A stretch of 64,000 bases of DNA from positions 32,001-96,000 of the IMG/VR virus record IMGVR_UViG_3300000228_000004; one strand, written 5' to 3'. Of this stretch, positions 1-64,000 are shown piece after piece. Both the position numbers and the translations under genes were made by a program. The number at the start of each line of letters is the position of its first letter. Positions within the stretch are counted from its first letter, which is position 1. Source of the stretch: a virus. The notes beneath the pieces were generated by a model. The model was not told the DNA's origin. It saw nothing but the letters and a program-made list of their open reading frames with translations, and made no database searches.

Positions 1-1074
1 TCGCCATAAAAGGTTATTTGAAAAAATAGCCCCATTTCTTTCATCTTAAACTGTAAATTGTTTAATTGTTCTTTCAATTTTTCTCCTAGATTCTTTTTGA
101 TGATATTATATTTTTCTTTGATTTCCGTTAAATGTTCGATAAAATATTTTTCCGTGATAATTTTAAAATTACCACTTGAAAATTCTTTTGCTGCGATAAA
201 CTTGACGAAATTCATTTCTGAATTTATTTCTGAATTTGGTTTTATTTCATATAAAACCCCATCTTTTTCGAAATCAACTATATATTCTATTCGTTTTATG
301 TAATTCATAAGGTATTCTTATATTTTCATAATTGTAAGTTGGGTGGAGTATGTGGAATATTGCTTCCCAAGAACTCCTAAATGGTAGACCATTCACATAA
401 CACCTTGTTTTACCCCAAGAATTCGTTACTGCTGGGGTAAAATCACCATTTAATATTTTCTTTTTCATTATCATAGATAATTTTTCGTTCCTCTTTCTTA
501 AAACTTCTCCTGACATCCTTGAGTTAGGGTTCCTGAGCCCAATAATATTTCGAGAATGTATTTTATTTTCACATTCAAGAGAACAAGTTTCCCGATACCT
601 AACATGCCTCGTTTTAAACATTTCAAACATTTCGCTCCGTTTTAGACGTTTTTCACAATTTTTACAATTACCCAAAGGATCATAAAAATCTTCTACTTCG
701 AGATCATTATTCCTATAAAGGGCAGTTTCTGATCTCCCATATTTTAGGAAAATTTTAAAATACTTATTGCCTGATAATAAATGCATACTTTCGTGTAATT
801 TACTACTGCTGAATTTCAATTTTTTTAATTCTTTTTTAAAATCTTCATCAGAAATTTGTGTAATATTTTCTGGAAAAAATACGGAGTCCAATTTAATGAA
901 ATCAAATTTTTTTAATTGCTTGAATGAGAATTTCAAATTATCATCGTCTCTTATGTTGTATATTTTTCTAAATTTTAATACTATTTTTGTTTTTATCGAA
1001 GGATGTTTGAATTGTTGAGGATTTTTGAAGAATTGTTTAAAATCTTCTTTTGTTTCGATGTTTTGGATAAGCAT
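1..1074 (-). CDS. Free-standing TnsA-like PD-(D/E)xK (homing) endonuclease, frameshifted at ~277-283, runs off the window edge
   Basis: ORF 274..1074 has FRSSWE...YE..RIPY..RIY. The alternative frame continues IVDFEKDGVLYEIKP with no stop to position 1. Restoring 2 bp in the TATATA run gives RIYIVDF..YEIKP. Lies directly after the uvsW-IntN gene. Confidence 0.7.
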
Positions 1075-1113
1075 GTAATTTCCTTGCTTTATAATATAAG
1101 GTAGACCTTAAAT

Positions 1114-2094
1114 TTATTTAATTTCAAAAATACTATCTCCAACCACTAACTCATCAACTCTTTTCCAAACTTCCCCAGTAAAAACTTTATGGTTGCCAGT
1201 TATCCTCATAACTTTCCCGTTTTCAGTTTTCACCTCGAACATTTTTTCTTTGGAAATATTTTTGTGAATTTTCTTAATGGGTTTATATTCTAAAACGCCA
1301 GTTTCTTCGTTTCTAGTTAAAACTAGATTCCCAGTTTTTAAATCTTTAATCTTAACTTTATAATTCGGTACATCAACCAATGTATCTGGGTGTAGGCACT
1401 CATCAACTAAAACATAATCGAGAGCTGAAAATTCAGTACTATTCATCAACATAGCTGACTGCCAAGTAGAAGTTGTCATTAATTTATCGAATGTTTTGAC
1501 CTTCCCAGCAAATATGGTATGGAAATGTTTATCGAGGTCTTCTTCAGTCATTCCGTAACTAGAAAAATCCGAGCGCATTTGTTCAGCCAACCCAACATTC
1601 GGTACTATCAATAAACCTCTTCTTTTCTTCCTTGCGTGGAGCGTCATGATCAAATAACAAATAAGTGATTTTCCGCTCCCAGTAGCTGATACCAATATAG
1701 ATCTCGGGTGGTTAAATGAGTGTAAAACTGCGTCTATTTGATAATCATATGGTTCAAACGGTAAACCCACTACTTTGACATGTTCTAGTATTTCTTCTCT
1801 AGACACATTCTCTTGTACCCTGATTGGGGAATATTCTTCAGATATATTATCCGCGTATCGTTTTAATATAGTCGCAACCAATCCCTTTGGAATTTGCATA
1901 CTCATATCTTTGTTCATTTTAAAAAAATACTTTTTTCCGTCCCAAATTCCCGCACGAAATTTTGGAGAGAATCGATATCCTTCGACATAAACAGATAAAT
2001 CATCCATCAACTTTATTCTTAGTTTAAGAGCTTCTTCGTCATTTTCTTCAAACTTTATAACGGAGAAGCTTTCATTTTTATCTTCTATTGTCAA
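1114..2094 (-). CDS. uvsW: UvsW SF2 helicase N-terminal half fused to a split-intein N fragment
   Basis: YRFSPKFRAGIWDG, PYDYQ, Walker A SATGSGKS, TWQS and Walker B VLVDE, followed at once by an intein block A (CLHPDTLV) and block B (ITGNHKV), then a stop. Confidence 0.9.
   Translation of the reverse strand: MTIEDKNESFSVIKFEENDEEALKLRIKLMDDLSVYVEGYRFSPKFRAGIWDGKKYFFKMNKDMSMQIPKGLVATILKRYADNISEEYSPIRVQENVSREEILEHVKVVGLPFEPYDYQIDAVLHSFNHPRSILVSATGSGKSLICYLIMTLHARKKRRGLLIVPNVGLAEQMRSDFSSYGMTEEDLDKHFHTIFAGKVKTFDKLMTTSTWQSAMLMNSTEFSALDYVLVDECLHPDTLVDVPNYKVKIKDLKTGNLVLTRNEETGVLEYKPIKKIHKNISKEKMFEVKTENGKVMRITGNHKVFTGEVWKRVDELVVGDSIFEIK
1117..1398 (-). mobile_element. Split intein N-fragment (94 aa) at the DE|xH site of UvsW
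   Basis: Begins with Cys (codon 1396-1398), has KIKDLKTGNLVL and TxNH, and ends W..VDELVVGDSI. No C-terminal HN in this ORF. Confidence 0.85.
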
Positions 2095-2109
2095 TTAAAA
2101 TCCTTTATG

Positions 2110-3903
2110 TTATTTTACTTCATATTTCTTAAAGTAAACTTTGTTACCTGAGTCATATATCTTCCTATAACCATTATTGTACATATTCTCAGTTTCTGAT
2201 AAATCTTTGTCAAATATATCTAGGATTTTATGGAGCTTATGTTTTTGGCATTTGTTCCTTGACTCCAGAAGCATAGACCCGTCCTTAAAATAGAAGTAAT
2301 TCGCTTTGGATGAATGGCTATATGTGAAACCGATAGCATCATAAAGGTTTCCCTGTGACCATCTCCTATTCGCGTATGTGACCAATGATTCTGGGGAATA
2401 GTTTTTCTCGAAATATTTTAGTAACTTACTCCCAGCACCAACTACAGTATGGTTCAATTTTGAACAAAATCTAATCAATTCATATTGATATTCTTTTGAA
2501 AACCTCGACTTTCCGAAAGTCATCAAACTCACTAAAGAACCAGCGTGGTATAACCCTATTCGAATTGATGATAGCCCCTCACCTTGTAAGTGGTTTTCGT
2601 TTTCAAAATTACTAGCAACCCTGCTAGAAACTTCCATTATATCACATTTTCTAGCATATATTCGCTTAGTTTTACCAAGCTTCGAATTTAGGACTGATTC
2701 CCAAATCTCCCTCTTTTGCAACCATTCATTTTCAAATATATGAAATAGCTGAAAGCCATTTTCTTCACAAAGATCAGTTTTATCTTCGTGCACTGACTTT
2801 AATAGTTTCTCTTTCGTCGAATTATCGAACATAGAATACTTAGATTTCCCAAAAGAATGGAACATCAACCCGTCATATTCGACGCCAAACTTATGTTCGT
2901 AAGAGATGATATCTATTTCTTTCGGCTTTATTAAACTCCTGTCATTTAGTAAAAAAGACTTATTGCCCCCTAAAAAATTAAAAATTTCAACCTGAGTTTT
3001 CCATTTGTTATCAGGGGACACCCCGAATTTTAACATGGTTATATTTGCGTTTGAAAGTGACACATTGAAAAATTCCATATATTCACCCCTTTTGAATTTG
3101 TTGATGCCGTCTTTGGTCGTGATAAAATTTTTTGCTATGTATCGTTTATTATTGAAAAATACAAAATTTTTGATATGCGACTGAGAAGAATACGGTGTAC
3201 CGCATTTCTTTAAGTTCGTTTCTTTTATTTTATCCTTTACCTGTTCTGTCATAGCTGGGTTTATCACGCCATATTTTTTTAAGTTAGTTTCTTTTATTTT
3301 CTGCTTGACTTCTTCGTTCTGTAAGCTACATTCATAACCGTATCTAATGAGGCTTGTCTCTTTAACTTTTTGCTTTACCTGATCTGACTTTAATTGGTGT
3401 TCATGCCCATATTTTTTTAAGTTCGTTACTTTAGTCTTTTTATTAACTTCTTCGTTCTGTAAGCTACATTCAGAACCATACCTTTCAAGGTTCGTTTCTT
3501 TGGCTTTTTGCTTTACCTGTTCTGACTGAGAAGAATGTAGCGTCCCGTATTTCTTTAAGTTAGTTTCTTTTATTTTCTGCTTGACTTCTTCGTTCTGTAA
3601 GCTACATTCAGAACCATACCTTTCAAGGTTCGTTTCTTTTATTTTATTCTTTTTTTGATGAGACCCAGAACTACAATGAACCGAGCAAAAGGTTTTGTAT
3701 GATTTGTACTTAAATTTTATCGGTTTACCACATTCACGAAGTGGTGGTTCAAGTATTTGGTGTTTCACCGAGTACAAAAATTCTTGAATAGTTTCAAAAG
3801 GGCGTATGTCAATATTCAAGGATTTGATAATTTCTGTGGATTTTGTACTCATATGCCCAATTTTTGTGATAACCCCGATATCACTAAGATCTTCTATTGT
3901 CAA
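2110..3903 (-). CDS. Hef-like homing endonuclease with tandem ~25-aa KETNL(E/K)(R/K)YG repeats
   Basis: CxxxC motif, about six KxKETNLxxYG repeats, nuclease motifs EIDI...GVEYDGLMFHS...HIFENEW and a C-terminal YARKC...ELIRFC...IYDSG domain typical of this phage endonuclease family. Confidence 0.75.
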   Translation of the reverse strand: MTIEDLSDIGVITKIGHMSTKSTEIIKSLNIDIRPFETIQEFLYSVKHQILEPPLRECGKPIKFKYKSYKTFCSVHCSSGSHQKKNKIKETNLERYGSECSLQNEEVKQKIKETNLKKYGTLHSSQSEQVKQKAKETNLERYGSECSLQNEEVNKKTKVTNLKKYGHEHQLKSDQVKQKVKETSLIRYGYECSLQNEEVKQKIKETNLKKYGVINPAMTEQVKDKIKETNLKKCGTPYSSQSHIKNFVFFNNKRYIAKNFITTKDGINKFKRGEYMEFFNVSLSNANITMLKFGVSPDNKWKTQVEIFNFLGGNKSFLLNDRSLIKPKEIDIISYEHKFGVEYDGLMFHSFGKSKYSMFDNSTKEKLLKSVHEDKTDLCEENGFQLFHIFENEWLQKREIWESVLNSKLGKTKRIYARKCDIMEVSSRVASNFENENHLQGEGLSSIRIGLYHAGSLVSLMTFGKSRFSKEYQYELIRFCSKLNHTVVGAGSKLLKYFEKNYSPESLVTYANRRWSQGNLYDAIGFTYSHSSKANYFYFKDGSMLLESRNKCQKHKLHKILDIFDKDLSETENMYNNGYRKIYDSGNKVYFKKYEVK

Positions 3904-3930
3904 TAATATCCCCTTATATATGTATCATAG

Positions 3931-3962
3931 TATTATAGCGGTTATTACTTAAAGTGGGCTTA
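3931..3962 (-). promoter_or_regulatory. RpoD-type promoter (TTTAAG-N~11-TATAAT) driving the endonuclease/uvsW operon
   Basis: Minus strand TAAGCCCACTTTAAGTAATAACCGCTATAATA; the same motif recurs at well over ten intergenic sites. Confidence 0.7.
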
Positions 3963-4055
3963 TGTGAGAGTGATTTTGGTTATTAATTTACGACACACAA
4001 ATTAAGTTTGTGTGCCAGGAGTCAGTCGTATATAAAAGGTATTTTGTAGTGAGTA

Positions 4056-4373
4056 TTAATGTTTATCTTTTCTAAATTTCTTGGTATTGACTGCTGAAAT
4101 ATTGGCTCTTTTGGCAGCAGGAGTTTTATTGAAAATTTTTCTTGCTCTACTGACCTCTCTTGATTTTTCTTGGTCTTTGAGAGTACAAATATACCTCACT
4201 CTTGGTCCAGGAACTCTAGCTGGGGTCATATTCCCATGACACTTCGCCTTTTTCATCATAGCAACTCTTATCTTCGCAGTTCTTTTGTCGGCTAAAGAAC
4301 GATTACCGAGGAGTTTTGTTGCGTTGTTTTCTTCATTATGACCTTCAATGGTTTCGAGTATTTCTTTAAGCAT
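4056..4373 (-). CDS. Small basic protein, possible prohead core/internal protein
   Basis: K/R-rich; N-terminus MLKEILE shared with neighbours. Confidence 0.5.
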   Translation of the reverse strand: MLKEILETIEGHNEENNATKLLGNRSLADKRTAKIRVAMMKKAKCHGNMTPARVPGPRVRYICTLKDQEKSREVSRARKIFNKTPAAKRANISAVNTKKFRKDKH

Positions 4374-4384
4374 AATTACTTCTT

Positions 4385-4717
4385 TTAATTTTCGTAGAAA
4401 ATTTCAACAGAGTCATCTTTATAGGATGAACTATCTGGTACCCATTTTGCATAATAACTGGACGGTTTGTATTCTTTTATCCAAGCTTTCACTGAAGACA
4501 AAGTCGCCTTTCCTTTAGAATTTATTCTAGTTGATTTTGCTGATTTCTTAAATCCAGATATGCCCCTATTCGCGTTCACGAAATCACCGAAATTTGAACT
4601 TGAAGATAATTGAACCCCGTCTATTTTAATGGCGTAATTAAATTTTTCAATTTTACCAATAAACGAATTTTCTTTTGCTTCTAGTTTGGTAATTTGTTCA
4701 AATATTTCTCTTAACAT
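4385..4717 (-). CDS. Hypothetical protein, probable internal head protein (start re-called at 4717, MLREIFE)
   Basis: ORF track 4385..4747; the internal ATG gives the shared MLxEIxE N-terminus. Confidence 0.55.
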   Translation of the reverse strand: MLREIFEQITKLEAKENSFIGKIEKFNYAIKIDGVQLSSSSNFGDFVNANRGISGFKKSAKSTRINSKGKATLSSVKAWIKEYKPSSYYAKWVPDSSSYKDDSVEIFYEN

Positions 4718-4721
4718 AATT

Positions 4722-4907
4722 TTATTCCCATTCTTTCTGAATTTCACTGAAAAATTTTCTTCTTTTTTCTTTATCTAATTCTGCTGGTGATTTAACGCCC
4801 CACTCTTTGAGTTTACTGTTAAAAAATTCCTGGTAATCTTTTTCTTCCATTAGCTCTTGGTGTTTATTGGTTTCAAACTCTATATTTTCAACTATTTCTT
4901 TTATCAT
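4722..4907 (-). CDS. Small hypothetical protein (MIKEIVE...)
   Basis: ORF track; shared N-terminal motif. Confidence 0.55.
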   Translation of the reverse strand: MIKEIVENIEFETNKHQELMEEKDYQEFFNSKLKEWGVKSPAELDKEKRRKFFSEIQKEWE

Positions 4908-4915
4908 ATTTCTGC

Positions 4916-5092
4916 CTATTTTTTAATAATTTTTTCAAGTTCACTTTTTACCGCTTCTATTGATTGAAGCTTGTGCGCATCGATTTTCATGTTTTGTACC
5001 GAGTTAAGTTTTTGTAGAATGGCTTTAACTTCGAATAGGACAAGTTCAAAATCTTCTTTGTAATCAACGCCTTCTATAATTTCCTTTAACAT
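4916..5092 (-). CDS. 58-aa protein missed by the ORF track (MLKEIIEGVDYKEDFELVLFEV...)
   Basis: Hand translation; AAAGGAG RBS and TTAAATA (5115-5121) upstream. Confidence 0.6.
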   Translation of the reverse strand: MLKEIIEGVDYKEDFELVLFEVKAILQKLNSVQNMKIDAHKLQSIEAVKSELEKIIKK

Positions 5093-5114
5093 AACAAATG
5101 AACTCCTTTGAGTT

Positions 5115-5121
5115 TATTTAA
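5115..5121 (-). promoter_or_regulatory. Candidate T4-type late promoter TTAAATA
   Basis: Resembles T4 TATAAATA; similar sites near 43112, 55645, 57543, 60000 and 62860. Confidence 0.4.
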
Positions 5122-5123
5122 TT

Positions 5124-5528
5124 TTAGAAATCACCAGCCTTAAATTTTTCCCAATCAATTATTGATTTCAGTGTCCATCTCATAGAGTCAAGACCTTTTA
5201 GAACTATTTCGATCTGTTCTAATAGGTCTGTCACCTCTTGAAGTTTTTTCTTTATCATTAGGTATTCATAGTCTTTTTCTATGAAAGATTTAATCTCAGC
5301 ATTATTAAGAGTGTAGTTGAAATCATTTTTATAGTATAGAAATCTTTCTTGCCATTTATTATCTAGTTCAAAAGAATAAGTCGTGTGTTTTTTCTTAATG
5401 TTATAATACATTGATTGATAAAACCCCAATATTTCTGTGTGCTTCCTGAGCCTATCAGCTATATCCGTTGTGTCGAATTTTATAAAATCATAATACTTTT
5501 CGAATACCTTCTCCATAATCAATCCCAA
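5124..5528 (-). CDS. uvsY: UvsY recombination mediator
   Basis: Helical ~134 aa, C-terminus WTLKSIIDWEKFKAG matching the UvsY pattern; near uvsW as in T4. Confidence 0.75.
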   Translation of the reverse strand: MGLIMEKVFEKYYDFIKFDTTDIADRLRKHTEILGFYQSMYYNIKKKHTTYSFELDNKWQERFLYYKNDFNYTLNNAEIKSFIEKDYEYLMIKKKLQEVTDLLEQIEIVLKGLDSMRWTLKSIIDWEKFKAGDF

Positions 5529-6004
5529 AACATTTTCGATGCTATGATACTATAAATTTCTTTTCGTGTATGGTCTTCAGTTGAAGAAACATTCAAAAAT
5601 TTACCATCTTCACCGTAATCAACGACATATTCATTTTCGATCCTGAGTGATTCAAATAAGTCAACTATTTTGTTGAGTAGTTTTTCATCCTCTTCTGCCC
5701 CGACATAGTGGCTTTGGTGCCATTTTTCAGCTCTTTCCTTATACATTTCCCTGACTACTTCATCAGCGAAAGAATAGTCATACCACCTATGTCTCCAAAT
5801 TACACTTCTATAACGCCAGAAGTTCTTTAACCCAGCTACCATATCATATCTGAAAAAATCATAAATACCACCAAAACAACGGTGAAGTATAATTTCAACT
5901 TTTTCTAATGATGTAAACTCTTGAAAATGTTTATCGAACTCTTCTACCAAATAGTCCGCCATTTTATTCTTTTCAATTTTCATTATATTCCAACTCCGTT
6001 TCAC
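5519..6004 (-). CDS. Hypothetical protein
   Basis: ORF track, operon context. Confidence 0.55.
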   Translation of the reverse strand: MKRSWNIMKIEKNKMADYLVEEFDKHFQEFTSLEKVEIILHRCFGGIYDFFRYDMVAGLKNFWRYRSVIWRHRWYDYSFADEVVREMYKERAEKWHQSHYVGAEEDEKLLNKIVDLFESLRIENEYVVDYGEDGKFLNVSSTEDHTRKEIYSIIASKMFWD

Positions 6005-6578
6005 ATTGTTTACATATTAACTCACCGAAACTATCTTCGTACAGTTCTGGTAAAATTTCATACTCTGATTGCGTAATTTCTTTTAGCCCCATCCTTTTCA
6101 GGAAACATCTAGTAATTTCTGTGTTTAAGTCGGTTAAAATGAATGGGATACCTTTTTGTTCTAGTCCTTCAACTGAACAATGCGCGCACCTATTTTTCTG
6201 AATACCTCTGAAAATGAAACCAGCTTCTTTAAAATATCGGTACTCTCGACCGATAATTTCTTTAAGTGTGATGTGATAATTGTAATCAAATTTGATTGTA
6301 GTAGAATCAAATTTCATCGGATTCCAAGGCATTAGACCAATTAACCTCATCGACAACCCTGAAAAGTGAATTTGGGTGAACATTCACTACAGTTCTTTTA
6401 TTTTTTATGGGCGTTATGTCGTTTTTACCCGAACCTCTACCCCTGTGAACCGCCTCTAATCTCACCACGCCATTATGGAAAGAAGTTGCTTTCCCTATCA
6501 TAACCTCGACATATCCACTTGCTCTGATAGAACTTCCATAAAGGAGACCTAAAACTAAATGGTTTCCATTGGCGTCTT

Positions 6579-7616
6579 TCATTTCATACCAGCTTCTTCG
6601 TTTAATTCACTCATCAAAAACTCTTTTGAAATCTTAGCAATGTACCCAAAAATTTCTTTAGGCTCTAACCCAGCTTCTGTGATAACATCGATTTCTTCTT
6701 TTAGGATATCTTTATTTACCGCTTTCAGGAAATCACCAGTCCTTTTGATATCACCTCGACCACCATTCAGTACATCGAAAGTTTCGTTGTACATTTGTGA
6801 TAGCCTATAAGCTGGCGTAACTTTTTGGGCAATGTTAATTTTCATTTGTTCTTTTTCATCATCAACTGGTTTAAGAGTTTTCACTTTTGATTTAGAGTGA
6901 GATTCACCTTTCACTTTAAATGTCTGGGCAGTATTTTTAAACCAACCTACCCACACCACCCCCTCACCGTGACCAGAAACACCAAACACTTTGCCGACTG
7001 GGCATTCTTTATCAACACTTTCAGTAATCGCAATGAGTTTATTATTGAAGAGCTCAGGCTTATTGAAGTCAATTTCCATTTCATAGGTTTCGAATTCATA
7101 TATGCTTCTAATATTTCTTTCTGAATCCAATATCAGTTCTAATGACGCTTCTGGGAATTCTACCCATTCATAATCTTCTTCAAGTTTATACTTAATAGAA
7201 AACATAAAAAAGTGTTTAGGTATCTCTGTTACAGCAACACCCTTTTGGATACCTTTCCCTGCCCATTCTCCGTAAATACAAACTTCTTCAACACCAAGAG
7301 CTTCTCTTAATTCCGCGAGTTTACCAGTGAAGTATTCTTTGTTAGTTTCTACAAAAAACGCAAACCCAGCATTGTCTTTTTCTACAGTAATGATGTTTTC
7401 TTTAGATTGTGCCCAAAGATCACCCCCGTTATAACAAATACTTGCATTAGTTCCGTGTAGCTTCACTGTACCAGTGAATTTAATTACTGGGAGGGGTTTC
7501 ATATTATCATATACGGGATTCTCGGCTTCATCTAAACTAACAAACCTTGCTTGATGAGATATGTTTCTTATTGTTTCCCTAAATTGAGAAATACTCGGCA
7601 TTTTAATTAATTTCAT
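6579..7616 (-). CDS. RNA ligase, Rnl2-like nucleotidyltransferase
   Basis: Motif I VKLHGTN, IYGEW.G.GIQKGV, GEGVVW and FKVKG. Confidence 0.8.
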   Translation of the reverse strand: MKLIKMPSISQFRETIRNISHQARFVSLDEAENPVYDNMKPLPVIKFTGTVKLHGTNASICYNGGDLWAQSKENIITVEKDNAGFAFFVETNKEYFTGKLAELREALGVEEVCIYGEWAGKGIQKGVAVTEIPKHFFMFSIKYKLEEDYEWVEFPEASLELILDSERNIRSIYEFETYEMEIDFNKPELFNNKLIAITESVDKECPVGKVFGVSGHGEGVVWVGWFKNTAQTFKVKGESHSKSKVKTLKPVDDEKEQMKINIAQKVTPAYRLSQMYNETFDVLNGGRGDIKRTGDFLKAVNKDILKEEIDVITEAGLEPKEIFGYIAKISKEFLMSELNEEAGMK

Positions 7617-8629
7617 TCAGTCTTCTTAAATATGTTTAATACATTAGTAATGTTTACCATTGAGTCATCATCCAACTTAGTAGTCTTGAGAGCAATAATA
7701 TCTTCAATCATAGAGCTATATATCCTATCAACCGCTACTTTGTAATCGATTGCTTCCATTCCTTCTTCGTTTATTGATATTAGTGTCCCTATCCCTATTT
7801 TTTCTGCTTCAGTTCTAGTCATTTTTTGTTCCTTTAAATTTCTGGCTTATCATTGAGTAAATAATCAGATGATATAAATCTCAACCACATAATATTGAAT
7901 GGGTTATAAGTTTTAAACTCTTTAACATTAGAATTTCCCAATTTAGCCCACTTCTTAGCGTTTTCATTGTTCTTAAAGTAGTGACCTGACACTTTATAAT
8001 ATTTCATTTATTCTCCTCTGAACCATTTTGTCTAATTTTGATTTTGATAGTACAGAAATACTACGCATGGCTAAAAGTAATAAAATAATAATCACCGAAA
8101 ACCATGAAAAAATTGATACTAAGATTGCATCAGCAAAACCTATATTTACATCATCCATAAATCGATTCATTAGAAAAGATATGATGATTACAAGGATGGT
8201 ACCACTAAAATATATTGCAAAAAAACCCATTTGATATCCTTTTATTGTTTATATGATATATTACACCGCGAGTTAGTTTAAAGTAAGGTTAAATCGAGAA
8301 ACTTTATATTATTTCATTTTTTCTTTCCTTTAATTTTAAGAATTTTTTCACAACAACTATCACAAATACCATACTGTGAAGTTCTACCACCGACAACCTC
8401 ACCACTGAAATCTTCAAACTCTTCATTATATGAAAACTTTCCTGGAAGTTCACTAACTTCATTTTTGTAAATATCACAAAATAGTATGCGTTTTCAGGTA
8501 TAACTATGATCATTCTAATCCTTTAAAATCCATTCACATGCCTTAAAAATGGCTTCTTGTTCAGTATCAGCATCAACAATTTCAAGAGAAGATTCTCCAG
8601 AAGAAATGAATTCACTATCGTCACTATGA

Positions 8630-8672
8630 GTGAACCACCTCGTCATTTATAGCGAGGGTTTACGAAACTGAT
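8630..8672 (-). repeat. 43-bp hairpin repeat resembling an IS200/IS605 right end (copy 1)
   Basis: Minus strand ATCAGTTTCGTAAACCCTCGCTATAAATGACGAGGTGGTTCAC; 36/43 identical to 58676-58718. Confidence 0.5.
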
Positions 8673-9214
8673 ACTAAGTAATTTTCTATAAAAGAGCGTA
8701 TTTCATTTTCGCCATCAAAATTATTAGTGAATTCATGATCATATAGACCATCTTTTTCGATGTTTCTCACGAAATCATCGAAACCATTTTCACGGTGTAT
8801 TGGTGTTTTTGTTTTTATTAATACGAAAGTGAAACCATTTTCCTTACACCAATCATATTCGTTCTGTGTCCTTACATCAGAAATGACAATACTATCCACA
8901 TTTAAAAGTAATAGTTCTTCTTGTAACATTCTCACAAACAACCCGTCTTCAGAATTCCTCAGAGAATTTAAACTCAGCCAAATTTCCCTTGGAGTTTTAG
9001 AGATAAGTTCCCCTGTCTTCGGTACTACTATATTCAATGGTTTTTCTTTTTCTTCAGGTGGGTAGTCCTTTTTCATCCAAGGGTAGATCTTAACTGCTAA
9101 TTTTTTTAATTGGTCACTGAAACTAATTCTGTTAAAACCATATTTTGTTACCATGGTTTTTACTACATAGTCTTTCCCAACACCGCTCACCCCCAATATT
9201 GCTATCTTATTCAT
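8660..9214 (-). CDS. Deoxynucleoside monophosphate kinase (T4 gp1-like)
   Basis: ILGVSGVGKD, SFSDQLK, TPREIW, VISDVR..NE. Confidence 0.8.
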   Translation of the reverse strand: MNKIAILGVSGVGKDYVVKTMVTKYGFNRISFSDQLKKLAVKIYPWMKKDYPPEEKEKPLNIVVPKTGELISKTPREIWLSLNSLRNSEDGLFVRMLQEELLLLNVDSIVISDVRTQNEYDWCKENGFTFVLIKTKTPIHRENGFDDFVRNIEKDGLYDHEFTNNFDGENEIRSFIENYLVSVS

Positions 9215-9749
9215 AATCTCGTACCGCCTTTAATATTTCTAAAATTTCACTCACTGCGTTTTCACCAATCTTAACTATATGGAATGGTTGATTATTTTTT
9301 ATTAACATATCTTTTATCCTTTCATCTAGCTCTTCTGACTCTGATAGAGTTTGTCTTCTTCCGTATGTTTGGTATGGGTGCTCTTTGGTATCTCTCTGTA
9401 AGAATATATTCAGGTGGTCATACGAATTCCAAATACCTAAAATAAGAGCTTCGAATTCTTTTTCTGGGAGATGTTTACTTTCTTGTAGGTAAACAGAACC
9501 CAGTAAAAATGGTCCATCATTAACTGTATAGTCAACTTGCTCTTCAAGTTTGAACCAATGGTGATGTTGTTTAGCCAATATCATCAATTGATCTTTTAAT
9601 TTATAGAAATCCTTACTGTATACAAGCCCTTTTGCGTATTCAGTAACGAACTCAACCTCGTACCCAAGCTTTTTCATTGAATGGAAAACCCCTGCGGCAG
9701 TCGTTGATTTTCCGGAAGACGGACCTCCGAATAGGTTGATATTCAACAT
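9207..9749 (-). CDS. P-loop kinase, NadR/AAA_28-like
   Basis: INLFGGPSSGKST, EFVTEYAK, YQTYGRRQ. Confidence 0.7.
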   Translation of the reverse strand: MLNINLFGGPSSGKSTTAAGVFHSMKKLGYEVEFVTEYAKGLVYSKDFYKLKDQLMILAKQHHHWFKLEEQVDYTVNDGPFLLGSVYLQESKHLPEKEFEALILGIWNSYDHLNIFLQRDTKEHPYQTYGRRQTLSESEELDERIKDMLIKNNQPFHIVKIGENAVSEILEILKAVRDYE

Positions 9750-9928
9750 TTACCATCCTCTAAAATTTCATAATTTAGTGTTATTTCGTTTCCTCGACAA
9801 ACGGGACAGGCGTAATATTCGTTTTCACCAAACGCGCCATACCCTTAATTTTACCATTTCCAGAACATTCAGTGCATAGTATTACGACACCATCATTTAG
9901 TAAATCTTCCAATTTCACTTTTTTATTT

Positions 9929-10735
9929 TCAATCATAGTACCACCCTTTTTTTACCAACATTTCTTTCGCCTCTTCAGTCGTTAATTCAATTGCTTCACC
10001 TTGCATAAATGGGGTATCTATTTTGATAAGAACTTCTTTCGAAAGTAGGCTACCTTTTTTGAAATACAGTGGTTTACTTTCGAAGCACCTGAACCCAATA
10101 ATTGTCCTTTTATTCGGGAGATCATTCGGAACCCCGTGTAAAAACTTCGTGTTATCAAAAATAATAGTATCACCAGGAGCTAAGTTTAGCTCAAATACTT
10201 CTCCAGCATGATTCATGAGACATAAACCTTTACCGCCATTTTCATTTTCAAGGACAACCACCATAACCAACCGTGGGATGAGCCCTTCCCTTATTTCAAT
10301 CTTATCTTTCCCCCATTCACCGTCAAACACTTCGGCATCAAAATGATATGGTATAGAATTACTATAATGGGATCCTTCTTTGTAATATTGGTAGTTGAAA
10401 AGAGACTTACTGTTTCCAGAAACAACTTCACCTATAAAACCGCCTAATATATCATTATATAATGAAAACAGCCCACCGAGAAGACCGTCTATTTTCAGAA
10501 ATGGTGCAGTATCTGGTTCACCCAAAGAAACCATTACTGCGCCACCGACCCTTCCTTCAGTTTCTTCCCTTTTTCTATATAATTTGCGCTCGACCAAATA
10601 ATCACTATACCCTATATCTATATTTGGTATAATATCATCAGTTAATTTTTTAGTATCCAACTCAGACAGAATGTCATAAATGACACAAAACCCATTCAAC
10701 TTCAGATCTGAAATATAATCTTCTATGTATTCCAT
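9929..10735 (-). CDS. 2OG-Fe(II) dioxygenase-fold protein
   Basis: HxD (YHFDAE), GGxL, PGDxIIFDN...LHGV, KRTIIGFR. Confidence 0.75.
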   Translation of the reverse strand: MEYIEDYISDLKLNGFCVIYDILSELDTKKLTDDIIPNIDIGYSDYLVERKLYRKREETEGRVGGAVMVSLGEPDTAPFLKIDGLLGGLFSLYNDILGGFIGEVVSGNSKSLFNYQYYKEGSHYSNSIPYHFDAEVFDGEWGKDKIEIREGLIPRLVMVVVLENENGGKGLCLMNHAGEVFELNLAPGDTIIFDNTKFLHGVPNDLPNKRTIIGFRCFESKPLYFKKGSLLSKEVLIKIDTPFMQGEAIELTTEEAKEMLVKKGWYYD

Positions 10736-10946
10736 TAATTATCCCTGTATTCTGAGAATAATATTGTTATTTCTTCTTTTGACAATCTTTTTGGACCTGC
10801 CAATGAGAAATGATATACAAACTCATTCCCGAGAAAAGTGGTCATGCCGTATAAGTTATTCTCTACTATTTGGACTTCTAGTGGTATGTTTATTTCTTCT
10901 GGGGTGGAAATAAATACTTCATTTCCTATTGTTAATTCAAACGAAA

Positions 10947-12041
10947 TCATCTTTCTACCCTTACAAACTCAAATTTTCTGAAAAATGAATTCTCTAAACT
11001 ATGGTACAATTCATCAGAACATTTGATTTTGACCGTGTCTGTGGAAAGTGAGAATTGTTCTTCATATTTTTTATGTAAAATATATGTAAGCACTAAATTG
11101 GAATATAAATATAAAAGATTATCTGTTGTTGGAACATTAAACCGCTCAAATAAATCATCCAAGCCCGTGTATTCTTCACCACTGAAATCAGTATCGGTCG
11201 TGATTATTGAGGATAAATGAGAAACCAACCCCTGAAAAAATTCATGAATTTTTTCAATTTCAGGAAATTCTATTTCATCATCTGCTAGTAATCCATTTTC
11301 TTGTGAAATTTTATTCGTGATAACATCATACCCCTGTTTCCCTGAAAAATCATAAAGGTGCATATTAGTCACATGGTGATTATAAACGCCTAAAGTAACT
11401 TCTGGGTCAATTTCAGATTTGATATATTGAAGAATCATTTCTTGTAAAAATGTCCATTCAAAAATATTTATACTACCTAGCCCCCAAACAATATCACCGC
11501 TCCTAGATTTGACATTCATATTCAATTTCTTATCAGGTGTAACGAAAAAATCTAATACCATGTTACACGGTCTGTCTTTTCCTTTTTCTATACCATCTTC
11601 TTGAAGTGCTGAAGTAGAGTCAATAGACGGGTCTGAAATAACCATCACGGCTCTTCTCGTGTAAATTCCTTCGTTCCTGAATTGCTGAAGGACGTCATTT
11701 ATCTGCTCATTACTGGAAATCCTTTCTGGATAACCCCCTCTCCACGAAATACCGTCATCAGAATAATCACTTGCTCTGGGCAGGAAAAAACTTAGGTACG
11801 GGTCTATTTTATTAGAACCAGCAAATACCCAAAATGTTTCTGCTATCGTAGCAAATATATTGTTTTTTCTACCAATGAGAGAAAGATGCCTTGCTTTAGG
11901 ATTTTCTAGAGTGATGAACGCATTATATACTGAAAGAATTCCACCATTCCTAGATTTGGTTCTATGCCCCTCGCTGATAAGTTTATCCAATGATTTGTAA
12001 ACAACTTCATTGATAGTTTTCCCTTTGATTTGGTTCAACAT
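10947..12041 (-). CDS. Thymidylate synthase homologue, likely dUMP hydroxymethylase
   Basis: SRNG, YSDDG..WRGGY..R, TRRAV, catalytic DRPCN, RSGDIVWG..SIN.FEW.FLQE (Asn at the dU-specificity position), NMHLY. Confidence 0.85.
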   Translation of the reverse strand: MLNQIKGKTINEVVYKSLDKLISEGHRTKSRNGGILSVYNAFITLENPKARHLSLIGRKNNIFATIAETFWVFAGSNKIDPYLSFFLPRASDYSDDGISWRGGYPERISSNEQINDVLQQFRNEGIYTRRAVMVISDPSIDSTSALQEDGIEKGKDRPCNMVLDFFVTPDKKLNMNVKSRSGDIVWGLGSINIFEWTFLQEMILQYIKSEIDPEVTLGVYNHHVTNMHLYDFSGKQGYDVITNKISQENGLLADDEIEFPEIEKIHEFFQGLVSHLSSIITTDTDFSGEEYTGLDDLFERFNVPTTDNLLYLYSNLVLTYILHKKYEEQFSLSTDTVKIKCSDELYHSLENSFFRKFEFVRVER

Positions 12042-12277
12042 TCGTGTAACTCCTTTTTTGAATTTATATGGGCGGATGGTATTTTAATAAAATATTGGGT
12101 ATACCCGTATTTTTCAATGCACTCACCGCAAATTTTGATATCTCTATTGAACTCTATTGAAATAAAACCTGAAAAATGAAATATTCCATTTTCTTCTTTT
12201 GTAGAACCACACACATCACATTTAATGCACAAACCGACCCCTTGTTTAAAATATATTGACTTATCGGGATTGAATTA

Positions 12278-12907
12278 TCAATCCCTTTTTCTTGGTTTGG
12301 TTGATAACCTTGTTTTACCGAGCTTCGTTTTCTTGTTACTGAAAATTAGGTTAGTTAATCTATCCGAATATTTCTTATACTGAAAACAATCTGGGATGTA
12401 AATAACCTCAAGTTTATCTGGGAAATGTATGGCACTTATTGATACTGTCGTATTTTCACGAATTCTATCTTCGCCATCAGGAAAAACTTTCATGAGACTT
12501 TCTTCAAGAACAGGTAGTATGTGCTTGATATCAAATGCTACAGCATAAAGTAAAACGCCTTCTCTTGAGTAACCAGCTGAAATATATAACCCATTTTCAT
12601 TCTTATACTTCTGGAAAGATTTCCAAGTCAAATTATTGAAAATTCCTCTCCCCGAAACTGGTTTATTCTCCCCAATAGTTTCATTTTTTACTTCTAGGAA
12701 CAAGTTGCCTCTCTTACCATCCCAACCATGTTTTTCTGATATGTGGTGTCCGTGTATAAGATCTACTGTTATTCTTTCCCTCACAGAGTCTCCGCCACCA
12801 GTCATAAGGTTTTCACAAGAAAACCTCGAAAATGCGTTCGCTTCTTCTAAGTTGTCAAAATCAGATAATACCCCAGTCTTAGCATAATTCATTATATTAT
12901 GGTACAA
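12278..12907 (-). CDS. Putative PD-(D/E)xK nuclease
   Basis: RE...HGWDG...LEVK motif arrangement. Confidence 0.5.
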   Translation of the reverse strand: MYHNIMNYAKTGVLSDFDNLEEANAFSRFSCENLMTGGGDSVRERITVDLIHGHHISEKHGWDGKRGNLFLEVKNETIGENKPVSGRGIFNNLTWKSFQKYKNENGLYISAGYSREGVLLYAVAFDIKHILPVLEESLMKVFPDGEDRIRENTTVSISAIHFPDKLEVIYIPDCFQYKKYSDRLTNLIFSNKKTKLGKTRLSTKPRKRD

Positions 12908-13120
12908 AAGTCACCCTTTAGTTGAAATTCTAGAGGTAGACCATTCTTTGGTTGAGCGACGAGAAAGATAGTAACCCATCCCGAATGCTGACATACGGTA
13001 TTCTTTCAGCATTTGTAACGCTTCTTTTCTTGTTTCAAATTGGTCAACTGTTTCAACCACCCCATTTGTTTTAGTGTTGATGTATAGCATTTTTCACCTT
13101 TCTTATCATATAATATCTTA

Positions 13121-13144
13121 TATTATACCGTAATTTGGTTTAAA
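13121..13144 (-). promoter_or_regulatory. RpoD-type promoter
   Basis: TTTAAACCAAATTACGGTATAATA on the minus strand. Confidence 0.65.
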
Positions 13145-13733
13145 ATAAACTTAACCGATCACCATTTATTTGAGCCGCAGTTGATTGATAATAGTGAGTA
13201 GTACCAGTTCCGTTATCACTAGAAACCCTCACATATTCATTGAAATTTTTAGCGTTCATAATCCATTTGAATTTTACCAAATAATCACCACTGGGGGTAT
13301 TTTCATAGTACCCAACCACGATATAATCAACAAGTCTATTGTATTTTAAAAAAGTGGTTAAATTCGCCCTTGTCAGTTGGTGTTCATTTGGGTTATTTGC
13401 CCCAGAAATATTGAAATTGAACCATCTATCGTTTTTATTGGAAGGCTTCACTTCTATAAAAGAACCGTCGACCTCAACATCATAAGCAAAAGAGAGAGGA
13501 TTCAACGGGTCATGCTTTTGGGTATTAAGTTTACCGCCAAGAAGTGATGCTAAAGCAACTTCTAGTATTACACCACTTTCGCAGTTTTTCATCAGAACTT
13601 CATCCGTTCTACCGTGTGTTTGACCATTTTCCTTTATCTCTTGAAACAAATTAAGTGATAATTCTGAAATATCTTCTTTAGTGACCACGATTGGTTTTCG
13701 AAGCTTAATTAAAATATTGTTGGTTAAAACCAT
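13140..13733 (-). CDS. denB: DenB (endonuclease IV)-like nuclease
   Basis: EV...C..GV..E..LA..L.G..N....D..NP..FAYDV....IEVK....D.RW....NL pattern parallels T4 DenB as recalled. Confidence 0.65.
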   Translation of the reverse strand: MVLTNNILIKLRKPIVVTKEDISELSLNLFQEIKENGQTHGRTDEVLMKNCESGVILEVALASLLGGKLNTQKHDPLNPLSFAYDVEVDGSFIEVKPSNKNDRWFNFNISGANNPNEHQLTRANLTTFLKYNRLVDYIVVGYYENTPSGDYLVKFKWIMNAKNFNEYVRVSSDNGTGTTHYYQSTAAQINGDRLSLF

Positions 13734-14410
13734 TCTGTATCCTTTGATGGTGCTGTTTCTTTAATTGAATTTACAATTTCCCAATTTTCGTTAAAATACA
13801 TTTTTACTAACGCGTCTCGACTTTCCTTGAAATCTATATGTTTTACTAGATTATTTTCAGAAGCACCCATATTATTTTTGTAATATATTAACAGGGTTTT
13901 AAAAAGTTCATTGTCCGACCACCCAGATGAATTTTCAGCCCAATCAAGACCTCTGGTTTTTCCAGTTCTCTCGTTCGTTCTTTGCAAAAACTCAGTTATA
14001 TCATCATAATAAGAAGCAATCAAGTGTACTTCATCACACCCATTGGCTTCCCAACTCGGAATATCGCCTCGCTTAGAACGGTTGTTAAAATAACCCTCCA
14101 TAAAAATAGTGGTTATTTCTGGGTATTGTTTTGCTAACGCTGGTATCTTTTCTAACCGTTGTTCCCAATTTGAAAACATTGCTGTATCAAGACTGACCCA
14201 TTGTGTACCACCTTTGGCAAATCTACCCAATACGAACCAACCATTTTCGAATAGGAATCCTATATCTTCTTGCTTAGGTTCTTTACCCTTTCTTTCAATT
14301 TTACCGCGTATCACTGAATACTCGAATTTTGAAATCAAGTAGTTCACTAAGAAATATGTTCTTGTTGATTTCCCGGAACCATTTGACCCCATATAATTGA
14401 TTAGTCTCAC
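13724..14410 (-). CDS. P-loop kinase, 5-hmdU DNA kinase-type
   Basis: MGSNGSGKSTR, VLGRF...SLD, FMEG, R..ERTG; within the modification cluster; ends TEWF. Confidence 0.7.
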   Translation of the reverse strand: MRLINYMGSNGSGKSTRTYFLVNYLISKFEYSVIRGKIERKGKEPKQEDIGFLFENGWFVLGRFAKGGTQWVSLDTAMFSNWEQRLEKIPALAKQYPEITTIFMEGYFNNRSKRGDIPSWEANGCDEVHLIASYYDDITEFLQRTNERTGKTRGLDWAENSSGWSDNELFKTLLIYYKNNMGASENNLVKHIDFKESRDALVKMYFNENWEIVNSIKETAPSKDTEWF

Positions 14411-14443
14411 TATTTATCCTTTACTTTCAAATATTATACCATA

Positions 14444-16234
14444 TCATTCTTTTGTTTGACTTAAACCAATTTGTGAAAATTCACCTTTCACGAACCTAGA
14501 AAAAACTTCTTTTATCGTTCCAGATGTATCTAATTCTAATAATTGAACCACATTTCCACCGAGATCGTTGTGTTCTTGATAAACTTTCTTCGCAGTTGAA
14601 AGTCTCTCGTATTTTTTTTCTACTGCTTTAAGTTGGTTCATTTCTTCATCAGATTTACCAGTCCTGTTTTTAATTCTTACCAGTGCTTCTTCGTAGGAAG
14701 TACTTAAAAAAAGTACCACTGGCTTCCTTAGTGTCATATTCTTTAGTGTATCAAAATATGCAGCTATTGTATCTGATGGTATTGAACCCTCTAGATACAC
14801 GCTAAAATCACTGAACTCTTTCCTGTTTAATACTTCTATGGCATACATGATTTCTTTCTTCTTGAGCGTGTCACATCCCCCAAAATTAGATTCCACTCCA
14901 TAGTTACCCAAAGAGATGAAGTTATATTTCGGAAAAACCGTGAAAATGGTTTTCTTAAAATAATTTGAATAAATTTTATACGAAAGAGAATCAGTTGCAA
15001 GCATTTGCTTGGGGATAGTTGATTTTCCGGCACCGTTCCCCCCCTTGACATACATGAAAGTTGGTTCACTTTTTTTAATTATTTCAAAAAAACTTTCATC
15101 AAATTTTTCGACTGGTGTATCAAACCAGTCATCATATAAATTAGGCGCGTAAACTTCTTTCTTAACGATGTCGAGTTCGATGTCCCCAACGAAGTTGAAT
15201 GTTTCTTCGTACTCGTAAATTTCTACTTCAGTGGGCATCTTTCTATTCAAATTTTCGGCGGAAGTTTTAAGGTCTGGTACTGACCCAACTACCCAAAACA
15301 GGGTTTTATCGTTTATCAGTTCTGGGTGATTTTTTAATAGGTATTCGTAAACTTTCGCTTCATATCTATAATGAAATGTTATGTCATCTATTTGAATACC
15401 CTTAATGGTTTTAGAATACGGTTGTTTCGTGTCGTGCCAAATGAATTCAAACATCGATGTGTCAGCACCCATTAAAGAAAGCCTTTCAAACATATAGTCA
15501 CGCTTATCGACCCCCACATTTATGAGGTGTATTCTTTTCAATGCCTTTGGCGTATCTTTATCATCACTTAACCCCAATAATATAGAAGTTGCTGAATTCG
15601 CTGAGCCGAATGGTATGATTAGATCAGTGATAAAGGTTGGTATATTCTTTACCTGATGAGCGCCAACTTTATGGAAATCAGTTACCATCTTAGCTGAATT
15701 CACAGAAAGCCTATGATCCAGAGTGATATCTCTTTCAATGGTAAATGATTTCGGGAACTTTTCCATAACTTCCCCGACCCTCTTTTGTATATTCACATTA
15801 AACCCAGAGCCACTTGATATTTCATACTTAGTACCAAACATAGTCGCGAATAAAGGAAGTTGGTGTTTATTTATAGCGTCGAAACTTGTCCCACCAGCCA
15901 CTTGAATACACCGAAGCCCGTAATGCTCTGCCATTGCGGCAGCCATAATGGTCTGTGGTGATGAGTTGACATTCGTTGCGTGTATTACTGTATCAGCACC
16001 CGTTGGTCTATTTTCAAATAAGTGAAGGAGTTGTCTACACTTAGACCCGTTCGCGGTGTTTATCCCGAAAAGAGAGAATTTATCTTCTCTCTTATAGTAC
16101 ATACCATCTGATTTCTGTTCCACTGGGGTTAGTTCCCACATATAATCTTTCCACCGTTTACCTTCCGGAAGAGGAAAGGGTACAACGGAATCTCGTAAAT
16201 CTTCATTCAGTGTAATTCTTTCTGTCATAACCAC
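14444..16234 (-). CDS. PLP-dependent enzyme (ACC-deaminase/fold II-like) fused to a C-terminal P-loop kinase
   Basis: LTPVE..YKRED...NGSKCRQ, SPQ, IPFGSANS, YEAK, FWVVG; then KGGNGAGKST, LGNY...GGCDT, LEG, RIKNRTG. Confidence 0.8.
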   Translation of the reverse strand: MVMTERITLNEDLRDSVVPFPLPEGKRWKDYMWELTPVEQKSDGMYYKREDKFSLFGINTANGSKCRQLLHLFENRPTGADTVIHATNVNSSPQTIMAAAMAEHYGLRCIQVAGGTSFDAINKHQLPLFATMFGTKYEISSGSGFNVNIQKRVGEVMEKFPKSFTIERDITLDHRLSVNSAKMVTDFHKVGAHQVKNIPTFITDLIIPFGSANSATSILLGLSDDKDTPKALKRIHLINVGVDKRDYMFERLSLMGADTSMFEFIWHDTKQPYSKTIKGIQIDDITFHYRYEAKVYEYLLKNHPELINDKTLFWVVGSVPDLKTSAENLNRKMPTEVEIYEYEETFNFVGDIELDIVKKEVYAPNLYDDWFDTPVEKFDESFFEIIKKSEPTFMYVKGGNGAGKSTIPKQMLATDSLSYKIYSNYFKKTIFTVFPKYNFISLGNYGVESNFGGCDTLKKKEIMYAIEVLNRKEFSDFSVYLEGSIPSDTIAAYFDTLKNMTLRKPVVLFLSTSYEEALVRIKNRTGKSDEEMNQLKAVEKKYERLSTAKKVYQEHNDLGGNVVQLLELDTSGTIKEVFSRFVKGEFSQIGLSQTKE

Positions 16235-17460
16235 TCACTTATTTGTTTTTCTATGGTTGGGGTGATTTTATTATTGGTTTTCTTCCCATACCATTCTTTT
16301 TCTTTTTCTTCGTGATTAATGAAGAAATTATTTTTAAAAACTGGGTTATAATTTTCCATCATAATAACTTCCCCTGTTTTCTTATACCAATTCTGTTTGA
16401 CCTTAACCAATCCTGGGTCATTCGGGTTATCTTCCATCCTAAGTTCAGAAGGAAGATATTTTCTTCTTGCTTCCCAAAAATCTTTGAAATCTATATCAGA
16501 CCCATCAATTTCTTTCCAATCCCTTGTTTCTGCTTTTTTTATTCTATCATGGAACATATCATTATAAACATTAGGATATCTTCTATTTTCCCTGTGCCAA
16601 CTCTTATAGCAACAAAGCGTGGACTCAAGGGTGAAGTAGTTCACATCTTCAAAGAACGGTTCTTGTGAAAATCTTTCCTTGGCATCTGATAATAGTACCG
16701 CGCCCTCTTTTTCTAGCCAAATCATAACTTCTTTGTTATGCCCGTTGACTATTTCTGTTGGTAAATCTTGGTTATCTTTTCTAACATCAAGATCATCCCT
16801 ACCACTCACTACACAAAGACCGTTCCGGTGTGATTTTGAACCAGATTTATCATAAATGAAGAGACTACCGCAATCTATGTTTAATCCCATAATTTTAAGA
16901 TACTCAAGGTATGAAAATGTTGAAAGCCTTCCATACATAAAAAAATCGTTAAAAACGGTATCCCAAACTTTTTCAAAATTTCCATAAACATCACCAGTAT
17001 CACAAAGGTCTGAAAAATACCCTTCTTGCGTTTTACCACCCAATAATTCTAGGTAATTTTGGTACATTTCAATGAAGTGACCCTTTTGGTATCTTCTGTC
17101 GATATCATAGTCGAGGTTTTTCCAATATTCTCTATGCCATTTTTCCATGTCTTCTATAGAAGAAGACCTTAAAGAAGGGAAATGTTTAAATAACACCCAG
17201 GAAGTGAGTGGGTTTTGTGTTGCTCCGTTTATAAACGCGAACCACAATCTTGTCTCAAAATCCCAATCATGTTTCTTAGCCAAGAAAGGCATCACATAAT
17301 ATACTGCCCCTGGATGAGATTTATACTTTAAATGGAACCCATAAAAATTAAGGAAAACTTCTCTTCTATATTCAGGCAACCGAAAATCAACGCCCTCTGC
17401 TAATTCCCTTTCTTCGACCCCATTTATGTGACAAAATCTACCCAATACCATTGATATCAC
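16225..17460 (-). CDS. Amino acid:DNA transferase (aGPT-Pplase2-like, DNA glycosylase fold)
   Basis: HPGAVY, DIDRRYQK, YGRLSTFSYLE, GSKSHRNGL, YFTLESTLCCYK, RRYPNVYNDM; ends ISEWL. Confidence 0.85.
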   Translation of the reverse strand: MISMVLGRFCHINGVEERELAEGVDFRLPEYRREVFLNFYGFHLKYKSHPGAVYYVMPFLAKKHDWDFETRLWFAFINGATQNPLTSWVLFKHFPSLRSSSIEDMEKWHREYWKNLDYDIDRRYQKGHFIEMYQNYLELLGGKTQEGYFSDLCDTGDVYGNFEKVWDTVFNDFFMYGRLSTFSYLEYLKIMGLNIDCGSLFIYDKSGSKSHRNGLCVVSGRDDLDVRKDNQDLPTEIVNGHNKEVMIWLEKEGAVLLSDAKERFSQEPFFEDVNYFTLESTLCCYKSWHRENRRYPNVYNDMFHDRIKKAETRDWKEIDGSDIDFKDFWEARRKYLPSELRMEDNPNDPGLVKVKQNWYKKTGEVIMMENYNPVFKNNFFINHEEKEKEWYGKKTNNKITPTIEKQISEWL

Positions 17461-17983
17461 CTTTTATGAATTCATAAATTTCCACCCATTCAACATAAGG
17501 GAATTCGTCACTGGGCGAGTTAAGGAAACTTTTAATTTGAAAAACTTTAGAATGAGGGGAAACATCCCTACAATATTTCTTATAGTCATCAACGAAATAA
17601 TCACATCTCACGAATTTCTTATCAGAAGTGGACACAAACCCCTTAGAGTATGGGAAATTTCTTCTTATGAAATGTCGTTTCGATTCTTCATGCTCTGGGA
17701 TACAACTTGATACGAATATTATACCAATACCGAGTTCGTGGATTTTTTGTAAGTATATTTTAGCATGTTCAAATGCTTCTAATTTATCATATAACTTAGG
17801 GTCTCTCCAAAATTTCATTGGGTCATTATGATTTTTCATCAAGGTTTCTAGGTCATTATTCTCAGATGAAAGTGACCCTAAATCATCCCCAGTCAAATCT
17901 TTGTACCAATTTACCCAAGGGGTAACTGAGTCAACCACTGTTAAATCAACATCGACCGCGATTATTTTATTCATTTCAGACAT
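17438..17983 (-). CDS. HAD-family 5'(3')-deoxyribonucleotidase
   Basis: DVDLTVVD motif I, FVSS, K, FVDD. Confidence 0.75.
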   Translation of the reverse strand: MSEMNKIIAVDVDLTVVDSVTPWVNWYKDLTGDDLGSLSSENNDLETLMKNHNDPMKFWRDPKLYDKLEAFEHAKIYLQKIHELGIGIIFVSSCIPEHEESKRHFIRRNFPYSKGFVSTSDKKFVRCDYFVDDYKKYCRDVSPHSKVFQIKSFLNSPSDEFPYVEWVEIYEFIKGDINGIG

Positions 17984-18106
17984 TTTTCACCTTTTTGTTC
18001 ATTTTACTAAAGTAACCTTTCAGAAACCTTAAATCTTTTTAATAAACCACGCTTAGTATGTTTCATAGATTTAAGGTCAGTATAAGTTTCAGTTCCGACT
18101 TTAATT

Positions 18107-18748
18107 TTATTTGAATAATTTGGTGTTATCTTCGTTACCATTTTCATCAAATTTTGCATATGCATCAGCTGATTCAGTATAACCGCCGTCAACTCTTTCG
18201 TGGTTCAGTTTATTCTTCCCCATATATAATTGATACATATATTCAGGTGTCATATTCGCGTACCACCCAAGTGAATTTATCAGGTACACGAACGCGGTCA
18301 ATGATTCTTCCCTTTGGTCTAAAAGAGAAGATAATGAAAATGAATTGATATCTAACATCAATCCACTAGATAAATTTTCCCCATTTTCATCAAATTCCGC
18401 TTTAGAGAACTCCTCGTGGCAAGAAATATAATCACCTAACAATTGTTCTATATTAGACCCGTAATTCATAATCAATACACTGATCGCAAAGTGGATAATA
18501 TCAACTGCTTCTACTTGCATGTTATTAAAGTCATTCTCTAGGAAAATTTTCCACCACTTCCAACCAGTTCCTGTATCACCAGTCCTAGGGGAACTTTCCA
18601 ATAGTTCCCCTAACTCAGCCATCATTGCTGAAATAAAGTGTGATTTTGGGATAATCTCAGCCCAATCTTCCCCTGAATACTTCTCATTTAATAATACCTG
18701 TGCGCTCAAAATTTCACTAAATTCATTTACTTTCATTATGTTAAACAT
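18107..18748 (-). CDS. Dimeric all-alpha dUTPase (possibly dUTP/dTTPase)
   Basis: ELGELLES, WKWWK, VEAVDIIHF, Y..KN.LNHER..GGY. Confidence 0.8.
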   Translation of the reverse strand: MFNIMKVNEFSEILSAQVLLNEKYSGEDWAEIIPKSHFISAMMAELGELLESSPRTGDTGTGWKWWKIFLENDFNNMQVEAVDIIHFAISVLIMNYGSNIEQLLGDYISCHEEFSKAEFDENGENLSSGLMLDINSFSLSSLLDQREESLTAFVYLINSLGWYANMTPEYMYQLYMGKNKLNHERVDGGYTESADAYAKFDENGNEDNTKLFK

Positions 18749-18759
18749 TATTTTTCCTT

Positions 18760-19189
18760 TTATTTATGATTTGAAGTACTCAGTACTTCACCGTCCTTAT
18801 CAACCCATTTTCTCAGTTTGAAATCCAGTATATACATAGTTTTATCTGAATTTTCTTTGGCATCAATCGTGTGTTTTGTGCCCTTAGATTCCCCATCCCA
18901 GATAACCAAGAACATACCCGAATTATCCCAGATGGTTTTGTTTCTTATAAAACCAGCACTTTCCATATTTTTCCCAATCAGCTGGGTAAATTTCAGTGGG
19001 AATATCATTTACTTCAGTATAATATTCAGCCATAGAATCTATCCCTCTTGCGCCACCTGATACTATAGTGTCAAATTGTGTTTTTAAACGCATAGAGTCT
19101 AAAATTTTTACCAAAAGGTCAAAATCTTCAAACCCACGGGAACCAATGACCGCTAATCTTATCACGGGGGGGAGAACCACTTTTTTCAA
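18760..19189 (-). CDS. DUF2493/YspA SLOG-family protein, split by a frameshift near 18960
   Basis: IGSRGF, IVSGGARGIDS, ADWEKYGK in one frame, continued by SAGFIRN...WDGESKGTKH in the other. Confidence 0.7.
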
Positions 19190-19206
19190 TCACTGTCTCA
19201 TCCTTA

Positions 19207-20388
19207 TCAATGCGTTTTCAACCACTCATCGGTTTGTTTTATTTCAGTATCTGAATCATTTGGATTTCGTTTATACCTATTTCTTGGTCTTCCAGTTTTC
19301 TGTTTCACAGAGACTATTTTTTGTAATTCACAGAAACTGTTTTCACACATCATAACATTTAATTTTCGATCTTCCTCTGGTAAATGGTCAAAAAGTTCAC
19401 TATAATCAATGTGAAGTCCGCGTTTTTCCCATTCAGTCTCTATATTATCCCTGACCCAGAATAATGCTTCTTCGTGGGTCATACCGTCCCTGTCTTCCAT
19501 TAAAAGGTCTATCCCTCTATCACATCCTGGCCCAGACACTACGAATTCATTTTCACTGAACTTGAATTCTGGTATATATGTTAAGTCAACAAATACTTGG
19601 TACGCCAAAAACCCAGCCAATCCTGGGATTTCTCTCAAAATATTGAATACTTCCTCTTGAGTATTCGCCCCTTGAACTCGAGTGGATATATCCGTGTTTT
19701 TAACCCATTGTATCATGTGTATCATCCTAGTTGGCATATTTTTTTCTACACCAACTATTTCATACCCTTCATTTTCTTTAATATACCCCTTTGCTTCTTT
19801 CCAGGTCATTTCTTCTGTGTCAATATGACCTTCTTTTCTTACCTCAACCACCATACCCGAATTCGTGCATTCGTACTCTAATGTTTTAGGGAAAGCCCAA
19901 CTTGCTTTGAGCCCACCAGTGTTAAATGCTGGTGTGAAAAATGCATATTTCGGATTTTCTTTAGCATATTCGATAAATATTTCACGGAACGCGTCTATGT
20001 CTAAATTGTCAAAATCTTCTATGTAACCACCAAATAATTCTGATGTACTAGACTTGTTATATGTTCTGAAGAAGATAGAATTGAGGATCTTTACTTCTAG
20101 TGTTAGATTCGGGTTTGTGCTAATATTCTTAATCAACCATTTAGACTCTCTATCGAGTTCACGCCTTACATTAGTGAATCTATAATTCTTGAACACTTCA
20201 TCGTCTGTCCATTCTTGTTGTGGTAATTTTTCAATTTCTTTTCTTTTGTGTATATTGTGTCTTTCAGACATGAACAAATTATGATATCTTAGCACCTCTT
20301 CATTTAAAATCGGTTTCGCGTTTTTTATCTTTTCGATATCAACACCACAATATCTAATATCGGCTTCCTTTGTTTTCATTAAAACCAT
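19207..20388 (-). CDS. aGPT-Pplase1 / 5-hmdU DNA kinase helical-domain protein
   Basis: ERH.I...K...WTDD.VF..YRFTNVRRELDR.S.W, GFLAYQ..VDL.Y, SGPG...G, CENSFCE; ends DEWLKTH. Confidence 0.85.
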   Translation of the reverse strand: MVLMKTKEADIRYCGVDIEKIKNAKPILNEEVLRYHNLFMSERHNIHKRKEIEKLPQQEWTDDEVFKNYRFTNVRRELDRESKWLIKNISTNPNLTLEVKILNSIFFRTYNKSSTSELFGGYIEDFDNLDIDAFREIFIEYAKENPKYAFFTPAFNTGGLKASWAFPKTLEYECTNSGMVVEVRKEGHIDTEEMTWKEAKGYIKENEGYEIVGVEKNMPTRMIHMIQWVKNTDISTRVQGANTQEEVFNILREIPGLAGFLAYQVFVDLTYIPEFKFSENEFVVSGPGCDRGIDLLMEDRDGMTHEEALFWVRDNIETEWEKRGLHIDYSELFDHLPEEDRKLNVMMCENSFCELQKIVSVKQKTGRPRNRYKRNPNDSDTEIKQTDEWLKTH

Positions 20389-21548
20389 TCCTCAAGTTTA
20401 AAATTTTGCTTCATATCATAACCAACTGCTTCTAACATAAGGTTAAGTGGTGATATGAAATAATCTTCCCACATTTTACCCCTATCAACATATTTTTCAA
20501 GCCCAGAGTCTGTTATAAAGTCAGAATCTAGAAACCCGATTATATCATCACCTAAAATGTTGGGTTTCTTTAAAATACAATATTTTATTTTATCACTGTC
20601 TGTTATTTTAGGGTATTTGGATAACCCAGTTCTTTCTAAAAAAATATTGTAATTCATTGCCGCCCTTACATTCATTGGCGCAGTTAAAATTTTTCCATTT
20701 TTCTTAGTGGTGAATTTACCTATACCCCCCTTATAATCCAAAGACCCGATACCAGAAACCCTGCATATGTCACCCAATGGTGCTTTGTAGAATTTCTCTT
20801 CTATCTCAGATATAGAAGCAATCGTTTCTTTTGCATCGTTATCTAGAATTACATTCACCATATCTTTGAGATATTTCCTACAAAAGGGCGGAGTAGAAGA
20901 TCGTACTATCTCCAACCCAGTGACCGCCAATTTAGGGTCATCGACAAGTATAGACCCTTCGTCCCAAACGGCACGCAAAGCATATTTTTTCTTTGCAACA
21001 AACATCCCTTTATCGGCAATTTTTTCAAGTTTTGCCCCGATGGGCTTGGCACTAAATGCGTTGAAATTGTCTGAGAAAGAATCTATGTATTCTTGGACCC
21101 ATACATCGAGGTATTTATGATCAAAATTAACAAGTTTATCAAGTATTTCGTGATTATTAGCGGTGTCGAATTTTTTTACTAATTCATTAAGAGTAAAATA
21201 CACAGAGTCGGTGTCACCATAAACTACAAAGTCAATATTGGTATTAAGAACACTTCGTAACTTCCCATTTACATAATTCGCCAATCCTTGTATAAATATC
21301 CTACCGTTCCCAGTGATACTTGCAGCAACATCTCGATTGAATAGTAAAAAGTGTATATTTGCTAGAGCACCATATAATGAGTTCATCGAAATCTTTAGAG
21401 CCATCTGATATACATCGAAATAAGCAATTCTAGTGTCTATATATTTCATATCTGCCGTTAAACCACTAACATCCAAATCGTTGATTTTATCAATCGTCAT
21501 TGAACCGTCTTCTATACCATCGTAAATTTCTTCTATTGTCATGTTCAC
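20379..21548 (-). CDS. 43: Family B DNA polymerase, C-terminal fragment (fingers/palm/thumb)
   Basis: QMALKISMNSLYGA, YGDTDS, KKKYA, GLEIVRSSTP; ends KLEEWF. Confidence 0.93.
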   Translation of the reverse strand: MNMTIEEIYDGIEDGSMTIDKINDLDVSGLTADMKYIDTRIAYFDVYQMALKISMNSLYGALANIHFLLFNRDVAASITGNGRIFIQGLANYVNGKLRSVLNTNIDFVVYGDTDSVYFTLNELVKKFDTANNHEILDKLVNFDHKYLDVWVQEYIDSFSDNFNAFSAKPIGAKLEKIADKGMFVAKKKYALRAVWDEGSILVDDPKLAVTGLEIVRSSTPPFCRKYLKDMVNVILDNDAKETIASISEIEEKFYKAPLGDICRVSGIGSLDYKGGIGKFTTKKNGKILTAPMNVRAAMNYNIFLERTGLSKYPKITDSDKIKYCILKKPNILGDDIIGFLDSDFITDSGLEKYVDRGKMWEDYFISPLNLMLEAVGYDMKQNFKLEEWF

Positions 21549-21959
21549 CTCTTAATTAAGTTAAATTATAGTAAAAATGACTTAATTAAAACTTAATTAA
21601 CAATCATTAAAGAACCGTCACTCGACGGTATTATTCTTTTCTACTTTACCGCAGTAATTTTCCTCAGCTGTCACATTTTATGCTTAACAAAAATACCATC
21701 AATCTTGCTCTTCCCAATTACCCCAATCGTTATTCTGATATGCATTAAACCCTTCTGACCATAATATGGCTAGAACTCGTTTCGAAATGTCCTTGTAAAC
21801 ATTAAATGAGTCAGCTTCAAAAAGGGTCACAAAGGGCGAGTGTCAATTTTTCTCGAACCCCGACCACTTTCAAGGCATAGATCAGCAACTCTTTCAGCTT
21901 CTTCCTGAAGCATTTTTTCAAATTGAGTAAATGTATTCACGCCACATCCTCACAATTCA

Positions 21960-22268
21960 TTAAGCTACTTTCTTTTCAGCCATATAAGTTTCTATTTCTT
22001 CTTGAGTAAGAACTCCTTCTGAGTATATAATACCAGAATAACCGTCACTAGCAGCATTATTTTTAGCGTTGTAAATGTTTGTTATAAGTGAACCGATACT
22101 TTTAGGGCTTCTGTTGATTTTCTTGTTACCCTTTTCATGTTCCCAAGACTGCCCTACCTCTAACACATAACTGAAATATTTGATCAACTCTTCTAGAGTA
22201 CCGATTTCTGAGGGATAATCTCTTCCTGATTTTCTCTGGTTGATTTTGAATATTTTTACTTTTGCCAT
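21960..22268 (-). CDS. Hypothetical early protein in a promoter cassette
   Basis: Directly downstream of repeat copy 22260-22323. Confidence 0.65.
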   Translation of the reverse strand: MAKVKIFKINQRKSGRDYPSEIGTLEELIKYFSYVLEVGQSWEHEKGNKKINRSPKSIGSLITNIYNAKNNAASDGYSGIIYSEGVLTQEEIETYMAEKKVA

Positions 22269-22323
22269 TTTAGACCCTTTATGTTTAATTATTATATAAT
22301 ATTATACCGTAAGTTAGCTTAAA
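22260..22323 (-). repeat. 64-bp promoter+RBS+ATGGCAAAA direct repeat, copy 1
   Basis: 60/64 identical to 25066-25129. Confidence 0.85.
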
Positions 22324-22903
22324 CCTTGCTTAATTTTAAAAAATTCCACTTATTTATGCATCGACTTCTTTCAATTTACCCTGAAGTACCTCATATATAA
22401 GCATGCGTCTTCTAGGAAGTTTAATTCTTTTTGAGATATGCCGAAATCTCAAGAAGTTTCGTTAATCTCTTTTATGGTCATTTCACCATTTTCTATTTTC
22501 AGACAAAGTTCATTGAAATCCATTTAATAAACCTTACATTATTTTCATCTATTATACCAAAAAATATTAAAGTTTGCTTAATACTGGTCTTCACCTGGAT
22601 ACTGATTTCCAAAACCTTGGATGGTACTGACTCCTTCTGAATTTAGGATTATCCTAATTCTTCTGTAAATTTCGTTTGTCACATCTATCGAATTTACGTC
22701 GAATATTGAAATGATCTGAAGAACATTTACCTTAGTTTGGCCACAGCCGTCTAAATATACATCGACTACCCTTTCAGCTTCGGCTTGTATCATTTGTTCA
22801 AGTTCAGAAATACGCATTTGCCCCTCGATAAAAATTTATAATATTTACACCGAATATAGTTTATTGAGATTAATAACCATTCGTGATCTCATTTCTTTGT
22901 TTT

Positions 22904-23359
22904 TTAAAGTTCTTCCTCTATCGCGGTTTCTTCTATCTTACATATAAACAGTGCACCCTCTTCTTTACCTTCCTCTCCTGTATAAAAACCACTTGTGATA
23001 AAATAATTACAAGTTTCACTGTCGTATATAACCCACTTCCACTTAGTCACCGTTTTCGGTTTTATGCGATAAGAATACTCAGCATATAGATGCTGAGTGA
23101 ACATATCCAAATCAGTGAGTGTAGTTATTTCCCACTCTCCGTGCAGTGTATTGAGCCATTCAATTTGCGTTTTGTCATCTACGAATTGCTTTCGTAGTGA
23201 TGCATATTCATCGTCTAGTATGTAGATTAAATCCTTATCCCAGCTTGGTAATGTTGTTACATCCCAAAGTTCATCAGTTGGCATCTTACACCATACTATT
23301 GTTCCAACTGGACTATTTGCGAATTTAATCATCTCTTCTTTATGTACTCTGCCCATCAT
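22904..23359 (-). CDS. Trp-rich paralogue family member 1
   Basis: Shared P.GT.VW, YIxDD, LRKQFxDD, YRIKPKTVTKWKWVI. Confidence 0.75.
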   Translation of the reverse strand: MMGRVHKEEMIKFANSPVGTIVWCKMPTDELWDVTTLPSWDKDLIYILDDEYASLRKQFVDDKTQIEWLNTLHGEWEITTLTDLDMFTQHLYAEYSYRIKPKTVTKWKWVIYDSETCNYFITSGFYTGEEGKEEGALFICKIEETAIEEEL

Positions 23360-23514
23360 TCAACTTCCTTTCTTGTTTCTTCTATCTTACATATAAAAAA
23401 TGCGTTACCATTACCTTCCTCTCCTGTATAAAAACCACTTGTGATAAAATAATTACGAGTTTCACTGTCGTATATAACCCACTTCCACTTAGTCACCGTT
23501 TTTGGTTTTATGCG
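22965..23514. repeat. 104-bp direct repeat (22965-23068 and 23411-23514) in the 3' parts of two paralogues
   Basis: Only 2 mismatches by manual alignment. Confidence 0.85.
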
Positions 23515-23805
23515 GTAACAGTCTGATGTATGATTCCACAAGAACCCATCAAATTTTAACAGATTTTCAAAATTGTTTGGAACCCATTTACTTGAACACT
23601 CATCATATATCTCAATCTGTGATGCATTATCTATGAATTGCTTTCGTATTTCTGAGTGCTCGTCATCTACGATGTAGTGGAAATTATTATACCATCCTGG
23701 TTCTACTACCTTAACCCACTCTGTGTGCCTTTTTTCCCTATACCAAACATTTGTACCATCAGGTCTATCCGCCCATCTATTAATTTCTCTTCTATGGTGT
23801 TTCAT
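23356..23805 (-). CDS. Trp-rich paralogue family member 2
   Basis: Same motifs as 22904..23359. Confidence 0.75.
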   Translation of the reverse strand: MKHHRREINRWADRPDGTNVWYREKRHTEWVKVVEPGWYNNFHYIVDDEHSEIRKQFIDNASQIEIYDECSSKWVPNNFENLLKFDGFLWNHTSDCYRIKPKTVTKWKWVIYDSETRNYFITSGFYTGEEGNGNAFFICKIEETRKEVE

Positions 23806-24266
23806 ACTTCAAACTCTCTTTCAGTTTCTTCGATTTTACAAACAAATATATGGAATTTACTTTTTGAACCATCTACATAGTAACCATTTGATATTCTATG
23901 TTCATTCGTTAAGATATCTTTTATAACCCACTTCCACATAGTTACCGTTTTCGGTTTTACCCGATACCTATGCCCCATATCAAGAAATTTCGTTAGGCTA
24001 TCTAGCTCCCGTCTATCAGTTGCTACCCACTTATCATCGATATAGTGGTGCCACTCGACCCTTGTCGGGTCATCAAGGAATTGCTTTCGTATTTTAGCGT
24101 GTTTGTCATCTACTATGTATAAGAGATCTGTATTCCAACTCGGGTGGGCTGTTAGTATCCACTCCAGTTCATTTTGTCTTTTAAACCATACACCAGTTGC
24201 TTCTGGTGCGTCAGCCCAGCGTATTATTTCACTTCTATGCTTTTTCATCTTTTGAATATCCCCCAT
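23802..24266 (-). CDS. Trp-rich paralogue family member 3
   Basis: Same motifs as 22904..23359. Confidence 0.75.
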   Translation of the reverse strand: MGDIQKMKKHRSEIIRWADAPEATGVWFKRQNELEWILTAHPSWNTDLLYIVDDKHAKIRKQFLDDPTRVEWHHYIDDKWVATDRRELDSLTKFLDMGHRYRVKPKTVTMWKWVIKDILTNEHRISNGYYVDGSKSKFHIFVCKIEETEREFEV

Positions 24267-24945
24267 GATTTTAATAGCGTATATTCCAGTTCGGTGATAT
24301 CACTTATTTCTCCCCGAGACAGTGAGATTCACTAATCTTATATCCTGCTTCCTGGAGCTTTTTAATCGCTTTTTCTATTTTCATTTTTTATCCTCTGAAT
24401 CTTTCAGGGCATACTCTGTTCCCGTTCCGTACCTGTTTGTCTTTTGCTCGATACCTTTGTACATCAGGTATATCAGTCCAATTTTAATTCAAATTTGGTA
24501 CAACCATTGCAGTATTCAAGTATCATTGAACAATCACCGTCTATAATGCTGCAATATTCGATAGACATGAACCCTTCACAGTTTTTGCAGTTTATGCTTT
24601 TATCAAACCCATCATAGTTTTCTATTGTGAAATCTACCACATCATGTAACATCAAACTCATAACCCTTGGTTGGTCAACCAATATAAATTTATTTTTTAT
24701 TTCATCTACTGTCATCTTATATCTCCAAAAGTTCACTATATAAATTTAATCACTTTTTATAGTGATACCTCTGCTTTTTCGTGTATACCTGCCTCTTTAA
24801 GCCTTTTAACCACTAACTTCTTTCACCGTTTTTATATCTATCGTGTTAGATATATCAGGGTATATAGCGAACACGCCATACCATACCCAAAGTACTGTTT
24901 GGATAAATGGTATTCAGGCAAATTCACGATTTCAATAATTTCATA

Positions 24946-25074
24946 TTAAACGCCGAATTTTGCCCTAAAATCATTTAACATTTCAAGTAAGTCTTCTACT
25001 TGAAATTGATTCAACCATTCTCTAGTCAATCCGAACTCATTTGCTAATGTATTCACTACTTGTGATTTTGCCAT
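24946..25074 (-). CDS. 42-aa protein (MAKSQVVNTLANEFGLTREW...) missed by the ORF track
   Basis: Hand translation; begins inside repeat copy 2. Confidence 0.55.
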   Translation of the reverse strand: MAKSQVVNTLANEFGLTREWLNQFQVEDLLEMLNDFRAKFGV

Positions 25075-25129
25075 TTTAGACCCTTTATGTTTAATTGTTA
25101 TAATATATTATACCGCAAGTTAGCTTAAA
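25066..25129 (-). repeat. 64-bp promoter+RBS+ATG direct repeat, copy 2
   Basis: 60/64 identical to 22260-22323; starts right after the stop of the middle polymerase fragment. Confidence 0.85.
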
Positions 25130-25135
25130 GTAAGG

Positions 25136-26401
25136 TTAAACAGTCTTCAATTTAGCTTGTAATGCTTTATACATTAACATTTTTCTCTTTACTTCTTTCC
25201 TAGTAGAATAAATGTTCCCTACTATTTCGGGTATTATACCCTCATTGTCACGCCTAAAGAAAGCATTCATGCCAAAAGCAACATCATATTTATGCGTAAC
25301 TTCTCTAATTTCAGCAAGGCTATCAGGATTAAGGTACACTTCTTCATGCTCGTGTGTGTGATACTTAGCTCGTAAATTTTTCAATTCTTGAGGCAACTCA
25401 TATTCATTTATATATGTTTCTGGTGACATATTAAAAGCGCGCATACCAAGTAACGGGTACATTGAGTTGACGTCGACTGAAACCAACCAATTATGTTTAC
25501 CCTTTTGTGGTTGTCGAACATAACCACCAATAATTGTTTTATCTAGGCGGCTATGTCTGTCGAACGGCATTACAAGTCCCTCTTTCATAGCAAGGTTAGT
25601 CAGATATTGCCCCCAAGGTTTAACAGTGCCGAAGGAGTCATCCATATTAATACCCATCATTGAAGATAAAATTTTCATAAGCTCTATTAACTTCAGTTTA
25701 TCCTCTAGTTTTTTCAGGAGCAAAACATCTTGTATAGAATATTCTATGAATAAGTCTTTATCCCCGTGATAGAAATCTACTATATCATCAAACTTCCCAT
25801 AGTCAACCTTACCCTCACCAACACCAAGTTCCACTTTAACGATGTTGTCCAATGCGTATGACACTTGTGGCTTAGTTACGAACTTTTTGTATGCTTTCAT
25901 CATATCGATTAGATAAATTCCTTCCCAGTCATAGTTCATCCCTTCCATCGTTTTTATCTCTTTAACTTTATTAATTGGGGATAATCTTCTATAATTCACC
26001 CCGTCCAATTTCATTGCTCTGTTAGTGATATATGGGAAGTCGAATGAATCACCATTCCAAGCAGTTATAACCGTCGGTTTTAAATTTTCAAGTAATTTAA
26101 TAAAATCTTTAAAAAGTTCTTTTTCATCATAGTAGTGTTTGAATATCAAATTATCATATTTCTTAAATTTGGTTTCGTCGACCATTTTGTCTAAACTTAG
26201 AATTATTATCTTGTTGCTATAACTGTCGTATATCTGTATTTGTGAAACTGTCTTTTCAGCAAGCTGAGGATCTGGGAATGACTTATCTGCGTAATAACAT
26301 GAATTTTTAAATAAAACCCATTCATTCAATTCTTCATCGAATACTTCATAGTCAGTATAATCTTCAGCAAGAATCTCCGACATTTTCATTATTTTTTCCA
26401 T
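25136..26401 (-). CDS. 43: Family B DNA polymerase, middle fragment (rest of the 3'-5' exonuclease, region II, first fingers helix)
   Basis: FPDP, TAWNGDSFDFPY (ExoII), YSIQDV (ExoIII), GGYV, SVDVNSMYP, NMSPET, R...K..M. Confidence 0.93.
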   Translation of the reverse strand: MEKIMKMSEILAEDYTDYEVFDEELNEWVLFKNSCYYADKSFPDPQLAEKTVSQIQIYDSYSNKIIILSLDKMVDETKFKKYDNLIFKHYYDEKELFKDFIKLLENLKPTVITAWNGDSFDFPYITNRAMKLDGVNYRRLSPINKVKEIKTMEGMNYDWEGIYLIDMMKAYKKFVTKPQVSYALDNIVKVELGVGEGKVDYGKFDDIVDFYHGDKDLFIEYSIQDVLLLKKLEDKLKLIELMKILSSMMGINMDDSFGTVKPWGQYLTNLAMKEGLVMPFDRHSRLDKTIIGGYVRQPQKGKHNWLVSVDVNSMYPLLGMRAFNMSPETYINEYELPQELKNLRAKYHTHEHEEVYLNPDSLAEIREVTHKYDVAFGMNAFFRRDNEGIIPEIVGNIYSTRKEVKRKMLMYKALQAKLKTV

Positions 26402-27058
26402 CTTTCATTTCCTCCATTAATTTTCTTTCAGAATGTTTCTTTTTTACTGCTTCAGATATTCTTTTCCTTTGTTCAGGGGTTCCTTTTCTTATCAGAATTA
26501 CTTTCGACAATATTTTTATACCTTTTGTCTCTTTCTTCCTTTTGGGCGTCCGTGAGGTTTTCCGTATATACATATACTGAATCTGATCGTCGCCTAATCG
26601 TTTCCTCTGAAGCCTTCGTACCTCTTCTTTTCTCAATCATTTTTTCTACGCGTTCTTCTAATTGCTCTTTAGAAAGGGATTCGATATATTTTTTCTGTGC
26701 TTTTGAATTTACACTTCTTCGCCAACTACTCTTATTCATCTCCGAAAGAAATTTCCCTTGTTCTTTAGCCCAAGTTTCTCTTATCAACGCAAAATCTCTA
26801 TTATTAGTAACATACCTATTCTGATTTTCACTTTGCATTAACACACAATTCAATAAGTATTCCTCTTTCATTCGTGTAAATTTTCACTAATGACTTATGA
26901 GCTATAAAATGTTCTCTAGCAGTTAAGTAAACTAAGTTTGAATTTTCGTTATCACCGCCCATACAAGATGGAACAATATGATGAACTTCACCATACCCTT
27001 CAAAACAAATTTCTCTTCTCTTTTTAACCAATTCTTGGTAAATTTTCAAATAATCCAT
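26364..27058 (-). mobile_element. MobE-like HNH homing endonuclease with NUMOD3-like repeats, broken by two frameshifts, inserted in the polymerase gene
   Basis: EVHHIVP..MGG..ENSNLVYLTAREHFIAH; SEETIRRRS and TPEQRKRISE motifs lie in consecutive overlapping ORFs. Confidence 0.8.
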
Positions 27059-27098
27059 AAATACTCCTTTTAAGTAATTAATGCTCGATATCTAAAAA

Positions 27099-27512
27099 CT
27101 AACTTTTCACCCTAACTCGTATTTCATAGTCTCTTCCGTACTTATTTTCTTCAACAGTTTCTATATCGAAAAACCATATTCGCATATCGTTGTTTTTTCC
27201 ATTATTGAAAAAATTATCTCTTATGTGTTTGTACTCTGGTCTCTGTCCGCCGTATAGTTCTTTACCGAGTGAATCCATCAACCCCTTAAACTCTTTTTCT
27301 TCTTTTGAAGAAGTAAATTCCCTTTTAGACAATTTCACGGATGGGTCTAGTATATATGAAAATTCACCATTTTTATTTTTTTCAAAGTATTCGTATTTTG
27401 GTGATATTTCTTCTATTCTTACTTGGTTCGTGTCAGTGTTCCTTGTTCTGCAAAAGTATTTAAAATCACTTTTCCATACTTTTTCATATTGTTCATTTTC
27501 GTAATCTCTCAT
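27099..27512 (-). CDS. 43: Family B DNA polymerase, N-terminal fragment ending just after the ExoI motif
   Basis: Y..IRDNF...MRIWFFDIET then 16 residues and a stop; lies downstream of gp41 and one small ORF. Confidence 0.8.
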   Translation of the reverse strand: MRDYENEQYEKVWKSDFKYFCRTRNTDTNQVRIEEISPKYEYFEKNKNGEFSYILDPSVKLSKREFTSSKEEKEFKGLMDSLGKELYGGQRPEYKHIRDNFFNNGKNNDMRIWFFDIETVEENKYGRDYEIRVRVKS

Positions 27513-27788
27513 TATATACCACCGAATAGTTTTCTTAATATGATCTGATAATTCCTTCCCTTTCTAGTACTATAATCTATCGCAGTGACGACCACCATAG
27601 AATAAGGGACTGAAAGGTTTGGATGTGATATCCAAGAGCTATATAATTCACCCAAACCAAATTTTATAGAAGCATCTTTTATTTGTGAAAGATAAAAATT
27701 TATTTTTCTAAAATTAAACATAACAAATAACCAGCCCATCCTAGAAGAAATTTTCCTAAAAAACATTATTTTCTCTTTCATACTAATC

Positions 27789-29147
27789 CTAATTGAAATT
27801 TATTACTGAAGTATCCATATCTCGTTCAGTCGCTTTTTGTAAAACATGTGTATTCGCTTTCGCCACTTGTTGCTCGACACCATCTTCATCAAGGTCACTG
27901 AACCTGACAGTAGAAAAATCCGTTTCAACTAAATGCGATGAAAGCATACCTGTGTTCCTATTCTTTAAGAACTTAATTAGGCTTTGATTCATTTCCCTTA
28001 ATTGTGGGTTAGAAAGTAACGCGATTACATTGTCAGCGGTCTGTATAACACCAAGTGAGTCAGCGATAGAGTCCAACCCTGACTCTAAGTTATCAAAACT
28101 CCCTCTGTTTAACTGGGCAGCAGTTAGTGCGATTATATCCTCTTTCTTGCTAAAACCATGTAATTCTTCCGCGATAGACTTGTAATAGGCATACCCACCA
28201 GCCGTACCTAAAGAAACCCTTGTTGACGCCATTAAGCCTATGTAATCAATACATATTAAGTCTGGCGTGAAACCATCCTTTGACTTCAATTCATTTAAAA
28301 GTGCTTTTAATGTCAATGTACTGAAAGTACCAGATGGAAAATCCTTAATGACCAAATTCCCAGCTATTTCTGAAATGGATTTCATCCTACTTTCAAATTC
28401 TTTTCTATCTAATTTACCCAAATCGTTAGCAGGGTGGTTCAAAAGATTAGCGTCTATCCTTCTAGCGATTTCCATATCAGTCATTTCCAGTGAAATGAAT
28501 AAAACATTCTTCCCAGATAAGTAAGCCGAACTTGCCGCCGACATAAGGATCGCACTTTTACCGCCGTGTGAAGGTGCTACGATTAAATTCAATGTTTTAG
28601 ACCTCAACCCACTACCAAGTGCCAAATCTACCGACGGGAGCCCGATACTAAGCCCAGATATTCTTTGAGTATAGTAATCATATCTTTCTAGTGTGGCTTT
28701 TTCTTCCTTGTATTTCATCCCTATATCATAGTCAAATGAAATACTCAGTGCTTTCTCTATCATACCAATAATAGGTTCGAATGGCTGGTCATTTTCTATT
28801 AAATCGGCTGATTTAAAAATTGCTTCAGATAATTCTTCTTTTTGGATATATTTTTCAGTTTGGTCAATTAAAAATTCTTTATTTTCAACAGATGGTTCAA
28901 GAATAACTTCTTTGAATTGCCCAATAACTTTAAGTTTGATATTCTCACTCACCTCACCTGAATTTTTAATAAAAATACCAAGTTCTTTAGGGTTTGGGGT
29001 AGCATCGTATTCTTTGTTATATTGTACTAGAGCCTTAAATATCTCAGAATTTTCTAAGTTCGAAAAATGTGAACTCTTTAAGTGCGGGAAAACCTTTGCG
29101 AAATATTCTGGGTCAACTATCAAATTTTTCAGTATTACACTTTCCAC
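27789..29147 (-). CDS. 41: gp41 replicative helicase (DnaB-like)
   Basis: APSHGGKS, ISLEM, RRIDAN, IDYIGLM, AEEL, TAAQLNR, KNR. Confidence 0.92.
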   Translation of the reverse strand: MESVILKNLIVDPEYFAKVFPHLKSSHFSNLENSEIFKALVQYNKEYDATPNPKELGIFIKNSGEVSENIKLKVIGQFKEVILEPSVENKEFLIDQTEKYIQKEELSEAIFKSADLIENDQPFEPIIGMIEKALSISFDYDIGMKYKEEKATLERYDYYTQRISGLSIGLPSVDLALGSGLRSKTLNLIVAPSHGGKSAILMSAASSAYLSGKNVLFISLEMTDMEIARRIDANLLNHPANDLGKLDRKEFESRMKSISEIAGNLVIKDFPSGTFSTLTLKALLNELKSKDGFTPDLICIDYIGLMASTRVSLGTAGGYAYYKSIAEELHGFSKKEDIIALTAAQLNRGSFDNLESGLDSIADSLGVIQTADNVIALLSNPQLREMNQSLIKFLKNRNTGMLSSHLVETDFSTVRFSDLDEDGVEQQVAKANTHVLQKATERDMDTSVINFN

Positions 29148-29269
29148 ATCAATCCTTTTATTACAACGCGATGTATATTATTTTCACATGCGCGTTACCA
29201 CCCATAACGGGGGTGTTTGTTTTGGTTATTATACCACATTAATATAAAATCAAACTTAATCAACCTTTG

Positions 29270-30080
29270 CTAAAACCACTCAGAAACTAACTCTAAATTT
29301 TCACTGAAAAATAAACATTCCAAATTTCCATTTTTTTGTTTGTTGGTTGAAGGAGCAGTTGAATTCATTTCCCTTATTTTTTCGAATTTTAAATCACCAT
29401 TTATATTGTTCAGTATATCTGTATAAACATAATCAAAATCCCCTTTTTTTAAAAAGTCAATGAATTCGCGTAAATCGTTTTCAGAAAACCCACTATAAGA
29501 TGAAGCTTGTGAAAAATAAGGGGATCTAAAAAATACAGCGCATCGGTGTTCCCCATCAGGGTTTTATATGATAGATTAGTAATCTTTGTCTTTCTTAATA
29601 CATCTTTCACTGAATTGAAATCCGTTTCATTTAAAGTGTAAAATCTACCCCCGAAGCTTTGATTCATACCGTTTGGTCCAAATCTTAAAAATGAATTAAT
29701 ACAAGAATTTGTTAAAAAATGTAGATATACCCCTTCCTCTTCTACCCCAGTCTTCCAGAAATTTTGATTGAACCAATCCCTGAAAGCATAATAAGAATTT
29801 TTGTCTTCTTTTATATATCCCCAAATTTCTCTAGTACGAACCGTTGTTCTTGGGTATATTCTTTGAAATTTATTATTTTAAATGTTTCGTACATTCTATA
29901 TATATTTTCGTCTAAATCATTTACCGAATATTCATCAAATGATTTATCCAAATTAAACAAAACCGCACCTGAACCGACGAAAGGTTCTATATAAATTTCC
30001 TTTTTCGTATTATTGATGTATTCATTTATGATACCGACAAACTTAGATTTACTGCCGGAATACCTAAAAAATTTTAACAT
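29270..30080 (-). pseudogene. dam: Dam-family adenine methyltransferase broken by a 2-bp insertion (~29815) and a 1-bp deletion in the DPPY codons (~29520)
   Basis: RYSGSK, EPFVGSGAV, ND. Restoring the indels gives ...FLRFGPNG...YFLDPPY...ELVSEWF*. May be a sequencing artefact rather than a pseudogene. Confidence 0.75.
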
Positions 30081-30095
30081 TTTTTGTCCTTGTTA

Positions 30096-31076
30096 TTAAA
30101 ACGGGGTGTTTATGTGGTCTTCAATAATTTCAATGATCCCCTCTATTATACCCAAGTGGTCATCCCTCAACATATTATCATCAATAGTAATACCGAAAGC
30201 ATGATCATGTCCACCACTTGATATTACCATCGGGTTTTGTCTCACATACCACAGGATAGTATCTTTCAATTGCTTAGCGTCGGTGTTATCTACCCTATGT
30301 GAAAATCGTATAGAAATATTCTTACCTTTTGTCTCATAAGGTAAAACATAATAATCGAAATCTGGGTAGTCATTTTGCCAAAATGACTTATGTTTATCAC
30401 AAAAAGCAAGTAAAATAGAATTTTCTTCGTCAAACACCGCTATATTGTTTTCTATAAGTGATTTGAAATACCTATCTTTATCTTCCAAAATTTTAACATA
30501 TATATCTTTGAACATTTTAGGTATTTTATATTGGTTTCTTATGATGTTTGATTTGAATGCCGAAAGCTTCAATTCCCAGAATACTGAATTTAAAAACCAA
30601 CCTATTTTGAAATTAGTTGGGTCTTCAAACTCTTTGTATATATCAAATGCATTAATAAACCCAACCAACTTTCCTAAATCTTCATTTACTGAGTGCGTAA
30701 ATTCATAAGTCAATAGGGTAGCTGACTTCCCTATCTCGTGCTTACAGTAAACATTAGGGAAACTCGCCAATTCATTAAATGTTTCTAATACATCACCCTC
30801 ATATGGGTGATGGTCTATGAATATAATTTTAATATGTGGGTGCCCTTCCGCTACTCTCATCAATTCTAGAAAAGCATCTTTATCGAAACTTAAATCAGTC
30901 ACGAATAGGGTTTTAGTTAAATGATTGATGTCCAAGTCTATTGATTTCAGTGTATCTGTTACTGACCCATACGATACATGAAAGGTATCCATATCCCCGA
31001 ATTTTTCTCTTAGTACTATGTTCGACCCAGCGCCATCAAGATCATTATGCGTCAAGTTAATTCTTTCTTTCATCAA
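30096..31076 (-). CDS. DHH-family phosphoesterase/exonuclease
   Basis: HNDLDG, TDLS, IDHH, GGH motifs. Confidence 0.85.
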   Translation of the reverse strand: MMKERINLTHNDLDGAGSNIVLREKFGDMDTFHVSYGSVTDTLKSIDLDINHLTKTLFVTDLSFDKDAFLELMRVAEGHPHIKIIFIDHHPYEGDVLETFNELASFPNVYCKHEIGKSATLLTYEFTHSVNEDLGKLVGFINAFDIYKEFEDPTNFKIGWFLNSVFWELKLSAFKSNIIRNQYKIPKMFKDIYVKILEDKDRYFKSLIENNIAVFDEENSILLAFCDKHKSFWQNDYPDFDYYVLPYETKGKNISIRFSHRVDNTDAKQLKDTILWYVRQNPMVISSGGHDHAFGITIDDNMLRDDHLGIIEGIIEIIEDHINTPF

Positions 31077-31510
31077 ACTTTACCCTTTGAATATTTTTTG
31101 TTAATTCTTTCTATTTCGATTTCAGGCATCATTTCTATATATTCTAACGCAGTACTTTCATTACACCTATAATATCTCATTACATTATCGATGGAACCGC
31201 TTTCGAATTTTTTCTTCCCTTTTTCAAACGGTATAAAACTTTTCGAGACCATGTTTCGTATTATATCCCATTGCTTATCAACTGGTATAGTTTTAGTCGT
31301 GAACATCAAAGCAAAATCTAAAGTATTCTCGAATCTAGCCAATAATTTATGAAACATAAATTCACTTATTTTCTCTTTTTCTTTTTGGGGGGGTTTTATT
31401 TTTTTATCAATACTAGCATTCATTACGCTCCACATAGAAGTTTCTTTTGGCGGCATATACTCTGGTATACTGGTTTCAGTATGGGTTATACCCCATTCAT
31501 CAGCCAACAT
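31073..31510 (-). CDS. 62: gp62 clamp-loader small subunit
   Basis: SEFM....LA, V.RYY..N...A.EYI pattern; replication operon context. Confidence 0.65.
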   Translation of the reverse strand: MLADEWGITHTETSIPEYMPPKETSMWSVMNASIDKKIKPPQKEKEKISEFMFHKLLARFENTLDFALMFTTKTIPVDKQWDIIRNMVSKSFIPFEKGKKKFESGSIDNVMRYYRCNESTALEYIEMMPEIEIERINKKYSKGKV

Positions 31511-31895
31511 CCGATACCTCAGATGTTCGTTTTGAATTAGCGGAAACTGGGGCTACTGGGTCAGGCGTTTCCTGACCTTTACCCTCACGCGGAATTCCTT
31601 TCTTTTTCATTAGGTCGTGAACACCTAGATTGGCTTCTTCACCAAATATGTCATAGTAATAAGAAATCGCGTCATTGATATTAGAGCTATGAAATTTATA
31701 AGACTCTTGTGCTTTTTCAACGATACTCTTGAGGTTTTCATCTTCTGGGGTTTTATCCAGGACACCAGCCATATGTGAGTGAACAGACATTGCTTGTGAC
31801 GCAAGGTGTGAATTTGACAAGGTACTGAAAACTAAATCTAACCTCACTGTAATTTCTTCTAATTTTTTTCTTAACTCTTTCATTTCATTTTCCAT
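31500..31895 (-). CDS. Hypothetical protein
   Basis: ORF track. Confidence 0.55.
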   Translation of the reverse strand: MENEMKELRKKLEEITVRLDLVFSTLSNSHLASQAMSVHSHMAGVLDKTPEDENLKSIVEKAQESYKFHSSNINDAISYYYDIFGEEANLGVHDLMKKKGIPREGKGQETPDPVAPVSANSKRTSEVSDVG

Positions 31896-31933
31896 TTCAT
31901 TCCCTTAAAATTGTTGATATTATTACAACATAA

Positions 31934-31957
31934 GACCATATGTAGCTACATATGGTC
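31934..31957. repeat. Perfect 24-bp palindrome GACCATATGTAGCTACATATGGTC
   Basis: Seen directly; function unknown. Confidence 0.6.
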
Positions 31958-32005
31958 GATCTCTCCCAATCCTCTGCATATGACTCCAAAGTACATTGTA
32001 TGAAT

Positions 32006-32353
32006 TTACCATATATTCATAGACTCACTTGAACCAGATATCGTTTTCGGTTTGATGCGGTATTTTATCCCTCTTTTAATATTCGAATCAAACCTGTTTA
32101 AGGTATCTGTAACTGTATCACGCCACTCATTGGTGTATTTATCACGCACTTGAATTTCCCTTCGGTCATCTATGAACTGTTTCCTAAGTTCCGCATATAC
32201 ATCATCTACTATGTAGTGATTGTATATACACCAATTTGGTTCTTCTAGAAGTTCCCATCTTTTTCCTGGTTGTCTACTTCTGAACCACACCTTAATACCT
32301 GATGGGCTATTAGAGAATTTGTCCATCTCATCTTTATGTCCAGGTTTACACAT
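32006..32353 (-). CDS. Trp-rich paralogue family member 4 (C-terminally shortened)
   Basis: P.G.KVW, YIVDD.YAELRKQFIDD, YRIKPKT. Confidence 0.7.
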   Translation of the reverse strand: MCKPGHKDEMDKFSNSPSGIKVWFRSRQPGKRWELLEEPNWCIYNHYIVDDVYAELRKQFIDDRREIQVRDKYTNEWRDTVTDTLNRFDSNIKRGIKYRIKPKTISGSSESMNIW

Positions 32354-32362
32354 TTCATTCCC

Positions 32363-32920
32363 TTAAAATTCAAAATCTTCATCATCTATTTCGCTATGCA
32401 TAAAAGTATATTTTTCCTCAAACCTCAACGCTACTGCTGGGTCTGATAATATTGGCTTCAAAAATTCCTTCCAATTATTCCATATTTCCTTTTCTCGCCA
32501 TTTTTTGTCACCTTCTACACTAGCGCGTGAATAATACCCCATAGTCGGTTTTGTCACGAAACCGAATTCCAATAAATCATCTAAGATTCCATATGCTGGG
32601 TGTATCCCTCCGTCATATTTTATGAGGTATCTAAGCTTCGTCAGTTCTTTACAGAACCTAGACTTTTTTGTCTGGGCTAATATTAATGCGCCAGTTATTT
32701 CCGTACTTGAATCAGTATCTTTCGCTTTTGCTTTTGAAGATCCAAGTACAATCGAGCTTGAAGCGAAGTATAACCCTCTACCACCGCCAATCGCAAGTGG
32801 ATCGAACTGGTTCATGGAATTATGTGAAATCAGCCCATTTCCTAATATATAATTATGACAAGGCGTTTCAATGTCATATACAGTTTCATGACCTTTTATG
32901 TTTACGCTTTTAACTTTCAT
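32363..32920 (-). CDS. uvsX: Split-intein C fragment (34 aa, 32819-32920) plus UvsX C-terminal half
   Basis: VYDIET..HNYILGNGLISHN|S, then L2-loop AIGGGRG, KSRF, GGI..AYG; has its own AGGAG RBS. Confidence 0.92.
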   Translation of the reverse strand: MKVKSVNIKGHETVYDIETPCHNYILGNGLISHNSMNQFDPLAIGGGRGLYFASSSIVLGSSKAKAKDTDSSTEITGALILAQTKKSRFCKELTKLRYLIKYDGGIHPAYGILDDLLEFGFVTKPTMGYYSRASVEGDKKWREKEIWNNWKEFLKPILSDPAVALRFEEKYTFMHSEIDDEDFEF

Positions 32921-33011
32921 CTATTTCTCCTAATTTAATTTTCCACCCATAGAATTTACTTCTTTTGGAATATGGTTCTCTTTTCACACCCCGATTAAAT
33001 TTGAATTACCA

Positions 33012-33902
33012 TCATCCAATGTCAGTATATAACCTCTGGTCGTCATATAATTGGATATCATCATCAGTGACTAATTCACTCACTGGTACCCAAATTTGTT
33101 TTCCATCTCGCTCAACTAAAAACTTATGGTTTTCCGTGAATTCCAATATTTCACCATTTTCCATCTCTATTGAATACACTGGGGCATCATCGTATTGGAA
33201 AATATCTTGGACTTCTTGATAACCTTCCGTCGTTAATACTTCTTCACCTATCTTAATGTCAGCTAAAGACTTCCTTCCTTCTTTAGTCTTAACGGTCATT
33301 TTATTTGTCCCGCAGTCATATACCTGATTGATAACAAACACTGTCATCCCCAAACCAGTAAGGAGTTTCGCGAAAGTATTTTTCTTTTTTGATACGGTAA
33401 AGTCGGCTGCATCATTACCAGTAATCGCGTCATTCACCGATTTAGAAGTGACTAAACCACCCCAAGAATCTATTACAAGTAAAACATTCCCTCTTTCTTC
33501 TTTACTCAATTCTTTAGTGATCGCCATGACCTGTTGTTGAACATCTTCTATTTGGTTACTTTGAATAACGAGGAGTCTCCCGAGGTCAATCCCGACAGAA
33601 TTAGCAAAATCGAAGTCGAATGCCATTTCAGAATCGATGTAAATGACAATGAACTCATCATTTATTTTTTGTGAATTTTTAGATACTTTCAACCCAACAA
33701 AACTTTTTCCTAAACTGCTTGGCGCCGCGATTTGTGATATTTTTCCGACTGGTATACCGCCATTCAATCTTCCGCTAAAGAGGATATTCAGTACCAAAGA
33801 ACCAGTACTGATGAACTTTTGCTCTCTTTCTATATTTTGGTACAGGTTTTCCTTTATCACTTTGTTTTTTGATAACTTCCCTATCATACTATTTTCTTTC
33901 AT
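33012..33902 (-). CDS. uvsX: UvsX/RecA recombinase N-terminal half plus split-intein N fragment (100 aa, 33015-33314)
   Basis: STGS..LN..SG, APSSLGKS, IDSE, VIDSWG, VINQVYD|CGTN..., FTENHKF. Confidence 0.92.
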   Translation of the reverse strand: MKENSMIGKLSKNKVIKENLYQNIEREQKFISTGSLVLNILFSGRLNGGIPVGKISQIAAPSSLGKSFVGLKVSKNSQKINDEFIVIYIDSEMAFDFDFANSVGIDLGRLLVIQSNQIEDVQQQVMAITKELSKEERGNVLLVIDSWGGLVTSKSVNDAITGNDAADFTVSKKKNTFAKLLTGLGMTVFVINQVYDCGTNKMTVKTKEGRKSLADIKIGEEVLTTEGYQEVQDIFQYDDAPVYSIEMENGEILEFTENHKFLVERDGKQIWVPVSELVTDDDIQLYDDQRLYTDIG

Positions 33903-34324
33903 TCTTCCCCCGATTTATTGATTTGTTCTGATTTTTCTTTTAAATACTCTTCATACCTATTTGCTTGGAGATCACTGAGATTATCCAACATCGCTTCTAC
34001 ATCATTGATATCCCTTTCAGGAGAAGAATACCTGAATTCATCTTCGACACCATTCAATTCTTCCATTAGGAAGAAAAATTCTTCCATGAATATTTCCATA
34101 CTTAGGTCATCTTCAAATAAAATCCCATAAGAGTCATTTATTACTATCGAAGACTCTTTTTCATTTATAGAAACCGAATAAGGGTTTTCTAGAGCGCCAT
34201 CTAAAACAAACAAGAGCGTTTCGACTTCAGTGAATGTTCTATCTTCATGCACGGAATATAATTTCCTTATGTAACCGTTTACTCTCTTCACCATGAAATA
34301 TGTTACATTATTTAGAAAATTCAC
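33899..34324 (-). CDS. Acidic hypothetical protein
   Basis: ORF track. Confidence 0.55.
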   Translation of the reverse strand: MNFLNNVTYFMVKRVNGYIRKLYSVHEDRTFTEVETLLFVLDGALENPYSVSINEKESSIVINDSYGILFEDDLSMEIFMEEFFFLMEELNGVEDEFRYSSPERDINDVEAMLDNLSDLQANRYEEYLKEKSEQINKSGEE

Positions 34325-34366
34325 GCTCCCCCCTTTCCTTTAATTATACCGCGTCATACTTTACAT

Positions 34367-35317
34367 TTACTTAAACTTTATCGTGGTATCACTTATAATC
34401 TTCACCGCGAACGCGAGTAATGGGATATGTTTGTTCTTTGCCCTTTGTGAATAGTCTTGGTAATCAGCTAACTCTAGAATAACCATGGGTTGGGCTTCTG
34501 GTTTGAAAATATTGTCAAGATTTTTATATACATAAGTGTAAAAATTATCTGGTATTAAAATTTCATTAACTACATCTTTCACTATCTTGAATTTCCTGTG
34601 TAACATCGCATCAATTAAAGAAGCGAAAATATCATCAGTTTTTGCAATATTTTCGAACTCTAATTTACCGGAACTAGAATGTTTTTGTATGAACATCAAC
34701 ATATTCCTAGTTGATGGGTACATAGTAGTCACCACTTTCATTATATCCTGTTTATCGTAGGTAATATCTTCATTTTCAAGTACAGAACACAACCGCTTGA
34801 AAATTTGAGTACCGAGTTCTTTCTTGTTCTGGCTATAAATATCATCCAAATTGAATATTTGTAATCTATCCAATAACGGGGGCATAAGTTTATCTATATA
34901 GTTCCCAGTAAACATAAATCTGTTATTTTTAGCGTACTGTTCTAGGTCAGAACGAAGCGTTGACTGAGCAGCAGTCGTCAGGTAATCTGACTCATCTATA
35001 CAAGTAATTTTATGTTTACCTAGAACCGACTTCCCTCTTGAGAACTGACCAATATCATTCCTCATCACATCAATCCCGTTGTCCTTAGAACCGTTAATCC
35101 ACAAAGTTTCAACACCAAGTTGTTTAGTAATGACATTCATTATAGTACTTTTACCAGTTCCAGGTGAAAGCCCGAAAATCCCAATATTTGGTATTTCTCC
35201 AGAGTTCAACCAAGTTCTTATAATAGCCTTCTCTTTTCCTGGGAAAATTAAGTCATCTATGTTCTCAGGTCTATATTTTTCAGCCCATATATATTGTTCG
35301 TCGTTAGTTACCATCAT
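34367..35317 (-). CDS. 44: gp44 clamp-loader AAA+ subunit
   Basis: WAEKYRP, SPGTGKS, INGS, IDESD, AQ..LR. Confidence 0.92.
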   Translation of the reverse strand: MMVTNDEQYIWAEKYRPENIDDLIFPGKEKAIIRTWLNSGEIPNIGIFGLSPGTGKSTIMNVITKQLGVETLWINGSKDNGIDVMRNDIGQFSRGKSVLGKHKITCIDESDYLTTAAQSTLRSDLEQYAKNNRFMFTGNYIDKLMPPLLDRLQIFNLDDIYSQNKKELGTQIFKRLCSVLENEDITYDKQDIMKVVTTMYPSTRNMLMFIQKHSSSGKLEFENIAKTDDIFASLIDAMLHRKFKIVKDVVNEILIPDNFYTYVYKNLDNIFKPEAQPMVILELADYQDYSQRAKNKHIPLLAFAVKIISDTTIKFK

Positions 35318-35322
35318 TTTTC

Positions 35323-35880
35323 CTATAATTCAATTTGTGTTAAAAGGGAATTGATCCTAATTATTGATTCTCCTTTAAATGTCAAGAAAAGCATCATGAA
35401 TTTAAGCTTCCTCAATACATGCCCAAAAGTTCTCCCTAGATCGGCTTGGTCGTTATCGTATTTCCTAAAGAACCACGCGGTGTAAAATTTAATATTTCCG
35501 TCCATAAATTCCTTTAAAACTATTTGTTGCGTTATGTTACTTCCGTATTTTTCCCTAAAAAATTTTACATCTGCGCCGATAAATTCTTGATAATTGAGAA
35601 TTATGTGTTTAAACATAGTTATTTCTTTTAGTTCCAACTCCCTTAGTTCAGCCAACATACCCCTGAAAGAAGAAGGTGTCTTAGAAAACATTATATAAAC
35701 GCAAGCCAAGACAAAGGTTTCTTTGGTCTTTCCCTCCCATTTTTGGTAAGGGAAGTATGACTTTGAATTTTCTTTAGTGTTAAATTTATGATTTGAATGT
35801 AGTAACCTATAATCTAATTGACTATCATAAGTAACAAATATCCCTTGGGCTATATCATATTGTTGGCCAAATTGTAGCAT
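35323..35880 (-). CDS. Possible gp59 helicase loader
   Basis: Size and position downstream of gp33 as in T4; weak sequence cues only. Confidence 0.4.
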   Translation of the reverse strand: MLQFGQQYDIAQGIFVTYDSQLDYRLLHSNHKFNTKENSKSYFPYQKWEGKTKETFVLACVYIMFSKTPSSFRGMLAELRELELKEITMFKHIILNYQEFIGADVKFFREKYGSNITQQIVLKEFMDGNIKFYTAWFFRKYDNDQADLGRTFGHVLRKLKFMMLFLTFKGESIIRINSLLTQIEL

Positions 35881-36059
35881 TACTTTAACCTAAATTCTTT
35901 TATAGTAACTACTAATCCGTGTTCAGTTAAATCATCAGATGCAATATATGCATCTTCTATATCCTTGAATATTTCTATGATATTTCTATCTATAATTATA
36001 GCGTAAACCATTCCATTTTCCTTTATTCCTTATTATACCATACTTCTATAAATTAGAAC

Positions 36060-36308
36060 TTAAACCCACTCTTCTATGTTTAAAAAAGATCTTTTGGTCG
36101 TTTGAAACTTAGCTTCGTTGTGAAACTTTAGGTCTTCTTCAAATGTAGTCCTGAAAGATTTGTCTTTCTTTAACATTTCACCTACTGTGTCTATATCTTT
36201 ATCCAATTCTTCGCAATAAGTTGTTATCACTTCCAAGATTGAAATACCAGATAACTTTCTCTGTTTCTTGAACAGTAGAATATCTTGGTAAATACTAGAA
36301 AATTCCAT
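36060..36308 (-). CDS. 33: gp33 late-transcription co-activator
   Basis: S.LE.IT.YCEE pattern; ends NIEEWV where T4 gp33 has its clamp-binding tail. Confidence 0.7.
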   Translation of the reverse strand: MEFSSIYQDILLFKKQRKLSGISILEVITTYCEELDKDIDTVGEMLKKDKSFRTTFEEDLKFHNEAKFQTTKRSFLNIEEWV

Positions 36309-36317
36309 CTTCCCCCC

Positions 36318-38051
36318 TTAAATTTCATCGGTTTCAAATGAACTGAAACCATCAATTTGTTTTACTTTTATGATTCTGCTTAAAAGTTCCAATTTATTTT
36401 TTATATCTGGGTTATGTGAAATTAAAACAACATCTTTGCTTTTACTAAAGACCTCATCGATAATAACCATAACCTCATCTATGCCGCTTACATCAAGTGA
36501 ACTATCCAAATATTCATCTAATATTAACAAGTTGGTGCTGATACCATTCTTTTCTTCTATCAACTTCAAGAAAGCAAATAAAATACTTAAAGTTATCCTT
36601 TGTTTTTGACCATTCGAAAGAGAGTTAAAATCATTATCAGAATTTCTTGAAATAATCTTTTCGTTAAATTCATTGTCTATAACAAAGTTGAACTTAGAAC
36701 CAAACAGTTCAAGGAACTCATTGATGTATTTGTTCAAAAATGGGAGTTGTTGATTTAAAATAACGCCCTTTAAATTTTTATCTGAAACCATTTCTTCTAA
36801 TTCATCCAAATCAGATAGAGAATTCTTTATGCTAACGAACCTATTTTTAGTATTGTCAAATTCTACCTCTTGTAAGTTTAGTTCAGCGTAATTTACTTCA
36901 ATTTGTTTCCACTCATTTATCTTATCAAATTTTTCCTTGATTTTTGCTAATGAAATTTTTGACTGTTTTTCATTCTCGGCTATTCTATTCCTATTATTGG
37001 TCTTCTGTAATATTTCATTTTGAATTTTAATGGTATCTTCTACGACTGACAAAGTTTCAGTTTTTTCTACTAGAACGCAATTCAATTCATCTTTCATTGC
37101 CTGAGCAGAATATGGCAAATGTTCTTTTATTTCAAATTCACAAGACGGGCAAATGACCTTATTTTGTTCATTCGCGATAAGCTTCCTTACCTTAGCTTTT
37201 ATATCCTGTTCTTTTTCGAGTATAGTTTCCAATGATGAATTCATTTCTTTCAGTTTTTCACCATTTTCGAGCCACTCTGAGTGTAATTTATCTAATGCTG
37301 ATAAAAGAACTGGGTATTTGTCTAATTTACACATAATTTCAAACTCTTCATCTTTCAAGTGTGAAATAATCGAGTCCCTGTTTTCATTCATTTCTTCATT
37401 TTGTTTTTCAAGTGACGCAATACTAATTTTCATTGAATCTAAGTTGTGTTTCTGGACTTCAATTTTATATGAATATTCTGTCAACATAGTTTTTTGGGTA
37501 GTTTTTTCTTCTTTAACCCTTTCCTTTATTTTCGTAAAAATAGCGGTATCAGTGATAACCTGAAGCACTTCTTCTTTTTCGTTCTTATTGAGCTCCATAA
37601 AATTTCTAGATGTACTCAAATTAGCCCCAAGAGCAATCAATTGCCTGAATACATTTTCCCCAAATTGGAGAATATTCTCTTCAAGCAAGATTTGGTAGTC
37701 TCTGTTCGTACTAGGTTTCTCTATTTGCGAGAAACCACTTTCGTCTTCTTTGTAAATTTCAAAAATATCTGGTTTGATGCCACGCACCACTTTAAACCTA
37801 TTCCCATTAATACTGAAGATGGTTTCTGTGTGTAAAGCCTTGTTGTTTTTGTTATTGACCAATTTTCCGATATTTATCTTTCTAAATGGTTTCCCGAATA
37901 AACAATATGTAAGAGCGTCGACAAAAGAAGATTTACCCATCCCATTAGACCCCATCACTAAGTCTATACCATTCTTGAAATTGAATTCAGTTATTGTGTT
38001 ACCGTAACTTAGTATGTTTTTAAACTTTAAATTTTCAAAATCTATTTTCAT
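36318..38051 (-). CDS. 46: gp46 Rad50-like recombination ATPase
   Basis: KNILSYGN, GSNGMGKS, LFGKPFR, CPSC hook, LSNGQKQR, ILDE, ISH. Confidence 0.93.
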   Translation of the reverse strand: MKIDFENLKFKNILSYGNTITEFNFKNGIDLVMGSNGMGKSSFVDALTYCLFGKPFRKINIGKLVNNKNNKALHTETIFSINGNRFKVVRGIKPDIFEIYKEDESGFSQIEKPSTNRDYQILLEENILQFGENVFRQLIALGANLSTSRNFMELNKNEKEEVLQVITDTAIFTKIKERVKEEKTTQKTMLTEYSYKIEVQKHNLDSMKISIASLEKQNEEMNENRDSIISHLKDEEFEIMCKLDKYPVLLSALDKLHSEWLENGEKLKEMNSSLETILEKEQDIKAKVRKLIANEQNKVICPSCEFEIKEHLPYSAQAMKDELNCVLVEKTETLSVVEDTIKIQNEILQKTNNRNRIAENEKQSKISLAKIKEKFDKINEWKQIEVNYAELNLQEVEFDNTKNRFVSIKNSLSDLDELEEMVSDKNLKGVILNQQLPFLNKYINEFLELFGSKFNFVIDNEFNEKIISRNSDNDFNSLSNGQKQRITLSILFAFLKLIEEKNGISTNLLILDEYLDSSLDVSGIDEVMVIIDEVFSKSKDVVLISHNPDIKNKLELLSRIIKVKQIDGFSSFETDEI

Positions 38052-39127
38052 TAAGCTCCCTCTAGCCCAGACATTATTTTATCTAGAAGTGGTACTAAGT
38101 GCGGTTTCTTTTCATTCACTGTCTTAAAAAGAAGCTCAGTACCACCTATATTGTCAATGTCACCTTTGAAATCAGTCCCTATAAGGTCTGATATTTCTAC
38201 ATTGTTTATGAAATCAAATGTTACCCCAGAATGGTGTAAATCAAATGCAATGGTTTCATATTCTTTGTCTTTTGATTGGTTCACGAAGAATTTAACTTTA
38301 TGTGTTCTTATATCTGGTAGTTCTAGAACCGAGTTGAAAAATAGCGGTTCTTCATAGAACCCAGATAATTCTAATTTATTTTCGTTCGAGTCATCATACT
38401 TTATTTTAAGGTGTTTGGGTGTCACTGTATTTTCTATGAATTCATATTCATGTCCTTGGAATACAAAAAACCCCCTTGGTGTATCGTAATCACCCCAATT
38501 AATCTGATACGGTGTACCGACATACATAACAAAGCCGTCAGTGGATTGAATATGATAGTGTCCCGACACGACCCTTTTTAAACTTTTGATCTTCTTAAAG
38601 AAGCTAGAGCTTAACTCAGATTTTTCATCTAAGTGCCCTTTGATGATTTCAAAGTTCTTAATTTCAAAATGCCCAAGTACTACATCAACGCCTTTTATGT
38701 CCCTTTCAGATATCTTATCACCAATTATCCAAGGAAATAACTTATACTTAGTACCCCCGATATCAAGAACTGTTGGTTCAGTGTAAATAGAAACAGAGCC
38801 CGGAAATAAGTCACCGAAATACTTCACTAGATTAATATTGAGCGTGGTTGAATAGTAAATATCATGGTTCCCGAGAAAACTAATAAACTTAAACCCGAGC
38901 TCTTTCATAGGAGTAAAAAATTCTTTTACTATTGTATCGAATGTTTTTATATTCATCATTTTACGATTATCTAGAAAATCACCCAATTGTACGATAGTGT
39001 TGATGTTGTTTTCTTTCATATAAGGGAAAAGTTGTTCTCTAAAAAAATTGAGTTGTTGCTCTAGGAAATCGTCGCTGAATCCTTTAATCCCGAAGTGTAG
39101 GTCACCGATTATTATAATTTTTTCCAT
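38051..39127 (-). CDS. 47: gp47 Mre11-like nuclease
   Basis: GDLHFG, GDFLDNRK, GNHD, GHFE, SGHYH, YVGTPY. Confidence 0.93.
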   Translation of the reverse strand: MEKIIIIGDLHFGIKGFSDDFLEQQLNFFREQLFPYMKENNINTIVQLGDFLDNRKMMNIKTFDTIVKEFFTPMKELGFKFISFLGNHDIYYSTTLNINLVKYFGDLFPGSVSIYTEPTVLDIGGTKYKLFPWIIGDKISERDIKGVDVVLGHFEIKNFEIIKGHLDEKSELSSSFFKKIKSLKRVVSGHYHIQSTDGFVMYVGTPYQINWGDYDTPRGFFVFQGHEYEFIENTVTPKHLKIKYDDSNENKLELSGFYEEPLFFNSVLELPDIRTHKVKFFVNQSKDKEYETIAFDLHHSGVTFDFINNVEISDLIGTDFKGDIDNIGGTELLFKTVNEKKPHLVPLLDKIMSGLEGA

Positions 39128-39442
39128 TCTAGAATCCGTTCTTTTTTACTTCGACCCACTTCCCACATTTACCACTTTTTTCAACGCACACCCTCAACAC
39201 ATTATCCATATCATATGCCTCATATACATTACTCTTGAGGTTCGTTAGTTTCGCGAAATATCTAGCTGAACTCCATTCTGTCCCTGTATCTAATATATTC
39301 CCATTAGAAAGAATATCATCCATATAGGTACATACAACTAATTTATAATTTTTAGATGGTTTACTGTAATAGCAATCAACGCACTTTTTTTCTGTCATAT
39401 AAGCTCCTTTTAAAGGTAAAGTATATTAAAAATAACTTAGTT

Positions 39443-40035
39443 TTAACTTAAAAGTAAATTTAAAAGTGTATGTATTTCTATGGGGGTATAATCAATCGCT
39501 TCAACTGAAACATTGTAATGATCTTCAAGTCCGACATTTTTATTATGTGTGTGCCCGTGTATTACATATTCGATATTATTTTTCTTTGCTATTTCTGAAA
39601 GAGATAATATATTTTTTACTTCTTTGGTAGATTGATATTCATTTGTTTTCAATGGGTAATGCGTAAGAAGAACATTTTCCATAATGATGTAATTATATAC
39701 TCCCGAAAACCCCAGATTTTTAATATACCAATCATCTGGTTTATGGTCGTGATTTCCCCGTATAAGGTATTTCTCACCGTTCAAATTAGAGAATATATCA
39801 ATAAGAGTTTCTTCTTTTCCCTTTATCCCTGCTGCGATGTCACCTAAGTGGAAAACTATATCATTATTAGAAACAGTGGCGTTCCAATTCTTAATGGTTA
39901 TTTCTTCAAAATTTTCTGGTCTAGAACAGTACTTAATGATGTTTTTATGTAAAAAATGAATTAAGTGTCCCCTATGAGATAAATTTTTTGTTTTATCTCT
40001 TCGGGGACATCCTCCTTATTCTGTATTGTGCTCAT
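39443..40035 (-). pseudogene. Calcineurin-like metallophosphoesterase, disrupted near 39960
   Basis: IYLIGDT* then frame change to HKNIIKYCSRP..WN..V...D.VFHLGD..RGNHD..THYP..HGHTH. Confidence 0.65.
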
Positions 40036-40053
40036 ATCATTATTTCCTTTTTA

Positions 40054-40755
40054 TTAAAGTGAGTTTATATTTTCGCGAATGAAGCTAGATTGCCATAGTG
40101 AATCAAATTCCATATTGGGGATTAAGTTCTCTTTGAACTTAATCCTTTTCTGGGCGTATGGGCTCAATTCTTTTTCTTCGATAATCGACAAAGCAAATTT
40201 ATAAAATTCGCCCTTTTCAAGTAATGTTGTATCAAAATCATAATTAGCTTTTTCCTGGGAAGTGATTAACCTTATGAATTCTTTTTCAGTTTTGGTTCTA
40301 CTCAATTTTCCCAAAAGGGAAATTCTATCAGTGAATGGCATTTTTAAAAAATTATATTTATCATCTTTCAGTATGTGGTTTTCTTCGTCTGGAGCAAGAT
40401 TTGAATTCACGGTGCGTTTAGCCAACTTAGATAATTTATCCGCTTCTTTATTCAGTTCTCTTGGATCCCAAGTTGTTTTGAAATCAATACCGCGCATATA
40501 TATATCGATAAGAGGACTTTTTTCTTTAGAAACACCCAAGTTGTCGGTAAAAAATAAAACCCCAGTGCACCCTAATCCCTTAGCATATTTCAATGCTTCA
40601 AAGTAAGCAACTCTTTCACTTTTGTCTGAATTGTTCCCAGAATAAAAATCTACAATTTTAGAAATTCTAGTTTTATTCGTCATGTCATATATACCAACAC
40701 CAACGCATTTTGTATTATGATCTATGCTTGCATCGAACGCGACTTTTATCCTCAT
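40054..40755 (-). CDS. RNase HI-like protein
   Basis: FDAS, GVGI, NN...E..A..EAL, TDN, W.PRE.NKEAD.LS. Confidence 0.75.
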   Translation of the reverse strand: MRIKVAFDASIDHNTKCVGVGIYDMTNKTRISKIVDFYSGNNSDKSERVAYFEALKYAKGLGCTGVLFFTDNLGVSKEKSPLIDIYMRGIDFKTTWDPRELNKEADKLSKLAKRTVNSNLAPDEENHILKDDKYNFLKMPFTDRISLLGKLSRTKTEKEFIRLITSQEKANYDFDTTLLEKGEFYKFALSIIEEKELSPYAQKRIKFKENLIPNMEFDSLWQSSFIRENINSL

Positions 40756-40782
40756 TTTTAAACCCTTTACTTTGATATGTAA

Positions 40783-40817
40783 TATTATACCGTAAGTTAG
40801 CTTAAAGAGAGGTTAAA
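40783..40817 (-). promoter_or_regulatory. RpoD-type promoter
   Basis: TTTAACCTCTCTTTAAGCTAACTTACGGTATAATA. Confidence 0.75.
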
Positions 40818-41313
40818 CTGCGAGGCGTGAATTGTTTAGAAGTGAAATTATTTCTTTATCGGTTTCTGTGAAACCACGAAATTCTGAGAACTGATCTATT
40901 TTAGATTGTGTTTCAAGGTCGGTTATATTTTTTTCAGGTATCTTTTCAAACCCATTTTCACAATCCCTGATAACACCTAACCTCAAAAGCTCTGCCGTCA
41001 CATATATCTCAGGACGAAGTACTATAGATATACTTGTCGTTATCCTATTCAGTGAGTCATCTTCTTTAAATTTAGCCCAAGGGGAGTCATTAAATTTTGA
41101 TAAAAACACCCAAGTTATATTTTCAAGAGAGATTGAATTACCGCCATTAAGTGCAATGTGGGTTTTATGGTTTTCAGCCCAATCATATAAAAGAGCATAT
41201 TCATCAGAGTCTTTGTTCCTATACTTCAAGAATAACTCAACAGTTGCGTGCCCTGACTGAACCCCTTGGGCAATTGTACTGAGCATACTATGCGTGAATG
41301 TGTATAACCTCAC
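40813..41313 (-). CDS. Pth2-like peptidyl-tRNA hydrolase
   Basis: LY......LS...QGVQSGHA, W...HKT.I.L.GG, F.EDD.L....TS pattern. Confidence 0.65.
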   Translation of the reverse strand: MRLYTFTHSMLSTIAQGVQSGHATVELFLKYRNKDSDEYALLYDWAENHKTHIALNGGNSISLENITWVFLSKFNDSPWAKFKEDDSLNRITTSISIVLRPEIYVTAELLRLGVIRDCENGFEKIPEKNITDLETQSKIDQFSEFRGFTETDKEIISLLNNSRLAV

Positions 41314-41750
41314 TTCTTCGCCTTAATTTTATCTTTCAATGCGCCCTTTAAACCTTCAACTATTCGTTTTTCAGATAGTTTTTCGATATTAGAAACAAAG
41401 TGTTCTTTTTCATCAGTTTTATCATACACTAGGAATTTAAGCCCAGTCTGCGTCTTTATAGTCCTGATGAATTCTCCTGGCAACATATTTTCTACAAACC
41501 CCAGCCACAGAGATAGTTTCATTTCTTGACCCATAAATAACTGGTTCACCTCAATTTCTTTGGCGTTAGTGATCCCTTCCACGAACTCACCACCAGTATT
41601 ATCTAAGTTACTCGGTTGAGACATAACCGTGATAAGGTCGTTTATTTCAACGCTGAAATTGGTCTTAATAAACTTATCAGTAACCTTTGCTAGAGTGATA
41701 CCGTCCACTCGGAACTCTTCAACCATTTTATTGAAATCCAATTTTTTCAT
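41310..41750 (-). CDS. Hypothetical protein
   Basis: ORF track. Confidence 0.55.
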   Translation of the reverse strand: MKKLDFNKMVEEFRVDGITLAKVTDKFIKTNFSVEINDLITVMSQPSNLDNTGGEFVEGITNAKEIEVNQLFMGQEMKLSLWLGFVENMLPGEFIRTIKTQTGLKFLVYDKTDEKEHFVSNIEKLSEKRIVEGLKGALKDKIKAKK

Positions 41751-42040
41751 TGTTTCCCCTTATTTTTAAAGTAGTTAGCTATGATCATGAATTCATTCAA
41801 ATCATGCCTATCACATTTTTCTCTTGTCGATTGTTTGTAATCATTGTGGAAATGTGAATGACATTCACCGCACAAAGTTATACCATTATCTATAATGAAT
41901 TTTTGTTCTGGAAAATATGTAGCATGGTTTATATGGTGCGCATGCCTGTCCTGGAGGCTGCCACAACATTGACAGGTACTGTCTCTTCTTATAACCCCTA
42001 CTCTCCAAATTCTGTATTCTTTCGTGTTTCTCCAATCCAT
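41747..42040 (-). CDS. Small HNH endonuclease
   Basis: RD..CQCCG, HAHHI, NGITLCGECH..FH. Confidence 0.85.
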   Translation of the reverse strand: MDWRNTKEYRIWRVGVIRRDSTCQCCGSLQDRHAHHINHATYFPEQKFIIDNGITLCGECHSHFHNDYKQSTREKCDRHDLNEFMIIANYFKNKGKQ

Positions 42041-42067
42041 ATTGCCATTCTCCGGTGATTATAATGT

Positions 42068-42925
42068 TTATTTTAATTTTTTATAGATATATGCTATACA
42101 TTTAGATAAACTATCAATAAACAGCACATAATAATTTTTTATTATAGTCTTAACCGTATCTAAAATGCTTGGTTTTGTTGGTTTTGATACACCTATTTCT
42201 ACCGCAGTCCAAACATCCCAAACATCTTCAGTCAACAAATCATAGTTTAAAAGAAATAATCCATTATCCCCCCAGTTGTCGCCCCACGAATTTTCAACAA
42301 TGAAACCATTTAAAGAGTCGTCCCAACCGACAATGCTCATCGCGTGTGAGCCAATACTCGGGTTTTCATTAGAAACTTTTACATATTTTTGGTCTTTTAG
42401 AGGTCCTGAAACTTTATAAAACGCGTTACCGAGTTCCATCGAAAATATAACAGCGTTCTTCCCATATACGGCATCTTTTATACTATTTATGGTTCTTAAT
42501 AATCTCTCATACCGCATAACTTTGAAATGTGATTTACTATATATTTCATCTGAAGGCTCGTTATTTACATTTTTGATTATATAGGGGTAATCTTCTTCTG
42601 AACAAATGCCGTACCTGTTAGCATATTTAAAAGCATCTCTAGTATAAGACCCTTTATCTCTACCATTTAGTTCTAAATAATCTTTCCTTAAATTAAAATA
42701 TAAGAATAACCTACTCAGATTTATTTTTTCAGCGCTCATCATTTCTAGTGACGAGCAAGCAGCATTCGCTACACAAGAACTTAGGTTATATTGGTTTTCT
42801 ATTTCCCTTATATTACTATTAATAAATTTCTCTGGGAATATGCGCGTTTCTTTCGACGGGGTATATTTAAAATCGCGTGGGTCTTCTTCATCTTTCAATA
42901 CATTCGATAACAAATTTGTTAGCAT
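42068..42925 (-). CDS. Papain-family (C1) cysteine peptidase
   Basis: NQ...SSCVANA, SRLFLY, GSHAM..VGWDD, ENSWG..WG..G. Confidence 0.88.
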   Translation of the reverse strand: MLTNLLSNVLKDEEDPRDFKYTPSKETRIFPEKFINSNIREIENQYNLSSCVANAACSSLEMMSAEKINLSRLFLYFNLRKDYLELNGRDKGSYTRDAFKYANRYGICSEEDYPYIIKNVNNEPSDEIYSKSHFKVMRYERLLRTINSIKDAVYGKNAVIFSMELGNAFYKVSGPLKDQKYVKVSNENPSIGSHAMSIVGWDDSLNGFIVENSWGDNWGDNGLFLLNYDLLTEDVWDVWTAVEIGVSKPTKPSILDTVKTIIKNYYVLFIDSLSKCIAYIYKKLK

Positions 42926-43135
42926 ATCTTAATCCTTAAATGTTGGGTTGTTCTCGTTCACCGAGATTCTAAATGTTTGGTATTTTAACTCATTTAGATT
43001 TTTTACCGTTTATTCTCGGCTCCATTAAATCTTTTTAGCTTCTCTTTATTTAAAGTTGGTGATTTATCTTCTTTTAACAAAACCACTCCTTTAATTTTAA
43101 TAAATTTTAATTATTTAACTCTTATTGTAATCAAA

Positions 43136-43451
43136 TGGTGGGCATGGCGGGTAACGATCCCGCGTCCAAGAATTTTTTCTGTTTTGAAATTAACCTTACG
43201 GTTGGCGATTGCCTACAAGTTTTTGATTTAATTTTTTACAAAAATTATAAAAATATGAAACGCATTGAAATGTTAATCTTGTTCGGTTAGTTCGTTTGGC
43301 AATGAAGTGAACTACTCTTCAAAGGATTAAGCTACTTGAACCATCCCTGTATAATTTATATTGTTTTCATCTATTTTTGTTTTGAGGTTTAACTTCTCCA
43401 AGTACTTGTTTCTACACATAATAAAACTCCTGTCGATACCATTTCACGCCC
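43136..43451 (-). ncRNA. ssrA: tmRNA; tag ORF 43327-43368 encodes ENNINYTGMVQVA*
   Basis: 5' GGGCGTGAAATGGTATCGAC; 3' GGACGCGGGATCGTTACCCGCCATGCCCACCA; resume context AATAGAT-GAA. Confidence 0.9.
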
Positions 43452-43454
43452 ATA

Positions 43455-43890
43455 TCGTATAAATATCTAGACCAGCATCGTTGAGAGGCAATCCCTACTT
43501 AACTTCGGGTGATATCTAGACCTATTGAGTTATACTCAGTAAAGGTTATTTTTCTGAGTGGGAGAAGTTTAACTCCCGATGTGAATTTTTATTACCGAGG
43601 TTCAATTCCTCTAGTGACTTTTTATTCCCAACTGATCTACATTCGAAAGTTTTTAACCTTTCTCATTTAAGACCCAGAGAGGACTTCGGTTCATCTTAGG
43701 TTTTGTCTGATTTAATTTTTTATTGTGGCAGTTCACCCTTTCGGACCTAATACCCGTTCTGCCAATTCCCCTTGTTTCATCAGATAGGACTTCTGCGGTT
43801 CCTCGATCTTTTATTTTGATTGGCGTCTAAGTTTCCAACTTTTTACTGAGCTAACAAACGACACATTAACAGCGGTTCTGAAGCGTGAAA
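43455..43890 (-). ncRNA. Candidate large structured ncRNA upstream of tmRNA
   Basis: No ORF, GC-enriched hairpins (GGCAG/CTGCC with an inner GAAA loop, GGGAG/CTCCC, ACTCAG/CTGAGT), promoter at 43903-43935. Confidence 0.5.
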
Positions 43891-43948
43891 ATATATAATT
43901 TTTATTGTACCAGTTTAATATTAAAATTAACTTAATCGACTTGGGTTT

Positions 43949-44533
43949 TTATAATCTCATGAAAATTACTACATTTTCATTATCTGGTTCTACTTCACCT
44001 TGGTCATTGACAAAATAAGAAACCCCATTTCTTATAGAATACGCTTCCCCGTCTTCACCAGAGTTCATATTAGAATCAACTTTAAACCCATTTCTTGAAT
44101 AAAGTGTGAAAAGAGGTCCGCTTATTTTACCGTTCTTGTCTTGTTGAGCAAAACAATCTAATCTCTTTGCGCCATGTAACTTCGCATTTTGTACGATAGC
44201 ATCCCCACTTGAACCTTGTGAGCTGAAAACTGAAACAAGTTCATCCTTATGTGCTATCGCATATCCACTTGAATTATTTGTGCCGACATAACACAACATA
44301 TTCTCATATTCTTTGGGTGAATATACTGATAAAGTTTCAAGTCCTCTTGGGATCTTCCTAGAAATATCATTTTGTTTGATTTTCGATACGATCTTTCCAA
44401 ATACCCTTCCACTAACTTGAGTGAATACTGAATCATCTCCCTTCGGTAGTTTCTGACCCTTTTCTAGTTCGACCCCGTGCATCCTTCCCAAATCCCTAAA
44501 AACTTCATCAACCACATCTTTAAATATCCCCAT
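43949..44533 (-). CDS. Hypothetical protein, possible GNAT-like fold
   Basis: LVSVFS..G.G......A...GA..LDCF.....L..LY...GF pattern. Confidence 0.5.
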   Translation of the reverse strand: MGIFKDVVDEVFRDLGRMHGVELEKGQKLPKGDDSVFTQVSGRVFGKIVSKIKQNDISRKIPRGLETLSVYSPKEYENMLCYVGTNNSSGYAIAHKDELVSVFSSQGSSGDAIVQNAKLHGAKRLDCFAQQDKNGKISGPLFTLYSRNGFKVDSNMNSGEDGEAYSIRNGVSYFVNDQGEVEPDNENVVIFMRL

Positions 44534-45248
44534 AATAGCCCCTCTCGTATTTATCTATAACGCATAAAACCAACTGTATTAGACTATTTACTTTTAAGAA
44601 ATTATCATTATCCTTTTCCCTTGAGTTCCCTCGGTTTTTTAGATATGTTCTTTTATTGAGCTCTATCATTATACTCTTGACCCTTTTGTCACCAGAAAAC
44701 TCTTCTGGTAAAATTGAGCCAGAATAAGGTTCATTAACGCCGACTGAGTAACCATTTGAAATAATCAACTCACTTATTTCAGAAACGAGTTCTTTCGGTG
44801 TATTGTACTCAGTAACCCCTATACAAAAATCTATGGGGGACTCTTCAGAATAAAAACTATGGCAATCTACTATACAAACAACGTCGAAATAACACAATGA
44901 CATGTGTATAGAAGAAAGTAGTGATTGATGGTGTGGAATATAAATATCCGAAATTATTCTTGACTTCGTAGCTAAGAATTCACTCACTTTATCATCTCTT
45001 ACAGTGTTTCCAAATATATCTTGGGTATAGACTATCCCCATACCCTTTTTATACATATCCTCTTTTTCATCATAGTATCTTTCGACATCACAATAAAACC
45101 TTGAAAATTCGAATTGATGTCTCGTTGAATGCTCATGGGTAAAAAGTTCATCAGTGTACCAGTCAGTTTGAATAGTCATCGCTAGTTCATCAACTAATAA
45201 TTTCGTGTCAGGGATTGTGTGGGATGAATGTGGTATATGCAAAATCAT
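44520..45248 (-). CDS. N-formylglutamate amidohydrolase-family protein
   Basis: HIPHSS, TDWYTDELF, SRFYCDVER, DCHSF, N.PYSG, SIMIELNK. Confidence 0.85.
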   Translation of the reverse strand: MILHIPHSSHTIPDTKLLVDELAMTIQTDWYTDELFTHEHSTRHQFEFSRFYCDVERYYDEKEDMYKKGMGIVYTQDIFGNTVRDDKVSEFLATKSRIISDIYIPHHQSLLSSIHMSLCYFDVVCIVDCHSFYSEESPIDFCIGVTEYNTPKELVSEISELIISNGYSVGVNEPYSGSILPEEFSGDKRVKSIMIELNKRTYLKNRGNSREKDNDNFLKVNSLIQLVLCVIDKYERGYYGDI

Positions 45249-45290
45249 ATTATACCTTTCAATTTTATATTTCGGTATTTGAAAACTTAT

Positions 45291-45314
45291 CTGAGTACTC
45301 CGAAGAGTACTCAG
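45291..45314 (-). terminator. Hairpin with a UUCG loop after the beta-barrel gene
   Basis: CTGAGTACTC-TTCG-GAGTACTCAG, followed after 5 nt by TTTT. Confidence 0.65.
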
Positions 45315-45320
45315 TAAATC

Positions 45321-45881
45321 TTAAAACTTATAGTTCAAACCAAGCGTAACCGTATCGGCTTGAAATTCATCATTTCTAGTATAGTCAACGAATACTTCAG
45401 TACCGAAAGCGAACGGAGTACTTACACCAGCGCCATAAACAAGACCAGCATTATCACCAAAATCTACATTATCAGTCATAACATCACCGTAACCAACTAG
45501 ACCATAAACAGATGCGCCATCTAGATCATATGCAGGTTTTACGAAACCTGTTAATGTAGCAACGTCACCAAAATCATTAGCATCAGTCGAATACCTAACT
45601 TCAAGTGCAGTACTAAATCTCTCATTTCTGTATGCTACCCATCCAGCTTGCACCCCAATTGTAGTTCTATCAAACCATTTAATGTTATCAAACTCTGTAC
45701 CAGACGCTAGTGCTGTGTTAAGACCGATATAAAAGTCTTGTTCCTGTACAACCACTTCTGATACCTGAATTGTTTCAACTGGCGCGATGTCTCCACCAGC
45801 TACTGCGTTTCCCGTGAATAAAACAAAAACAGCACCAATTGCTACCAACATTCTTTTAACTTGTGTCATAATGACCCCCAT
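45321..45881 (-). CDS. Outer-membrane beta-barrel protein (8-strand OmpA-like/porin)
   Basis: Signal peptide, AGGDIAPVE, amphipathic strands, C-terminal LGLNYKF. Confidence 0.85.
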   Translation of the reverse strand: MGVIMTQVKRMLVAIGAVFVLFTGNAVAGGDIAPVETIQVSEVVVQEQDFYIGLNTALASGTEFDNIKWFDRTTIGVQAGWVAYRNERFSTALEVRYSTDANDFGDVATLTGFVKPAYDLDGASVYGLVGYGDVMTDNVDFGDNAGLVYGAGVSTPFAFGTEVFVDYTRNDEFQADTVTLGLNYKF

Positions 45882-46061
45882 TTTTATATTTTTTTACGGG
45901 AAACCCAACCTTCCGAGGAGAGGAACTCTATTCATTAATACATTAATATAAAGTATATGAAGTTATAACTTCATTTACTTAAAATAAACTTAATGACTCG
46001 TAACCTTACTTTCTTAAAATAAAAAACTTAACTCACCGCGTGGGTTACACCACTTATGGCT

Positions 46062-46319
46062 CTATATTACGGGAAGTAGTGTTAATTTTCTTGTTTTAAA
46101 CGGTAACTTTCTAGTAAGTACCTTCACTTTCTCTTTCGCCATTGATAAAGAAACTCCTACTCTTCCGGACATATCGAGGTCTTCAGGGTAAATACTGTGC
46201 GCTTCACCCGTAACTTGGACACCATTTTTTAAAGTTAGTACGCAAATAGTTAATGTATCACCGACGCTGAAATATTTTTCTGATATAATCACTTGCTCAA
46301 CCATTTCATTAGTCACCAT
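46062..46319 (-). CDS. Small phage protein (Gp49-family-like LTICVLTLKNG..VTG)
   Basis: Motif recognition only. Confidence 0.5.
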   Translation of the reverse strand: MVTNEMVEQVIISEKYFSVGDTLTICVLTLKNGVQVTGEAHSIYPEDLDMSGRVGVSLSMAKEKVKVLTRKLPFKTRKLTLLPVI

Positions 46320-46323
46320 GGTA

Positions 46324-47820
46324 TCACTCCCCTAAAGAAATAGCTTCTATTTCTTTTATAAGTGCATTTTTATCTTCCCATATTTTAGGGATTACTGATA
46401 ACATATTTTCTGAAAACCCAGCAACTTCTAAAACATCATGAGAAAGCTTCATTGGGGTCGCGCCACCATACCCCTGAAGGTTCCAAAATAGGAATTTTGT
46501 GTTCGGGCTTAATTTTTTGTAATCAGTAACCATATCTCTAAAAGGTTTTCCGTGCCCGACTTGATTTTCTTGCATATCGGTGAATATCACAATCTTATCA
46601 ACTTTGGTTTTTGTTTTTATCAAATCAGTCATAGCCCCACCAAGGTCTGTACCGCCACCTTTGGTAATAGTCATTCTGATGAACTCCATAGGTGAACCAT
46701 CTATTGAAATTTGTCTCGAATTGTCCGCCCAAAGATAAGCCAATGTTTTCTCTTTATCTAACCCACATAACATAGAAGCCATTAAAGTTTTACCAATCAT
46801 AAACGGTGAAACTTTTTTGTATTCACATCCCATTGAACCAGATTCATCTAATAGGATGGCTACAGATTCACCTTCTTCGACAATTGGTATATTTTTTGAA
46901 GAGTATATGAACCCTTGTTCTATAGCCTTCAAAAGTTTTTTATGTCTAAACATATCAATAGAATTTATGATTCTAACCTCATTATATGCGTACACGAATC
47001 TAAAAGGGAGTAATTTAGAATTTAACACGGCTTTTTCAGATGACAATAATTCACATAACATACCGAATGCTTCATCATCTATACCAGATTCAACCATATT
47101 CTTGATGTTCTTCAATGCAGCCATATACCCCAATTTTCTTTCTGAAAGCATTGACTTGTAGAGAATAGCTCTTTCTTCACCAGTTGAACTAGCATTAACA
47201 GTTTGCGCAGTATTGATATTAGGGAGTTTGTTCTCTAACGCCATTTTAAACATCAATCGTTGTTCATCGTCTTTAGGTGTTGGGTGGGATATATTCACTA
47301 AATTGGAAACTTTCACAGAACCATTACCAAAATACTTTTTCAGCTGATACGAGCCCCACTTTGTTTCCAAGGAAATCTTCACTGCTTTTCTTAGAGAGTT
47401 CGGGATCATCATATCTGGGTTTCTTGAATTCCATAACGCGACCATCTCAATCGCGTCATCTGGTCTAAGCATCGTTTTGTCTAACGCGTGCTTCATAAAT
47501 GTTTCGCCTTTTACATTTTCCGCTAAAATGGTTCCAATAAAATGAGAAATAGAACGCAAATTACCAACTGTTCTAGCATAAACCATAGATTTGGCTAGAA
47601 ATTCTGCGTGTTCTGGGTTATTAGTGATATACCCTTCAATTTTATCTAATCTTTCTTTTTCAGTTTCGTAAAACGAATCAGTTCCATTTAACATAGAATT
47701 GAGTATCACGGAAACAACTTCACCTTTGAAATTATCCCTAGAGAATCCTGACATACCTGAATAATTCACATCATCACGGTTTTTTGGGTTTGTTTTGATT
47801 TTTAAATTGAATTTTGACAT
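46324..47820 (-). CDS. rsr: Ro60/Rsr TROVE-domain RNA-binding protein with vWA domain
   Basis: FYE, LAK...YAR..GNLRS, RPDD, YQLKKY, SHPTP, GYMAALKN, S..LPFRF..AY, LDESGSM, GGTD, FTDMQ. Confidence 0.92.
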   Translation of the reverse strand: MSKFNLKIKTNPKNRDDVNYSGMSGFSRDNFKGEVVSVILNSMLNGTDSFYETEKERLDKIEGYITNNPEHAEFLAKSMVYARTVGNLRSISHFIGTILAENVKGETFMKHALDKTMLRPDDAIEMVALWNSRNPDMMIPNSLRKAVKISLETKWGSYQLKKYFGNGSVKVSNLVNISHPTPKDDEQRLMFKMALENKLPNINTAQTVNASSTGEERAILYKSMLSERKLGYMAALKNIKNMVESGIDDEAFGMLCELLSSEKAVLNSKLLPFRFVYAYNEVRIINSIDMFRHKKLLKAIEQGFIYSSKNIPIVEEGESVAILLDESGSMGCEYKKVSPFMIGKTLMASMLCGLDKEKTLAYLWADNSRQISIDGSPMEFIRMTITKGGGTDLGGAMTDLIKTKTKVDKIVIFTDMQENQVGHGKPFRDMVTDYKKLSPNTKFLFWNLQGYGGATPMKLSHDVLEVAGFSENMLSVIPKIWEDKNALIKEIEAISLGE

Positions 47821-47881
47821 TATTTTACCTTAGTTCTAATTGAGTATTAGACGATTGAAATCGCACCGCATTGTCGGACGA

Positions 47882-48062
47882 ATGAGTTTTTTAATTATTG
47901 TTAATATGGATGAAATTGAAAAAGAGTATTTTTTGCGTCCTACCATTAGACGACCTCACTTCTCGAAGATAGCGAGGGAAGGATTCGAACCAACATTTCA
48001 TGCTCCCAATGCGATGTAATCTTTCCCTGTAATCCCATATTAACAATAATTAAAAAACTCAT
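47882..48062 (-). ncRNA. Y RNA (YrlA-like) with a circularly permuted tRNA-like domain
   Basis: 28-bp perfect closing stem, GATTACAG..AGATTACATC motif, T-loop GGTTCGAATCC, loop-closed acceptor CCTCGCT/AGTGAGG, D-arm GTCTAATGGTAGGAC; adjacent to rsr. Confidence 0.85.
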
Positions 48063-48182
48063 CTTTAAATAGATGAAATCGACTAAGAAGGTTAGAGCGG
48101 TGGTCAACACGGTGAATATAACTCTTATTATTTTCAAGTAATGATGTATTCTTAGTCTGTAATTCTATTTAAAGATGAGTTT
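48055..48182 (-). ncRNA. Y-RNA-like module 2
   Basis: 19-bp closing stem; AATTACAGACTAAGAATACATC ... TCTTAGTCGATTTCATC. Confidence 0.75.
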
Positions 48183-48184
48183 GG

Positions 48185-48426
48185 TATCAAAAGTTGAGAT
48201 GAAAGCATTAAAGAGTTGACTCCTGGAAGCCTTTTAACCGAGTGAATTACCAATTCGGCGATTCTCTTTTACCCAAGAGAACAGGGGTATCTACCCATTT
48301 ATCCGCCAATCTGTCCGCTTCAACCTATTTCAAATGAAGAGCGATTTAGCAACGCTAACAGATACAGCCCAACGCGTTTCTCTTAATTAATGATGTAATC
48401 TTTAACTGTAATTCTCACTTTTGATA
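48185..48426 (-). ncRNA. Y-RNA-like module 3 with a large multibranched insert
   Basis: Closing stem; AATTACAGTTAAAGATTACATC ... TCTTTAATGCTTTCATC; several internal hairpins. Confidence 0.75.
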
Positions 48427-48442
48427 TTTAAAGAACATAGAG

Positions 48443-48540
48443 CATATGCTCAAAAAAGAAAGATAAAATCGACAGAGAGCAGTTTAATTCAATATTGTGA
48501 TGTAATCTCTGGCTGTAATTCTTTCTTTTTTGAACTTATG
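48443..48540 (-). ncRNA. Minimal Y-RNA-like module 4
   Basis: AATTACAGCCAGAGATTACATC ... TCTCTGTCGATTTTATC with a closing stem; first after the promoter. Confidence 0.75.
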
Positions 48541-48545
48541 TAATA

Positions 48546-48577
48546 ATTATATAGTTTTAAACTTAAAATTAACTTAA
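48546..48577 (-). promoter_or_regulatory. Promoter of the Y RNA-rsr operon
   Basis: TTAAG..TTTAAG..TATAAT immediately 5' of module 4. Confidence 0.7.
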
Positions 48578-48946
48578 TTAATTGTGGTCGGGTGGTATTG
48601 AACCGACTGGTCTATATGCGCGAAATGAAAACCTTCAAAGCACCTACACAATTCCAACATTCAATAAATACCGTATTTGATTAATTATTTAATCACCTTA
48701 TTATGTATACAAGTAGTATACCTAACTTTCACTTAAAAACACCTTAAATCCAAACCTTTTTAAAAATGTTCTTCATTTTTTTAAACAAATCTGGGGTATT
48801 GAAGTCTGTTCGATATTCAACCCCTATTTTATTCTCGCTCAAACCAACTTCAAAGTCAGATTTTTTCATAGAACTTTCGTTTATTATTTTTTCAGTATCG
48901 AATATTTCTGATAATTGAGAACCTTTTATATTCAGGGTATGTTTTT

Positions 48947-50554
48947 TCATGCCTTATCCTCAAATATAGCAACTTCTGTTGTTAATAACATACCAGCAAT
49001 AGAACTAGCATTAATAAGGGCAATTCTTTCGACCTTCAATGGGTCAATGACCCCTGAGTCAAAAAAGTTTTCAATTTTCCCAGTAGAAGCATTAAAACCG
49101 TACTCCCACTGATTTTCGCCCCCGTAATCCATAACATCTGAAGATATATCCAATATTTCATCATAAGAATATCCAGCATTATCTAAAATCGTTTTGAAAG
49201 GGGATAATATAGATTCAAATATGACTTGTTTCCCTCTTTCTTCATCTGAAAGTTCTCTTTCTAATGACCCTAAACCATCCATTAGGGACAATGAAGCATG
49301 GAAGAACGCGCTACCTCCCCCAACTACTATCCCCTCTGAAATTGCCGATTTAGTGGCTTCAACGGCATCATCAAATCTATCTTTTTTCTCTGACATTTCA
49401 AATTCTGTTTGCGCGCCAACTTTTATGGTCGCAGCCCCTCCAGATAATCTAGAAATCCTTGTTTTTATTTGGTTTTTGAGTTCCCCATCATCCATATTCT
49501 GAACTTGAAGTTTGAGACCATCAATCGTCAAATTTATGATTTCTTTATCTCCGCCACCATTCACTATAACGGTGCTCTGTGAATTTATGATAACCTTCTT
49601 AGCCTGCCCTAGATCATTTAAATCAACTGATGCTAGAACTTTACCAGAACTATCGGAAACCAACGAAGCCCCTGTGGTTAAACAAATATCTTTCAAGAGT
49701 TCTTCTTTCATAGAACCAAAACCAGGAGCTTTCACGGGGTACACTTCGAGTATCCCCCTCATTTTATTGACTACGATAGATGAAAGAGCTTCGCCCTCTA
49801 TCTCGTCAGCTATGATAAGCAAAGGTCTTTGGGTTTTCTGAACCTTTTCTAGTATAGGGAGAATATTTATCAATTGTGAAATCTTTCCGTCGGTCACTAA
49901 AATGAACGGGTCTTCAAGTTCGGCTCTGTTTCTTTCTTGGTTAGTGATGAAATGTGGGGAAAGAAACCCTCTTCTAAATTCCATTCCTTCCGTTATTACG
50001 AGCTCATCTTTAACCCCAGTGTTTTCTTCAACTGTTATAATACCATCTTTCCCGACTGCTAGGATGGCGTCAGAAATTATTTTTCCTATTTCAATATCAC
50101 CATTCGCGGATATAGTAGCAACATTGATAATATCCCCATCTTTTATTTCTCTTGATTTTTCTATTATGAAATTTATGACATCTTTAACCGCTTGATCCAT
50201 CCCTCTTTTCAATGAATTTGGGTCTACTCCTTCATCAACCGCACTTAAACCATTTTTGAAAATTTCATTGACGAGCACAGTAGATGTAGTTGTCCCATCA
50301 CCAGCTTCGAACGCGGTATTTGAGGAAACCTCTTTCACGATTTGGGCACCCATGTCTTGTAGTTTATCTTTTAAAAAAACTTGTTGGGCGACACTGACCC
50401 CATCTTTCGTGAGGTATGGTCTTTTCCCTTCTTCGTGGATGAGTACATTTCTCCCTTTCGGACCCATAGTTACTTTAACCGCGTCACAAAGGCTTTCTAT
50501 ACCCTGAGCTATTTTATTCCTAGCACTTTCCCCGAAAACTATTTCTTTAGACAT
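48947..50554 (-). CDS. groEL: Chaperonin GroEL
   Basis: VKVTMGPKGRNV, TKDGVSVA, AGDGTTT, VKAPGFG, GIVVGGG; lacks the GGM tail. Confidence 0.96.
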   Translation of the reverse strand: MSKEIVFGESARNKIAQGIESLCDAVKVTMGPKGRNVLIHEEGKRPYLTKDGVSVAQQVFLKDKLQDMGAQIVKEVSSNTAFEAGDGTTTSTVLVNEIFKNGLSAVDEGVDPNSLKRGMDQAVKDVINFIIEKSREIKDGDIINVATISANGDIEIGKIISDAILAVGKDGIITVEENTGVKDELVITEGMEFRRGFLSPHFITNQERNRAELEDPFILVTDGKISQLINILPILEKVQKTQRPLLIIADEIEGEALSSIVVNKMRGILEVYPVKAPGFGSMKEELLKDICLTTGASLVSDSSGKVLASVDLNDLGQAKKVIINSQSTVIVNGGGDKEIINLTIDGLKLQVQNMDDGELKNQIKTRISRLSGGAATIKVGAQTEFEMSEKKDRFDDAVEATKSAISEGIVVGGGSAFFHASLSLMDGLGSLERELSDEERGKQVIFESILSPFKTILDNAGYSYDEILDISSDVMDYGGENQWEYGFNASTGKIENFFDSGVIDPLKVERIALINASSIAGMLLTTEVAIFEDKA

Positions 50555-50828
50555 TCTCTAACACCCCTAATATATTAATTTCTTGAAGAATAACGATCTC
50601 TTCACCTTCTACCGTGATCTTATGCCCACCGTGCGTTTCATAATAAATCTCATCACCGACTTTCACTTTAGTGACTTCGTCCCCGATTGATAAAATAGTT
50701 GCTTTTGTGGTTTTTTCAGTACCTGAATTAGAGCTTTCTGTTTGAAGAACAATACCAGATTCAGTGATACTTTCTTTTTCGAAAGTCTGTGCTTTAATAA
50801 TTACTCTGTTACCAATTGGTTTTATCAT
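50547..50828 (-). CDS. groES: Co-chaperonin GroES
   Basis: IKPIGNRV, TESGIVL, VKVGD, ILGV. Confidence 0.93.
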   Translation of the reverse strand: MIKPIGNRVIIKAQTFEKESITESGIVLQTESSNSGTEKTTKATILSIGDEVTKVKVGDEIYYETHGGHKITVEGEEIVILQEINILGVLENV

Positions 50829-51079
50829 ATAAACTCCTCGTTGTGTGAGTTTATTATACCATTAATACCTTAATTGTAACTTAACAATACGAGAACGATA
50901 AATGGGGGATTAAAATGCGGGAATATATTTATTCATCAATTGTGAAATAAACTCTATATAAATCTTTTTGAAGATCTCTAAGAATCAATTAGGTGAAAGT
51001 TCCTTAAGTGAACCACCTGGACCAATATCGTGATATTGTTTCTCTTTAAACAAATCCATAGAATTCATCCCTTTTATTC

Positions 51080-51167
51080 TGGTGCACCCACTCGGACTCG
51101 AACCGAGACTCTCTTTCGAGAAGTGGATTTTAAGTCCACTGCGGCTACCTGATTACGCCATGAGTGC
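51080..51167 (-). tRNA. tRNA-Leu(TAA)
   Basis: Cloverleaf, GTGGA-CTTAAAA-TCCAC, long variable arm, CCA. Confidence 0.92.
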
Positions 51168-51499
51168 ATAGTAACTTTCACATTGATTGGTATTCTTTTC
51201 TATGCCCAAATACCTTGTAAAATGTAAGTATGTTCTATGGGCAACTTACAAGTTTTTGAAAATTATACTTTACTAACCTACTTATCAGTATTTGCAACTA
51301 CTTCAAAGCGTAACCACACAGGAGTCCAGGACAGGTTTATTTTTTCAGTGTCTATTCAAACACTCTGCTCTTGATATTACAGGTATAATTTTTATTTTAA
51401 GAGTTTTATCTCTTGAGTCTGATAGTGTTTGGGTATAAACCCCTCTCGCATAACTCATAAAAATCTTCAATGGAAACTTTTATGAATTATTTTTAATTT

Positions 51500-51574
51500 T
51501 GGTTGCTCGTTGTGGATTTGAACCACATTATAAGAGCTTATGAGACTCCCCCAGATACCTACCTGCCACCAGCT
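51500..51574 (-). tRNA. Atypical tRNA with CAT anticodon (fMet-like or degenerate)
   Basis: CTCATAA loop, TTCAAAT T-loop, CCA; 1:72 and 5:68 mismatches. Confidence 0.6.
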
Positions 51575-51820
51575 ATAATATAATCTAACTTTAGTTTCCT
51601 GTTACACTCAGTATTTAGACCAAGTTCAGTGGTATTTCAACCATTGTTAGATGTTGTTCTCAATTTTCTCGAGTATTCGCGTTACCTACATGATACGAAA
51701 TAAATCACGATTGTTTTTGATTTACAACAAACCTTTAACACTTGAAACACCTATGTGATAGAAATATTCTGTAGTATAATAGGCGTTTCAAGTACTAAAT
51801 TGTTTGAACTTCATATTTTT

Positions 51821-51895
51821 TGGTTGGTCGTATAGGATTCGAACCTACAACCATTCCGTTATGAGCGGAATGCTCTACCATTGAGCTAACGACCA
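51821..51895 (-). tRNA. tRNA with CAT anticodon (Met or Ile2)
   Basis: Perfect cloverleaf, TTCCG-CTCATAA-CGGAA, CCA. Confidence 0.9.
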
Positions 51896-51933
51896 ATAAA
51901 CACCAAGGTTCTTTTATATAGCGTCGTCTTGGT

Positions 51934-52236
51934 TTACCAACGCTGTTTATTTTTATAATTTTTTTCTGCTATTTCTAATTTACCGTAAAACTCTTCATTA
52001 TCTTTTTCTAGATTTATATTAATGATATGGTATCGTAAATTACCAATATATTCTAATACTTTTTCCTTACTTTGATTAATAAGCACTTGCTCTAATTCTA
52101 GTAACTTGTTTTGTTTATCTTTTTCATATCTTTTCTTTTCAAGAAGAAAAAATAATATGAATAGTGAAGAAGAAGCCACTAATATACCAGAAAAGTATAA
52201 TAAAAATAAGTTTCCTGTTTGTACTAAAATTCCCAT
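51934..52236 (-). CDS. Small membrane-anchored hypothetical protein
   Basis: N-terminal hydrophobic helix. Confidence 0.45.
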   Translation of the reverse strand: MGILVQTGNLFLLYFSGILVASSSLFILFFLLEKKRYEKDKQNKLLELEQVLINQSKEKVLEYIGNLRYHIININLEKDNEEFYGKLEIAEKNYKNKQRW

Positions 52237-52377
52237 ACATTTTCTTTCGTAATCAGATTTTTAAGTTTGTTAGTATTTTCTATGGTCAACTAACATTTTT
52301 TAAAAGACAAGTATATTCTATGCCCACCTTGTTTTCTGGGCAATAATTAAACTCTACATTCCGCACCAATTCAATCA

Positions 52378-52473
52378 TTAACTCCAAAAAAGCCTACAAT
52401 ACTCCAATCCTAAGATGCCTTGCGCAAGGTCTACGCAGGTTTGCCGGAGTGACTATAAGCTTTTTGGAATTAA
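52378..52473 (-). ncRNA. Candidate long-hairpin ncRNA A (promoter 52517-52551)
   Basis: Imperfect ~22-bp outer stem, ACTCCGG/TTGGAGT, CCTTGCGCAAGG apex. Confidence 0.55.
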
Positions 52474-52561
52474 CAATGGGTGGTAAAATAACATAAGGTT
52501 TAATCCTTATATGTTATATTATACCGTAAGTAAGCTTAAAACTCACTTAAACTCGGTAATT

Positions 52562-52692
52562 AACAACTAAGTTTCATTAAGTTCTTTTTCCTTCCGAACG
52601 CTCACGGTTGCCCACACGGACACATACCTCTCTTGGGCATTACCTCGGTCTTACTTCTCAAGAGTATAAGAACTTAATGAAACTTAGTTGTT
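52562..52692 (-). ncRNA. Candidate ncRNA B (promoter 52702-52736)
   Basis: Perfect 25-bp closing stem around a GC-rich core with CTCTTG/CAAGAG and TGCCCA/TGGGCA pairings. Confidence 0.6.
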
Positions 52693-52759
52693 TATTACTT
52701 ATATTATACCCTAAGTAATCTTAAAGCTCACTTAAAATATTGTATATATTTCATAAAAA

Positions 52760-52837
52760 TAACTCTAAAAAATTATCTTGCCACGGTCATTATAGAGGCT
52801 TCGGAGGTTTTAACCTCTAGATATTTTTTTAGAGTTA
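52760..52837 (-). ncRNA. Candidate ncRNA C
   Basis: ~19-bp closing stem with an internal TAGAGG/CCTCTA helix. Confidence 0.45.
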
Positions 52838-52838
52838 A

Positions 52839-52925
52839 TGGTGAGTCTGGGTGGAGTTGAACCACCATCTCCTTTTGGGAGCACACGCATTAAGATATCC
52901 TTTTACAGACACCCATTCTAGACTC
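52839..52925 (-). ncRNA. tRNA-like RNA without a recognisable anticodon arm (promoter 52971-53005)
   Basis: Acceptor GAGTCT/AGACTC+A+CCA and T-arm GGTGG-TTCAACT-CCACC; the interior does not form D or anticodon arms. Confidence 0.6.
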
Positions 52926-53036
52926 ATAATTTACAGAACTTAAAGGTCTAATGCCACCATTTATATGTTATATTATACCGTAAGTAAGCTTAAAGCTCGC
53001 TTAAATTTCAATAATATTGAATTTTCATGTAATAAT

Positions 53037-53816
53037 TTAATTTATATCGATTTTTTCAATTTCAGTTGAAGTAACATACCCTGAAAATTTGAATCCCAAT
53101 TTTTCTATTTCATTCACGAAGGGGGTATAGTCCATTGAATCATCGTCTTGACCGGAAATTTTAACTATCTTAACTTCTCGCACTTTCACCTCGTGTAATA
53201 AAAATTCATCACTACTCCAAACTTTACTGGTCTTTTTTGAGATTGACGCCCTTATTTTTTCTATGAGTTCCTTCGTGATAATTTTTTTAGATTCATCCAT
53301 ATACCACTTCATAAATTGAGCCTTTCCCGTACCGTCGAGTTTTTTTGAGGCTGACCCAATACTAAATCGGTCTTCCACACCGAAATATTCCATCATCTTT
53401 TTATTCATGGGTACAGTGAACTCATTATTTATCACATAATCCTTTTCAGTCATAATTGGATTAAGCCATTTATAACCGCTCCTTGATAATTGAGAATTGA
53501 AATCGGTACCAGCATCAAACGAAGATACACCAGAAACAGATACTAAGAACCGAGCTTGTCTTCTGGCGCCAGTAGAAATACCCTCGCCACCACGCTTGAA
53601 AACTGAAATAGTTTTCTTTTGACCAATTAAGCCCTTTAAAGTTATCAATCCTTCTATATCGGTCACATGGTACGCTAATTCGACTGGTTTATTGAAATCT
53701 CTCATTATAGTCTGAGTTAGTGGTAAAAAGCCATGAGACGCCATTTCCCATTCTTTCATCGCTGATTTATTGTCTATATATCTTTCAAATACGGTATTTA
53801 TGGCTTGTCTGAACAT
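53037..53816 (-). CDS. Hypothetical protein, possible ADP-ribosyltransferase fold
   Basis: YHVT...ISVF...DEFLL spacing; paralogous to 54826..55612. Confidence 0.55.
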   Translation of the reverse strand: MFRQAINTVFERYIDNKSAMKEWEMASHGFLPLTQTIMRDFNKPVELAYHVTDIEGLITLKGLIGQKKTISVFKRGGEGISTGARRQARFLVSVSGVSSFDAGTDFNSQLSRSGYKWLNPIMTEKDYVINNEFTVPMNKKMMEYFGVEDRFSIGSASKKLDGTGKAQFMKWYMDESKKIITKELIEKIRASISKKTSKVWSSDEFLLHEVKVREVKIVKISGQDDDSMDYTPFVNEIEKLGFKFSGYVTSTEIEKIDIN

Positions 53817-54060
53817 ATAGTCCCCTCTTAATGATTTTCAAAAATTACAAAGTAGTATTCTCTGAAAATGATTAAAGAATTGTGACCCTCAAGGATCTTT
53901 TTTTACATATAATCGCATAAAATTTTCCTCTGAAGAGAAATAGGGTCTTGTTTCAACCCTCGAAATTTTAATTGACCATATTTGTTGTCCACTTGCAAGG
54001 TTTCGACTACTCATCGTGACTCCTTTAGTTCTGGAAATGTGTAGCATGCTACGGAAATAT

Positions 54061-54240
54061 TTAATTTGTTTTTTCAGAGATAATGTAAATTATGAGATTA
54101 TCGAATATACTAAATGTATCTATTATATACGCAGTAGATAGGATCGTAATTTGAGAGTTTTTCTTGGGTAGTTGGTACTGTTCCTCTTCGGTGTATTCAA
54201 AGATAGTTTTACCATTTAGGGAAAATTTTAAAGTATACAA
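54061..54240 (-). CDS. 59-aa hypothetical protein (TTG start) missed by the ORF track
   Basis: Hand translation MYTLKFSLNGKTIFEY...; GAGG upstream. Confidence 0.4.
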   Translation of the reverse strand: MYTLKFSLNGKTIFEYTEEEQYQLPKKNSQITILSTAYIIDTFSIFDNLIIYIISEKTN

Positions 54241-54342
54241 AGTATCATACCTCTTTTTTAGAGGTATTTAACGCACGGTAAGATTCCGTGAACATGTACG
54301 CAATAAGCCCACCGCCATAGGTTTCCGTGAACATATTTCGTT

Positions 54343-54822
54343 TCAAACCTTCAACAAACGGTCTGCGACATGCGATGCTGCCCAAGCTTCTGGTTTTACT
54401 TTCGGGGTAATCCCATTTACACCCTTAATGTACCCGATAGCCTGATGTAACGCGACTGAAGAGCCATGCATTATATTCGGATTAATATCCAAATGAACTT
54501 CAAAATACCTACCTTTCAACACATCGGATAACTGGGTCACGATAGATGAAACTTTAAAAACTTCATTCATCATTCTTAACGATGGGCGACCAGGATCTTT
54601 ATCAAAATCTCTTTCAAATGAGACTTCCCCGAAAATTTTATTGTTGTCTTTTTCATAAACAACTATCGCCGTAACAAATCTCGCATGCCAATGACCACCC
54701 TTCCTGAATTTTTGGCTGTCGCACCCAAGATATATTTTCGCAGATGGGTTGTCTTTTATATAATCAATAACTTCTTTTAAGTTTATTTTAAATTCTTTTG
54801 AGTTTATTTTTCTAGTTTTCAA
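54343..54822 (-). CDS. RNase H-like YkuK/DUF458 family protein
   Basis: IYLGCDSQ, RMMNEV, EVHLDIN, KPEAWAASHVAD. Confidence 0.8.
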   Translation of the reverse strand: MKTRKINSKEFKINLKEVIDYIKDNPSAKIYLGCDSQKFRKGGHWHARFVTAIVVYEKDNNKIFGEVSFERDFDKDPGRPSLRMMNEVFKVSSIVTQLSDVLKGRYFEVHLDINPNIMHGSSVALHQAIGYIKGVNGITPKVKPEAWAASHVADRLLKV

Positions 54823-54825
54823 TTT

Positions 54826-55612
54826 TCATTCCTCTATTGTCAATTCACTTAGTCCCCTAGAAGGAAATATTCCAGCGTATTTGATATCATTTTTTTCACA
54901 GAAAGACCGTATTTTACCATTGTCTGAATTCAAAGAATATACACTATCGATTTTGAATTTAGTTAAAATGACCTCATTGTATTTCATTTCTGCCGCATTA
55001 TCCAAGAATTTTTGAAGTTCTTTGTAACCTCCGCCATCAATCCATTTTTCTATTTTTTTGAAATACGACTTTTGAAATTCTAATTGTTGCTTGACAGGAA
55101 GATTTTTTATTTTTTGTAAAACCAATTCTTCTGTTTGATCCTGTGGTGAAAAATCAACCCCAAATTCTTTAAAAATAGAAGTTATGACACCATCAATGGA
55201 AAATGTGAGTTTGAACTTACTAGCTCTTTCAGGTGAATCGTGGTTTATCCACCTTACACCATTTTCATCGACAGTAGTCCAAATATCACTTTTCCCCGTA
55301 TTACTTCTGTTCCAGTAAGAACGGTTAGGCAGTTTGGTTGGGACGGTAATCGAGCCAACTCAGGACCTCCAACGGTGAAAGTAGATATTTGCGCATTTGT
55401 TTTAGAAATATTTTTGAGAGTTTCGAGGTGAACCTCATTCGTAAGATGAAAACTCTTGACTCCTTCTTGAGAATACCCTAATCTTTTCATCATCGGTAAA
55501 AAAGAGGAATTGCTCTATTAGAAATCAAAGTATTATAGCCCCTTTTCATACCAGCGATTTTACTTAACTCTTCTTTTAAATATTGAATACTCTTTATAGC
55601 TTCTTTAATCAA
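54826..55612 (-). CDS. Paralogue of 53037..53816, broken by two homopolymer frameshifts (~55500, ~55270)
   Basis: Rebuilt MIKEAIK...IPL..PMMKRLGY..FHLT..ISTFT..DIWT..D..G.RW...YNEVIL. Confidence 0.6.
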
Positions 55613-55693
55613 TGAGTAACCTTTCTGCGTTGTTTCTTTTGGGTATTTAACGATTTGAGAATCCATGGGGATAAGTTATATTACATTCAATTG

Positions 55694-55850
55694 CTATCGA
55701 TTTTTCTGAAGATATATCGCACCATCAGGCGGTATAGTATTAAACCCTTATGGATATCCTGGATCGTTCTATGCCGCGTCATCTGTATCTTTGGTATATT
55801 CTAGATAACTTCAGAACCCGTCTTTGATATATCTTCAGAAAAATTGATAG
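55694..55850 (-). ncRNA. Candidate ncRNA D downstream of the tRNA cluster
   Basis: 25-bp near-perfect closing stem (55694-55718 / 55826-55850) around a ~107-nt core. Confidence 0.55.
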
Positions 55851-55956
55851 TTTACTATTTATAACAAACGCTCAAACTTTTTCCATAGGGTAATCGTGGC
55901 TTTCGTACCCAATTATTTGGAACTATTTACGGTGAACGAAAATACACTTTTACTTA

Positions 55957-56033
55957 CGGTACTCCATGAGGGACTCGAACCCCCAATCCAACAGGTCGAA
56001 ACCGATTGCTCTATACATTTGAGCCAATGAAGT
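55957..56033 (-). tRNA. tRNA-Arg(TCG)
   Basis: Cloverleaf, TTTCGAC loop, ends CCG. Confidence 0.75.
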
Positions 56034-56040
56034 ATATATT

Positions 56041-56116
56041 CGGGGTAGATAATGGGAATTGAACCCAGATAACTCGTGCCACAGACAAGGATACTTACCA
56101 TTGTACTATATCCACC
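56041..56116 (-). tRNA. tRNA-His(GTG)
   Basis: G-1:C73, CTGTGGC loop, ends CCG. Confidence 0.85.
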
Positions 56117-56710
56117 ATACATCGTTTATCTTTTTAAGGTAAACCCTTTATTCTTATCTTTAATTTTTATTTCTACTCTATCGTTGAAATGAACTACTCT
56201 GAAATCAATATTTTCTTTCAGACCTTTATTTTTCAAAACTGTTATGAGTTGCTTTTGCTTAAATGTCATAATTGTCCCCCGTCTTATCATCATTTTCCTT
56301 ATATTATTTTTGAGCGAGTGTAACACGGATGAGCTACGCGCGCAAGTTTTGCATGAAGTTCAATACTTCTATTGTCAATTTATTCCCGTCACCATAAGGA
56401 AAGTTTATCTTACCTACTTTAGTGTGACTAGGTTTATATTCGAAATCATAAGAAAACTCATAAATATCGTAAGAACACATTTCACCATTACTTGGAATTC
56501 CGGATGGTTTCGTACGGTGAACGCCGATCTTTGTGAATGGTAAATTATCATTTACCCTTATTTCTATGAACATCATTTTAAACCTTTTTATACTTTTATA
56601 CGAGATAGAGGGTAAAACCCCTCCTCTTCAAATACTTGATTGTTATGATTTCAGTTTCCTTGTTGAACAAGTACTCACACCATTTACCACGGGAAGGTAA
56701 TCAATACAAA

Positions 56711-56786
56711 TGGCAGCCCATAGAGGGATTTGAACCCCCGACCGCTTCATTACAAGTGAAGTGCTCTACCACTGAGCTATGTGGGC
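56711..56786 (-). tRNA. tRNA-Thr(TGT)
   Basis: CTTCA-CTTGTAA-TGAAG, canonical D and T arms. Confidence 0.9.
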
Positions 56787-56834
56787 ATTTGTGCGGTGTT
56801 ATACATCTACGCAAAGAAGTAACCCAATTTATTT

Positions 56835-56909
56835 TGGTTGACGCAGAAGGATTCGAACCTCCAACCTCTTGGTTCAAAACCAAGCATTCTGCCGTTGAAT
56901 TATACGTCA
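56835..56909 (-). tRNA. tRNA-Gln(TTG)
   Basis: CTTGG-TTTTGAA-CCAAG, T1-A72, CCA. Confidence 0.88.
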
Positions 56910-56912
56910 ATA

Positions 56913-56999
56913 TGGAGGAAGATGTGGGTAACGACCCCACTCAGGTTTTACCCAGACTCCGTTTAGCAAACGGGCACATTACCTTTCTGTCAATCTTCC
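56913..56999 (-). tRNA. tRNA-Ser(GCT)
   Basis: TTGCTAA loop, long variable arm, CCA; unusual T-loop GTCGTTA. Confidence 0.85.
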
Positions 57000-57009
57000 A
57001 TTTTTGAAC

Positions 57010-57085
57010 TGGAGCCTGATATCCGATTTGAACGGATAATCTTTCGCTTTGCAGGCGAGTGCTTTGCCAACATAAACTATAGGGG
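57010..57085 (-). tRNA. Degenerate tRNA-Cys(GCA)
   Basis: CTGCAAA loop, T-arm, U73 and CCA, but the 5' acceptor strand pairs poorly. Confidence 0.55.
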
Positions 57086-57097
57086 AATAAACTTTTT

Positions 57098-57171
57098 TGG
57101 TCCTCGGTGAAAGTATCGATCTTTCGTCTAACGCTTATCGGGCGATCGTTCTGCCTTTGAACTAACCGAGG
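57098..57171 (-). tRNA. tRNA-Ile(GAT), atypical
   Basis: CCGATAA loop (C33), T-loop ATCGATA, perfect acceptor, CCA. Confidence 0.75.
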
Positions 57172-57172
57172 A

Positions 57173-57264
57173 TGGAGGAAGATAAGGGATTCGAACCCTT
57201 GGAGCGTTTAACGACCCTCTGGTTTTCAAGACCAGCGCACTCGACCAGACTATGCGAATCTTCC
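57173..57264 (-). tRNA. tRNA-Ser(TGA)
   Basis: CTGGT-CTTGAAA-ACCAG, long variable arm, CCA. Confidence 0.92.
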
Positions 57265-57580
57265 GTTTAAAAAATATCTTTGTACCTGAGCAGGTACTTA
57301 TAAAAAATGTTTTGAGTTATATTTTTTGAACCTAAGAAAGATTCAAGGAGAAATAAAGAACTCATAAGAGCTCTTTATTTAGAAGAGTTCTTATGAAGTC
57401 TAGATATTCCCAGATCTTTGATAATCGTGATTATCAATCAACTTGGTGGATTTCGGGGCACTAATAGATTCATTAGTAATGAAATTCGTATTAAAAATAT
57501 TTTTCGTGTAATATTTCATACAGTGCTCCTTTTATTTGAAGTTATTTAATGTTTAAGTTTAATAACCTTTTAACTTCTAT

Positions 57581-57615
57581 TATTATAGCTGACATTTACT
57601 TAAAGTTAGCTTAAA
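57581..57615 (-). promoter_or_regulatory. Promoter of the tRNA operon
   Basis: TTTAAGCTAACTTTAAGTAAATGTCAGCTATAATA. Confidence 0.7.
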
Positions 57616-57667
57616 TTTTGAAGTTATTTCAATCTTTTGTTACCAACTACCTAGATTTTTGATGAAT

Positions 57668-58003
57668 TTATTCATACTCACCATAAATATCACCGACTTC
57701 TATGATGGCGTTATAATCATCGCTAGAATTTTCTTGCGAAAGTGAATATTGGAACTCACTCCCTATATTTGTTTCGAGAGATTTTTTTATAAAATTAAAA
57801 TCTCCCTTATTTTCCATACCTACAGTGATCACCCAAGCATTATTCCAATAAGCAGGAGATACATCAATAACTTCTACGCCTTTCACCCCTTTCAGGGATC
57901 GTTTGATCCGTTTCACCATTACATTGATACTGGATTTCGCACCCATTTCGACGAAATGGGATGATTTTAATTTTTCTACTATTTCTTTCAACATCGTTTT
58001 CAC
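57668..58003 (-). CDS. Hypothetical protein with an MLKEIVE N-terminus
   Basis: ORF track. Confidence 0.55.
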   Translation of the reverse strand: MKTMLKEIVEKLKSSHFVEMGAKSSINVMVKRIKRSLKGVKGVEVIDVSPAYWNNAWVITVGMENKGDFNFIKKSLETNIGSEFQYSLSQENSSDDYNAIIEVGDIYGEYE

Positions 58004-58090
58004 CTCAACTATTTTATAGTATTCTGAACAATATCAGATTGTTATTGGACACCAAATACTGACGGCGATAATTTCAAATTCGACTAACTT

Positions 58091-58618
58091 TCAATTTTCG
58101 CGTGTAGTCTGTTTACTATTTAATATTTCCAAATAATAGTCTTTAATTCTCTGGTGCGTGACGAACTCATAATCATTGACATCCAAATTTACATTAAAGT
58201 ACCGTTTATCATCCAAAACTTCTTTATGTAAATGCCCGTGTATGCAACCAGCCCTATCCCTTATTTCTTGTGGGTGTATTGGGCAGTGCGTGAGCCAAGT
58301 ATTTTTGTAAGAAAAGAGCGGTAACTGAATTTCAATGAAATCTTCTTTATACAGTTTCATTGAATCATGGTTCCCCATAACTAATTTGATCCTACATTTA
58401 ACCTTTCTCAATCTTTCAATATACGCTTCATAGTGACTACCATCAAAAAGGAAATCACCCAAAACAAAAAGAATATCTCTCTTCCCTAACGCTTCAATTT
58501 TTTTGAATACATATTCATCATGCTCTTCAGCATTCAAAAACACATCTCTATATTTATAAATTTCCATGTGACCTAAGTGGAGGTCGCTCGTAAAATAATT
58601 CACATTTTCCCCTTCCAT
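58091..58618 (-). CDS. Calcineurin-like metallophosphoesterase
   Basis: YFTSDLHLGH, LGDF, GNHD, THCP, HGHLH. Confidence 0.85.
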   Translation of the reverse strand: MEGENVNYFTSDLHLGHMEIYKYRDVFLNAEEHDEYVFKKIEALGKRDILFVLGDFLFDGSHYEAYIERLRKVKCRIKLVMGNHDSMKLYKEDFIEIQLPLFSYKNTWLTHCPIHPQEIRDRAGCIHGHLHKEVLDDKRYFNVNLDVNDYEFVTHQRIKDYYLEILNSKQTTREN

Positions 58619-58675
58619 GAAATACTCATGATAATATTAAAGTGACTTTTGTTCCTGGGAATTTAACACCCTTTC

Positions 58676-58718
58676 GTGAACCACCCTGCCATAAATGACG
58701 AGGGTTTACGAAACTGAT
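58676..58718 (-). repeat. 43-bp hairpin repeat resembling an IS200/IS605 right end (copy 2)
   Basis: Minus strand ATCAGTTTCGTAAACCCTCGTCATTTATGGCAGGGTGGTTCAC; promoter at 58768-58801 upstream. Confidence 0.5.
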
Positions 58719-58797
58719 GCCAATTGTTCTATATTATCAATCATCGTAATCCTTTTACTGTGAAGTATATTATACCGTAACTCAGCTTAATTGTCGC

Positions 58798-59277
58798 TTA
58801 ATTACCAAAATCAGCCTTGATATGCTCCACAGTTTCATTTTCAAAACATATAGTGAAATCAACCATTGGTAAATTAGAAATATCAATATCTCCAGCATTA
58901 TAAGATAATGTAAAATGTGGTTTGTATTCACTGAAGTCACTCACGAACCCATATTTTTCAACAAGTTCTGAATTCCTGTGAAAAAGTTCTTGTGAATGTA
59001 TTTCAACAACAAGTGCTTCACCATCTTTTCCGAATTTTGAATAATTAGTCGGGATTGCTTCTATTGAATATTCCTTAGACTCTATTTCACCGAAAAAAGG
59101 TTTTTTAGAGTATATAAGGGTACAGTGTTGATCATAATTGAATTCAATGCCGTTAAGGTACTTGTTTGTAAATTCTTCAAGTTTGTCTATTGAAGTTTGT
59201 TTCATTTTTAATGCGATATATACGCCTCGCGTATATAGTAAATCAGAAGAAAGTTTTTCGATAATTTCTCTAATCAT
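58798..59277 (-). CDS. acb1: 2H phosphodiesterase, T4 gp57B/Acb1 anti-CBASS-like
   Basis: G.YIA.K, HCTLIYS, LVV...S..L, DF.EYKPHFTLSY. Confidence 0.8.
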   Translation of the reverse strand: MIREIIEKLSSDLLYTRGVYIALKMKQTSIDKLEEFTNKYLNGIEFNYDQHCTLIYSKKPFFGEIESKEYSIEAIPTNYSKFGKDGEALVVEIHSQELFHRNSELVEKYGFVSDFSEYKPHFTLSYNAGDIDISNLPMVDFTICFENETVEHIKADFGN

Positions 59278-59834
59278 AGTTGCCCCTCATATATTTGTAA
59301 TACTTCAACCCCATTATCAGCTAGGTAAACTAATGCGGAAGAGTCACCGTATTCTTTACAGAATACAACTCTCTTCACTCCACTCGTAATAATAGCATTA
59401 CAACATTCTATGCAAGGGGAGTGGGTGATGTACATTTCACACCCATCTATTCGGATACCATTTTTGGCGGAAAAATATATAGCATTCCGTTCAGCGTGAA
59501 GAACATTAGACTTTGTTCTTGTTTTCTTTATTACATGTACTACCCCAGATGCGCCACATGCCGTACATCGGTTTTTTGAAATATCTTCGCTATAAAGAAG
59601 TTTATTCTGGACTGAACAACCGCAAACAGAACATACATTTTCGAACCAATCTTCTTCACAACAGTTTTCCATTCCAGGGGGAGTACCATTATACCCAGTA
59701 GCTAAGGGTCTCCCGTCTTTTGCGATAACCGCGCCGACTTTCAACCTTTCGCAATTAGACATCTTTGAAAAAACGAAAGCTGTTTCTAATAGGACTTTAT
59801 CAAATTTCTTTATCATTTCGTGTTGATTACTCAT
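59274..59834 (-). CDS. cd: dCMP deaminase with a Zn-ribbon insertion
   Basis: SNC.RLKVGAV, GYNGTP, HAE.NAI, THSPC..C; extra CxxC...CxxC. Confidence 0.9.
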   Translation of the reverse strand: MSNQHEMIKKFDKVLLETAFVFSKMSNCERLKVGAVIAKDGRPLATGYNGTPPGMENCCEEDWFENVCSVCGCSVQNKLLYSEDISKNRCTACGASGVVHVIKKTRTKSNVLHAERNAIYFSAKNGIRIDGCEMYITHSPCIECCNAIITSGVKRVVFCKEYGDSSALVYLADNGVEVLQIYEGQL

Positions 59835-60017
59835 TTTATCTCAATTCATTTTAATTTTAATAGAATTTCCAATTCTTCCTGTAGTGAGCCTTTTTCGCTG
59901 GGATCATCAGAGAGCTTTATCGAAAGCTTCAAAAATTCTATTTCTGTGTTTAATTCTGTTATATCTTCTTCAGTCATTGATTCCCCTTAACTTTGTAAAT
60001 ATTTAAGGGGAATTGAT

Positions 60018-61763
60018 TTATCCTTCACATGCGACGCAAGTAGAACGGTCTATTTTAACTTTCGTTTTTCCATTCAGGGTTCTTATATAATATAAAGACT
60101 CTATATCAGGGTCTCTGAATGCCGCATCGTGAACTTCTGAAATTTCCTCTTCTAACGCATCGTGCGGGAAGTAAAGGTTCGTTGATTGACCTTGACCCCC
60201 ACCAGATTTATTCATATTTCTTTGTCTGTCTCCGGACATCTTCAATATAGAATAAGGACTAATCTCAAACGCGGTTCTAAAAATGTCTTTTTCATGCTGT
60301 GTTAGCCAACTTTCACCTTGAACTGAACCCTTGTCTTCCGCTATGCGCTCAATTACTTCAGGTGAATTCATACCTCTCTTTTTCATCAACTCTAGGAAAG
60401 GGGGATTAATCCTGAAAACTGTTCCGCCTGCAGTGTCTTGTTCATAAACATTAGCGAATACTGGTTCTATTCCTTGTGAAATCCCGCCCATAATTATAGA
60501 AGTTGACATCGTCGGAGGAAATGCTAATCTATGGCTGAATCTTTCGCCATAACCAACCATCCACTCTGGTTCACCGACTTCTCTTGCTAGCCACTGCGAA
60601 ACTTCTAATGTTCTGTCATCTAATTGTTTGACCAAAAGTTGATTAAACATAATTGAAGACAAATCACCAAATACCCAACCCTCTTGTTGATAATATGTGG
60701 CTTCACCGAGAATACCTAACCCAATTGCTCTTGATTTTTCAGTGAAATTAACTACCCTTTCAAACCCCTTCTCCCCTTTAGCCTTTATTAACATATCGGA
60801 AATAATAGCATCTAAAAACACCGTTGCTATTTCTACTGCTTTAGTATCTTTCCACTCATTATATTTTGATACATTCATTGAAGCCAAAACACAAGTAAAC
60901 GAATGATCTTCATCACTCATCAATTGAATCTCACAGCATAGGTTACTACCCTTAATCAAGAACCCTTTATCTTTATACATTCTTGGTCGGCTTCTATTTG
61001 CTTTATCTATGAAAAAGAAATATCCTTTACCTTTGATGAGCTTTATTCTCAACATTTTCTTCCAAATTCTATCAGCGCTTTCTGGGTCAGTGTTGAACAA
61101 GTCTTCAAATTCATCAGTTATATTCCAACCAATATTCCAACCAGCATCATCTGAAAGTATTTGGTCAGCGACTTCATCAAAATCTGGGTGAAGTGGGTCT
61201 ATGTACAAACCAGCTGCACCCCTCCGACTTGATCCCTGAGACACATCTTTCATATCTTGAACAATACCTGCCGCAGGTTGCATGACCCCGTTAGCAGTCC
61301 CACCAGTAGATATTGGTGAACCGCGATGCCTAGCATCACCTATAACAGTAGAAGTACCGTACCCCCTCTGGGTAAGTTGTGACATTTCTAATCTTGCTTC
61401 ATACCAACTCCTAATAGAGTCACCTAGATGCGTACCACTACAGGATACTGGGTGACCCCTATCATTACCAAAGTTGATTAATGTCGGTGAAGCTGGTGAC
61501 ACCCAACCTTTCCAAATAACTTGGAAAAACGCGTCTTCCCAATTTTCAAAACCCCAATCATCTGGGATTGGTACTGTCGTTAATTCTGCTGCTCTTTTAG
61601 CTTGTCTCCTGTACATACCAAGAGGAGTTTCGTCTGGTGCTAAGTATCTTTGTTCTGTTGCCAATTGAAACCCAGCGGTGGTGTACCATTCTGGAGCCTC
61701 TCCTTGTTCTTGTAAAGTTTTTCTCAGGTTTGAAAGTTTTTCATATTTTGTTTCTATTGACAT
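60018..61763 (-). CDS. nrdA: Class I ribonucleotide reductase alpha subunit (short, no ATP cone apparent)
   Basis: SPASP, PVSC, SQG..RRG, SNLCCEI, PPT.S, SLYYIR, C-terminal CVACEG. Confidence 0.93.
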   Translation of the reverse strand: MSIETKYEKLSNLRKTLQEQGEAPEWYTTAGFQLATEQRYLAPDETPLGMYRRQAKRAAELTTVPIPDDWGFENWEDAFFQVIWKGWVSPASPTLINFGNDRGHPVSCSGTHLGDSIRSWYEARLEMSQLTQRGYGTSTVIGDARHRGSPISTGGTANGVMQPAAGIVQDMKDVSQGSSRRGAAGLYIDPLHPDFDEVADQILSDDAGWNIGWNITDEFEDLFNTDPESADRIWKKMLRIKLIKGKGYFFFIDKANRSRPRMYKDKGFLIKGSNLCCEIQLMSDEDHSFTCVLASMNVSKYNEWKDTKAVEIATVFLDAIISDMLIKAKGEKGFERVVNFTEKSRAIGLGILGEATYYQQEGWVFGDLSSIMFNQLLVKQLDDRTLEVSQWLAREVGEPEWMVGYGERFSHRLAFPPTMSTSIIMGGISQGIEPVFANVYEQDTAGGTVFRINPPFLELMKKRGMNSPEVIERIAEDKGSVQGESWLTQHEKDIFRTAFEISPYSILKMSGDRQRNMNKSGGGQGQSTNLYFPHDALEEEISEVHDAAFRDPDIESLYYIRTLNGKTKVKIDRSTCVACEG

Positions 61764-61778
61764 ATATTATCCTTATTT

Positions 61779-62831
61779 TTAGTTATACGAAAGTTCTGTT
61801 TTAGGCTTTGATAAAAATGGTAACCTAGAAAGATTATTTGTTTTCCAAGATCGTCTATAGCTTGATGTACCAGAAACAAAGAAATCATGCATCTTTATTG
61901 AGTTTGCCCCTTTATAAAACCATTTTGAAATAGGGTTGTCAACTACATCATATATCGTTTTAAACCCACATTCAGTGAGCGTCGAGTCTGCTCTAGAGCG
62001 TATGAAAGATTTCAAATGAGAAGGCGTTATATCATTGATAGAAGCTTCACCTCTGAAGACATAATCTATTACGGCATCTTCGTGAGAAATAATCTCGCGC
62101 ACAAGGGTATTAACATTTTCTTCATGCTCTTTGAACGGAAAACTTTCCCCGAACTCTTCTATATAGGTGTTATGTAAATAAGAAGCAAATATTCCGTGAA
62201 GAGTCTCATCTTGAACAACAAAATCAACACCAGTAACTGTATTGGTGATAAGGTTATGTCCGTTTGCTTGAAATGATTTCAACATTGCAAAGTTACTAAA
62301 TAATAAAACTTGTTCTATCATAGAAACGGTCACGAGTGAAAGTGCCTTATTTTTATCTAAATTCTTCGTGATTTCATTCAAGAAAGTCAATTTACTTTTT
62401 AACACAGATATGGTTTGTTGATTTCTAGCAGTCATTTCTGGTTCAATATTCATTTCATCAGACATTTTTTGATAAAAGAACGCGTGAACTGATTTCTCCA
62501 TAGAAGAAATCGCGGAACAAGCACCCTCTATTTCAGAGTGGGGGAACCAACTCGCTATTGTTTCCCAAACCATACCAACCTTTTGTTCTATTTCAACAAA
62601 AAGATCTAGTGTCACGCTGGTCAAATTAAACTGCGCTTTAGACATGTTATGCCTATAATCGTGGATGTCTTTTTCAATTGGAATTTCTTGTTCAGTCCAA
62701 AATACATCTTGTTGTTTTTTTCTTATTTCGTTCGCTAATGGGTAAAGGTAGTCACCGAATAAACTCGGTGTTTCGATTTGAAGTTTTTTATCTCTTCCTA
62801 CAGTATAGTCACTGTTTTTGTCTATAATCAT
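61779..62831 (-). CDS. nrdB: Class I ribonucleotide reductase beta subunit
   Basis: FW..QEI..EKD, E..VH..FY, E..LLFSNF, DETLH, DFF. Confidence 0.92.
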   Translation of the reverse strand: MIIDKNSDYTVGRDKKLQIETPSLFGDYLYPLANEIRKKQQDVFWTEQEIPIEKDIHDYRHNMSKAQFNLTSVTLDLFVEIEQKVGMVWETIASWFPHSEIEGACSAISSMEKSVHAFFYQKMSDEMNIEPEMTARNQQTISVLKSKLTFLNEITKNLDKNKALSLVTVSMIEQVLLFSNFAMLKSFQANGHNLITNTVTGVDFVVQDETLHGIFASYLHNTYIEEFGESFPFKEHEENVNTLVREIISHEDAVIDYVFRGEASINDITPSHLKSFIRSRADSTLTECGFKTIYDVVDNPISKWFYKGANSIKMHDFFVSGTSSYRRSWKTNNLSRLPFLSKPKTELSYN

Positions 62832-62978
62832 TTATAATTCTCCTAAGTTGATTGTGTGATATTTAAGTGATAACCACATACACAAACTACCCCAATTATA
62901 AACCTTTTTTCTTAAAATGCGCTTAACTTTTGGTCGTGGTCGTGGTTGAAGCCCGAATTTCATGCGGATTTTTAAATA

Positions 62979-63716
62979 TTAAATTTTAAGTTGTTTTATG
63001 ATATCGTAAACTTGGTTCGCGTAAGTTTTATCTGGGATCCCGTTAGCATTCCTAATCACCCCATAGTATCTCAACAAAGCAGACTCTTCTTTCGTCTCGG
63101 TGAATTTCAACTTCTTCTTTTCGTGCGTATATACACCCAGAATAAAAGCAGATGCTTTGATGTTTGTCTCTAAGTTAGATAATGAGTTTTTGGACTTGAT
63201 GCCTATATCACAAAGCTCGTATTTCCAAATCTCATAAATAACGCCACCCATACCTTGGGCATTAACTTTCGCGGTCTTGACTTTTGTCCAATTTTTCTTT
63301 ATCGGTATTTTCACGAAAACAGTTGAATGTTTAGCATTTTTATCCATACTAGACTCTTTCGCCAAAAGCGCAGTAAGAGTAACTGGGTCAATTTGATATT
63401 CTTTAGCATATCTCAAAATAGCCGATACGATAATTCCTTTATCTTTTGATGTATTCGGGTAAACCCCAACAAGTCTCTGTACCGCAATTAAATCTTCTAG
63501 TTCAGTCTGGGTCAGGGAAGAACCTTTATCCGTTACTTTTTCTGGTACTTTAGTTGGTTCTTCAACTCTAGTTATTTCGTTTCCACCGCGAGCCTTATTT
63601 TCAATACTGTGTTCGCTTTGAATTTTAGAAGTCACTATAATCGTACTGAAAACACCTATAGAAGCGGATAAAACAATTAACGATGTTATCACCAATGTAT
63701 ATCTGTATTTTACCAC
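62979..63716 (-). CDS. Membrane-anchored SLT-domain lytic transglycosylase-like protein
   Basis: N-terminal TM, IDP..L.AL..KESS, A.GMG, NI.A.A.IL, AL.RYYG, YA..V. Confidence 0.75.
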   Translation of the reverse strand: MVKYRYTLVITSLIVLSASIGVFSTIIVTSKIQSEHSIENKARGGNEITRVEEPTKVPEKVTDKGSSLTQTELEDLIAVQRLVGVYPNTSKDKGIIVSAILRYAKEYQIDPVTLTALLAKESSMDKNAKHSTVFVKIPIKKNWTKVKTAKVNAQGMGGVIYEIWKYELCDIGIKSKNSLSNLETNIKASAFILGVYTHEKKKLKFTETKEESALLRYYGVIRNANGIPDKTYANQVYDIIKQLKI

Positions 63717-64000
63717 TGAGTCCCTTTCTCTACGCTTTCAATGATTTGATAAGTTATCGTTCCATGCTTTCACATAAATCAAAATGTGCACCCAAAGATT
63801 TCAATGATAAATCACCCTTGTGTGTAAAATCGCCGTCACTTCTCAGGTTAATTATACCAACACCCAGATCCTACCTATTGAAATCCTCTTACCGACACGA
63901 CACAGTTTTTCAAGTATACTTCCTCTAGAAAACCCAAATAAATGTCCGCTTTTGGGATAACCTCGTATGGGGTACTCGGCATAAATATTTCTCTCGATTT

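What the first reader, a model, noticed from the sequence alone, without database searches (positions are those of the whole stretch)
8660..20388. Thymidine hypermodification cluster in a probable Campylobacterota T4-like phage
Seen: dNMP kinase, NadR-like kinase, 2OG-Fe(II) oxygenase, TS homologue with the dU-type Asn, P-loop kinases, PLP enzyme, aGPT-Pplase2 amino acid:DNA transferase, HAD nucleotidase, dUTPase and aGPT-Pplase1, right behind the polymerase. dCMP deaminase is at 59 kb. Established: ViI, M6, PhiW-14 and SP10 make 5-hmdU, pyrophosphorylate it on DNA, transfer an amino acid or amine, and in ViI/M6 decarboxylate it with a PLP enzyme. Characterised Campylobacter phages instead replace guanine. 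Inference: T is replaced by 5-hmdU and partly converted to an amino-acid-derived base. With no radical-SAM gene in the window, a serine/aminoethoxy-type route is the simplest reading.
Basis: partly seen in the sequence, partly recalled or inferred. Interest (0 to 1): 0.85.

Follow-up and report, generated by a model that had tools for sequence, protein, structure and literature searches.

The report
Phage thymine hypermodification gene cluster
An uncultured T4-like phage from biofilm and soil metagenomes carries, next to its DNA polymerase gene, the full known enzyme set for replacing thymine in its DNA with an amino-acid-derived base, so it is a well-supported but fairly ordinary new example of a known system, with one unexplained extra enzyme.

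Summary

- **Confirmed genes:** a dUMP-hydroxymethylase-type TS homologue (Asn at the base-specifying site), dNMP-kinase-like and AAA_28 kinases, an NT5C nucleotidase, a dimeric-type dUTPase, and HMUDK_hel/aGPT-Pplase1 (206 bits). Also an amino acid:DNA transferase (PF18724, 70 bits), two 5-hmdU DNA kinase paralogues, a ViI gp226-like PLP domain and a new 2OG/Fe(II) dioxygenase.
- **Match to ViI:** all five ViI genes that rebuild 5-NeOmdU have counterparts here.
- **Corrections:** the PLP enzyme is fused to the gp67-type kinase. The kinases add one phosphate, not pyrophosphate. Two nuclease genes, PvuII-like and DenB-like, sit inside the cluster.
- **Product:** the transferase groups with ViI's serine transferase, not with the glycine or diamine enzymes, at only 29% identity. 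A serine/aminoethoxy product is therefore the leading but unproven guess.
- **Dioxygenase:** it lies next to the hydroxymethylase and the AAA_28 kinase in eight related loci, and its role is unexplained.
- **Host:** T4-like is supported; Campylobacterota is not shown.

The scan has noted such clusters in at least 92 other genomes. This is a new member of a known kind, of moderate interest.

The parts
8660..9214 (-). dNMP-kinase-like P-loop protein (184 aa), candidate 5-hmdUMP kinase
   Evidence: Weak Pfam DNMK/AAA_17 hits. 29.6% identical to ViI dnk Vi01_059c, E 7e-14. Homologous to the N-domain of Acinetobacter phage 15599 gp18.
9207..9749 (-). AAA_28 (NadR-like) P-loop kinase (180 aa), probable nucleotide kinase
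   Evidence: Pfam AAA_28, E 1.6e-12. Phage homologues are often annotated thymidylate kinase. Adjacent to the dioxygenase in 8 related loci.
9929..10735 (-). 2OG/Fe(II) dioxygenase of an unannotated family (268 aa); substrate unknown
   Evidence: Invariant H131, D133, H200, R210 and R216 in 16 homologues. AF2 pLDDT 92.9. Fold match to prolyl hydroxylases: Foldseek E 3e-9 and Z 14.6. No Tet_JBP match. No homologue in 50,697 GenBank phage records.
10735..10950 (-). Conserved 71-aa ORF between the hydroxymethylase and the dioxygenase
   Evidence: 35-37% identical homologues at the same position in L004, L005 and L058. No family hit.
10947..12041 (-). dUMP hydroxymethylase-type thymidylate synthase homologue (364 aa)
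   Evidence: phrog_3676, E 1.2e-80. Best hits are in T-hypermodifying phages. Asn at the TS-N177 position, where MilA and T4 gp42 have Asp. PCN motif as in SPO1 gp29 and ViI, not the PCH of T4 td. It is the only TS homologue in the record, and there is no ThyX.
12278..12907 (-). PvuII-like PD-(D/E)XK endonuclease (209 aa)
   Evidence: Invariant D63, E72 and K74. AF2 pLDDT 86. PvuII matches at Z 10.4 and 9.9, then NhoI and DpnI.
13140..13733 (-). DenB-like endonuclease (197 aa)
   Evidence: phrog_1360 'DenB-like DNA endonuclease IV', E 5e-14. Conserved in L004 and L006.
13724..14410 (-). gp243/HMUD2-type 5-hmdU DNA kinase paralogue (228 aa), ends in ...TEWF
   Evidence: Pfam HMUD2 24.3 bits; its L004 homologue scores 29.7 bits. 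23.9% identical over 176 aa to ViI gp243, pairwise E 5.6e-5. Tail seen.
14444..16234 (-). Fusion protein (596 aa): fold-type II PLP domain (ViI gp226-like decarboxylase) plus gp67/HMUD1-type 5-hmdU DNA kinase
   Evidence: HMUDK_HMUD1, E 6.5e-25, at residues 391-552. 32.8% identical to ViI gp226 (E 2e-48) and 33% to ViI gp67 (E 1e-21). K65 aligns with gp226 K92.
16225..17460 (-). Amino acid:DNA transferase (AADT/aGPT-Pplase2, 411 aa), ends in ...SEWL
   Evidence: PF18724, 70.4 bits. 28.8% identical to ViI gp247 and 40% to Coopervirus gene 3. Falls in the clade with ViI's Ser transferase, 100/100 support. Donor-pocket residues are C284/R294.
17438..17983 (-). NT5C-family 5'-deoxynucleotidase, candidate dTMPase
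   Evidence: Pfam NT5C, 33 bits. 36% identical to ViI Vi01_194, which lies next to the ViI polymerase.
18107..18748 (-). Dimeric-type dUTPase (dUTPase_2), candidate dTTPase/dUTPase
   Evidence: Pfam E 1.2e-17. 28.9% identical to the C-domain of 15599 gp18, which was shown to hydrolyse dTTP and dUTP but not 5hmdUTP.
18760..19189 (-). SLOG/DprA-like gene split by a frameshift
   Evidence: Two frames align to the intact 138-aa L004 homologue. The same sequence appears in independent runs.
19207..20388 (-). HMUDK_hel / aGPT-Pplase1 (393 aa), counterpart of ViI gp160
   Evidence: Pfam E 9.8e-61. 40% identical to ViI 87534-88655.
20379..21548 (-). C-terminal half of a split family-B DNA polymerase, ends in ...EEWF
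   Evidence: Pfam DNA_pol_B. The N-terminal half lies at 25136-26401.
59274..59834 (-). dCMP deaminase, supplier of dUMP
   Evidence: Pfam dCMP_cyt_deam_1, E 1e-22.

Best explanation
This is a complete thymidine-hypermodification system of the ViI type in an uncultured T4-like phage.

Before replication (inferred from homology):
- dCMP deaminase and the dUTPase_2 enzyme supply dUMP. The dUTPase_2 enzyme probably also destroys dTTP.
- The NT5C nucleotidase removes dTMP.
- The TS homologue makes 5-hmdUMP.
- The dNMP-kinase-like and/or AAA_28 kinase starts its conversion to 5-hmdUTP.
- The phage polymerase then puts 5-hmdU in place of T.

After replication (inferred):
- Two 5-hmdU DNA kinase paralogues, together with the HMUDK_hel protein, phosphorylate the 5-hydroxymethyl group.
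- The amino acid:DNA transferase displaces the phosphate with an amino acid that keeps a free alpha-amine. Serine linked through its oxygen is the most likely donor.
- The PLP domain fused to one kinase removes the carboxylate, leaving an amine-bearing side chain. 5-aminoethoxymethyl-dU is the leading candidate.

Other parts of the cluster:
- The two nuclease genes probably attack unmodified T-containing host DNA.
- The conserved 2OG dioxygenase belongs to the nucleotide module, but its step is unknown.

My odds are about 0.85 for the pathway class, about 0.35 for 5-NeOmdU as the exact product, and about 0.25 for the nuclease role.
For: - Family matches above cut-off: HMUDK_hel 206 bits and HMUDK_HMUD1 88 bits, ADDT 70.4 bits.
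- One-to-one counterparts of the experimentally characterised ViI gp67, gp226, gp243 and gp247, plus gp160. Protein accessions were checked against Table 1 of PMC8989533.
- The TS homologue has the uracil-type Asn and the PCN signature of SPO1 gp29. Its Pfam score of 39.6 bits is close to the known hydroxymethylases (44-87 bits) and far from T4 td (215+83 bits).
- It is the only TS homologue in the record, and there is no ThyX.
- The dUTPase_2 and dNMP-kinase-like proteins match the two domains of 15599 gp18, a proven dTTPase/dUTPase that spares 5hmdUTP.
- PLP Lys65 aligns with gp226 K92.
- The AADT clusters with ViI's Ser transferase at 100/100 support, apart from the Gly and diamine transferases.
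- It has Arg where the diamine enzymes have Asp and the glycine enzymes have Tyr.
- No radical SAM or Tet_JBP is found in the 110-kb record.
- The module is conserved in IMG/VR and metagenome relatives.
- The identical sequence occurs in runs from 2012, 2014 and 2019.
Against: - No chemistry is available: no virion DNA and no raw-signal data.
- The AADT is only 28.8% identical to ViI gp247. Its closest relatives are uncharacterised actinophage enzymes (40-42%) that work with T-dioxygenases and have no PLP partner.
- One donor-pocket position differs from ViI (C284 versus W288).
- The HMUD2 match is just under Pfam's cut-off.
- The record is about 71% complete, so missing tailoring genes cannot be excluded.
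- The conserved dioxygenase has no place in the ViI scheme.
Confidence: 0.75

Rival explanations
1. The scaffold is the same, but the donor is different. The transferase attaches another amino acid that keeps a free alpha-amine, such as threonine, homoserine or cysteine, or lysine, ornithine or diaminobutyrate linked through the side-chain amine. The PLP domain then decarboxylates it, giving a base that is not 5-NeOmdU and may be undescribed.
For: - The AADT is only 28.8% identical to ViI gp247 and forms its own subclade with actinophage enzymes of unknown product.
- The pocket residue is Cys where ViI has Trp.
- Two pocket residues are enough to switch donor in this family (PMC13458397).
- Many clusters in the family similarity network of that paper remain uncharacterised.
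Against: - The only characterised member of its superclade uses serine.
- The PLP domain is closest to ViI-type gp226 homologues.
- The pocket Arg is shared with ViI.
Confidence: 0.35
2. The 2OG dioxygenase, not the TS homologue, makes the 5-hydroxymethyl group. It would oxidise thymine in DNA or in nucleotides, and the TS homologue would be an ordinary thymidylate synthase.
For: - T-dioxygenase-driven pathways exist in phages (PMC13229309).
- The AADT's nearest relatives sit beside such dioxygenases.
- The dioxygenase is always next to the TS homologue.
Against: - No Tet_JBP match was found, and the nearest folds are prolyl and amino-acid hydroxylases.
- The TS homologue groups with hydroxymethylases and is far from canonical TS.
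- dTTP- and dTMP-removing homologues are present.
- No ParB partner was seen.
Confidence: 0.07
3. The cassette acts on cytosine. The TS homologue would be a dCMP hydroxymethylase, as in the kinase-less hmC cassettes of other T4-like phages.
For: - The best solved-structure match by sequence is MilA, a CMP hydroxymethylase.
- This scan has reported hmC-linked aGPT-Pplase-like cassettes in marine T4-like phages.
Against: - The base-specifying residue is Asn here, whereas MilA and T4 gp42 have Asp.
- Two 5-hmdU DNA kinase paralogues are present.
- A dCMP deaminase is encoded.
Confidence: 0.03

Closest known systems
Salmonella phage ViI (Kuttervirus) 5-NeOmdU pathway: gp67 and gp243 (5-hmdU DNA kinases), gp160 (aGPT-Pplase1), gp247 (serine:DNA transferase), gp226 (PLP decarboxylase); Lee et al. 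2018 and 2021
   Same: - All five proteins have counterparts here, at 24-40% identity.
- The dUMP hydroxymethylase, dnk and NT5C homologues are shared.
- In both phages the transferase, a kinase and NT5C lie just downstream of the DNA polymerase gene.
- Neither has a radical-SAM gene.
   Different: - Here the genes form one 12-kb array, whereas in ViI they sit in at least four places in the genome.
- The PLP enzyme and the gp67-type kinase are fused.
- The transferase is only 29% identical and has Cys for Trp in the pocket.
- Extra genes are present: a 2OG dioxygenase, an AAA_28 kinase, two nucleases and a dUTPase_2-type enzyme.
- Only 22 of 174 proteins of the record have a ViI hit.
Metavirome thymidine-hypermodification clusters with 5-HMUDK fusions (Lee et al. 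2021, Fig. 2, sequences 14-16)
   Same: A PLP-dependent enzyme fused to a 5-HMUDK in uncultured phage contigs was already described.
   Different: I could not check whether this contig, or its dioxygenase, is among the published ones.
Acinetobacter phage SH-Ab 15599 alpha-dapT pathway (PMC13458397)
   Same: The dUMP hydroxymethylase is 37% identical. The two domains of gp18, the dTTPase/dUTPase, match two separate genes here.
   Different: - Its transferase uses a diamine and has a G/D pocket, and it falls in the other AADT clade.
- It has no PLP step.
Coopervirus mycobacteriophage cassette (ParB-like protein, 'hydroxylase', AADT, kinase)
   Same: It holds the closest cultured-phage homologue of the transferase, at 40-42% identity.
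   Different: - Its cassette carries an annotated 'hydroxylase' and a ParB-like gene beside the transferase, and shows no TS homologue there, which fits the ParB-dependent T-dioxygenase route of PMC13229309.
- It has no PLP enzyme or Pplase1.
- Its product is not reported in the papers I read.

Membership tests
Phage thymidine hypermodification system via 5-hmdU (Lee et al. 2018/2021) | dUMP hydroxymethylase (TS homologue specific for uracil) | tested here: met
   Asn at the base-specifying site. It groups with the hydroxymethylases of T-hypermodifying phages. The activity itself was not assayed.
Phage thymidine hypermodification system via 5-hmdU (Lee et al. 2018/2021) | 5-hmdU DNA kinase (P-loop, HMUDK families) | tested here: met
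   PF18748 at 88.2 bits. 33% identical to ViI gp67. A second paralogue is of the HMUD2/gp243 type.
Phage thymidine hypermodification system via 5-hmdU (Lee et al. 2018/2021) | Amino acid:DNA transferase (PF18724) | tested here: met
   70.4 bits against a cut-off of 26.2.
Phage thymidine hypermodification system via 5-hmdU (Lee et al. 2018/2021) | A hypermodified thymidine in virion DNA | not testable with these tools
   Only assembled contigs of short-read runs are available.
ViI-type 5-NeOmdU pathway | Serine-specific transferase | tested here: inconclusive
   Same 100/100-supported clade as gp247, with the pocket Arg shared. It is only 28.8% identical and has Cys for Trp.
ViI-type 5-NeOmdU pathway | gp226-type PLP decarboxylase with the Schiff-base lysine | tested here: met
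   32.8% identical, E 2e-48. K65 aligns with K92.
M6-type 5-NedU pathway | Radical-SAM glycinyl-thymine isomerase and a glycine-type transferase pocket (K/Y) | tested here: not met
   No PF04055 match in the 110-kb record, which is 71% complete. The pocket residues are C/R, not K/Y.
PhiW-14 / 15599 polyamine-thymine pathways | Diamine-type transferase pocket (G/D) | tested here: not met
   The pocket is C284/R294, and the enzyme is in the other AADT clade.
TET/JBP 5-methylpyrimidine dioxygenases (5mYOX) | Tet_JBP domain (PF12851) | tested here: inconclusive
   No PF12851 match at E <= 10 in the record. The fold search puts prolyl and amino-acid hydroxylases first, but DSBH folds are all close in score.
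Canonical thymidylate synthase (ThyA) | Strong full-length match to PF00303 and the PCH active-site motif | tested here: not met
   39.6 bits against 215+83 for T4 td. The motif is PCN, and there is a long C-terminal extension as in the hydroxymethylases.
T4-like phages | T4-type replication and recombination genes | tested here: met
   UvsW_N, UvsY, DnaB-like helicase, SbcC/D-type pair and PolB. PolB is 33-36% identical to the polymerases of large Vibrio myoviruses and T4-like cyanophages.

The most novel reading that the evidence does not exclude
The conserved trio of hydroxymethylase, 2OG dioxygenase and AAA_28 kinase is a new pathway step. One reading is that the dioxygenase hydroxylates thymine at the nucleotide or nucleoside level (dTMP or thymidine to the 5-hydroxymethyl form). 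Thymine nucleotides released from host DNA by the cluster's nucleases would then be recycled into 5-hmdUTP. The other reading is that it oxidises the appended side chain, so that the final base is one not yet described.
Probability: 0.2. Interest if true: 0.75.

Novelty: new member of a known kind. Interest (0 to 1): 0.42.

Why it matters
- **A compact test set.** The cluster puts a complete thymidine-hypermodification pathway, both pre- and post-replicative, into one 12-kb array in a deep-branching T4-like phage. That makes a compact gene set for heterologous reconstitution.
- **A natural experiment on donor choice.** Related phages keep the nucleotide module but swap the tailoring cassette: PLP here, and GATase, amidoligase or GNAT-kinase fusions elsewhere.
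- **New leads.** One is a dioxygenase family absent from the 50,697 GenBank phage records searched yet fixed beside the hydroxymethylase. Another is the pair of nucleases that may discriminate T-DNA from modified DNA. The last is the polymerase-like C-terminal tails on the DNA-modifying enzymes.

None of this overturns current understanding of these pathways.

Tried and rejected
- **Megablast** of the cluster against GenBank phages found no match.
- **Single-protein locus search** with the fusion protein found nothing. Alignment-based searches were needed.
- **hmmscan** gave no family for the transferase, although the family search on the genome did. phmmer of the transferase against PDB sequences found no relative, so the pocket residues rest on my own MAFFT alignment.
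- **NCBIfam and phmmer-PDB** on the unknown proteins gave only noise.
- **TS-family tree:** the deep nodes were unresolved, so it supports only 'far from canonical TS and from gp42'.
- **Host tests:**
  - The GroEL pattern scan found one 50%-identical gene on a Ca. Sulfurimonas ponti MAG contig that has no other phage genes.
  - A DNA search of window 1-20000 in 401 genomes of that class gave only short imperfect matches of 25-60 nt (best E 5e-6). There was no spacer-like hit.
- **RNA:** no RNA holder was listed for the stretch.
- **Reference ORFs:** my crude ORF caller mis-called the high-GC YuA and PaMx11 loci, so that comparison was dropped.
- **Not done:** I ran no complex-prediction job.

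Full report
**Source and context**

The window is bases 32001-96000 of a 110,523-bp linear IMG/VR virus record that CheckV rates about 71% complete. GC content is about 34%, and nearly all genes lie on the minus strand.

The backbone is T4-like. It carries a UvsW-type helicase, UvsY, a DnaB/gp41-type helicase, an SbcC/SbcD-type pair, ribonucleotide reductase and a family-B polymerase. The N-terminal half of that polymerase is 33-36% identical to the polymerases of large Vibrio myoviruses and T4-like cyanophages.

Megablast finds no close relative among 50,697 GenBank phage records. The same DNA occurs in soil (2012) and biofilm (2014, 2019) metagenome runs from several studies, with essentially no differences. 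Cave metagenomes hold small shares that I did not lay.

**Checking the observation**

The genes form a tight array with overlapping or abutting stops and starts.

Strong family matches:
- HMUDK_hel/aGPT-Pplase1 at 19207-20388: 206 bits.
- HMUDK_HMUD1 in the C-terminal part of the 596-aa protein at 14444-16234: 88 bits.
- ADDT (PF18724) at 16225-17460: 70.4 bits in the genome-level family search. hmmscan had listed nothing for this protein.
- dUTPase_2, NT5C and AAA_28.
- dCMP deaminase at 59274-59834.

Weaker matches, corroborated in other ways:
- The 228-aa kinase at 13724-14410 scores 24.3 bits against HMUD2, against a cut-off of 25. Its 48%-identical relative in L004 scores 29.7 bits, and it aligns with ViI gp243.
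- The 184-aa dNMP-kinase-like protein is 29.6% identical to ViI dnk.
- The 268-aa '2OG oxygenase' has no Pfam hit. Sixteen homologues keep H131, D133, H200, R210 and R216. A confident model (pLDDT 92.9) matches prolyl and amino-acid hydroxylases of the 2OG/Fe(II) fold (Foldseek E 3e-9; Z 14.6, rmsd 3.5 Å over 183 residues).

- The PLP enzyme is not a separate gene. It is residues 27-342 of the 596-aa protein, fused in front of the gp67-type kinase. Fusions of this kind were already reported from metaviromes (PMC8989533).
- The kinases of this family add one phosphate, not a pyrophosphate.
- Two nuclease-like genes sit inside the cluster.
  - The 209-aa protein has an invariant D...E-x-K motif. 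Its model (pLDDT 86) matches PvuII at Z 10.4 and 9.9, then NhoI and DpnI.
  - The 197-aa protein matches the PHROG family of DenB-like endonuclease IV.

**Mapping to the characterised ViI system**

I fetched the ViI genome and checked protein accessions against Table 1 of Lee et al. 2021.

| Window protein or domain | ViI counterpart | Identity | E-value |
|---|---|---|---|
| Fused kinase domain | gp67 | 33% | 1e-21 |
| PLP domain | gp226 | 32.8% | 2e-48 |
| Transferase | gp247 | 28.8% | 3e-27 |
| HMUDK_hel protein | gene at 87534-88655 (gp160) | 40% | 3e-75 |
| 228-aa kinase | gp243 | 23.9% over 176 aa | 5.6e-5 (pairwise) |

All five proteins used to rebuild 5-NeOmdU ex vivo therefore have counterparts here. 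In ViI, the polymerase gene is followed by an NT5C homologue, gp243 and gp247, which echoes the arrangement in this window. Lys65 of the PLP domain aligns with gp226 K92, the proposed Schiff-base lysine.

**The pre-replicative half**

- *Base specificity.* The TS homologue has Asn where E. coli/T4 TS has the uracil-specifying Asn. The cytosine enzymes MilA and T4 gp42 have Asp there.
- *Signatures shared with the other phages' TS homologues.* It has the PCN active-site motif found in SPO1 gp29 and in every other T-modifying phage I compared, rather than the PCH of T4 td. It also has the long C-terminal extension seen in ViI, PhiW-14, Cygsa01 and 15599.
- *Distance from canonical TS.* Its Pfam TS score of 39.6 bits sits beside the hydroxymethylases (44-87 bits) and far from T4 td (215+83 bits).
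- *No alternative.* It is the only TS homologue in the record, and there is no ThyX.
- *dTTP removal.* The dUTPase_2 protein and the 184-aa kinase-like protein match the C- and N-terminal domains of 15599 gp18. That enzyme was shown to hydrolyse dTTP and dUTP but not 5hmdUTP.

With dCMP deaminase and NT5C, this is the classic set for swapping dTTP for 5-hmdUTP. Each step here is inferred from homology.

**Which base is made?**

- *Clade.* A tree of transferases splits at 100/100 support. Glycine and diamine enzymes (YuA, PaMx11, PhiW-14, 15599) fall on one side. ViI's serine transferase, the window enzyme and its relatives fall on the other.
- *Pocket residues.* Two pocket positions were shown to set donor choice (residue numbering verified). 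Diamine enzymes have G/D, glycine enzymes K/Y, ViI W/R, and the window enzyme C284/R294. An Arg at the second position fits a carboxylate-bearing donor.
- *PLP requirement.* A PLP decarboxylase needs a free primary amine, and no radical-SAM isomerase is present. The donor should therefore be linked through its side chain, as serine is in ViI.
- *Caveats.* Identity to gp247 is only 29%. The nearest relatives (40-42%) are uncharacterised actinophage enzymes that sit beside a ParB-like gene, an annotated 'hydroxylase' and a kinase, the kind of cluster PMC13229309 ties to ParB-dependent T-dioxygenases.

I put 5-NeOmdU at about 0.35. A different, possibly new, decarboxylated adduct is about equally likely.

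**The conserved extra: dioxygenase plus AAA_28 kinase**

Alignment-based searches recovered the dioxygenase in four IMG/VR loci and several metagenome contigs.

- *Adjacency.* Counting the window, eight loci keep the dioxygenase next to both the hydroxymethylase-type gene and the AAA_28 kinase: the window, L004 (which is the same contig as L057), L005, L006, L007, L058, L060 and L061. Dioxygenase identity in these loci falls as low as 32%, and gene order is rearranged in L007.
- *Independence from the tailoring cassette.* That cassette varies among these relatives: PLP in L006; GATase_6 plus a GNAT-HMUD2 fusion in L004; an amidoligase in L005; GATase_6 in L007. The dioxygenase therefore travels with the nucleotide module rather than with a particular side chain.
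- *Limits.* Two more distant homologues, in contigs of higher GC, lack these neighbours. These phages are related to one another, so shared ancestry explains part of the pattern.
- *Distribution.* The family has no match in GenBank phages and no Tet_JBP signal. Homologues of the AAA_28 protein in jumbo phages are often annotated thymidylate kinase.

The dioxygenase's substrate cannot be told from fold alone. A nucleotide-level thymine hydroxylase, or a tailoring oxidase, is the most novel reading left open.

**Host**

Evidence for Campylobacterota is thin.
- GC content is low, and the habitats are biofilm, soil and cave.
- One 50%-identical GroEL lies on a contig binned with Ca. Sulfurimonas ponti. 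That contig shares nothing else with the phage.
- A DNA search of 20 kb of the window against 401 genomes of that class gave only short imperfect matches.

**Verdict**

The cluster is real and is well explained as a ViI-like thymidine hypermodification system. That makes it a new member of a known kind. This scan alone has 97 notes, in at least 92 genomes, that carry the search words for such clusters, and published surveys list hundreds of contigs. Interest is moderate. It rests mainly on the unexplained dioxygenase, the in-cluster nucleases and the swappable tailoring cassettes among relatives.

Noticed in passing
window 13724-14410, 16225-17460, 20379-21548, 36060-36308; record 27068-28123 (before the window): Five proteins end exactly in [DE]-W-[FLV], against 0.15 expected by chance: the polymerase C-half, the HMUD2-type kinase, the transferase, an 82-aa protein and a 351-aa protein. 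HMUDK_hel has DEWL four residues from its end. Transferases of relatives end in ...LEWF, ...EEWV and ...DDWA. This may be a shared docking tail, such as a sliding-clamp-binding tail, but I did not test binding.
   Followed up: partly
window 18760-19189: A SLOG/DprA-like gene is split into two frames near 18,960-18,980, compared with an intact 138-aa homologue in L004. Independent runs from 2012, 2014 and 2019 carry the same sequence, so it is probably not an assembly error.
   Followed up: partly
window 20379-21548 and 25136-26401: The family-B DNA polymerase is encoded as two genes about 3.6 kb apart, with several small ORFs of no known family in between. I saw no intein signature at the split.
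   Followed up: no
window 1114-2094: The UvsW-type helicase ORF runs into an intein splicing domain (Pfam Intein_splicing/Hint at residues 231-324) and ends there. This suggests a split or intein-interrupted gene.
   Followed up: no
L005:7659-9731: In a related phage, the hydroxymethylase-type TS homologue carries an intein with an HNH endonuclease (690 aa).
   Followed up: no
L004:2899-8411, L005:3200-7594, L007:6258-9316: Related phages keep the nucleotide module but carry other tailoring sets. These include GATase_6, a 330-aa ADDT of a different subclade, a GNAT-HMUD2 kinase fusion, an Amidoligase_2 protein and unknown proteins of 366-385 aa.
   Followed up: partly
window 58798-59277: An Acb1 anti-CBASS homologue (Pfam E 5.8e-26) lies directly beside the dCMP deaminase gene.
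   Followed up: no
window 48947-50554 and 51080-57264: The phage encodes a GroEL-type chaperonin (Cpn60, E 3e-66) and a cluster of eight tRNA genes: Leu, Met x2, Arg, His, Thr, Gln and Ser.
   Followed up: no
window 12035-12232 and 9781-9936: Two small Cys-rich ORFs lie inside the cluster, one of 65 aa with CxxC...CxxC and one of 51 aa with CxxC. They are possible zinc-ribbon proteins, and neither has a family match.
   Followed up: no
window 8600-21600: Contigs from runs dated 2012, 2014 and 2019, in different studies, cover the cluster with zero or one difference. The phage population appears very stable, or the samples come from one site.
   Followed up: partly

Follow-up and report, generated by a model that had tools for sequence, protein, structure and literature searches.

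A common C-terminal E-W-[F/L/V] tail is a probable sliding-clamp-binding peptide of DNA modification enzymes in an uncultured T4-like phage

Short and often C-terminal peptides dock the PIP-box clients of PCNA, including DNMT1 and FEN1, on the sliding clamp. The FEN1-PCNA interaction is cited in PMC6212786, according to which T4 DNA ligase binds the T4 clamp, gp45, via an internal LDFLF loop. T4 gp43 and gp33 bind gp45 through interchangeable C-terminal motifs, and the C-terminal gp45-binding motif of T4/RB69 gp43, gp33, and gp55 is [ST]LDFL[FYL] (PMC2988020). A phage DNA-modifying enzyme, T4 alpha-glucosyltransferase (alpha-GT), also binds gp45 (Sommer et al. 2004, as cited in PMC13216743); it co-purifies with gp45, and a pull-down confirmed the interaction (PMC13216743). 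The alpha-GT protein lacks an LDFL tail like that of the polymerase; its C terminus reads ..EQFDIITK. The same 2026 study concluded that clamp binding is not the main determinant of the alpha-GT modification level (PMC13216743), which we counted against the clamp reading developed below. Hypermodification of the ViI, M6, PhiW-14, and SP10 type involves HMUD kinases, aGPT-Pplase1, aGPT-Pplase2, and a TS-like hydroxymethylase (Lee et al., PMC8989533). According to a term search, that paper mentions neither the replisome, nor processivity, nor the replication fork, and its single mention of "C-terminal" is unrelated.

We analyzed a 64,000-nucleotide stretch (the window) of the 110-kb record (G000) of an uncultured T4-like phage, which is about 71% complete. 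A first-pass annotation had listed six proteins with a common C-terminal EW[F/L/V] tail and proposed that this tail binds the clamp. ORF translations confirmed the six tails where they had been reported, on the minus strand throughout, and revealed a seventh carrier, RNase H/FEN. The carriers are as follows (window positions unless stated otherwise).

13724-14410, minus strand: HMUD2-type 5-hmdU DNA kinase, 228 aa, ending ..SKDTEWF (tail 13727-13735)
16225-17460, minus strand: aGPT-Pplase2-type amino acid:DNA transferase, 411 aa (phrog_3271, 2e-77), ending ..EKQISEWL (tail 16228-16236)
19207-20388, minus strand: aGPT-Pplase1/HMUDK_hel, ViI gp160 homologue (Pfam HMUDK_hel, 1e-60), ending ..QTDEWLKTH (DEWL at 19219-19230)
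20379-21548, minus strand: C-terminal half of PolB, gp43 homologue (Pfam DNA_pol_B, 8e-20), ending ..FKLEEWF (tail codons 20382-20390)
29270-30080, minus strand: Dam-type (D12) N6-adenine DNA methyltransferase, last piece ending ..LELVSEWF (stop 29270, tail 29273-29281)
36060-36308, minus strand: gp33-like late-transcription coactivator, 82 aa, ending ..LNIEEWV (tail 36063-36071)
27068-28123 of the genome, just outside the window: RNase H/FEN, ending ..SLSEWV

The motif is exactly terminal in six proteins of the record (all of the above except aGPT-Pplase1, in which it lies three residues before the C terminus). Five called ORFs end in [ED]W[FLVIM], whereas 0.10 were expected (Poisson, 7e-8); depending on the count, 5 to 6 of 165 ORFs were motif ending, compared with 0.1 to 0.2 expected by chance. 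When all terminal dipeptides were scanned without bias, EW ranked highest (n = 6; Bonferroni-corrected value, 1.6e-4), and it likewise ranked highest in the relative G001. The tail is limited to enzymes acting on DNA. The nucleotide-level enzymes lack it, as had been claimed, and neither nucleotide-pool enzymes nor the HMUD1 (gp67-type) kinase was ever terminally tailed. Untailed genes in the window include the following.

10947-12041: TS homologue (phrog thymidylate synthase, 1e-80)
14444-16234, minus strand: HMUD1 5-hmdU DNA kinase fused to an unknown N-terminal domain, 596 aa
17438-17983: NT5C
18107-18748: dUTPase
25136-26401, minus strand: N-terminal (exonuclease) half of PolB (Pfam DNA_pol_B_exo1, 9e-20)

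The ORF annotated as the polymerase does carry the tail, but PolB is split and this ORF comprises its C-terminal half only. In BLASTP comparisons with the 898-residue T4 gp43, the N-terminal half matched residues 120 to 487 and the C-terminal half aligned with residues 553 to 897, down to its last residue, such that its ..LEEWF tail is positionally equivalent to ..SLDFLFG of T4 gp43. The 82-aa protein is identified as gp33 with moderate confidence because its hhalign match to T4 gp33 was weak. Its synteny is T4-like (gp46/47, gp33, and a gp59-like gene). It scored below the cutoff against Pfam Trans_coact (E = 1.2e-3), which, like the weak hhalign match, we counted against the clamp reading; 8 of the 18 members of the gp33-like family matched this model, with a best value of 2.4e-5. 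RNase H/FEN is the third classical clamp-associated enzyme type with an EW tail. The ligase, which had been named as a further place to look, bears no EW motif, terminal or internal. No gp55 gene was found in the 71% complete G000 or in G001; gp55 of the relative G004 (ending ..SIRRLKD) and of Vibrio phage 1.244.A (ending ..NKKGEE) has no tail, nor does RNase H of G004.

Among the modification enzymes, the HMUD2 kinase fell just short of its Pfam cutoff (HMUD2, 2e-5; 24.3 bits, cutoff 25), and its orthologues end in ..MDEWI (G002) and ..MDEWL (a fusion in G001). The transferase was 29% identical to ViI gp247 (BLASTP, 3e-28), a serine:DNA transferase as shown experimentally (PMC8989533, Table 1); its G002 orthologue ends in ..LGEWI and an ADDT protein of G001 in ..MLEWF. 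The aGPT-Pplase1 protein was 40% identical to ViI gp160, and the motif is exactly terminal in its orthologues (..SIDEWL in G001 and G002 and ..LNEWF in G003). In the 596-aa fusion, the HMUDK_HMUD1 domain (Pfam, 6.5e-25) occupies residues 391 to 552, and an internal ..NLYDDWFDT.. places DDWF at residues 369 to 372 (window 15119-15130), at the domain junction, reminiscent of the LDFLF loop of T4 ligase. The N-terminal part of this fusion is a separate 350-aa protein in G002, with the end ..INEWIGE. The tail of the rebuilt Dam gene is real, but three-frame translation showed that the G000 gene is broken into three collinear pieces, each in a different frame: residues 1 to 89, 75 to 191, and 183 to 269 of the intact G003 protein matched frames 2, 1, and 3, respectively, at 74 to 76% identity (tblastn). 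The G003 protein (Pfam MethyltransfD12, 2e-23) has the same tail, ..VSEWF. The TS-like dUMP hydroxymethylase, the 5-hmdU DNA kinases, aGPT-Pplase1, and the aGPT-Pplase2/ADDT transferase together form a predicted 5-hmdU pathway gene set of the kind described for ViI and its counterparts.

As with the T4/RB69 clients of gp45, a short peptide following a variable linker ends the polymerase, gp33, and several other proteins. The core order of acidic, aromatic, and aliphatic residues is the sole likeness of E-W-[FLV] to D-F-L, and we counted this loose resemblance against the clamp reading. Unlike the L-D-F-L of T4/RB69, the motif here has an invariant Trp, and the client list adds a 5-hmdU DNA kinase, aGPT-Pplase1, an amino acid:DNA transferase, Dam-type methyltransferases, and RNase H. 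The predicted placement of a post-replicative phage DNA-modifying enzyme on the sliding clamp parallels T4 alpha-GT, but here a polymerase-type tail extends across the whole pathway, which acts on thymidine (5-hmdU) instead of 5-hmC. The "tool-belt" logic of PIP-box clients, by which modification enzymes and a flap endonuclease on the clamp couple DNA marking to replication, would apply as well, with a different clamp family (the gp45 trimer), another motif, and 5-hmdU hypermodification chemistry. The first-pass annotation knew of no description of clamp coupling for thymidine hypermodification. We likewise found no paper on such a tether; for modifying enzymes in general, however, the alpha-GT-gp45 interaction is a precedent.

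Sequence profiles and structural models indicate that the genome encodes a cognate gp45-type clamp and its gp44/62 loader. The clamp candidate (234 aa; genome 29302-30006) has gp32 and RNase H as neighbors and maps immediately upstream of the window. It had an ESM Atlas feature score of 0.97, TM values of 0.82 to 0.86 to gp45-slide_C clusters, and an hhalign E value of 2e-4 to T4 gp45; its G004 homologue matched a gp45 HMM at 8e-17. The pLDDT of its single-chain AF2 model was 33, and the Pfam gp45 models themselves had no match in G000. The loader and a neighboring gene are in the window.

31073-31510, minus strand: gp62-type clamp-loader small subunit (phrog_225, "clamp loader of DNA polymerase," 6e-14)
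34367-35317, minus strand: gp44-type clamp-loader large subunit, AAA+ (Pfam AAA, Rad17, and Gp44_lid)
35323-35880, minus strand: gp59-like helicase-loading protein (all-helical AF2 model, pLDDT 82)

The last of these, with its all-helical, gp59-like fold, is not the clamp (best Foldseek match, T4 gp59 [1c1k]; probability, 0.99; TM, 0.57).

The strongest evidence for the clamp reading is the co-variation of polymerase and enzyme tails. Within nine Ackermannviridae genomes, the hypermodification enzymes, HMUD2 kinases among them, copy the tail of their own polymerase (tail statistics, P = 1e-6 to 1e-11), and the motif is specific to the lineage: VNLLxxM[KR]K in enterobacterial Ackermannviridae and [KR][KR]LW or RLF in Vibrio phages. 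The corresponding motifs are EW[FLIM] in G000 to G003 and [DE]xW in G004, whose polymerase, gp33, and N6-methyltransferase fragment end in ..IDIW, ..IDEW, and ..EEIW, respectively. In ViI, the polymerase ends in RRVNLLSMMGKKG, gp160 in SVNLLDRLKKPE, gp243 in SVSLLGLMRKA, and gp247 in SVNLMSLLKR; we found no paper describing these shared tails. Both gp243 and gp247 are experimentally characterized enzymes. Matches of the ViI kind were seen in LIMEstone1, 0507-KN2-1, phiMAM1, and Bue1. In Vibrio phages K445 and 1.244.A the polymerase and three enzymes end in [KR][KR]LW, and in Vibrio phage GR28A the polymerase ends in ..RRLF and the HMUD2 kinase in ..NRLF. Polymerase and enzyme tails agreed in 9 of the 10 lineages examined; the exception is Aeromonas phage phiA8-29, with K[KR]LW on the enzymes and VNVLKFFK on the polymerase.

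Could such tails be by-products of nucleotide constraints at gene ends, either stop/start overlap or the ribosome-binding site of the next gene? A start codon is present within GA-ATG-G, three G000 tails are located 10 nt inside the longest ORF downstream, and GAGGAA in the polymerase tail doubles as a Shine-Dalgarno sequence for aGPT-Pplase1, whose TAATG start follows 9 nt downstream. Nucleotide-level end effects may exist in this phage group, because G004 has about 50 small tandem ORFs with a shared ..YPEYYL end and ATGA overlaps. The annotation was right that some G000 tails overlap the start region of the next gene and that the gp33 tail does not; overlap nevertheless fails to explain the tail. 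RNase H, gp33, Dam (G003), aGPT-Pplase1 (G001 and G003), and the polymerase (G003) are tailed with no overlapping downstream start, and the Glu, third-residue, and stop codons vary between tails. The tail Trp, a rare residue (W81), occupies one of just two columns that are invariant among 18 gp33-like homologues at 23 to 43% identity; on these three grounds the tail is conserved at the protein level. As the annotation would have it, orthologues in G001, G002, and G003 keep [ED]W[FLIM] across several client proteins (polymerase, aGPT-Pplase1, transferase or ADDT, HMUD2 kinase, RNase H, and two Dam-type methyltransferases). The restriction of the tail to DNA-acting enzymes and the co-variation of quite different motifs in Ackermannviridae argue in the same direction. 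The by-product reading is thus largely refuted, and we give it almost no weight. Short hydrophobic C termini can serve as protease signals, and every carrier is a replication-phase protein, as would suit a degradation or stability tag timing the turnover of early or middle proteins. The motif, however, differs sharply among phages of related hosts (VNLLxxMRK, KRLW, and RLF), which fits a phage-encoded, co-evolving partner and not a conserved host protease, and the tails of T4 polymerase and gp33 are clamp epitopes (PMC2988020). A tag of this kind is highly improbable.

Co-variation within genomes points to a shared co-evolving partner but not to its identity, and the tail might dock on another phage-encoded hub (gp32/SSB, gp59, or a replication-factory scaffold) or act as a replication-compartment import signal. 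We know of no hub other than gp45 that binds gp33. The untailed gp55 (G004 and 1.244.A) and ligases and the mismatched polymerase of phiA8-29 would be easier to understand with such a hub and, with the untailed RNase H of G004, were counted against the clamp; the tails of the Vibrio phages are also very basic and might touch DNA. Against this, the C termini of T4-family polymerase and gp33 have one known common partner, gp45 (PMC2988020), and the ViI-type VNLL resembles T4 LDFL more closely than E-W-[FLV] does. A different hub is therefore unlikely, and the E-W-[F/L/V] tail is probably the sliding-clamp-binding peptide of this lineage, tethering modification enzymes to the clamp. We infer the clamp as the partner from the homology to the tails of T4 gp43 and gp33. 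Most of the checks that the first-pass annotation had proposed turned out in its favor. Its clamp interpretation is supported, though not proven, because a gp45-type clamp and gp44/62 loader are encoded; the orthologue conservation, the RNase H tail, the lack of an overlap effect, and the co-variation support it as well.

Under the clamp reading, the gp44/62 loader would place the gp45-type clamp on primer-template junctions, and the clamp would remain on newly made duplex DNA. The tail of each carrier (polymerase, gp33, RNase H/FEN, HMUD2 kinase, aGPT-Pplase1, aGPT-Pplase2-type transferase, and Dam) would dock into a hydrophobic pocket on the clamp face. Modification would proceed from 5-hmdU to phosphorylated 5-hmdU and then to the amino-acid adduct, and thymidine hypermodification and adenine methylation would be focused on newly replicated phage DNA and travel along it. 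Tethering may thereby raise the speed or completeness of modification. If this is true, DNA modification would follow replication.

All of the C-terminal E-W-[F/L/V] tails quoted in the first-pass annotation, which took them for binding peptides of the gp45 sliding clamp, are present in G000 (IMG/VR record IMGVR_UViG_3300000228_000004, an uncultured T4-like phage). A scan of the whole record revealed one further exact carrier, RNase H/FEN.

C-terminal tails in G000
DNA polymerase (PolB), C-terminal half: ..KLEEWF
gp33-like protein (late-transcription coactivator): ..NIEEWV
HMUD2 (5-hmdU DNA kinase): ..KDTEWF
Amino acid:DNA transferase (aGPT-Pplase2 type): ..QISEWL
aGPT-Pplase1: ..TDEWLKTH
Dam, last piece: ..LVSEWF
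RNase H/FEN, T4-type, just outside the window: ..SLSEWV

The pattern [ED]W[FLVIM] was terminal in 5 called ORFs of G000, compared with an expectation of 0.10 (P = 7e-8). When all terminal dipeptides were ranked without regard to motif, EW came first in G000 (n = 6; 1.6e-4 after Bonferroni correction) and in the relative G001 as well. The G000 ligase, which the annotation had named as a possible additional carrier, has no such motif. Dam is present in G000 as three collinear pieces in three frames, all spanned by the intact Dam of the relative G003 (74-76% identity), which has the same end (..VSEWF). The G000 gene (29270-30080) contains two frameshifts, one of them at a C-run within the DPPY motif (..FLDP/PYF..); these could reflect a recent pseudogene, phase switching, or an error in sequencing.

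The record is linear, 110,523 bp long, and about 71% complete (CheckV), with a G+C content of about 34% and nearly all genes on the minus strand. T4-type replication and recombination genes and a thymidine-hypermodification cluster are both present in the window, which spans bases 32001-96000 of the record.

Gene content of the window
T4-type set: gp46 and gp47
T4-type set: gp33-like protein
T4-type set: 35323-35880, gp59-like protein, 185 aa, all-helical, between gp33 and gp44
T4-type set: gp44 and gp62 (clamp loader)
T4-type set: UvsX/RecA with a Hint module
T4-type set: DnaB-type helicase
T4-type set: PolB in two halves, N-terminal 25136-26401 and C-terminal 20379-21548
Hypermodification cluster: TS-like hydroxymethylase
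Hypermodification cluster: dUTPase and NT5C
Hypermodification cluster: HMUD1 and HMUD2 5-hmdU DNA kinases
Hypermodification cluster: aGPT-Pplase1 (HMUDK_hel; ViI gp160 homologue)
Hypermodification cluster: transferase (ViI gp247 homologue)

The polymerase halves lie about 3.6 kb apart; among the small ORFs between them are three paralogues of about 150 aa each (22904-24266; ends ..CKIEET..). G001, G002, Vibrio phage 1.244.A, and LIMEstone1 likewise have a split polymerase, and in G003 a further interruption falls within the C-terminal half. Within the UvsX/RecA homologue (32363-33902 region), a Hint/intein-splicing module (33012-33902) is followed by a separate 185-aa ORF (32363-32920; C-terminus ..EIDDEDFEF). 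The G002 orthologue is a single 348-aa protein ending in ..INDEDFEGL, and an intein or a split gene is the probable explanation of the G000 arrangement.

The tails are conserved in orthologues. In G001 to G003, the polymerases of which are 72-78% identical to that of G000, [ED]W[FLIM] is kept on the polymerase, the transferase and an ADDT-family protein, RNase H, the HMUD2 kinase or kinase fusion, and two D12-class adenine methyltransferases. The motif of aGPT-Pplase1 stands at the exact terminus in these relatives (..IDEWL or ..NEWF). For the 82-aa gp33-like protein, an exhaustive HMMER search yielded 17 representatives, which were aligned with the query (18 sequences; 23-43% identity to the query); the only invariant residues were F52 and the Trp of the tail (W81). 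Pfam Trans_coact, the gp33 family, matched 8 of the 18 sequences, and the profile comparison with T4 gp33 (hhalign) was insignificant, so that we place moderate confidence in the gp33 assignment. A separate homologous-protein search returned only the query itself. The 596-aa HMUD1 fusion lacks a terminal tail and carries an internal ..DDWF.. at its domain junction, reminiscent of T4 ligase, which contacts gp45 by an internal LDFLF loop (PMC6212786). In G002, the N-terminal part of this fusion is a separate protein ending in ..NEWIGE.

A tail docking onto one co-evolving phage protein is expected to change jointly in all clients, and joint change was seen across G000 to G004 and nine Ackermannviridae genomes with the hypermodification enzymes. 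In the relative G004, the polymerase of which is only 39% identical, the polymerase ends in ..EEIDIW, gp33 in ..IQIDEW, and a 131-aa N6-methylase-domain protein in ..ELEEIW. A 536-aa G004 protein (phrog_10773; 100275-101885) ends in ..VELDEW, the polymerase/gp33 tail of that phage, and is a candidate clamp client.

Tails of polymerases and modification proteins in Ackermannviridae
ViI: polymerase RRVNLLSMMGKKG; gp160/aGPT-Pplase1 SVNLLDRLKKPE; gp243-type kinase SVSLLGLMRKA; gp247-type transferase SVNLMSLLKR; small Cys-rich protein (phrog_4789; 30355-30567) KVNLLSLMRK
K445 and 1.244.A: polymerase, gp160/aGPT-Pplase1, HMUD2 kinase, transferase, and small Cys-rich protein (phrog_4789; K445 56023-56322, 1.244.A 60010-60306; ..KTK[KR]LW), all [KR][KR]LW
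GR28A: polymerase ..RRLF; HMUD2 ..NRLF; aGPT-Pplase1, gp247-type transferase, and small Cys-rich protein not found
LIMEstone1: small Cys-rich protein (phrog_4789) ..KVDLLSLMMGK

The ViI-type pattern recurs with small variations in LIMEstone1, 0507-KN2-1, phiMAM1, and Bue1. No other tail carrier was detected among the approximately 210 ORFs of K445 and 1.244.A (P = 1e-10 to 1e-11), and the gp67-type HMUD1 kinase never bears the tail in the Ackermannviridae genomes examined. Of the ViI carriers, gp243 and gp247 have been identified by experiment as a 5-hmdU DNA kinase and a serine:DNA transferase, respectively (PMC8989533, Table 1). The sole exception to the joint change was Aeromonas phage phiA8-29 (26974-33913), in which the three hypermodification enzymes have the K[KR]LW end of the Vibrio Ackermannviridae, whereas the polymerase tail (..VNVLKFFK) is ViI-like. 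Either one clamp accepts both motif types, or the phage gained its modification module by transfer. Among the sequence comparisons made here, co-variation is the strongest evidence for the putative docking function. The small Cys-rich protein phrog_4789 (70-99 aa) carries the polymerase-type tail of each phage and is likewise a candidate client; an attempt to equate this Cys-rich protein with gp33 was unsuccessful. The transferase homologue of mycobacteriophage Fortunato, with ParB and terminase as neighbors, was uninformative regarding clamps.

Recurrent ends of this kind might instead be a by-product of gene overlap. GA-ATG-G includes a start codon, and the TAATG start of aGPT-Pplase1 has a good Shine-Dalgarno sequence in the GAGGAA of the polymerase tail. 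The caution in the first-pass annotation that some tails overlap the next gene applies to three, which sit 10 nt within the longest downstream ORF; its exemption of gp33 and Dam was borne out, the latter in G003. The tails of RNase H, aGPT-Pplase1 (G001 and G003), and the G003 polymerase also have no overlapping start, and the codons for Glu and the last residue, as well as the stop codon, differ among tails. Because of these carriers and the variable codons, the constraint acts on the peptide. That shared ends can nevertheless have other causes is brought to mind by G004, where [YFH]-P-E-[YL]-[YFL]-L terminates about 50 of the 196 ORFs, mostly tandem ORFs of 60-100 aa with ATGA overlaps (e.g., 62185-64933 and 84898-99454). 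There, the dipeptide EY at positions -4/-3 was found 28 times (P about 4e-33), and two readings are considered for this ending: a large C-terminal tag independent of protein family, or a start/stop signal at the nucleotide level.

The candidate partner of the peptide is gp45. The C-terminal motifs of T4 gp43 (DNA polymerase), gp33, and gp55 (late sigma factor) are highly similar, interchangeable, and gp45-binding (PMC2988020); in the T4 record, they read ..SLDFLFG, ..TLDFLL, and ..SLDFLYEAND, respectively, and the V-N-L-L core of the ViI type is visibly near the L-D-F-L of T4. G000 encodes a gp45-type clamp of 234 aa (genome positions 29302-30006) adjoining gp32 and RNase H. Its ESM Atlas feature score was 0.97, with TM scores of 0.82-0.86 to clusters containing gp45-slide_C. 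A G004 homologue (BLASTP, 1.8e-7) matches a small gp45 HMM at 8e-17, and hhalign gave a weak match of the G000 protein to the N-terminal domain of T4 gp45 (E = 2e-4). Since the Pfam gp45 models (PF02916 and PF09116) had no match in G000, the small gp45 HMM did not match the 234-aa protein, and AF2 with a three-sequence alignment gave a pLDDT of 33, the clamp identity is based on ESM Atlas, transitive homology, and the hhalign match. The 185-aa ORF upstream of gp44 (35323-35880) was rejected as a clamp: the best match of its all-helical AF2 model is the T4 gp59 helicase loader (1c1k). This ORF has no Pfam match, and the T4 gene order 33-59 is preserved around it. Searches for gp55 in G000 (71% complete) and the G001 fragments with phrog_234, phrog_12791, Sigma70_r2, and the G004 gp55 (phmmer) were negative. 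The gp55 proteins of G004 and Vibrio phage 1.244.A have no tail, nor does the G004 RNase H.

Taken together, co-variation, conservation, and the encoded clamp support the clamp-tether interpretation of the annotation at the sequence level, and the tail is quite likely such a tether. The motif would then be a new sequence variant of the phage clamp-binding peptide, a known kind of element, as the clamp "tool belt" and C-terminal clamp peptides are already established (PMC2988020, PMC6212786). The annotation's claim of novelty holds in part. No account linking thymidine hypermodification or aGPT-Pplase to the clamp emerged from the literature searches, and in PMC8989533, the main pathway paper, a term search found no "replisome," "processiv," or "replication fork" and one unrelated "C-terminal." Thymidine-hypermodification enzymes and Dam are thus client classes not documented in the literature searched. 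A precedent for a DNA modifier exists in T4 alpha-glucosyltransferase, which is described as co-purifying with gp45 in the citation of Sommer 2004 by PMC13216743; that enzyme ends in ..EQFDIITK, without a polymerase-like tail, and the same 2026 study found that the glucosylation level is not chiefly determined by the gp45 interaction.

More speculatively, and with rather less than even confidence, trimeric gp45 may serve as an assembly line in T4-like phages and Ackermannviridae, to which the kinase, aGPT-Pplase1, and transferase would attach by their polymerase-type tails, either together or in rapid turn. On the clamp behind the fork, multistep hypermodification would be processive, as would Dam methylation, with affinity helping to set the density and the strand or timing pattern of modification, and the "mobile enhancer" would tie DNA masking to replication and late transcription. 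If modifiers copy the tail of their own polymerase as a rule, new modifiers could be predicted from it, as could small clients such as phrog_4789.

Thymidine hypermodification is post-replicative, and we know of no work addressing how its enzymes reach new phage DNA fast enough for protection. Clamp tails of the polymerase type on the kinase, transferase, and aGPT-Pplase1 would provide a concrete mechanism, and the ViI tails on gp160, gp243, and gp247, the latter two biochemically characterized, make direct experiments feasible. EW[FLV], [KR][KR]LW, and RLF would add to the known sequence forms of the motif by which phage proteins bind the clamp, and the list of clamp clients would extend to Dam-type methyltransferases. 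A match to the polymerase tail may also offer a simple genomic rule for finding DNA-acting proteins among the functionally uncharacterized ones.

What the first reader, a model, noticed from the sequence alone, without database searches (positions are those of the whole stretch)
46324..48577. Ro60 operon with an array of four modular Y RNAs carrying different cargo domains
Seen: promoter, then four back-to-back long-stem RNAs, then the TROVE gene. All four share ATTACAG-[helix]-AGA(T/A)TACATC ... [helix']-xxTTT(C/T)ATC, and the inner helix covaries (GGAAAGA/TCTTTTT, GACTAAGA/TCTTAGTC, TTAAAGA/TCTTTAA, CAGAGA/TCTCTG). The distal parts differ completely: a permuted tRNA mimic, a ~55-nt loop, a ~170-nt multibranch domain, and a ~20-nt stub. 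Established: Y RNAs have a Ro-binding stem and an effector module (tethering PNPase in Deinococcus), and YrlA occurs in some phages. Inference: one phage Ro ring programmed by interchangeable RNA adaptors or decoys. Three of the modules would probably be missed by YrlA models, so this is the strongest candidate for an undescribed RNA-based system here.
Basis: partly seen in the sequence, partly recalled or inferred. Interest (0 to 1): 0.88.

Follow-up and report, generated by a model that had tools for sequence, protein, structure and literature searches.

The report
Phage Ro60 gene with four Y RNAs
An uncultured T4-like phage carries, just upstream of its gene for the ring-shaped RNA-binding protein Ro60, four small RNA genes that share one conserved "handle" but have different interiors; this extends the known Ro60/Y-RNA particle and is not a new kind of system.

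Summary
On the minus strand, 47892-48539, four adjacent hairpin RNAs precede a true Ro60 (TROVE + vWA) gene. All four share one handle: a long outer stem, a 6-nt AUUACA loop, an 8-bp covarying helix, UUACAUC, then on the 3' side the helix partner, G(A/C)UUUYA and the outer stem partner. A covariance model built on relatives' copies and RNA1 finds only these four sites in the 64 kb. It finds 64 more in 84 Ro60 loci, all on the Ro60 strand, in arrays of 1-5. It finds none in 897 kb of unrelated viral DNA. The stems covary strongly (94% paired against about 50% in slid controls). RNA4 is a diverged YrlA-type tRNA mimic. In relatives the Rfam YrlA model aligns over this handle, so the handle is a diverged YrlA stem module, which is the proposed Ro60-binding part. 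RNA1 is a short hairpin, RNA3 has a 60-nt interior, and RNA2 has a ~180-nt interior with no detectable relatives or fold signal. Several Y RNAs beside rsr, in phages too, and modular Y RNAs are already published, so this is a new variant of a known kind. Expression, processing and Ro60 binding are untested. This scan has noted similar handle-RNA arrays on other phage DNA.

The parts
46324..47820 (-). Ro60/Rsr gene (498 aa): TROVE HEAT-repeat ring plus vWA domain with MIDAS residues D325-x-S327-x-S329, T391, D415
   Evidence: Pfam TROVE 41.5 bits. PDB sequence hits to Thermus phage phiLo Ro60 9KOP/9L5Y, E 2.4e-9. AlphaFold model pLDDT 85; the top 13 Foldseek hits are all Ro60 (phiLo, human, Xenopus, Deinococcus), TM 0.6-0.7 over the full length. 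Invariant columns in alignment A1.
47821..47891 (-). Spacer between RNA4 and the rsr start codon, with AAGG 8 nt before the ATG. No terminator-like site. Its first 11 nt (AAAAAACUCAU) can extend the RNA4 stem to 30 bp.
   Evidence: Sequence; terminator scan found none here; stem extension.
47892..48052 (-). RNA4: YrlA-type Y RNA. 19-bp outer stem, handle, UUACAUCG, V region, T arm (weak stem with two U-U), sealed 7-bp acceptor-like stem, D arm, A-rich linker, handle 3' half.
   Evidence: Model R1 57.1 bits. Family consensus A4 with 35 of 39 pairs compensatory. Rfam YrlA aligns only positions 30-81 at 12.7 bits. MFE fold.
48055..48182 (-). RNA3: 19-bp perfect outer stem, handle (AAUACAUC variant), interior of about 60 nt with no tRNA-like features and no relatives found.
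   Evidence: Model R1 70 bits. Fold z -8.1. No similar interior by BLAST among 60 elements.
48185..48427 (-). RNA2: 14-bp outer stem with one bulged A, handle (3' loop GCUUUCA), interior of about 180 nt. At 243 nt it is larger than any characterised Y RNA.
   Evidence: Regex and pairing scan. R1 finds the 5' half only, because the true 3' half lies 192 nt away. The MFE with correct ends gives the handle. Interior z -0.37. GAUAAAUGG is shared only with two other long interiors.
48444..48539 (-). RNA1: short hairpin type. 16-bp perfect outer stem (20 bp with one mismatch), handle, interior of about 26 nt.
   Evidence: Model R1 80.8 bits (it is a training sequence). Fold z -4.8. 34 of 59 family members are of this short type.
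48546..48551 (-). TATAAT hexamer 7-11 nt upstream of the base of the RNA1 stem. A possible -10 element with no convincing -35.
   Evidence: Sequence. Not reported by the sigma-70 scan. The surrounding 20-mer is not repeated in the window.

Best explanation
This is a phage Ro60 (Rsr) locus with an array of four Y RNA genes, probably co-transcribed with rsr.

Each RNA carries the same handle: a roughly 20-bp outer stem, an AUUACA / G(A/C)UUUYA internal loop, an 8-bp helix and a single-stranded UUACAUC. This handle is a diverged form of the stem module of bacterial YrlA RNAs, the part proposed to bind Ro60.

The most likely mechanism runs as follows. The precursor is cut at or in the long, perfectly paired outer stems, which resemble RNase III substrates, so that four separate RNAs are released. 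Each RNA binds the outer surface of the phage Ro60 ring through the handle. The four different interiors (a tRNA mimic, a short loop, a 60-nt module and a 180-nt module) give the ring different partners or gate its cavity differently. In characterised systems a Y RNA tethers Ro60 to PNPase in this way.

Shown here: the genes, the shared structure and its covariation, the linkage to Ro60 genes, the homology to YrlA, and the Ro60 fold of the protein. Inferred: transcription, processing, binding, and any partner.
For: (1) The four copies are unique to this spot, with 0 expected by chance. Model R1 hits only them in 64 kb.

(2) Structure. 15 short elements (14 from relatives plus RNA1) are 89.8% paired against 45-54% when the partner is slid, and 20 of 21 pairs show compensatory changes. 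53 elements are 94.2% paired, with a covariation score of 0.84 against about 0.19.

(3) Linkage. There are 64 R1 hits in 84 Ro60 loci (470 kb), all on the Ro60 strand, mostly within 3 kb upstream (a few up to 3.6 kb downstream), 1-5 per locus. There are 0 hits in 100 unrelated viral loci (897 kb). Hits occur only where Ro60 is at least 37% identical to this one.

(4) Homology to YrlA. Rfam RF02553 aligns full-length (positions 1-114) to relatives' elements at 41.8, 41.7 and 33.4 bits. The outer stem, inner helix and UUAC fall on the YrlA stem module and its YUAY. The family consensus has T arm, acceptor-like stem and D arm with covariation.

(5) The protein is a Ro60 by sequence and by predicted fold.

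(6) There is no terminator-like site between the RNAs and rsr and no ORF in the gap.

(7) Precedent. YrlA and YrlB are processed from one precursor upstream of rsr in M. smegmatis (PMC4201824). Phage phiLo Ro60 binds two upstream Y-like RNAs and host PNPase in vitro (PMC12135203).
Against: There is no expression, end-mapping or binding data.

Window RNA4 scores only 12.7 bits on the Rfam YrlA model, and its T stem has two U-U mismatches.

The published GNCGAAN0-1G motif is not met exactly. Only a GAAU core is kept in RNA1-3, and RNA4 has GGGAUU.

The RNA2 interior shows no fold signal (z -0.37) and no conserved structure with other long interiors. A structured 'cargo' there is therefore not shown.

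No sigma-70-type promoter was flagged.

In a few relatives the elements lie 1-2 kb downstream of rsr (L146, L165, L155), so co-transcription with rsr is not universal.
Confidence: 0.75

Rival explanations
1. The hairpins are not separate RNAs. They are cis-acting parts of the rsr mRNA leader: Ro60-binding sites that let the protein regulate or stabilise its own message, or 5' stabilisers.
For: They sit directly upstream of rsr with no terminator-like site in between. No RNA data exist to show discrete species.
Against: In relatives the same elements also lie 1-2 kb downstream of rsr or 2-3 kb upstream of it (L146, L165, L155, L148). One member is a full tRNA mimic of the YrlA type, which is a free RNA in Salmonella and M. 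smegmatis. Outer stems of about 20 bp resemble processing sites.
Confidence: 0.12
2. The handle is bound by some factor other than the adjacent Ro60, such as a host or phage RNA-processing enzyme. The array would then be a set of tRNA-like or decoy RNAs that only travel with rsr.
For: The locus lies in a translation-related island with 8 tRNA genes, a tmRNA-like gene and GroES/GroEL. The canonical Ro60-contact motif is only partly kept.
Against: Strand-specific linkage to one Ro60 clade. The handle aligns to the YrlA stem module, the proposed Ro60-binding part.
Confidence: 0.08
3. They are selfish or structural palindromic repeats (REP/MITE-like) without RNA function.
For: They are tandem hairpins in an AT-rich intergenic region.
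Against: The loops are conserved in sequence while the stems covary and differ completely between copies. There are no copies elsewhere in the 110-kb contig. All copies are on one strand, and one has a tRNA-like interior.
Confidence: 0.03

Closest known systems
Bacterial and phage YrlA/YrlB Y RNAs with Rsr (Salmonella, M. smegmatis, mycobacteriophages; Chen et al. 2014, PMC4201824; Rfam RF02553)
   Same: The genes lie beside rsr on the same strand, with two or more per locus. The 5' and 3' ends pair into a long stem with an internal loop and an upper helix. YUAY (here UUAC) follows the helix. One member has a T arm, sealed acceptor-like stem and D arm in the permuted order. One member is a plain long hairpin, like YrlB. 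Relatives' elements align full-length to RF02553.
   Different: The handle sequence is diverged: AUUACA-G in place of AUGCu, and a GAAU core instead of GNCGAAN0-1G. All four window RNAs fall far below the Rfam threshold (69 bits), and my model R1 does not hit canonical phage YrlAs. Outer stems are about 20 bp, against 6 bp in the Rfam model. Arrays reach 4-5 members. Some interiors are 170-270 nt and are not tRNA-like.
Thermus phage phiLo Ro60 with Yrl1 and Yrl2 (PMC12135203; PDB 9KOP, 9L5Y)
   Same: A phage-encoded Ro60 with several Y-like RNAs directly upstream. It is the best PDB match of this protein by sequence and by fold.
   Different: Protein identity is only 18% in the structural alignment. 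phiLo has two RNAs, not four, and they were identified through a CGAA motif. Binding to Ro60 and to host PNPase was measured there and not here.
Deinococcus radiodurans Rsr with Yrn1, Yrn2 and the small RNAs a-d upstream of rsr
   Same: Several small RNAs are encoded upstream of rsr. The Y RNA tethers Ro60 to PNPase, which is the mechanism I infer by analogy.
   Different: The Deinococcus handle keeps both strands of the animal-type helix. Its tRNA-like part is arranged differently.
Vertebrate Y1/Y3/Y4/Y5 RNAs
   Same: Two to four paralogous Y RNAs share a constant Ro60-binding stem and have variable loops.
   Different: They are separate polymerase III genes of 80-130 nt, with a different conserved helix sequence and no tRNA-like module.

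Membership tests
Ro60 / Rsr protein | TROVE (HEAT-repeat ring) domain | tested here: met
   Pfam PF05731 41.5 bits, cut-off 23. The predicted fold matches Ro60 structures over the full length, TM 0.6-0.7; the top 13 hits are all Ro60.
Ro60 / Rsr protein | C-terminal vWA domain with a MIDAS motif | tested here: met
   DxSxS (D325, S327, S329), T391 and D415 are invariant in 39 relatives. vWA folds are matched. Pfam vWA_Ro60 gives 22 bits, below its 27.7 cut-off.
YrlA (Rfam RF02553) | Score at or above the family's gathering threshold (69 bits) | tested here: not met
   RNA4 scores 12.7 bits, E 5, positions 30-81 only. There is no hit at this locus in the whole-contig search. Relatives' elements score 33-42 bits full-length. 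Accepted-looking phage YrlAs in Xanthomonas, Streptomyces and Gordonia phages also score only 31-52 bits.
YrlA (Chen et al. 2014 criteria) | Within 4 kb of the Ro60 gene, on the same strand | tested here: met
   All four lie 72-720 nt upstream of rsr on the minus strand.
YrlA (Chen et al. 2014 criteria) | tRNA-like domain: T arm, acceptor-like stem-loop, D arm, in that order | tested here: met
   Met for RNA4 only: GGUUCGAAUCC, a sealed 7-bp stem and a D-arm with loop UAAUGGUAG, aligned with 11 relatives with covariation. The T stem is weak, with two U-U mismatches. RNA1, RNA2 and RNA3 lack this domain.
YrlA (Chen et al. 2014 criteria) | GNCGAAN0-1G motif near the 5' end | tested here: not met
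   At the equivalent place (end of the outer stem plus start of the loop, mapped through the Rfam alignment), the window RNAs read AGAAUUAC for RNA1-3 and GGGAUUAC for RNA4. Only the GAAU core is kept.
YrlA (Chen et al. 2014 criteria) | YUAY that begins the variable region after the stem module | tested here: met
   UUAC in RNA1, RNA2 and RNA4; AUAC in RNA3. It aligns to CUAc of the Rfam consensus.
Y RNA (general) | 5' and 3' ends pair into a long stem interrupted by a conserved loop or bulge, and the rest is variable | tested here: met
   MFE folds; covariation.
Y RNA (general) | Bound by Ro60 and dependent on it for stability | not testable with these tools
   No RNA run holds the locus. This needs immunoprecipitation or gel shift.
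Y RNA (general) | Size 80-130 nt (all characterised members, per PMC4201824) | tested here: not met
   RNA1 at 96 nt and RNA3 at 128 nt fit. RNA4 at 161 nt and RNA2 at 243 nt exceed the range.
Dictyostelium Class I RNAs (lead from earlier scan notes) | Short terminal stem plus an 11-nt conserved motif next to its 5' strand | not tested
   The motif sequence is not given in the text of PMC7919456, and a literal search found nothing relevant. No Rfam hit of that kind appeared at E<=10. This is a resemblance only.

The most novel reading that the evidence does not exclude
Phage Ro60 rings are hubs served by a library of handle-tagged RNAs whose interiors are swapped freely in evolution. The library includes a class of 'giant' Y RNAs with interiors of 170-270 nt (243-324 nt overall with their stems) and no tRNA-like features. 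This class is the only Y RNA in the cultured Vibrio phages pv27, Va1 and phiKT1024. It would recruit a partner other than those known for YrlA and Yrn1, giving the ring a function in infection that is not yet described.
Probability: 0.2. Interest if true: 0.7.

Novelty: new variant of a known kind. Interest (0 to 1): 0.5.

Why it matters
What bacterial and phage Y RNAs do, and why one Ro60 ring needs several of them, is still open.

This locus and its roughly 25 relatives provide a well-defined, covariation-supported handle, a working covariance model, and a catalogue of 59 elements. These fall into 34 short hairpins, 19 tRNA mimics, 5 long and 1 intermediate.

The same handle sits upstream of the Ro60 gene of cultured Vibrio phages. 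Binding, processing and partner proteins can therefore be tested directly at the bench.

The result also shows that the current Rfam YrlA model misses a whole phage clade of Y RNAs.

Tried and rejected
- **Rfam.** No family matches RNA1-3 even at E<=10.
- **Searches for relatives.** The single-protein search of viral contigs found nothing.
- **Half-handle pattern scan of IMG/VR.** None of the first 100 is an R1 hit.
- **Expression.** No RNA holder is listed. The DNA contigs of four runs laid on the locus are identical to the window, so they give no natural variation to test the interiors.
- **Antisense targets.** The longest complementary stretch between each interior and the 110-kb contig is 11-14 nt, no better than shuffles.
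- **Long interiors.** Alignment of six long elements gives only the handle as consensus. The RNA2 interior has z -0.37. No YrlA or tRNA hit in the Vibrio phage element at E<=0.01.
- **Promoter.** The sigma-70 scan gives nothing upstream of RNA1, and the upstream 20-mer is not a repeated phage promoter.
- **Reviews.** PMC10870794 and PMC6542706 are not held.
- **Class I RNA resemblance.** It could not be checked.
- **Region 48575-48660 (minus strand).** I considered it as a fifth RNA or tRNA. ARAGORN and Rfam do not call it, and its fold is not better than shuffles.
Full report
**Where and what**

The window is part of a 110.5-kb IMG/VR phage contig, about 71% complete. It looks like a T4-like lytic phage, with SbcCD-like genes, ribonucleotide reductase, 8 tRNA genes and GroES/GroEL.

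Every gene around the finding is on the minus strand. The 498-aa ORF at 46324-47820 is a true Ro60:
- Pfam TROVE scores above its cut-off.
- The best PDB sequence matches are the Thermus phage phiLo Ro60 and human Ro60.
- An AlphaFold model (pLDDT 85) matches only Ro60 structures over its full length. The top 13 hits have TM 0.6-0.7.
- The vWA MIDAS residues are invariant in 39 relatives.

Between this gene and the preceding ORF (48744-48950) lie 920 nt with no ORF over 63 aa.

**The observation**

The pattern ATTACAG-N5-10-A(T/A)TACATC occurs four times in the window and in the whole contig. All four are in this gap on the minus strand, with 0 expected from shuffles.

With the right ends, each RNA folds at minimum free energy into the same architecture:

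| RNA | Coordinates | Length |
|---|---|---|
| RNA1 | 48539-48444 | 96 nt |
| RNA2 | 48427-48185 | 243 nt |
| RNA3 | 48182-48055 | 128 nt |
| RNA4 | 48052-47892 | 161 nt |

The architecture is: a long outer stem of 14-19 bp (16-20 for RNA1); a 6-nt 5' loop AUUACA opposite a 7-nt 3' loop G(A/C)UUUYA; an 8-bp helix; single-stranded UUACAUC; then a variable interior.

The RNAs are almost contiguous. RNA4's stem can extend to 30 bp by borrowing the 3' strand of RNA3's stem, which gives an alternative pairing.

**More than chance, and linked to Ro60**

The closest cultured relatives are Vibrio phages pv27, Va1, phiKT1024 and others, about 190 kb each, with Ro60 53% identical. They carry one such element directly upstream of their Ro60 gene.

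Using an alignment of 39 Ro60 relatives, I fetched 15 viral and 67 metagenomic Ro60 loci. A regex-plus-pairing scan found the element only in loci whose Ro60 is at least 46% identical. Almost all copies were upstream and on the same strand.

Fifteen short elements align cleanly. In that alignment the two helices are 89.8% paired, against 45-54% when the partner is slid by 1-3 columns. Twenty of 21 pairs show compensatory changes.

The covariance model R1 built from them gave these results:
- In the 64-kb window it finds only the four RNAs: 80.8, 70 and 57.1 bits, plus the 5' half of RNA2.
- In 84 Ro60 loci it finds 64 sites, every one on the Ro60 strand.
- In 100 unrelated viral loci, 897 kb in total, it finds none.
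- On 53 hits the structure is 94.2% paired, with covariation 0.84 against about 0.19 in slid controls.

Arrays hold 1 to 5 elements. Six loci have 4 and one has 5. In most arrays that hold a tRNA-like member upstream of rsr, it lies nearest the gene, as here. Outer stems have a median length of about 20 bp.

**What it is**

Twelve elements that carry a T-loop, RNA4 among them, give a consensus of handle, UUACAUCG, V region, T arm, sealed acceptor-like stem of 7-8 bp, D arm, A-rich linker and handle. In this consensus 35 of 39 pairs have compensatory changes. That is the YrlA design (PMC4201824).

Rfam's YrlA model (RF02553, threshold 69 bits) aligns full-length to relatives' elements at 41.8, 41.7 and 33.4 bits. 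In those alignments:
- the outer stem falls on the YrlA outer stem (cggCga);
- the 5' loop falls on AUGCu;
- the inner helix falls on uggGgaa;
- UUAC falls on CUAc, the published YUAY.

The handle is therefore a diverged version of the YrlA stem module, the part proposed to bind Ro60. The published GNCGAAN0-1G motif maps to the end of the outer stem plus the start of the loop, and here only GAAU is kept.

Window RNA4 itself reaches only 12.7 bits over its tRNA-like core, and the whole-contig search misses it. RNA1-3 match no Rfam family.

R1 in turn does not detect the canonical YrlA-like RNAs of Xanthomonas, Streptomyces and Gordonia phages. This is a separate sequence sub-family.

**The interiors**

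- RNA1 belongs to the commonest class, short hairpins (34 of 59 elements). These are comparable to the YrlB/Yrn2 type of 'long hairpin with small loop'.
- RNA3's 60-nt interior has no detectable relative.
- RNA2's interior of about 180 nt also has no detectable relative.
- Six long elements share only the handle.
- The RNA2 interior is no more stable than shuffles.
- A short motif, GAUAAA(U/A)GG, is shared by three independent long interiors (window, pv27/Va1 and L155) and by none of the other elements. I cannot say what it means.
- No interior has antisense complementarity to the phage contig beyond chance.

**Mechanism**

I take the array to be co-transcribed with rsr, on three grounds:
- There is no terminator-like site between the RNAs and rsr.
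- A TATAAT lies 7-11 nt before the base of RNA1's stem, but it has no -35 and was not flagged.
- The RNAs could be released by cleavage in the long, perfectly paired outer stems. This is an inference from their resemblance to RNase III substrates.

M. smegmatis YrlA and YrlB come from one precursor. Each RNA would then bind Ro60 through the handle and present a different interior. This parallels Y RNAs that tether Ro60 to PNPase in Deinococcus and Salmonella, and phiLo Ro60 with Yrl and host PNPase in vitro.

None of these steps could be tested. No RNA run holds the locus, and the DNA contigs laid on it are identical to the window.

**Novelty**

The following are already published:
- YrlA in 254 bacteria and 22 phages, two or more Y RNAs per locus, four small RNAs upstream of Deinococcus rsr, and the idea that extra Y RNAs widen the range of Ro60 complexes (PMC4201824).
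- Two Y-like RNAs upstream of a phage Ro60 (PMC12135203).
- Three abundant RNAs upstream of an Rsr-like gene in a Listeria phage (PMC12282133).

New here:
- a distinct handle sub-family that Rfam misses;
- arrays of four to five;
- outer stems of about 20 bp;
- Y RNAs of 240-320 nt with interiors that are not tRNA-like;
- the presence of this family in cultured Vibrio phages.

Earlier notes of this scan describe many similar 'handle' RNA arrays beside Ro60-like (mostly DUF2828) genes in other phages. I took the RF02553 accession from those notes and tested it myself. Their suggested resemblance to Dictyostelium Class I RNAs could not be checked.

My verdict is a real, well-supported Y RNA array. 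It is a new variant of a known kind and of moderate interest.

Noticed in passing
window 43136-43451 (-): Rfam calls a tmRNA here just above threshold (50.1 bits, cut-off 47), but ARAGORN does not. A phage-encoded tmRNA-like gene would sit about 3 kb downstream of rsr, in the same translation-related island as the tRNAs and GroES/GroEL.
   Followed up: no
window 48575-48660 (-): Just upstream of RNA1 there is a weak tRNA-like shape: a 7-bp terminal stem AAUUGUG/CACAAUU, and next to it a perfect 5-bp stem GUCGG/CCGAC closing an 11-nt loop that starts UUCAAUA. ARAGORN and Rfam do not call it, and its fold is no better than shuffles (z -0.7). It may be a decayed tRNA or a processing signal at the head of the array.
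   Followed up: partly
window 47881-48063 (-): The 3' strand of RNA3's outer stem (GAUGAGUUUUUU) can instead pair with AAAAAACUCAU just after RNA4. This extends RNA4's stem to 30 perfect base pairs. The two pairings are mutually exclusive and could order or couple processing of RNA3 and RNA4.
   Followed up: partly
window 48440-48451 (-): A self-complementary GAGCAUAUGCUC lies between RNA1 and RNA2 and overlaps the last pair of RNA1's stem. Its role is unknown.
   Followed up: no
handle of all four RNAs, e.g. window 48499-48519 (-): The handle contains a direct repeat. AUUACA forms the 5' loop, and AUUACA (AAUACA in RNA3) comes again right after the 8-bp helix, so the two copies start 14 nt apart. 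Phage phiLo Ro60 forms dimers on Yrl2 (PMC12135203). Whether the repeat means two protein contacts is open.
   Followed up: no
L001 5540-5775 (-) and L002 5519-5761 (-) (Vibrio phages pv27 and Va1): The single Y-RNA-like element of these cultured phages (about 235 nt, long-interior type) is not annotated as an RNA. In pv27 a 49-aa 'hypothetical protein' CDS (locus 5515-5664) is annotated over part of it.
   Followed up: partly
L213 2380-2475 and 2840-2948 (Xanthomonas phage MET23-P3); L211 2650-2758; L210 2455-2618: Canonical YrlA-like RNAs upstream of Ro60 genes in other cultured phages also score below Rfam's YrlA threshold (31-52 bits against 69). The threshold seems too strict for phage members.
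   Followed up: no
window 48744-50828 (-): GroES (50547-50828) and GroEL (48947-50554) genes, and a 68-aa ORF with no family, lie directly upstream of the Y RNA array on the same strand.
   Followed up: no
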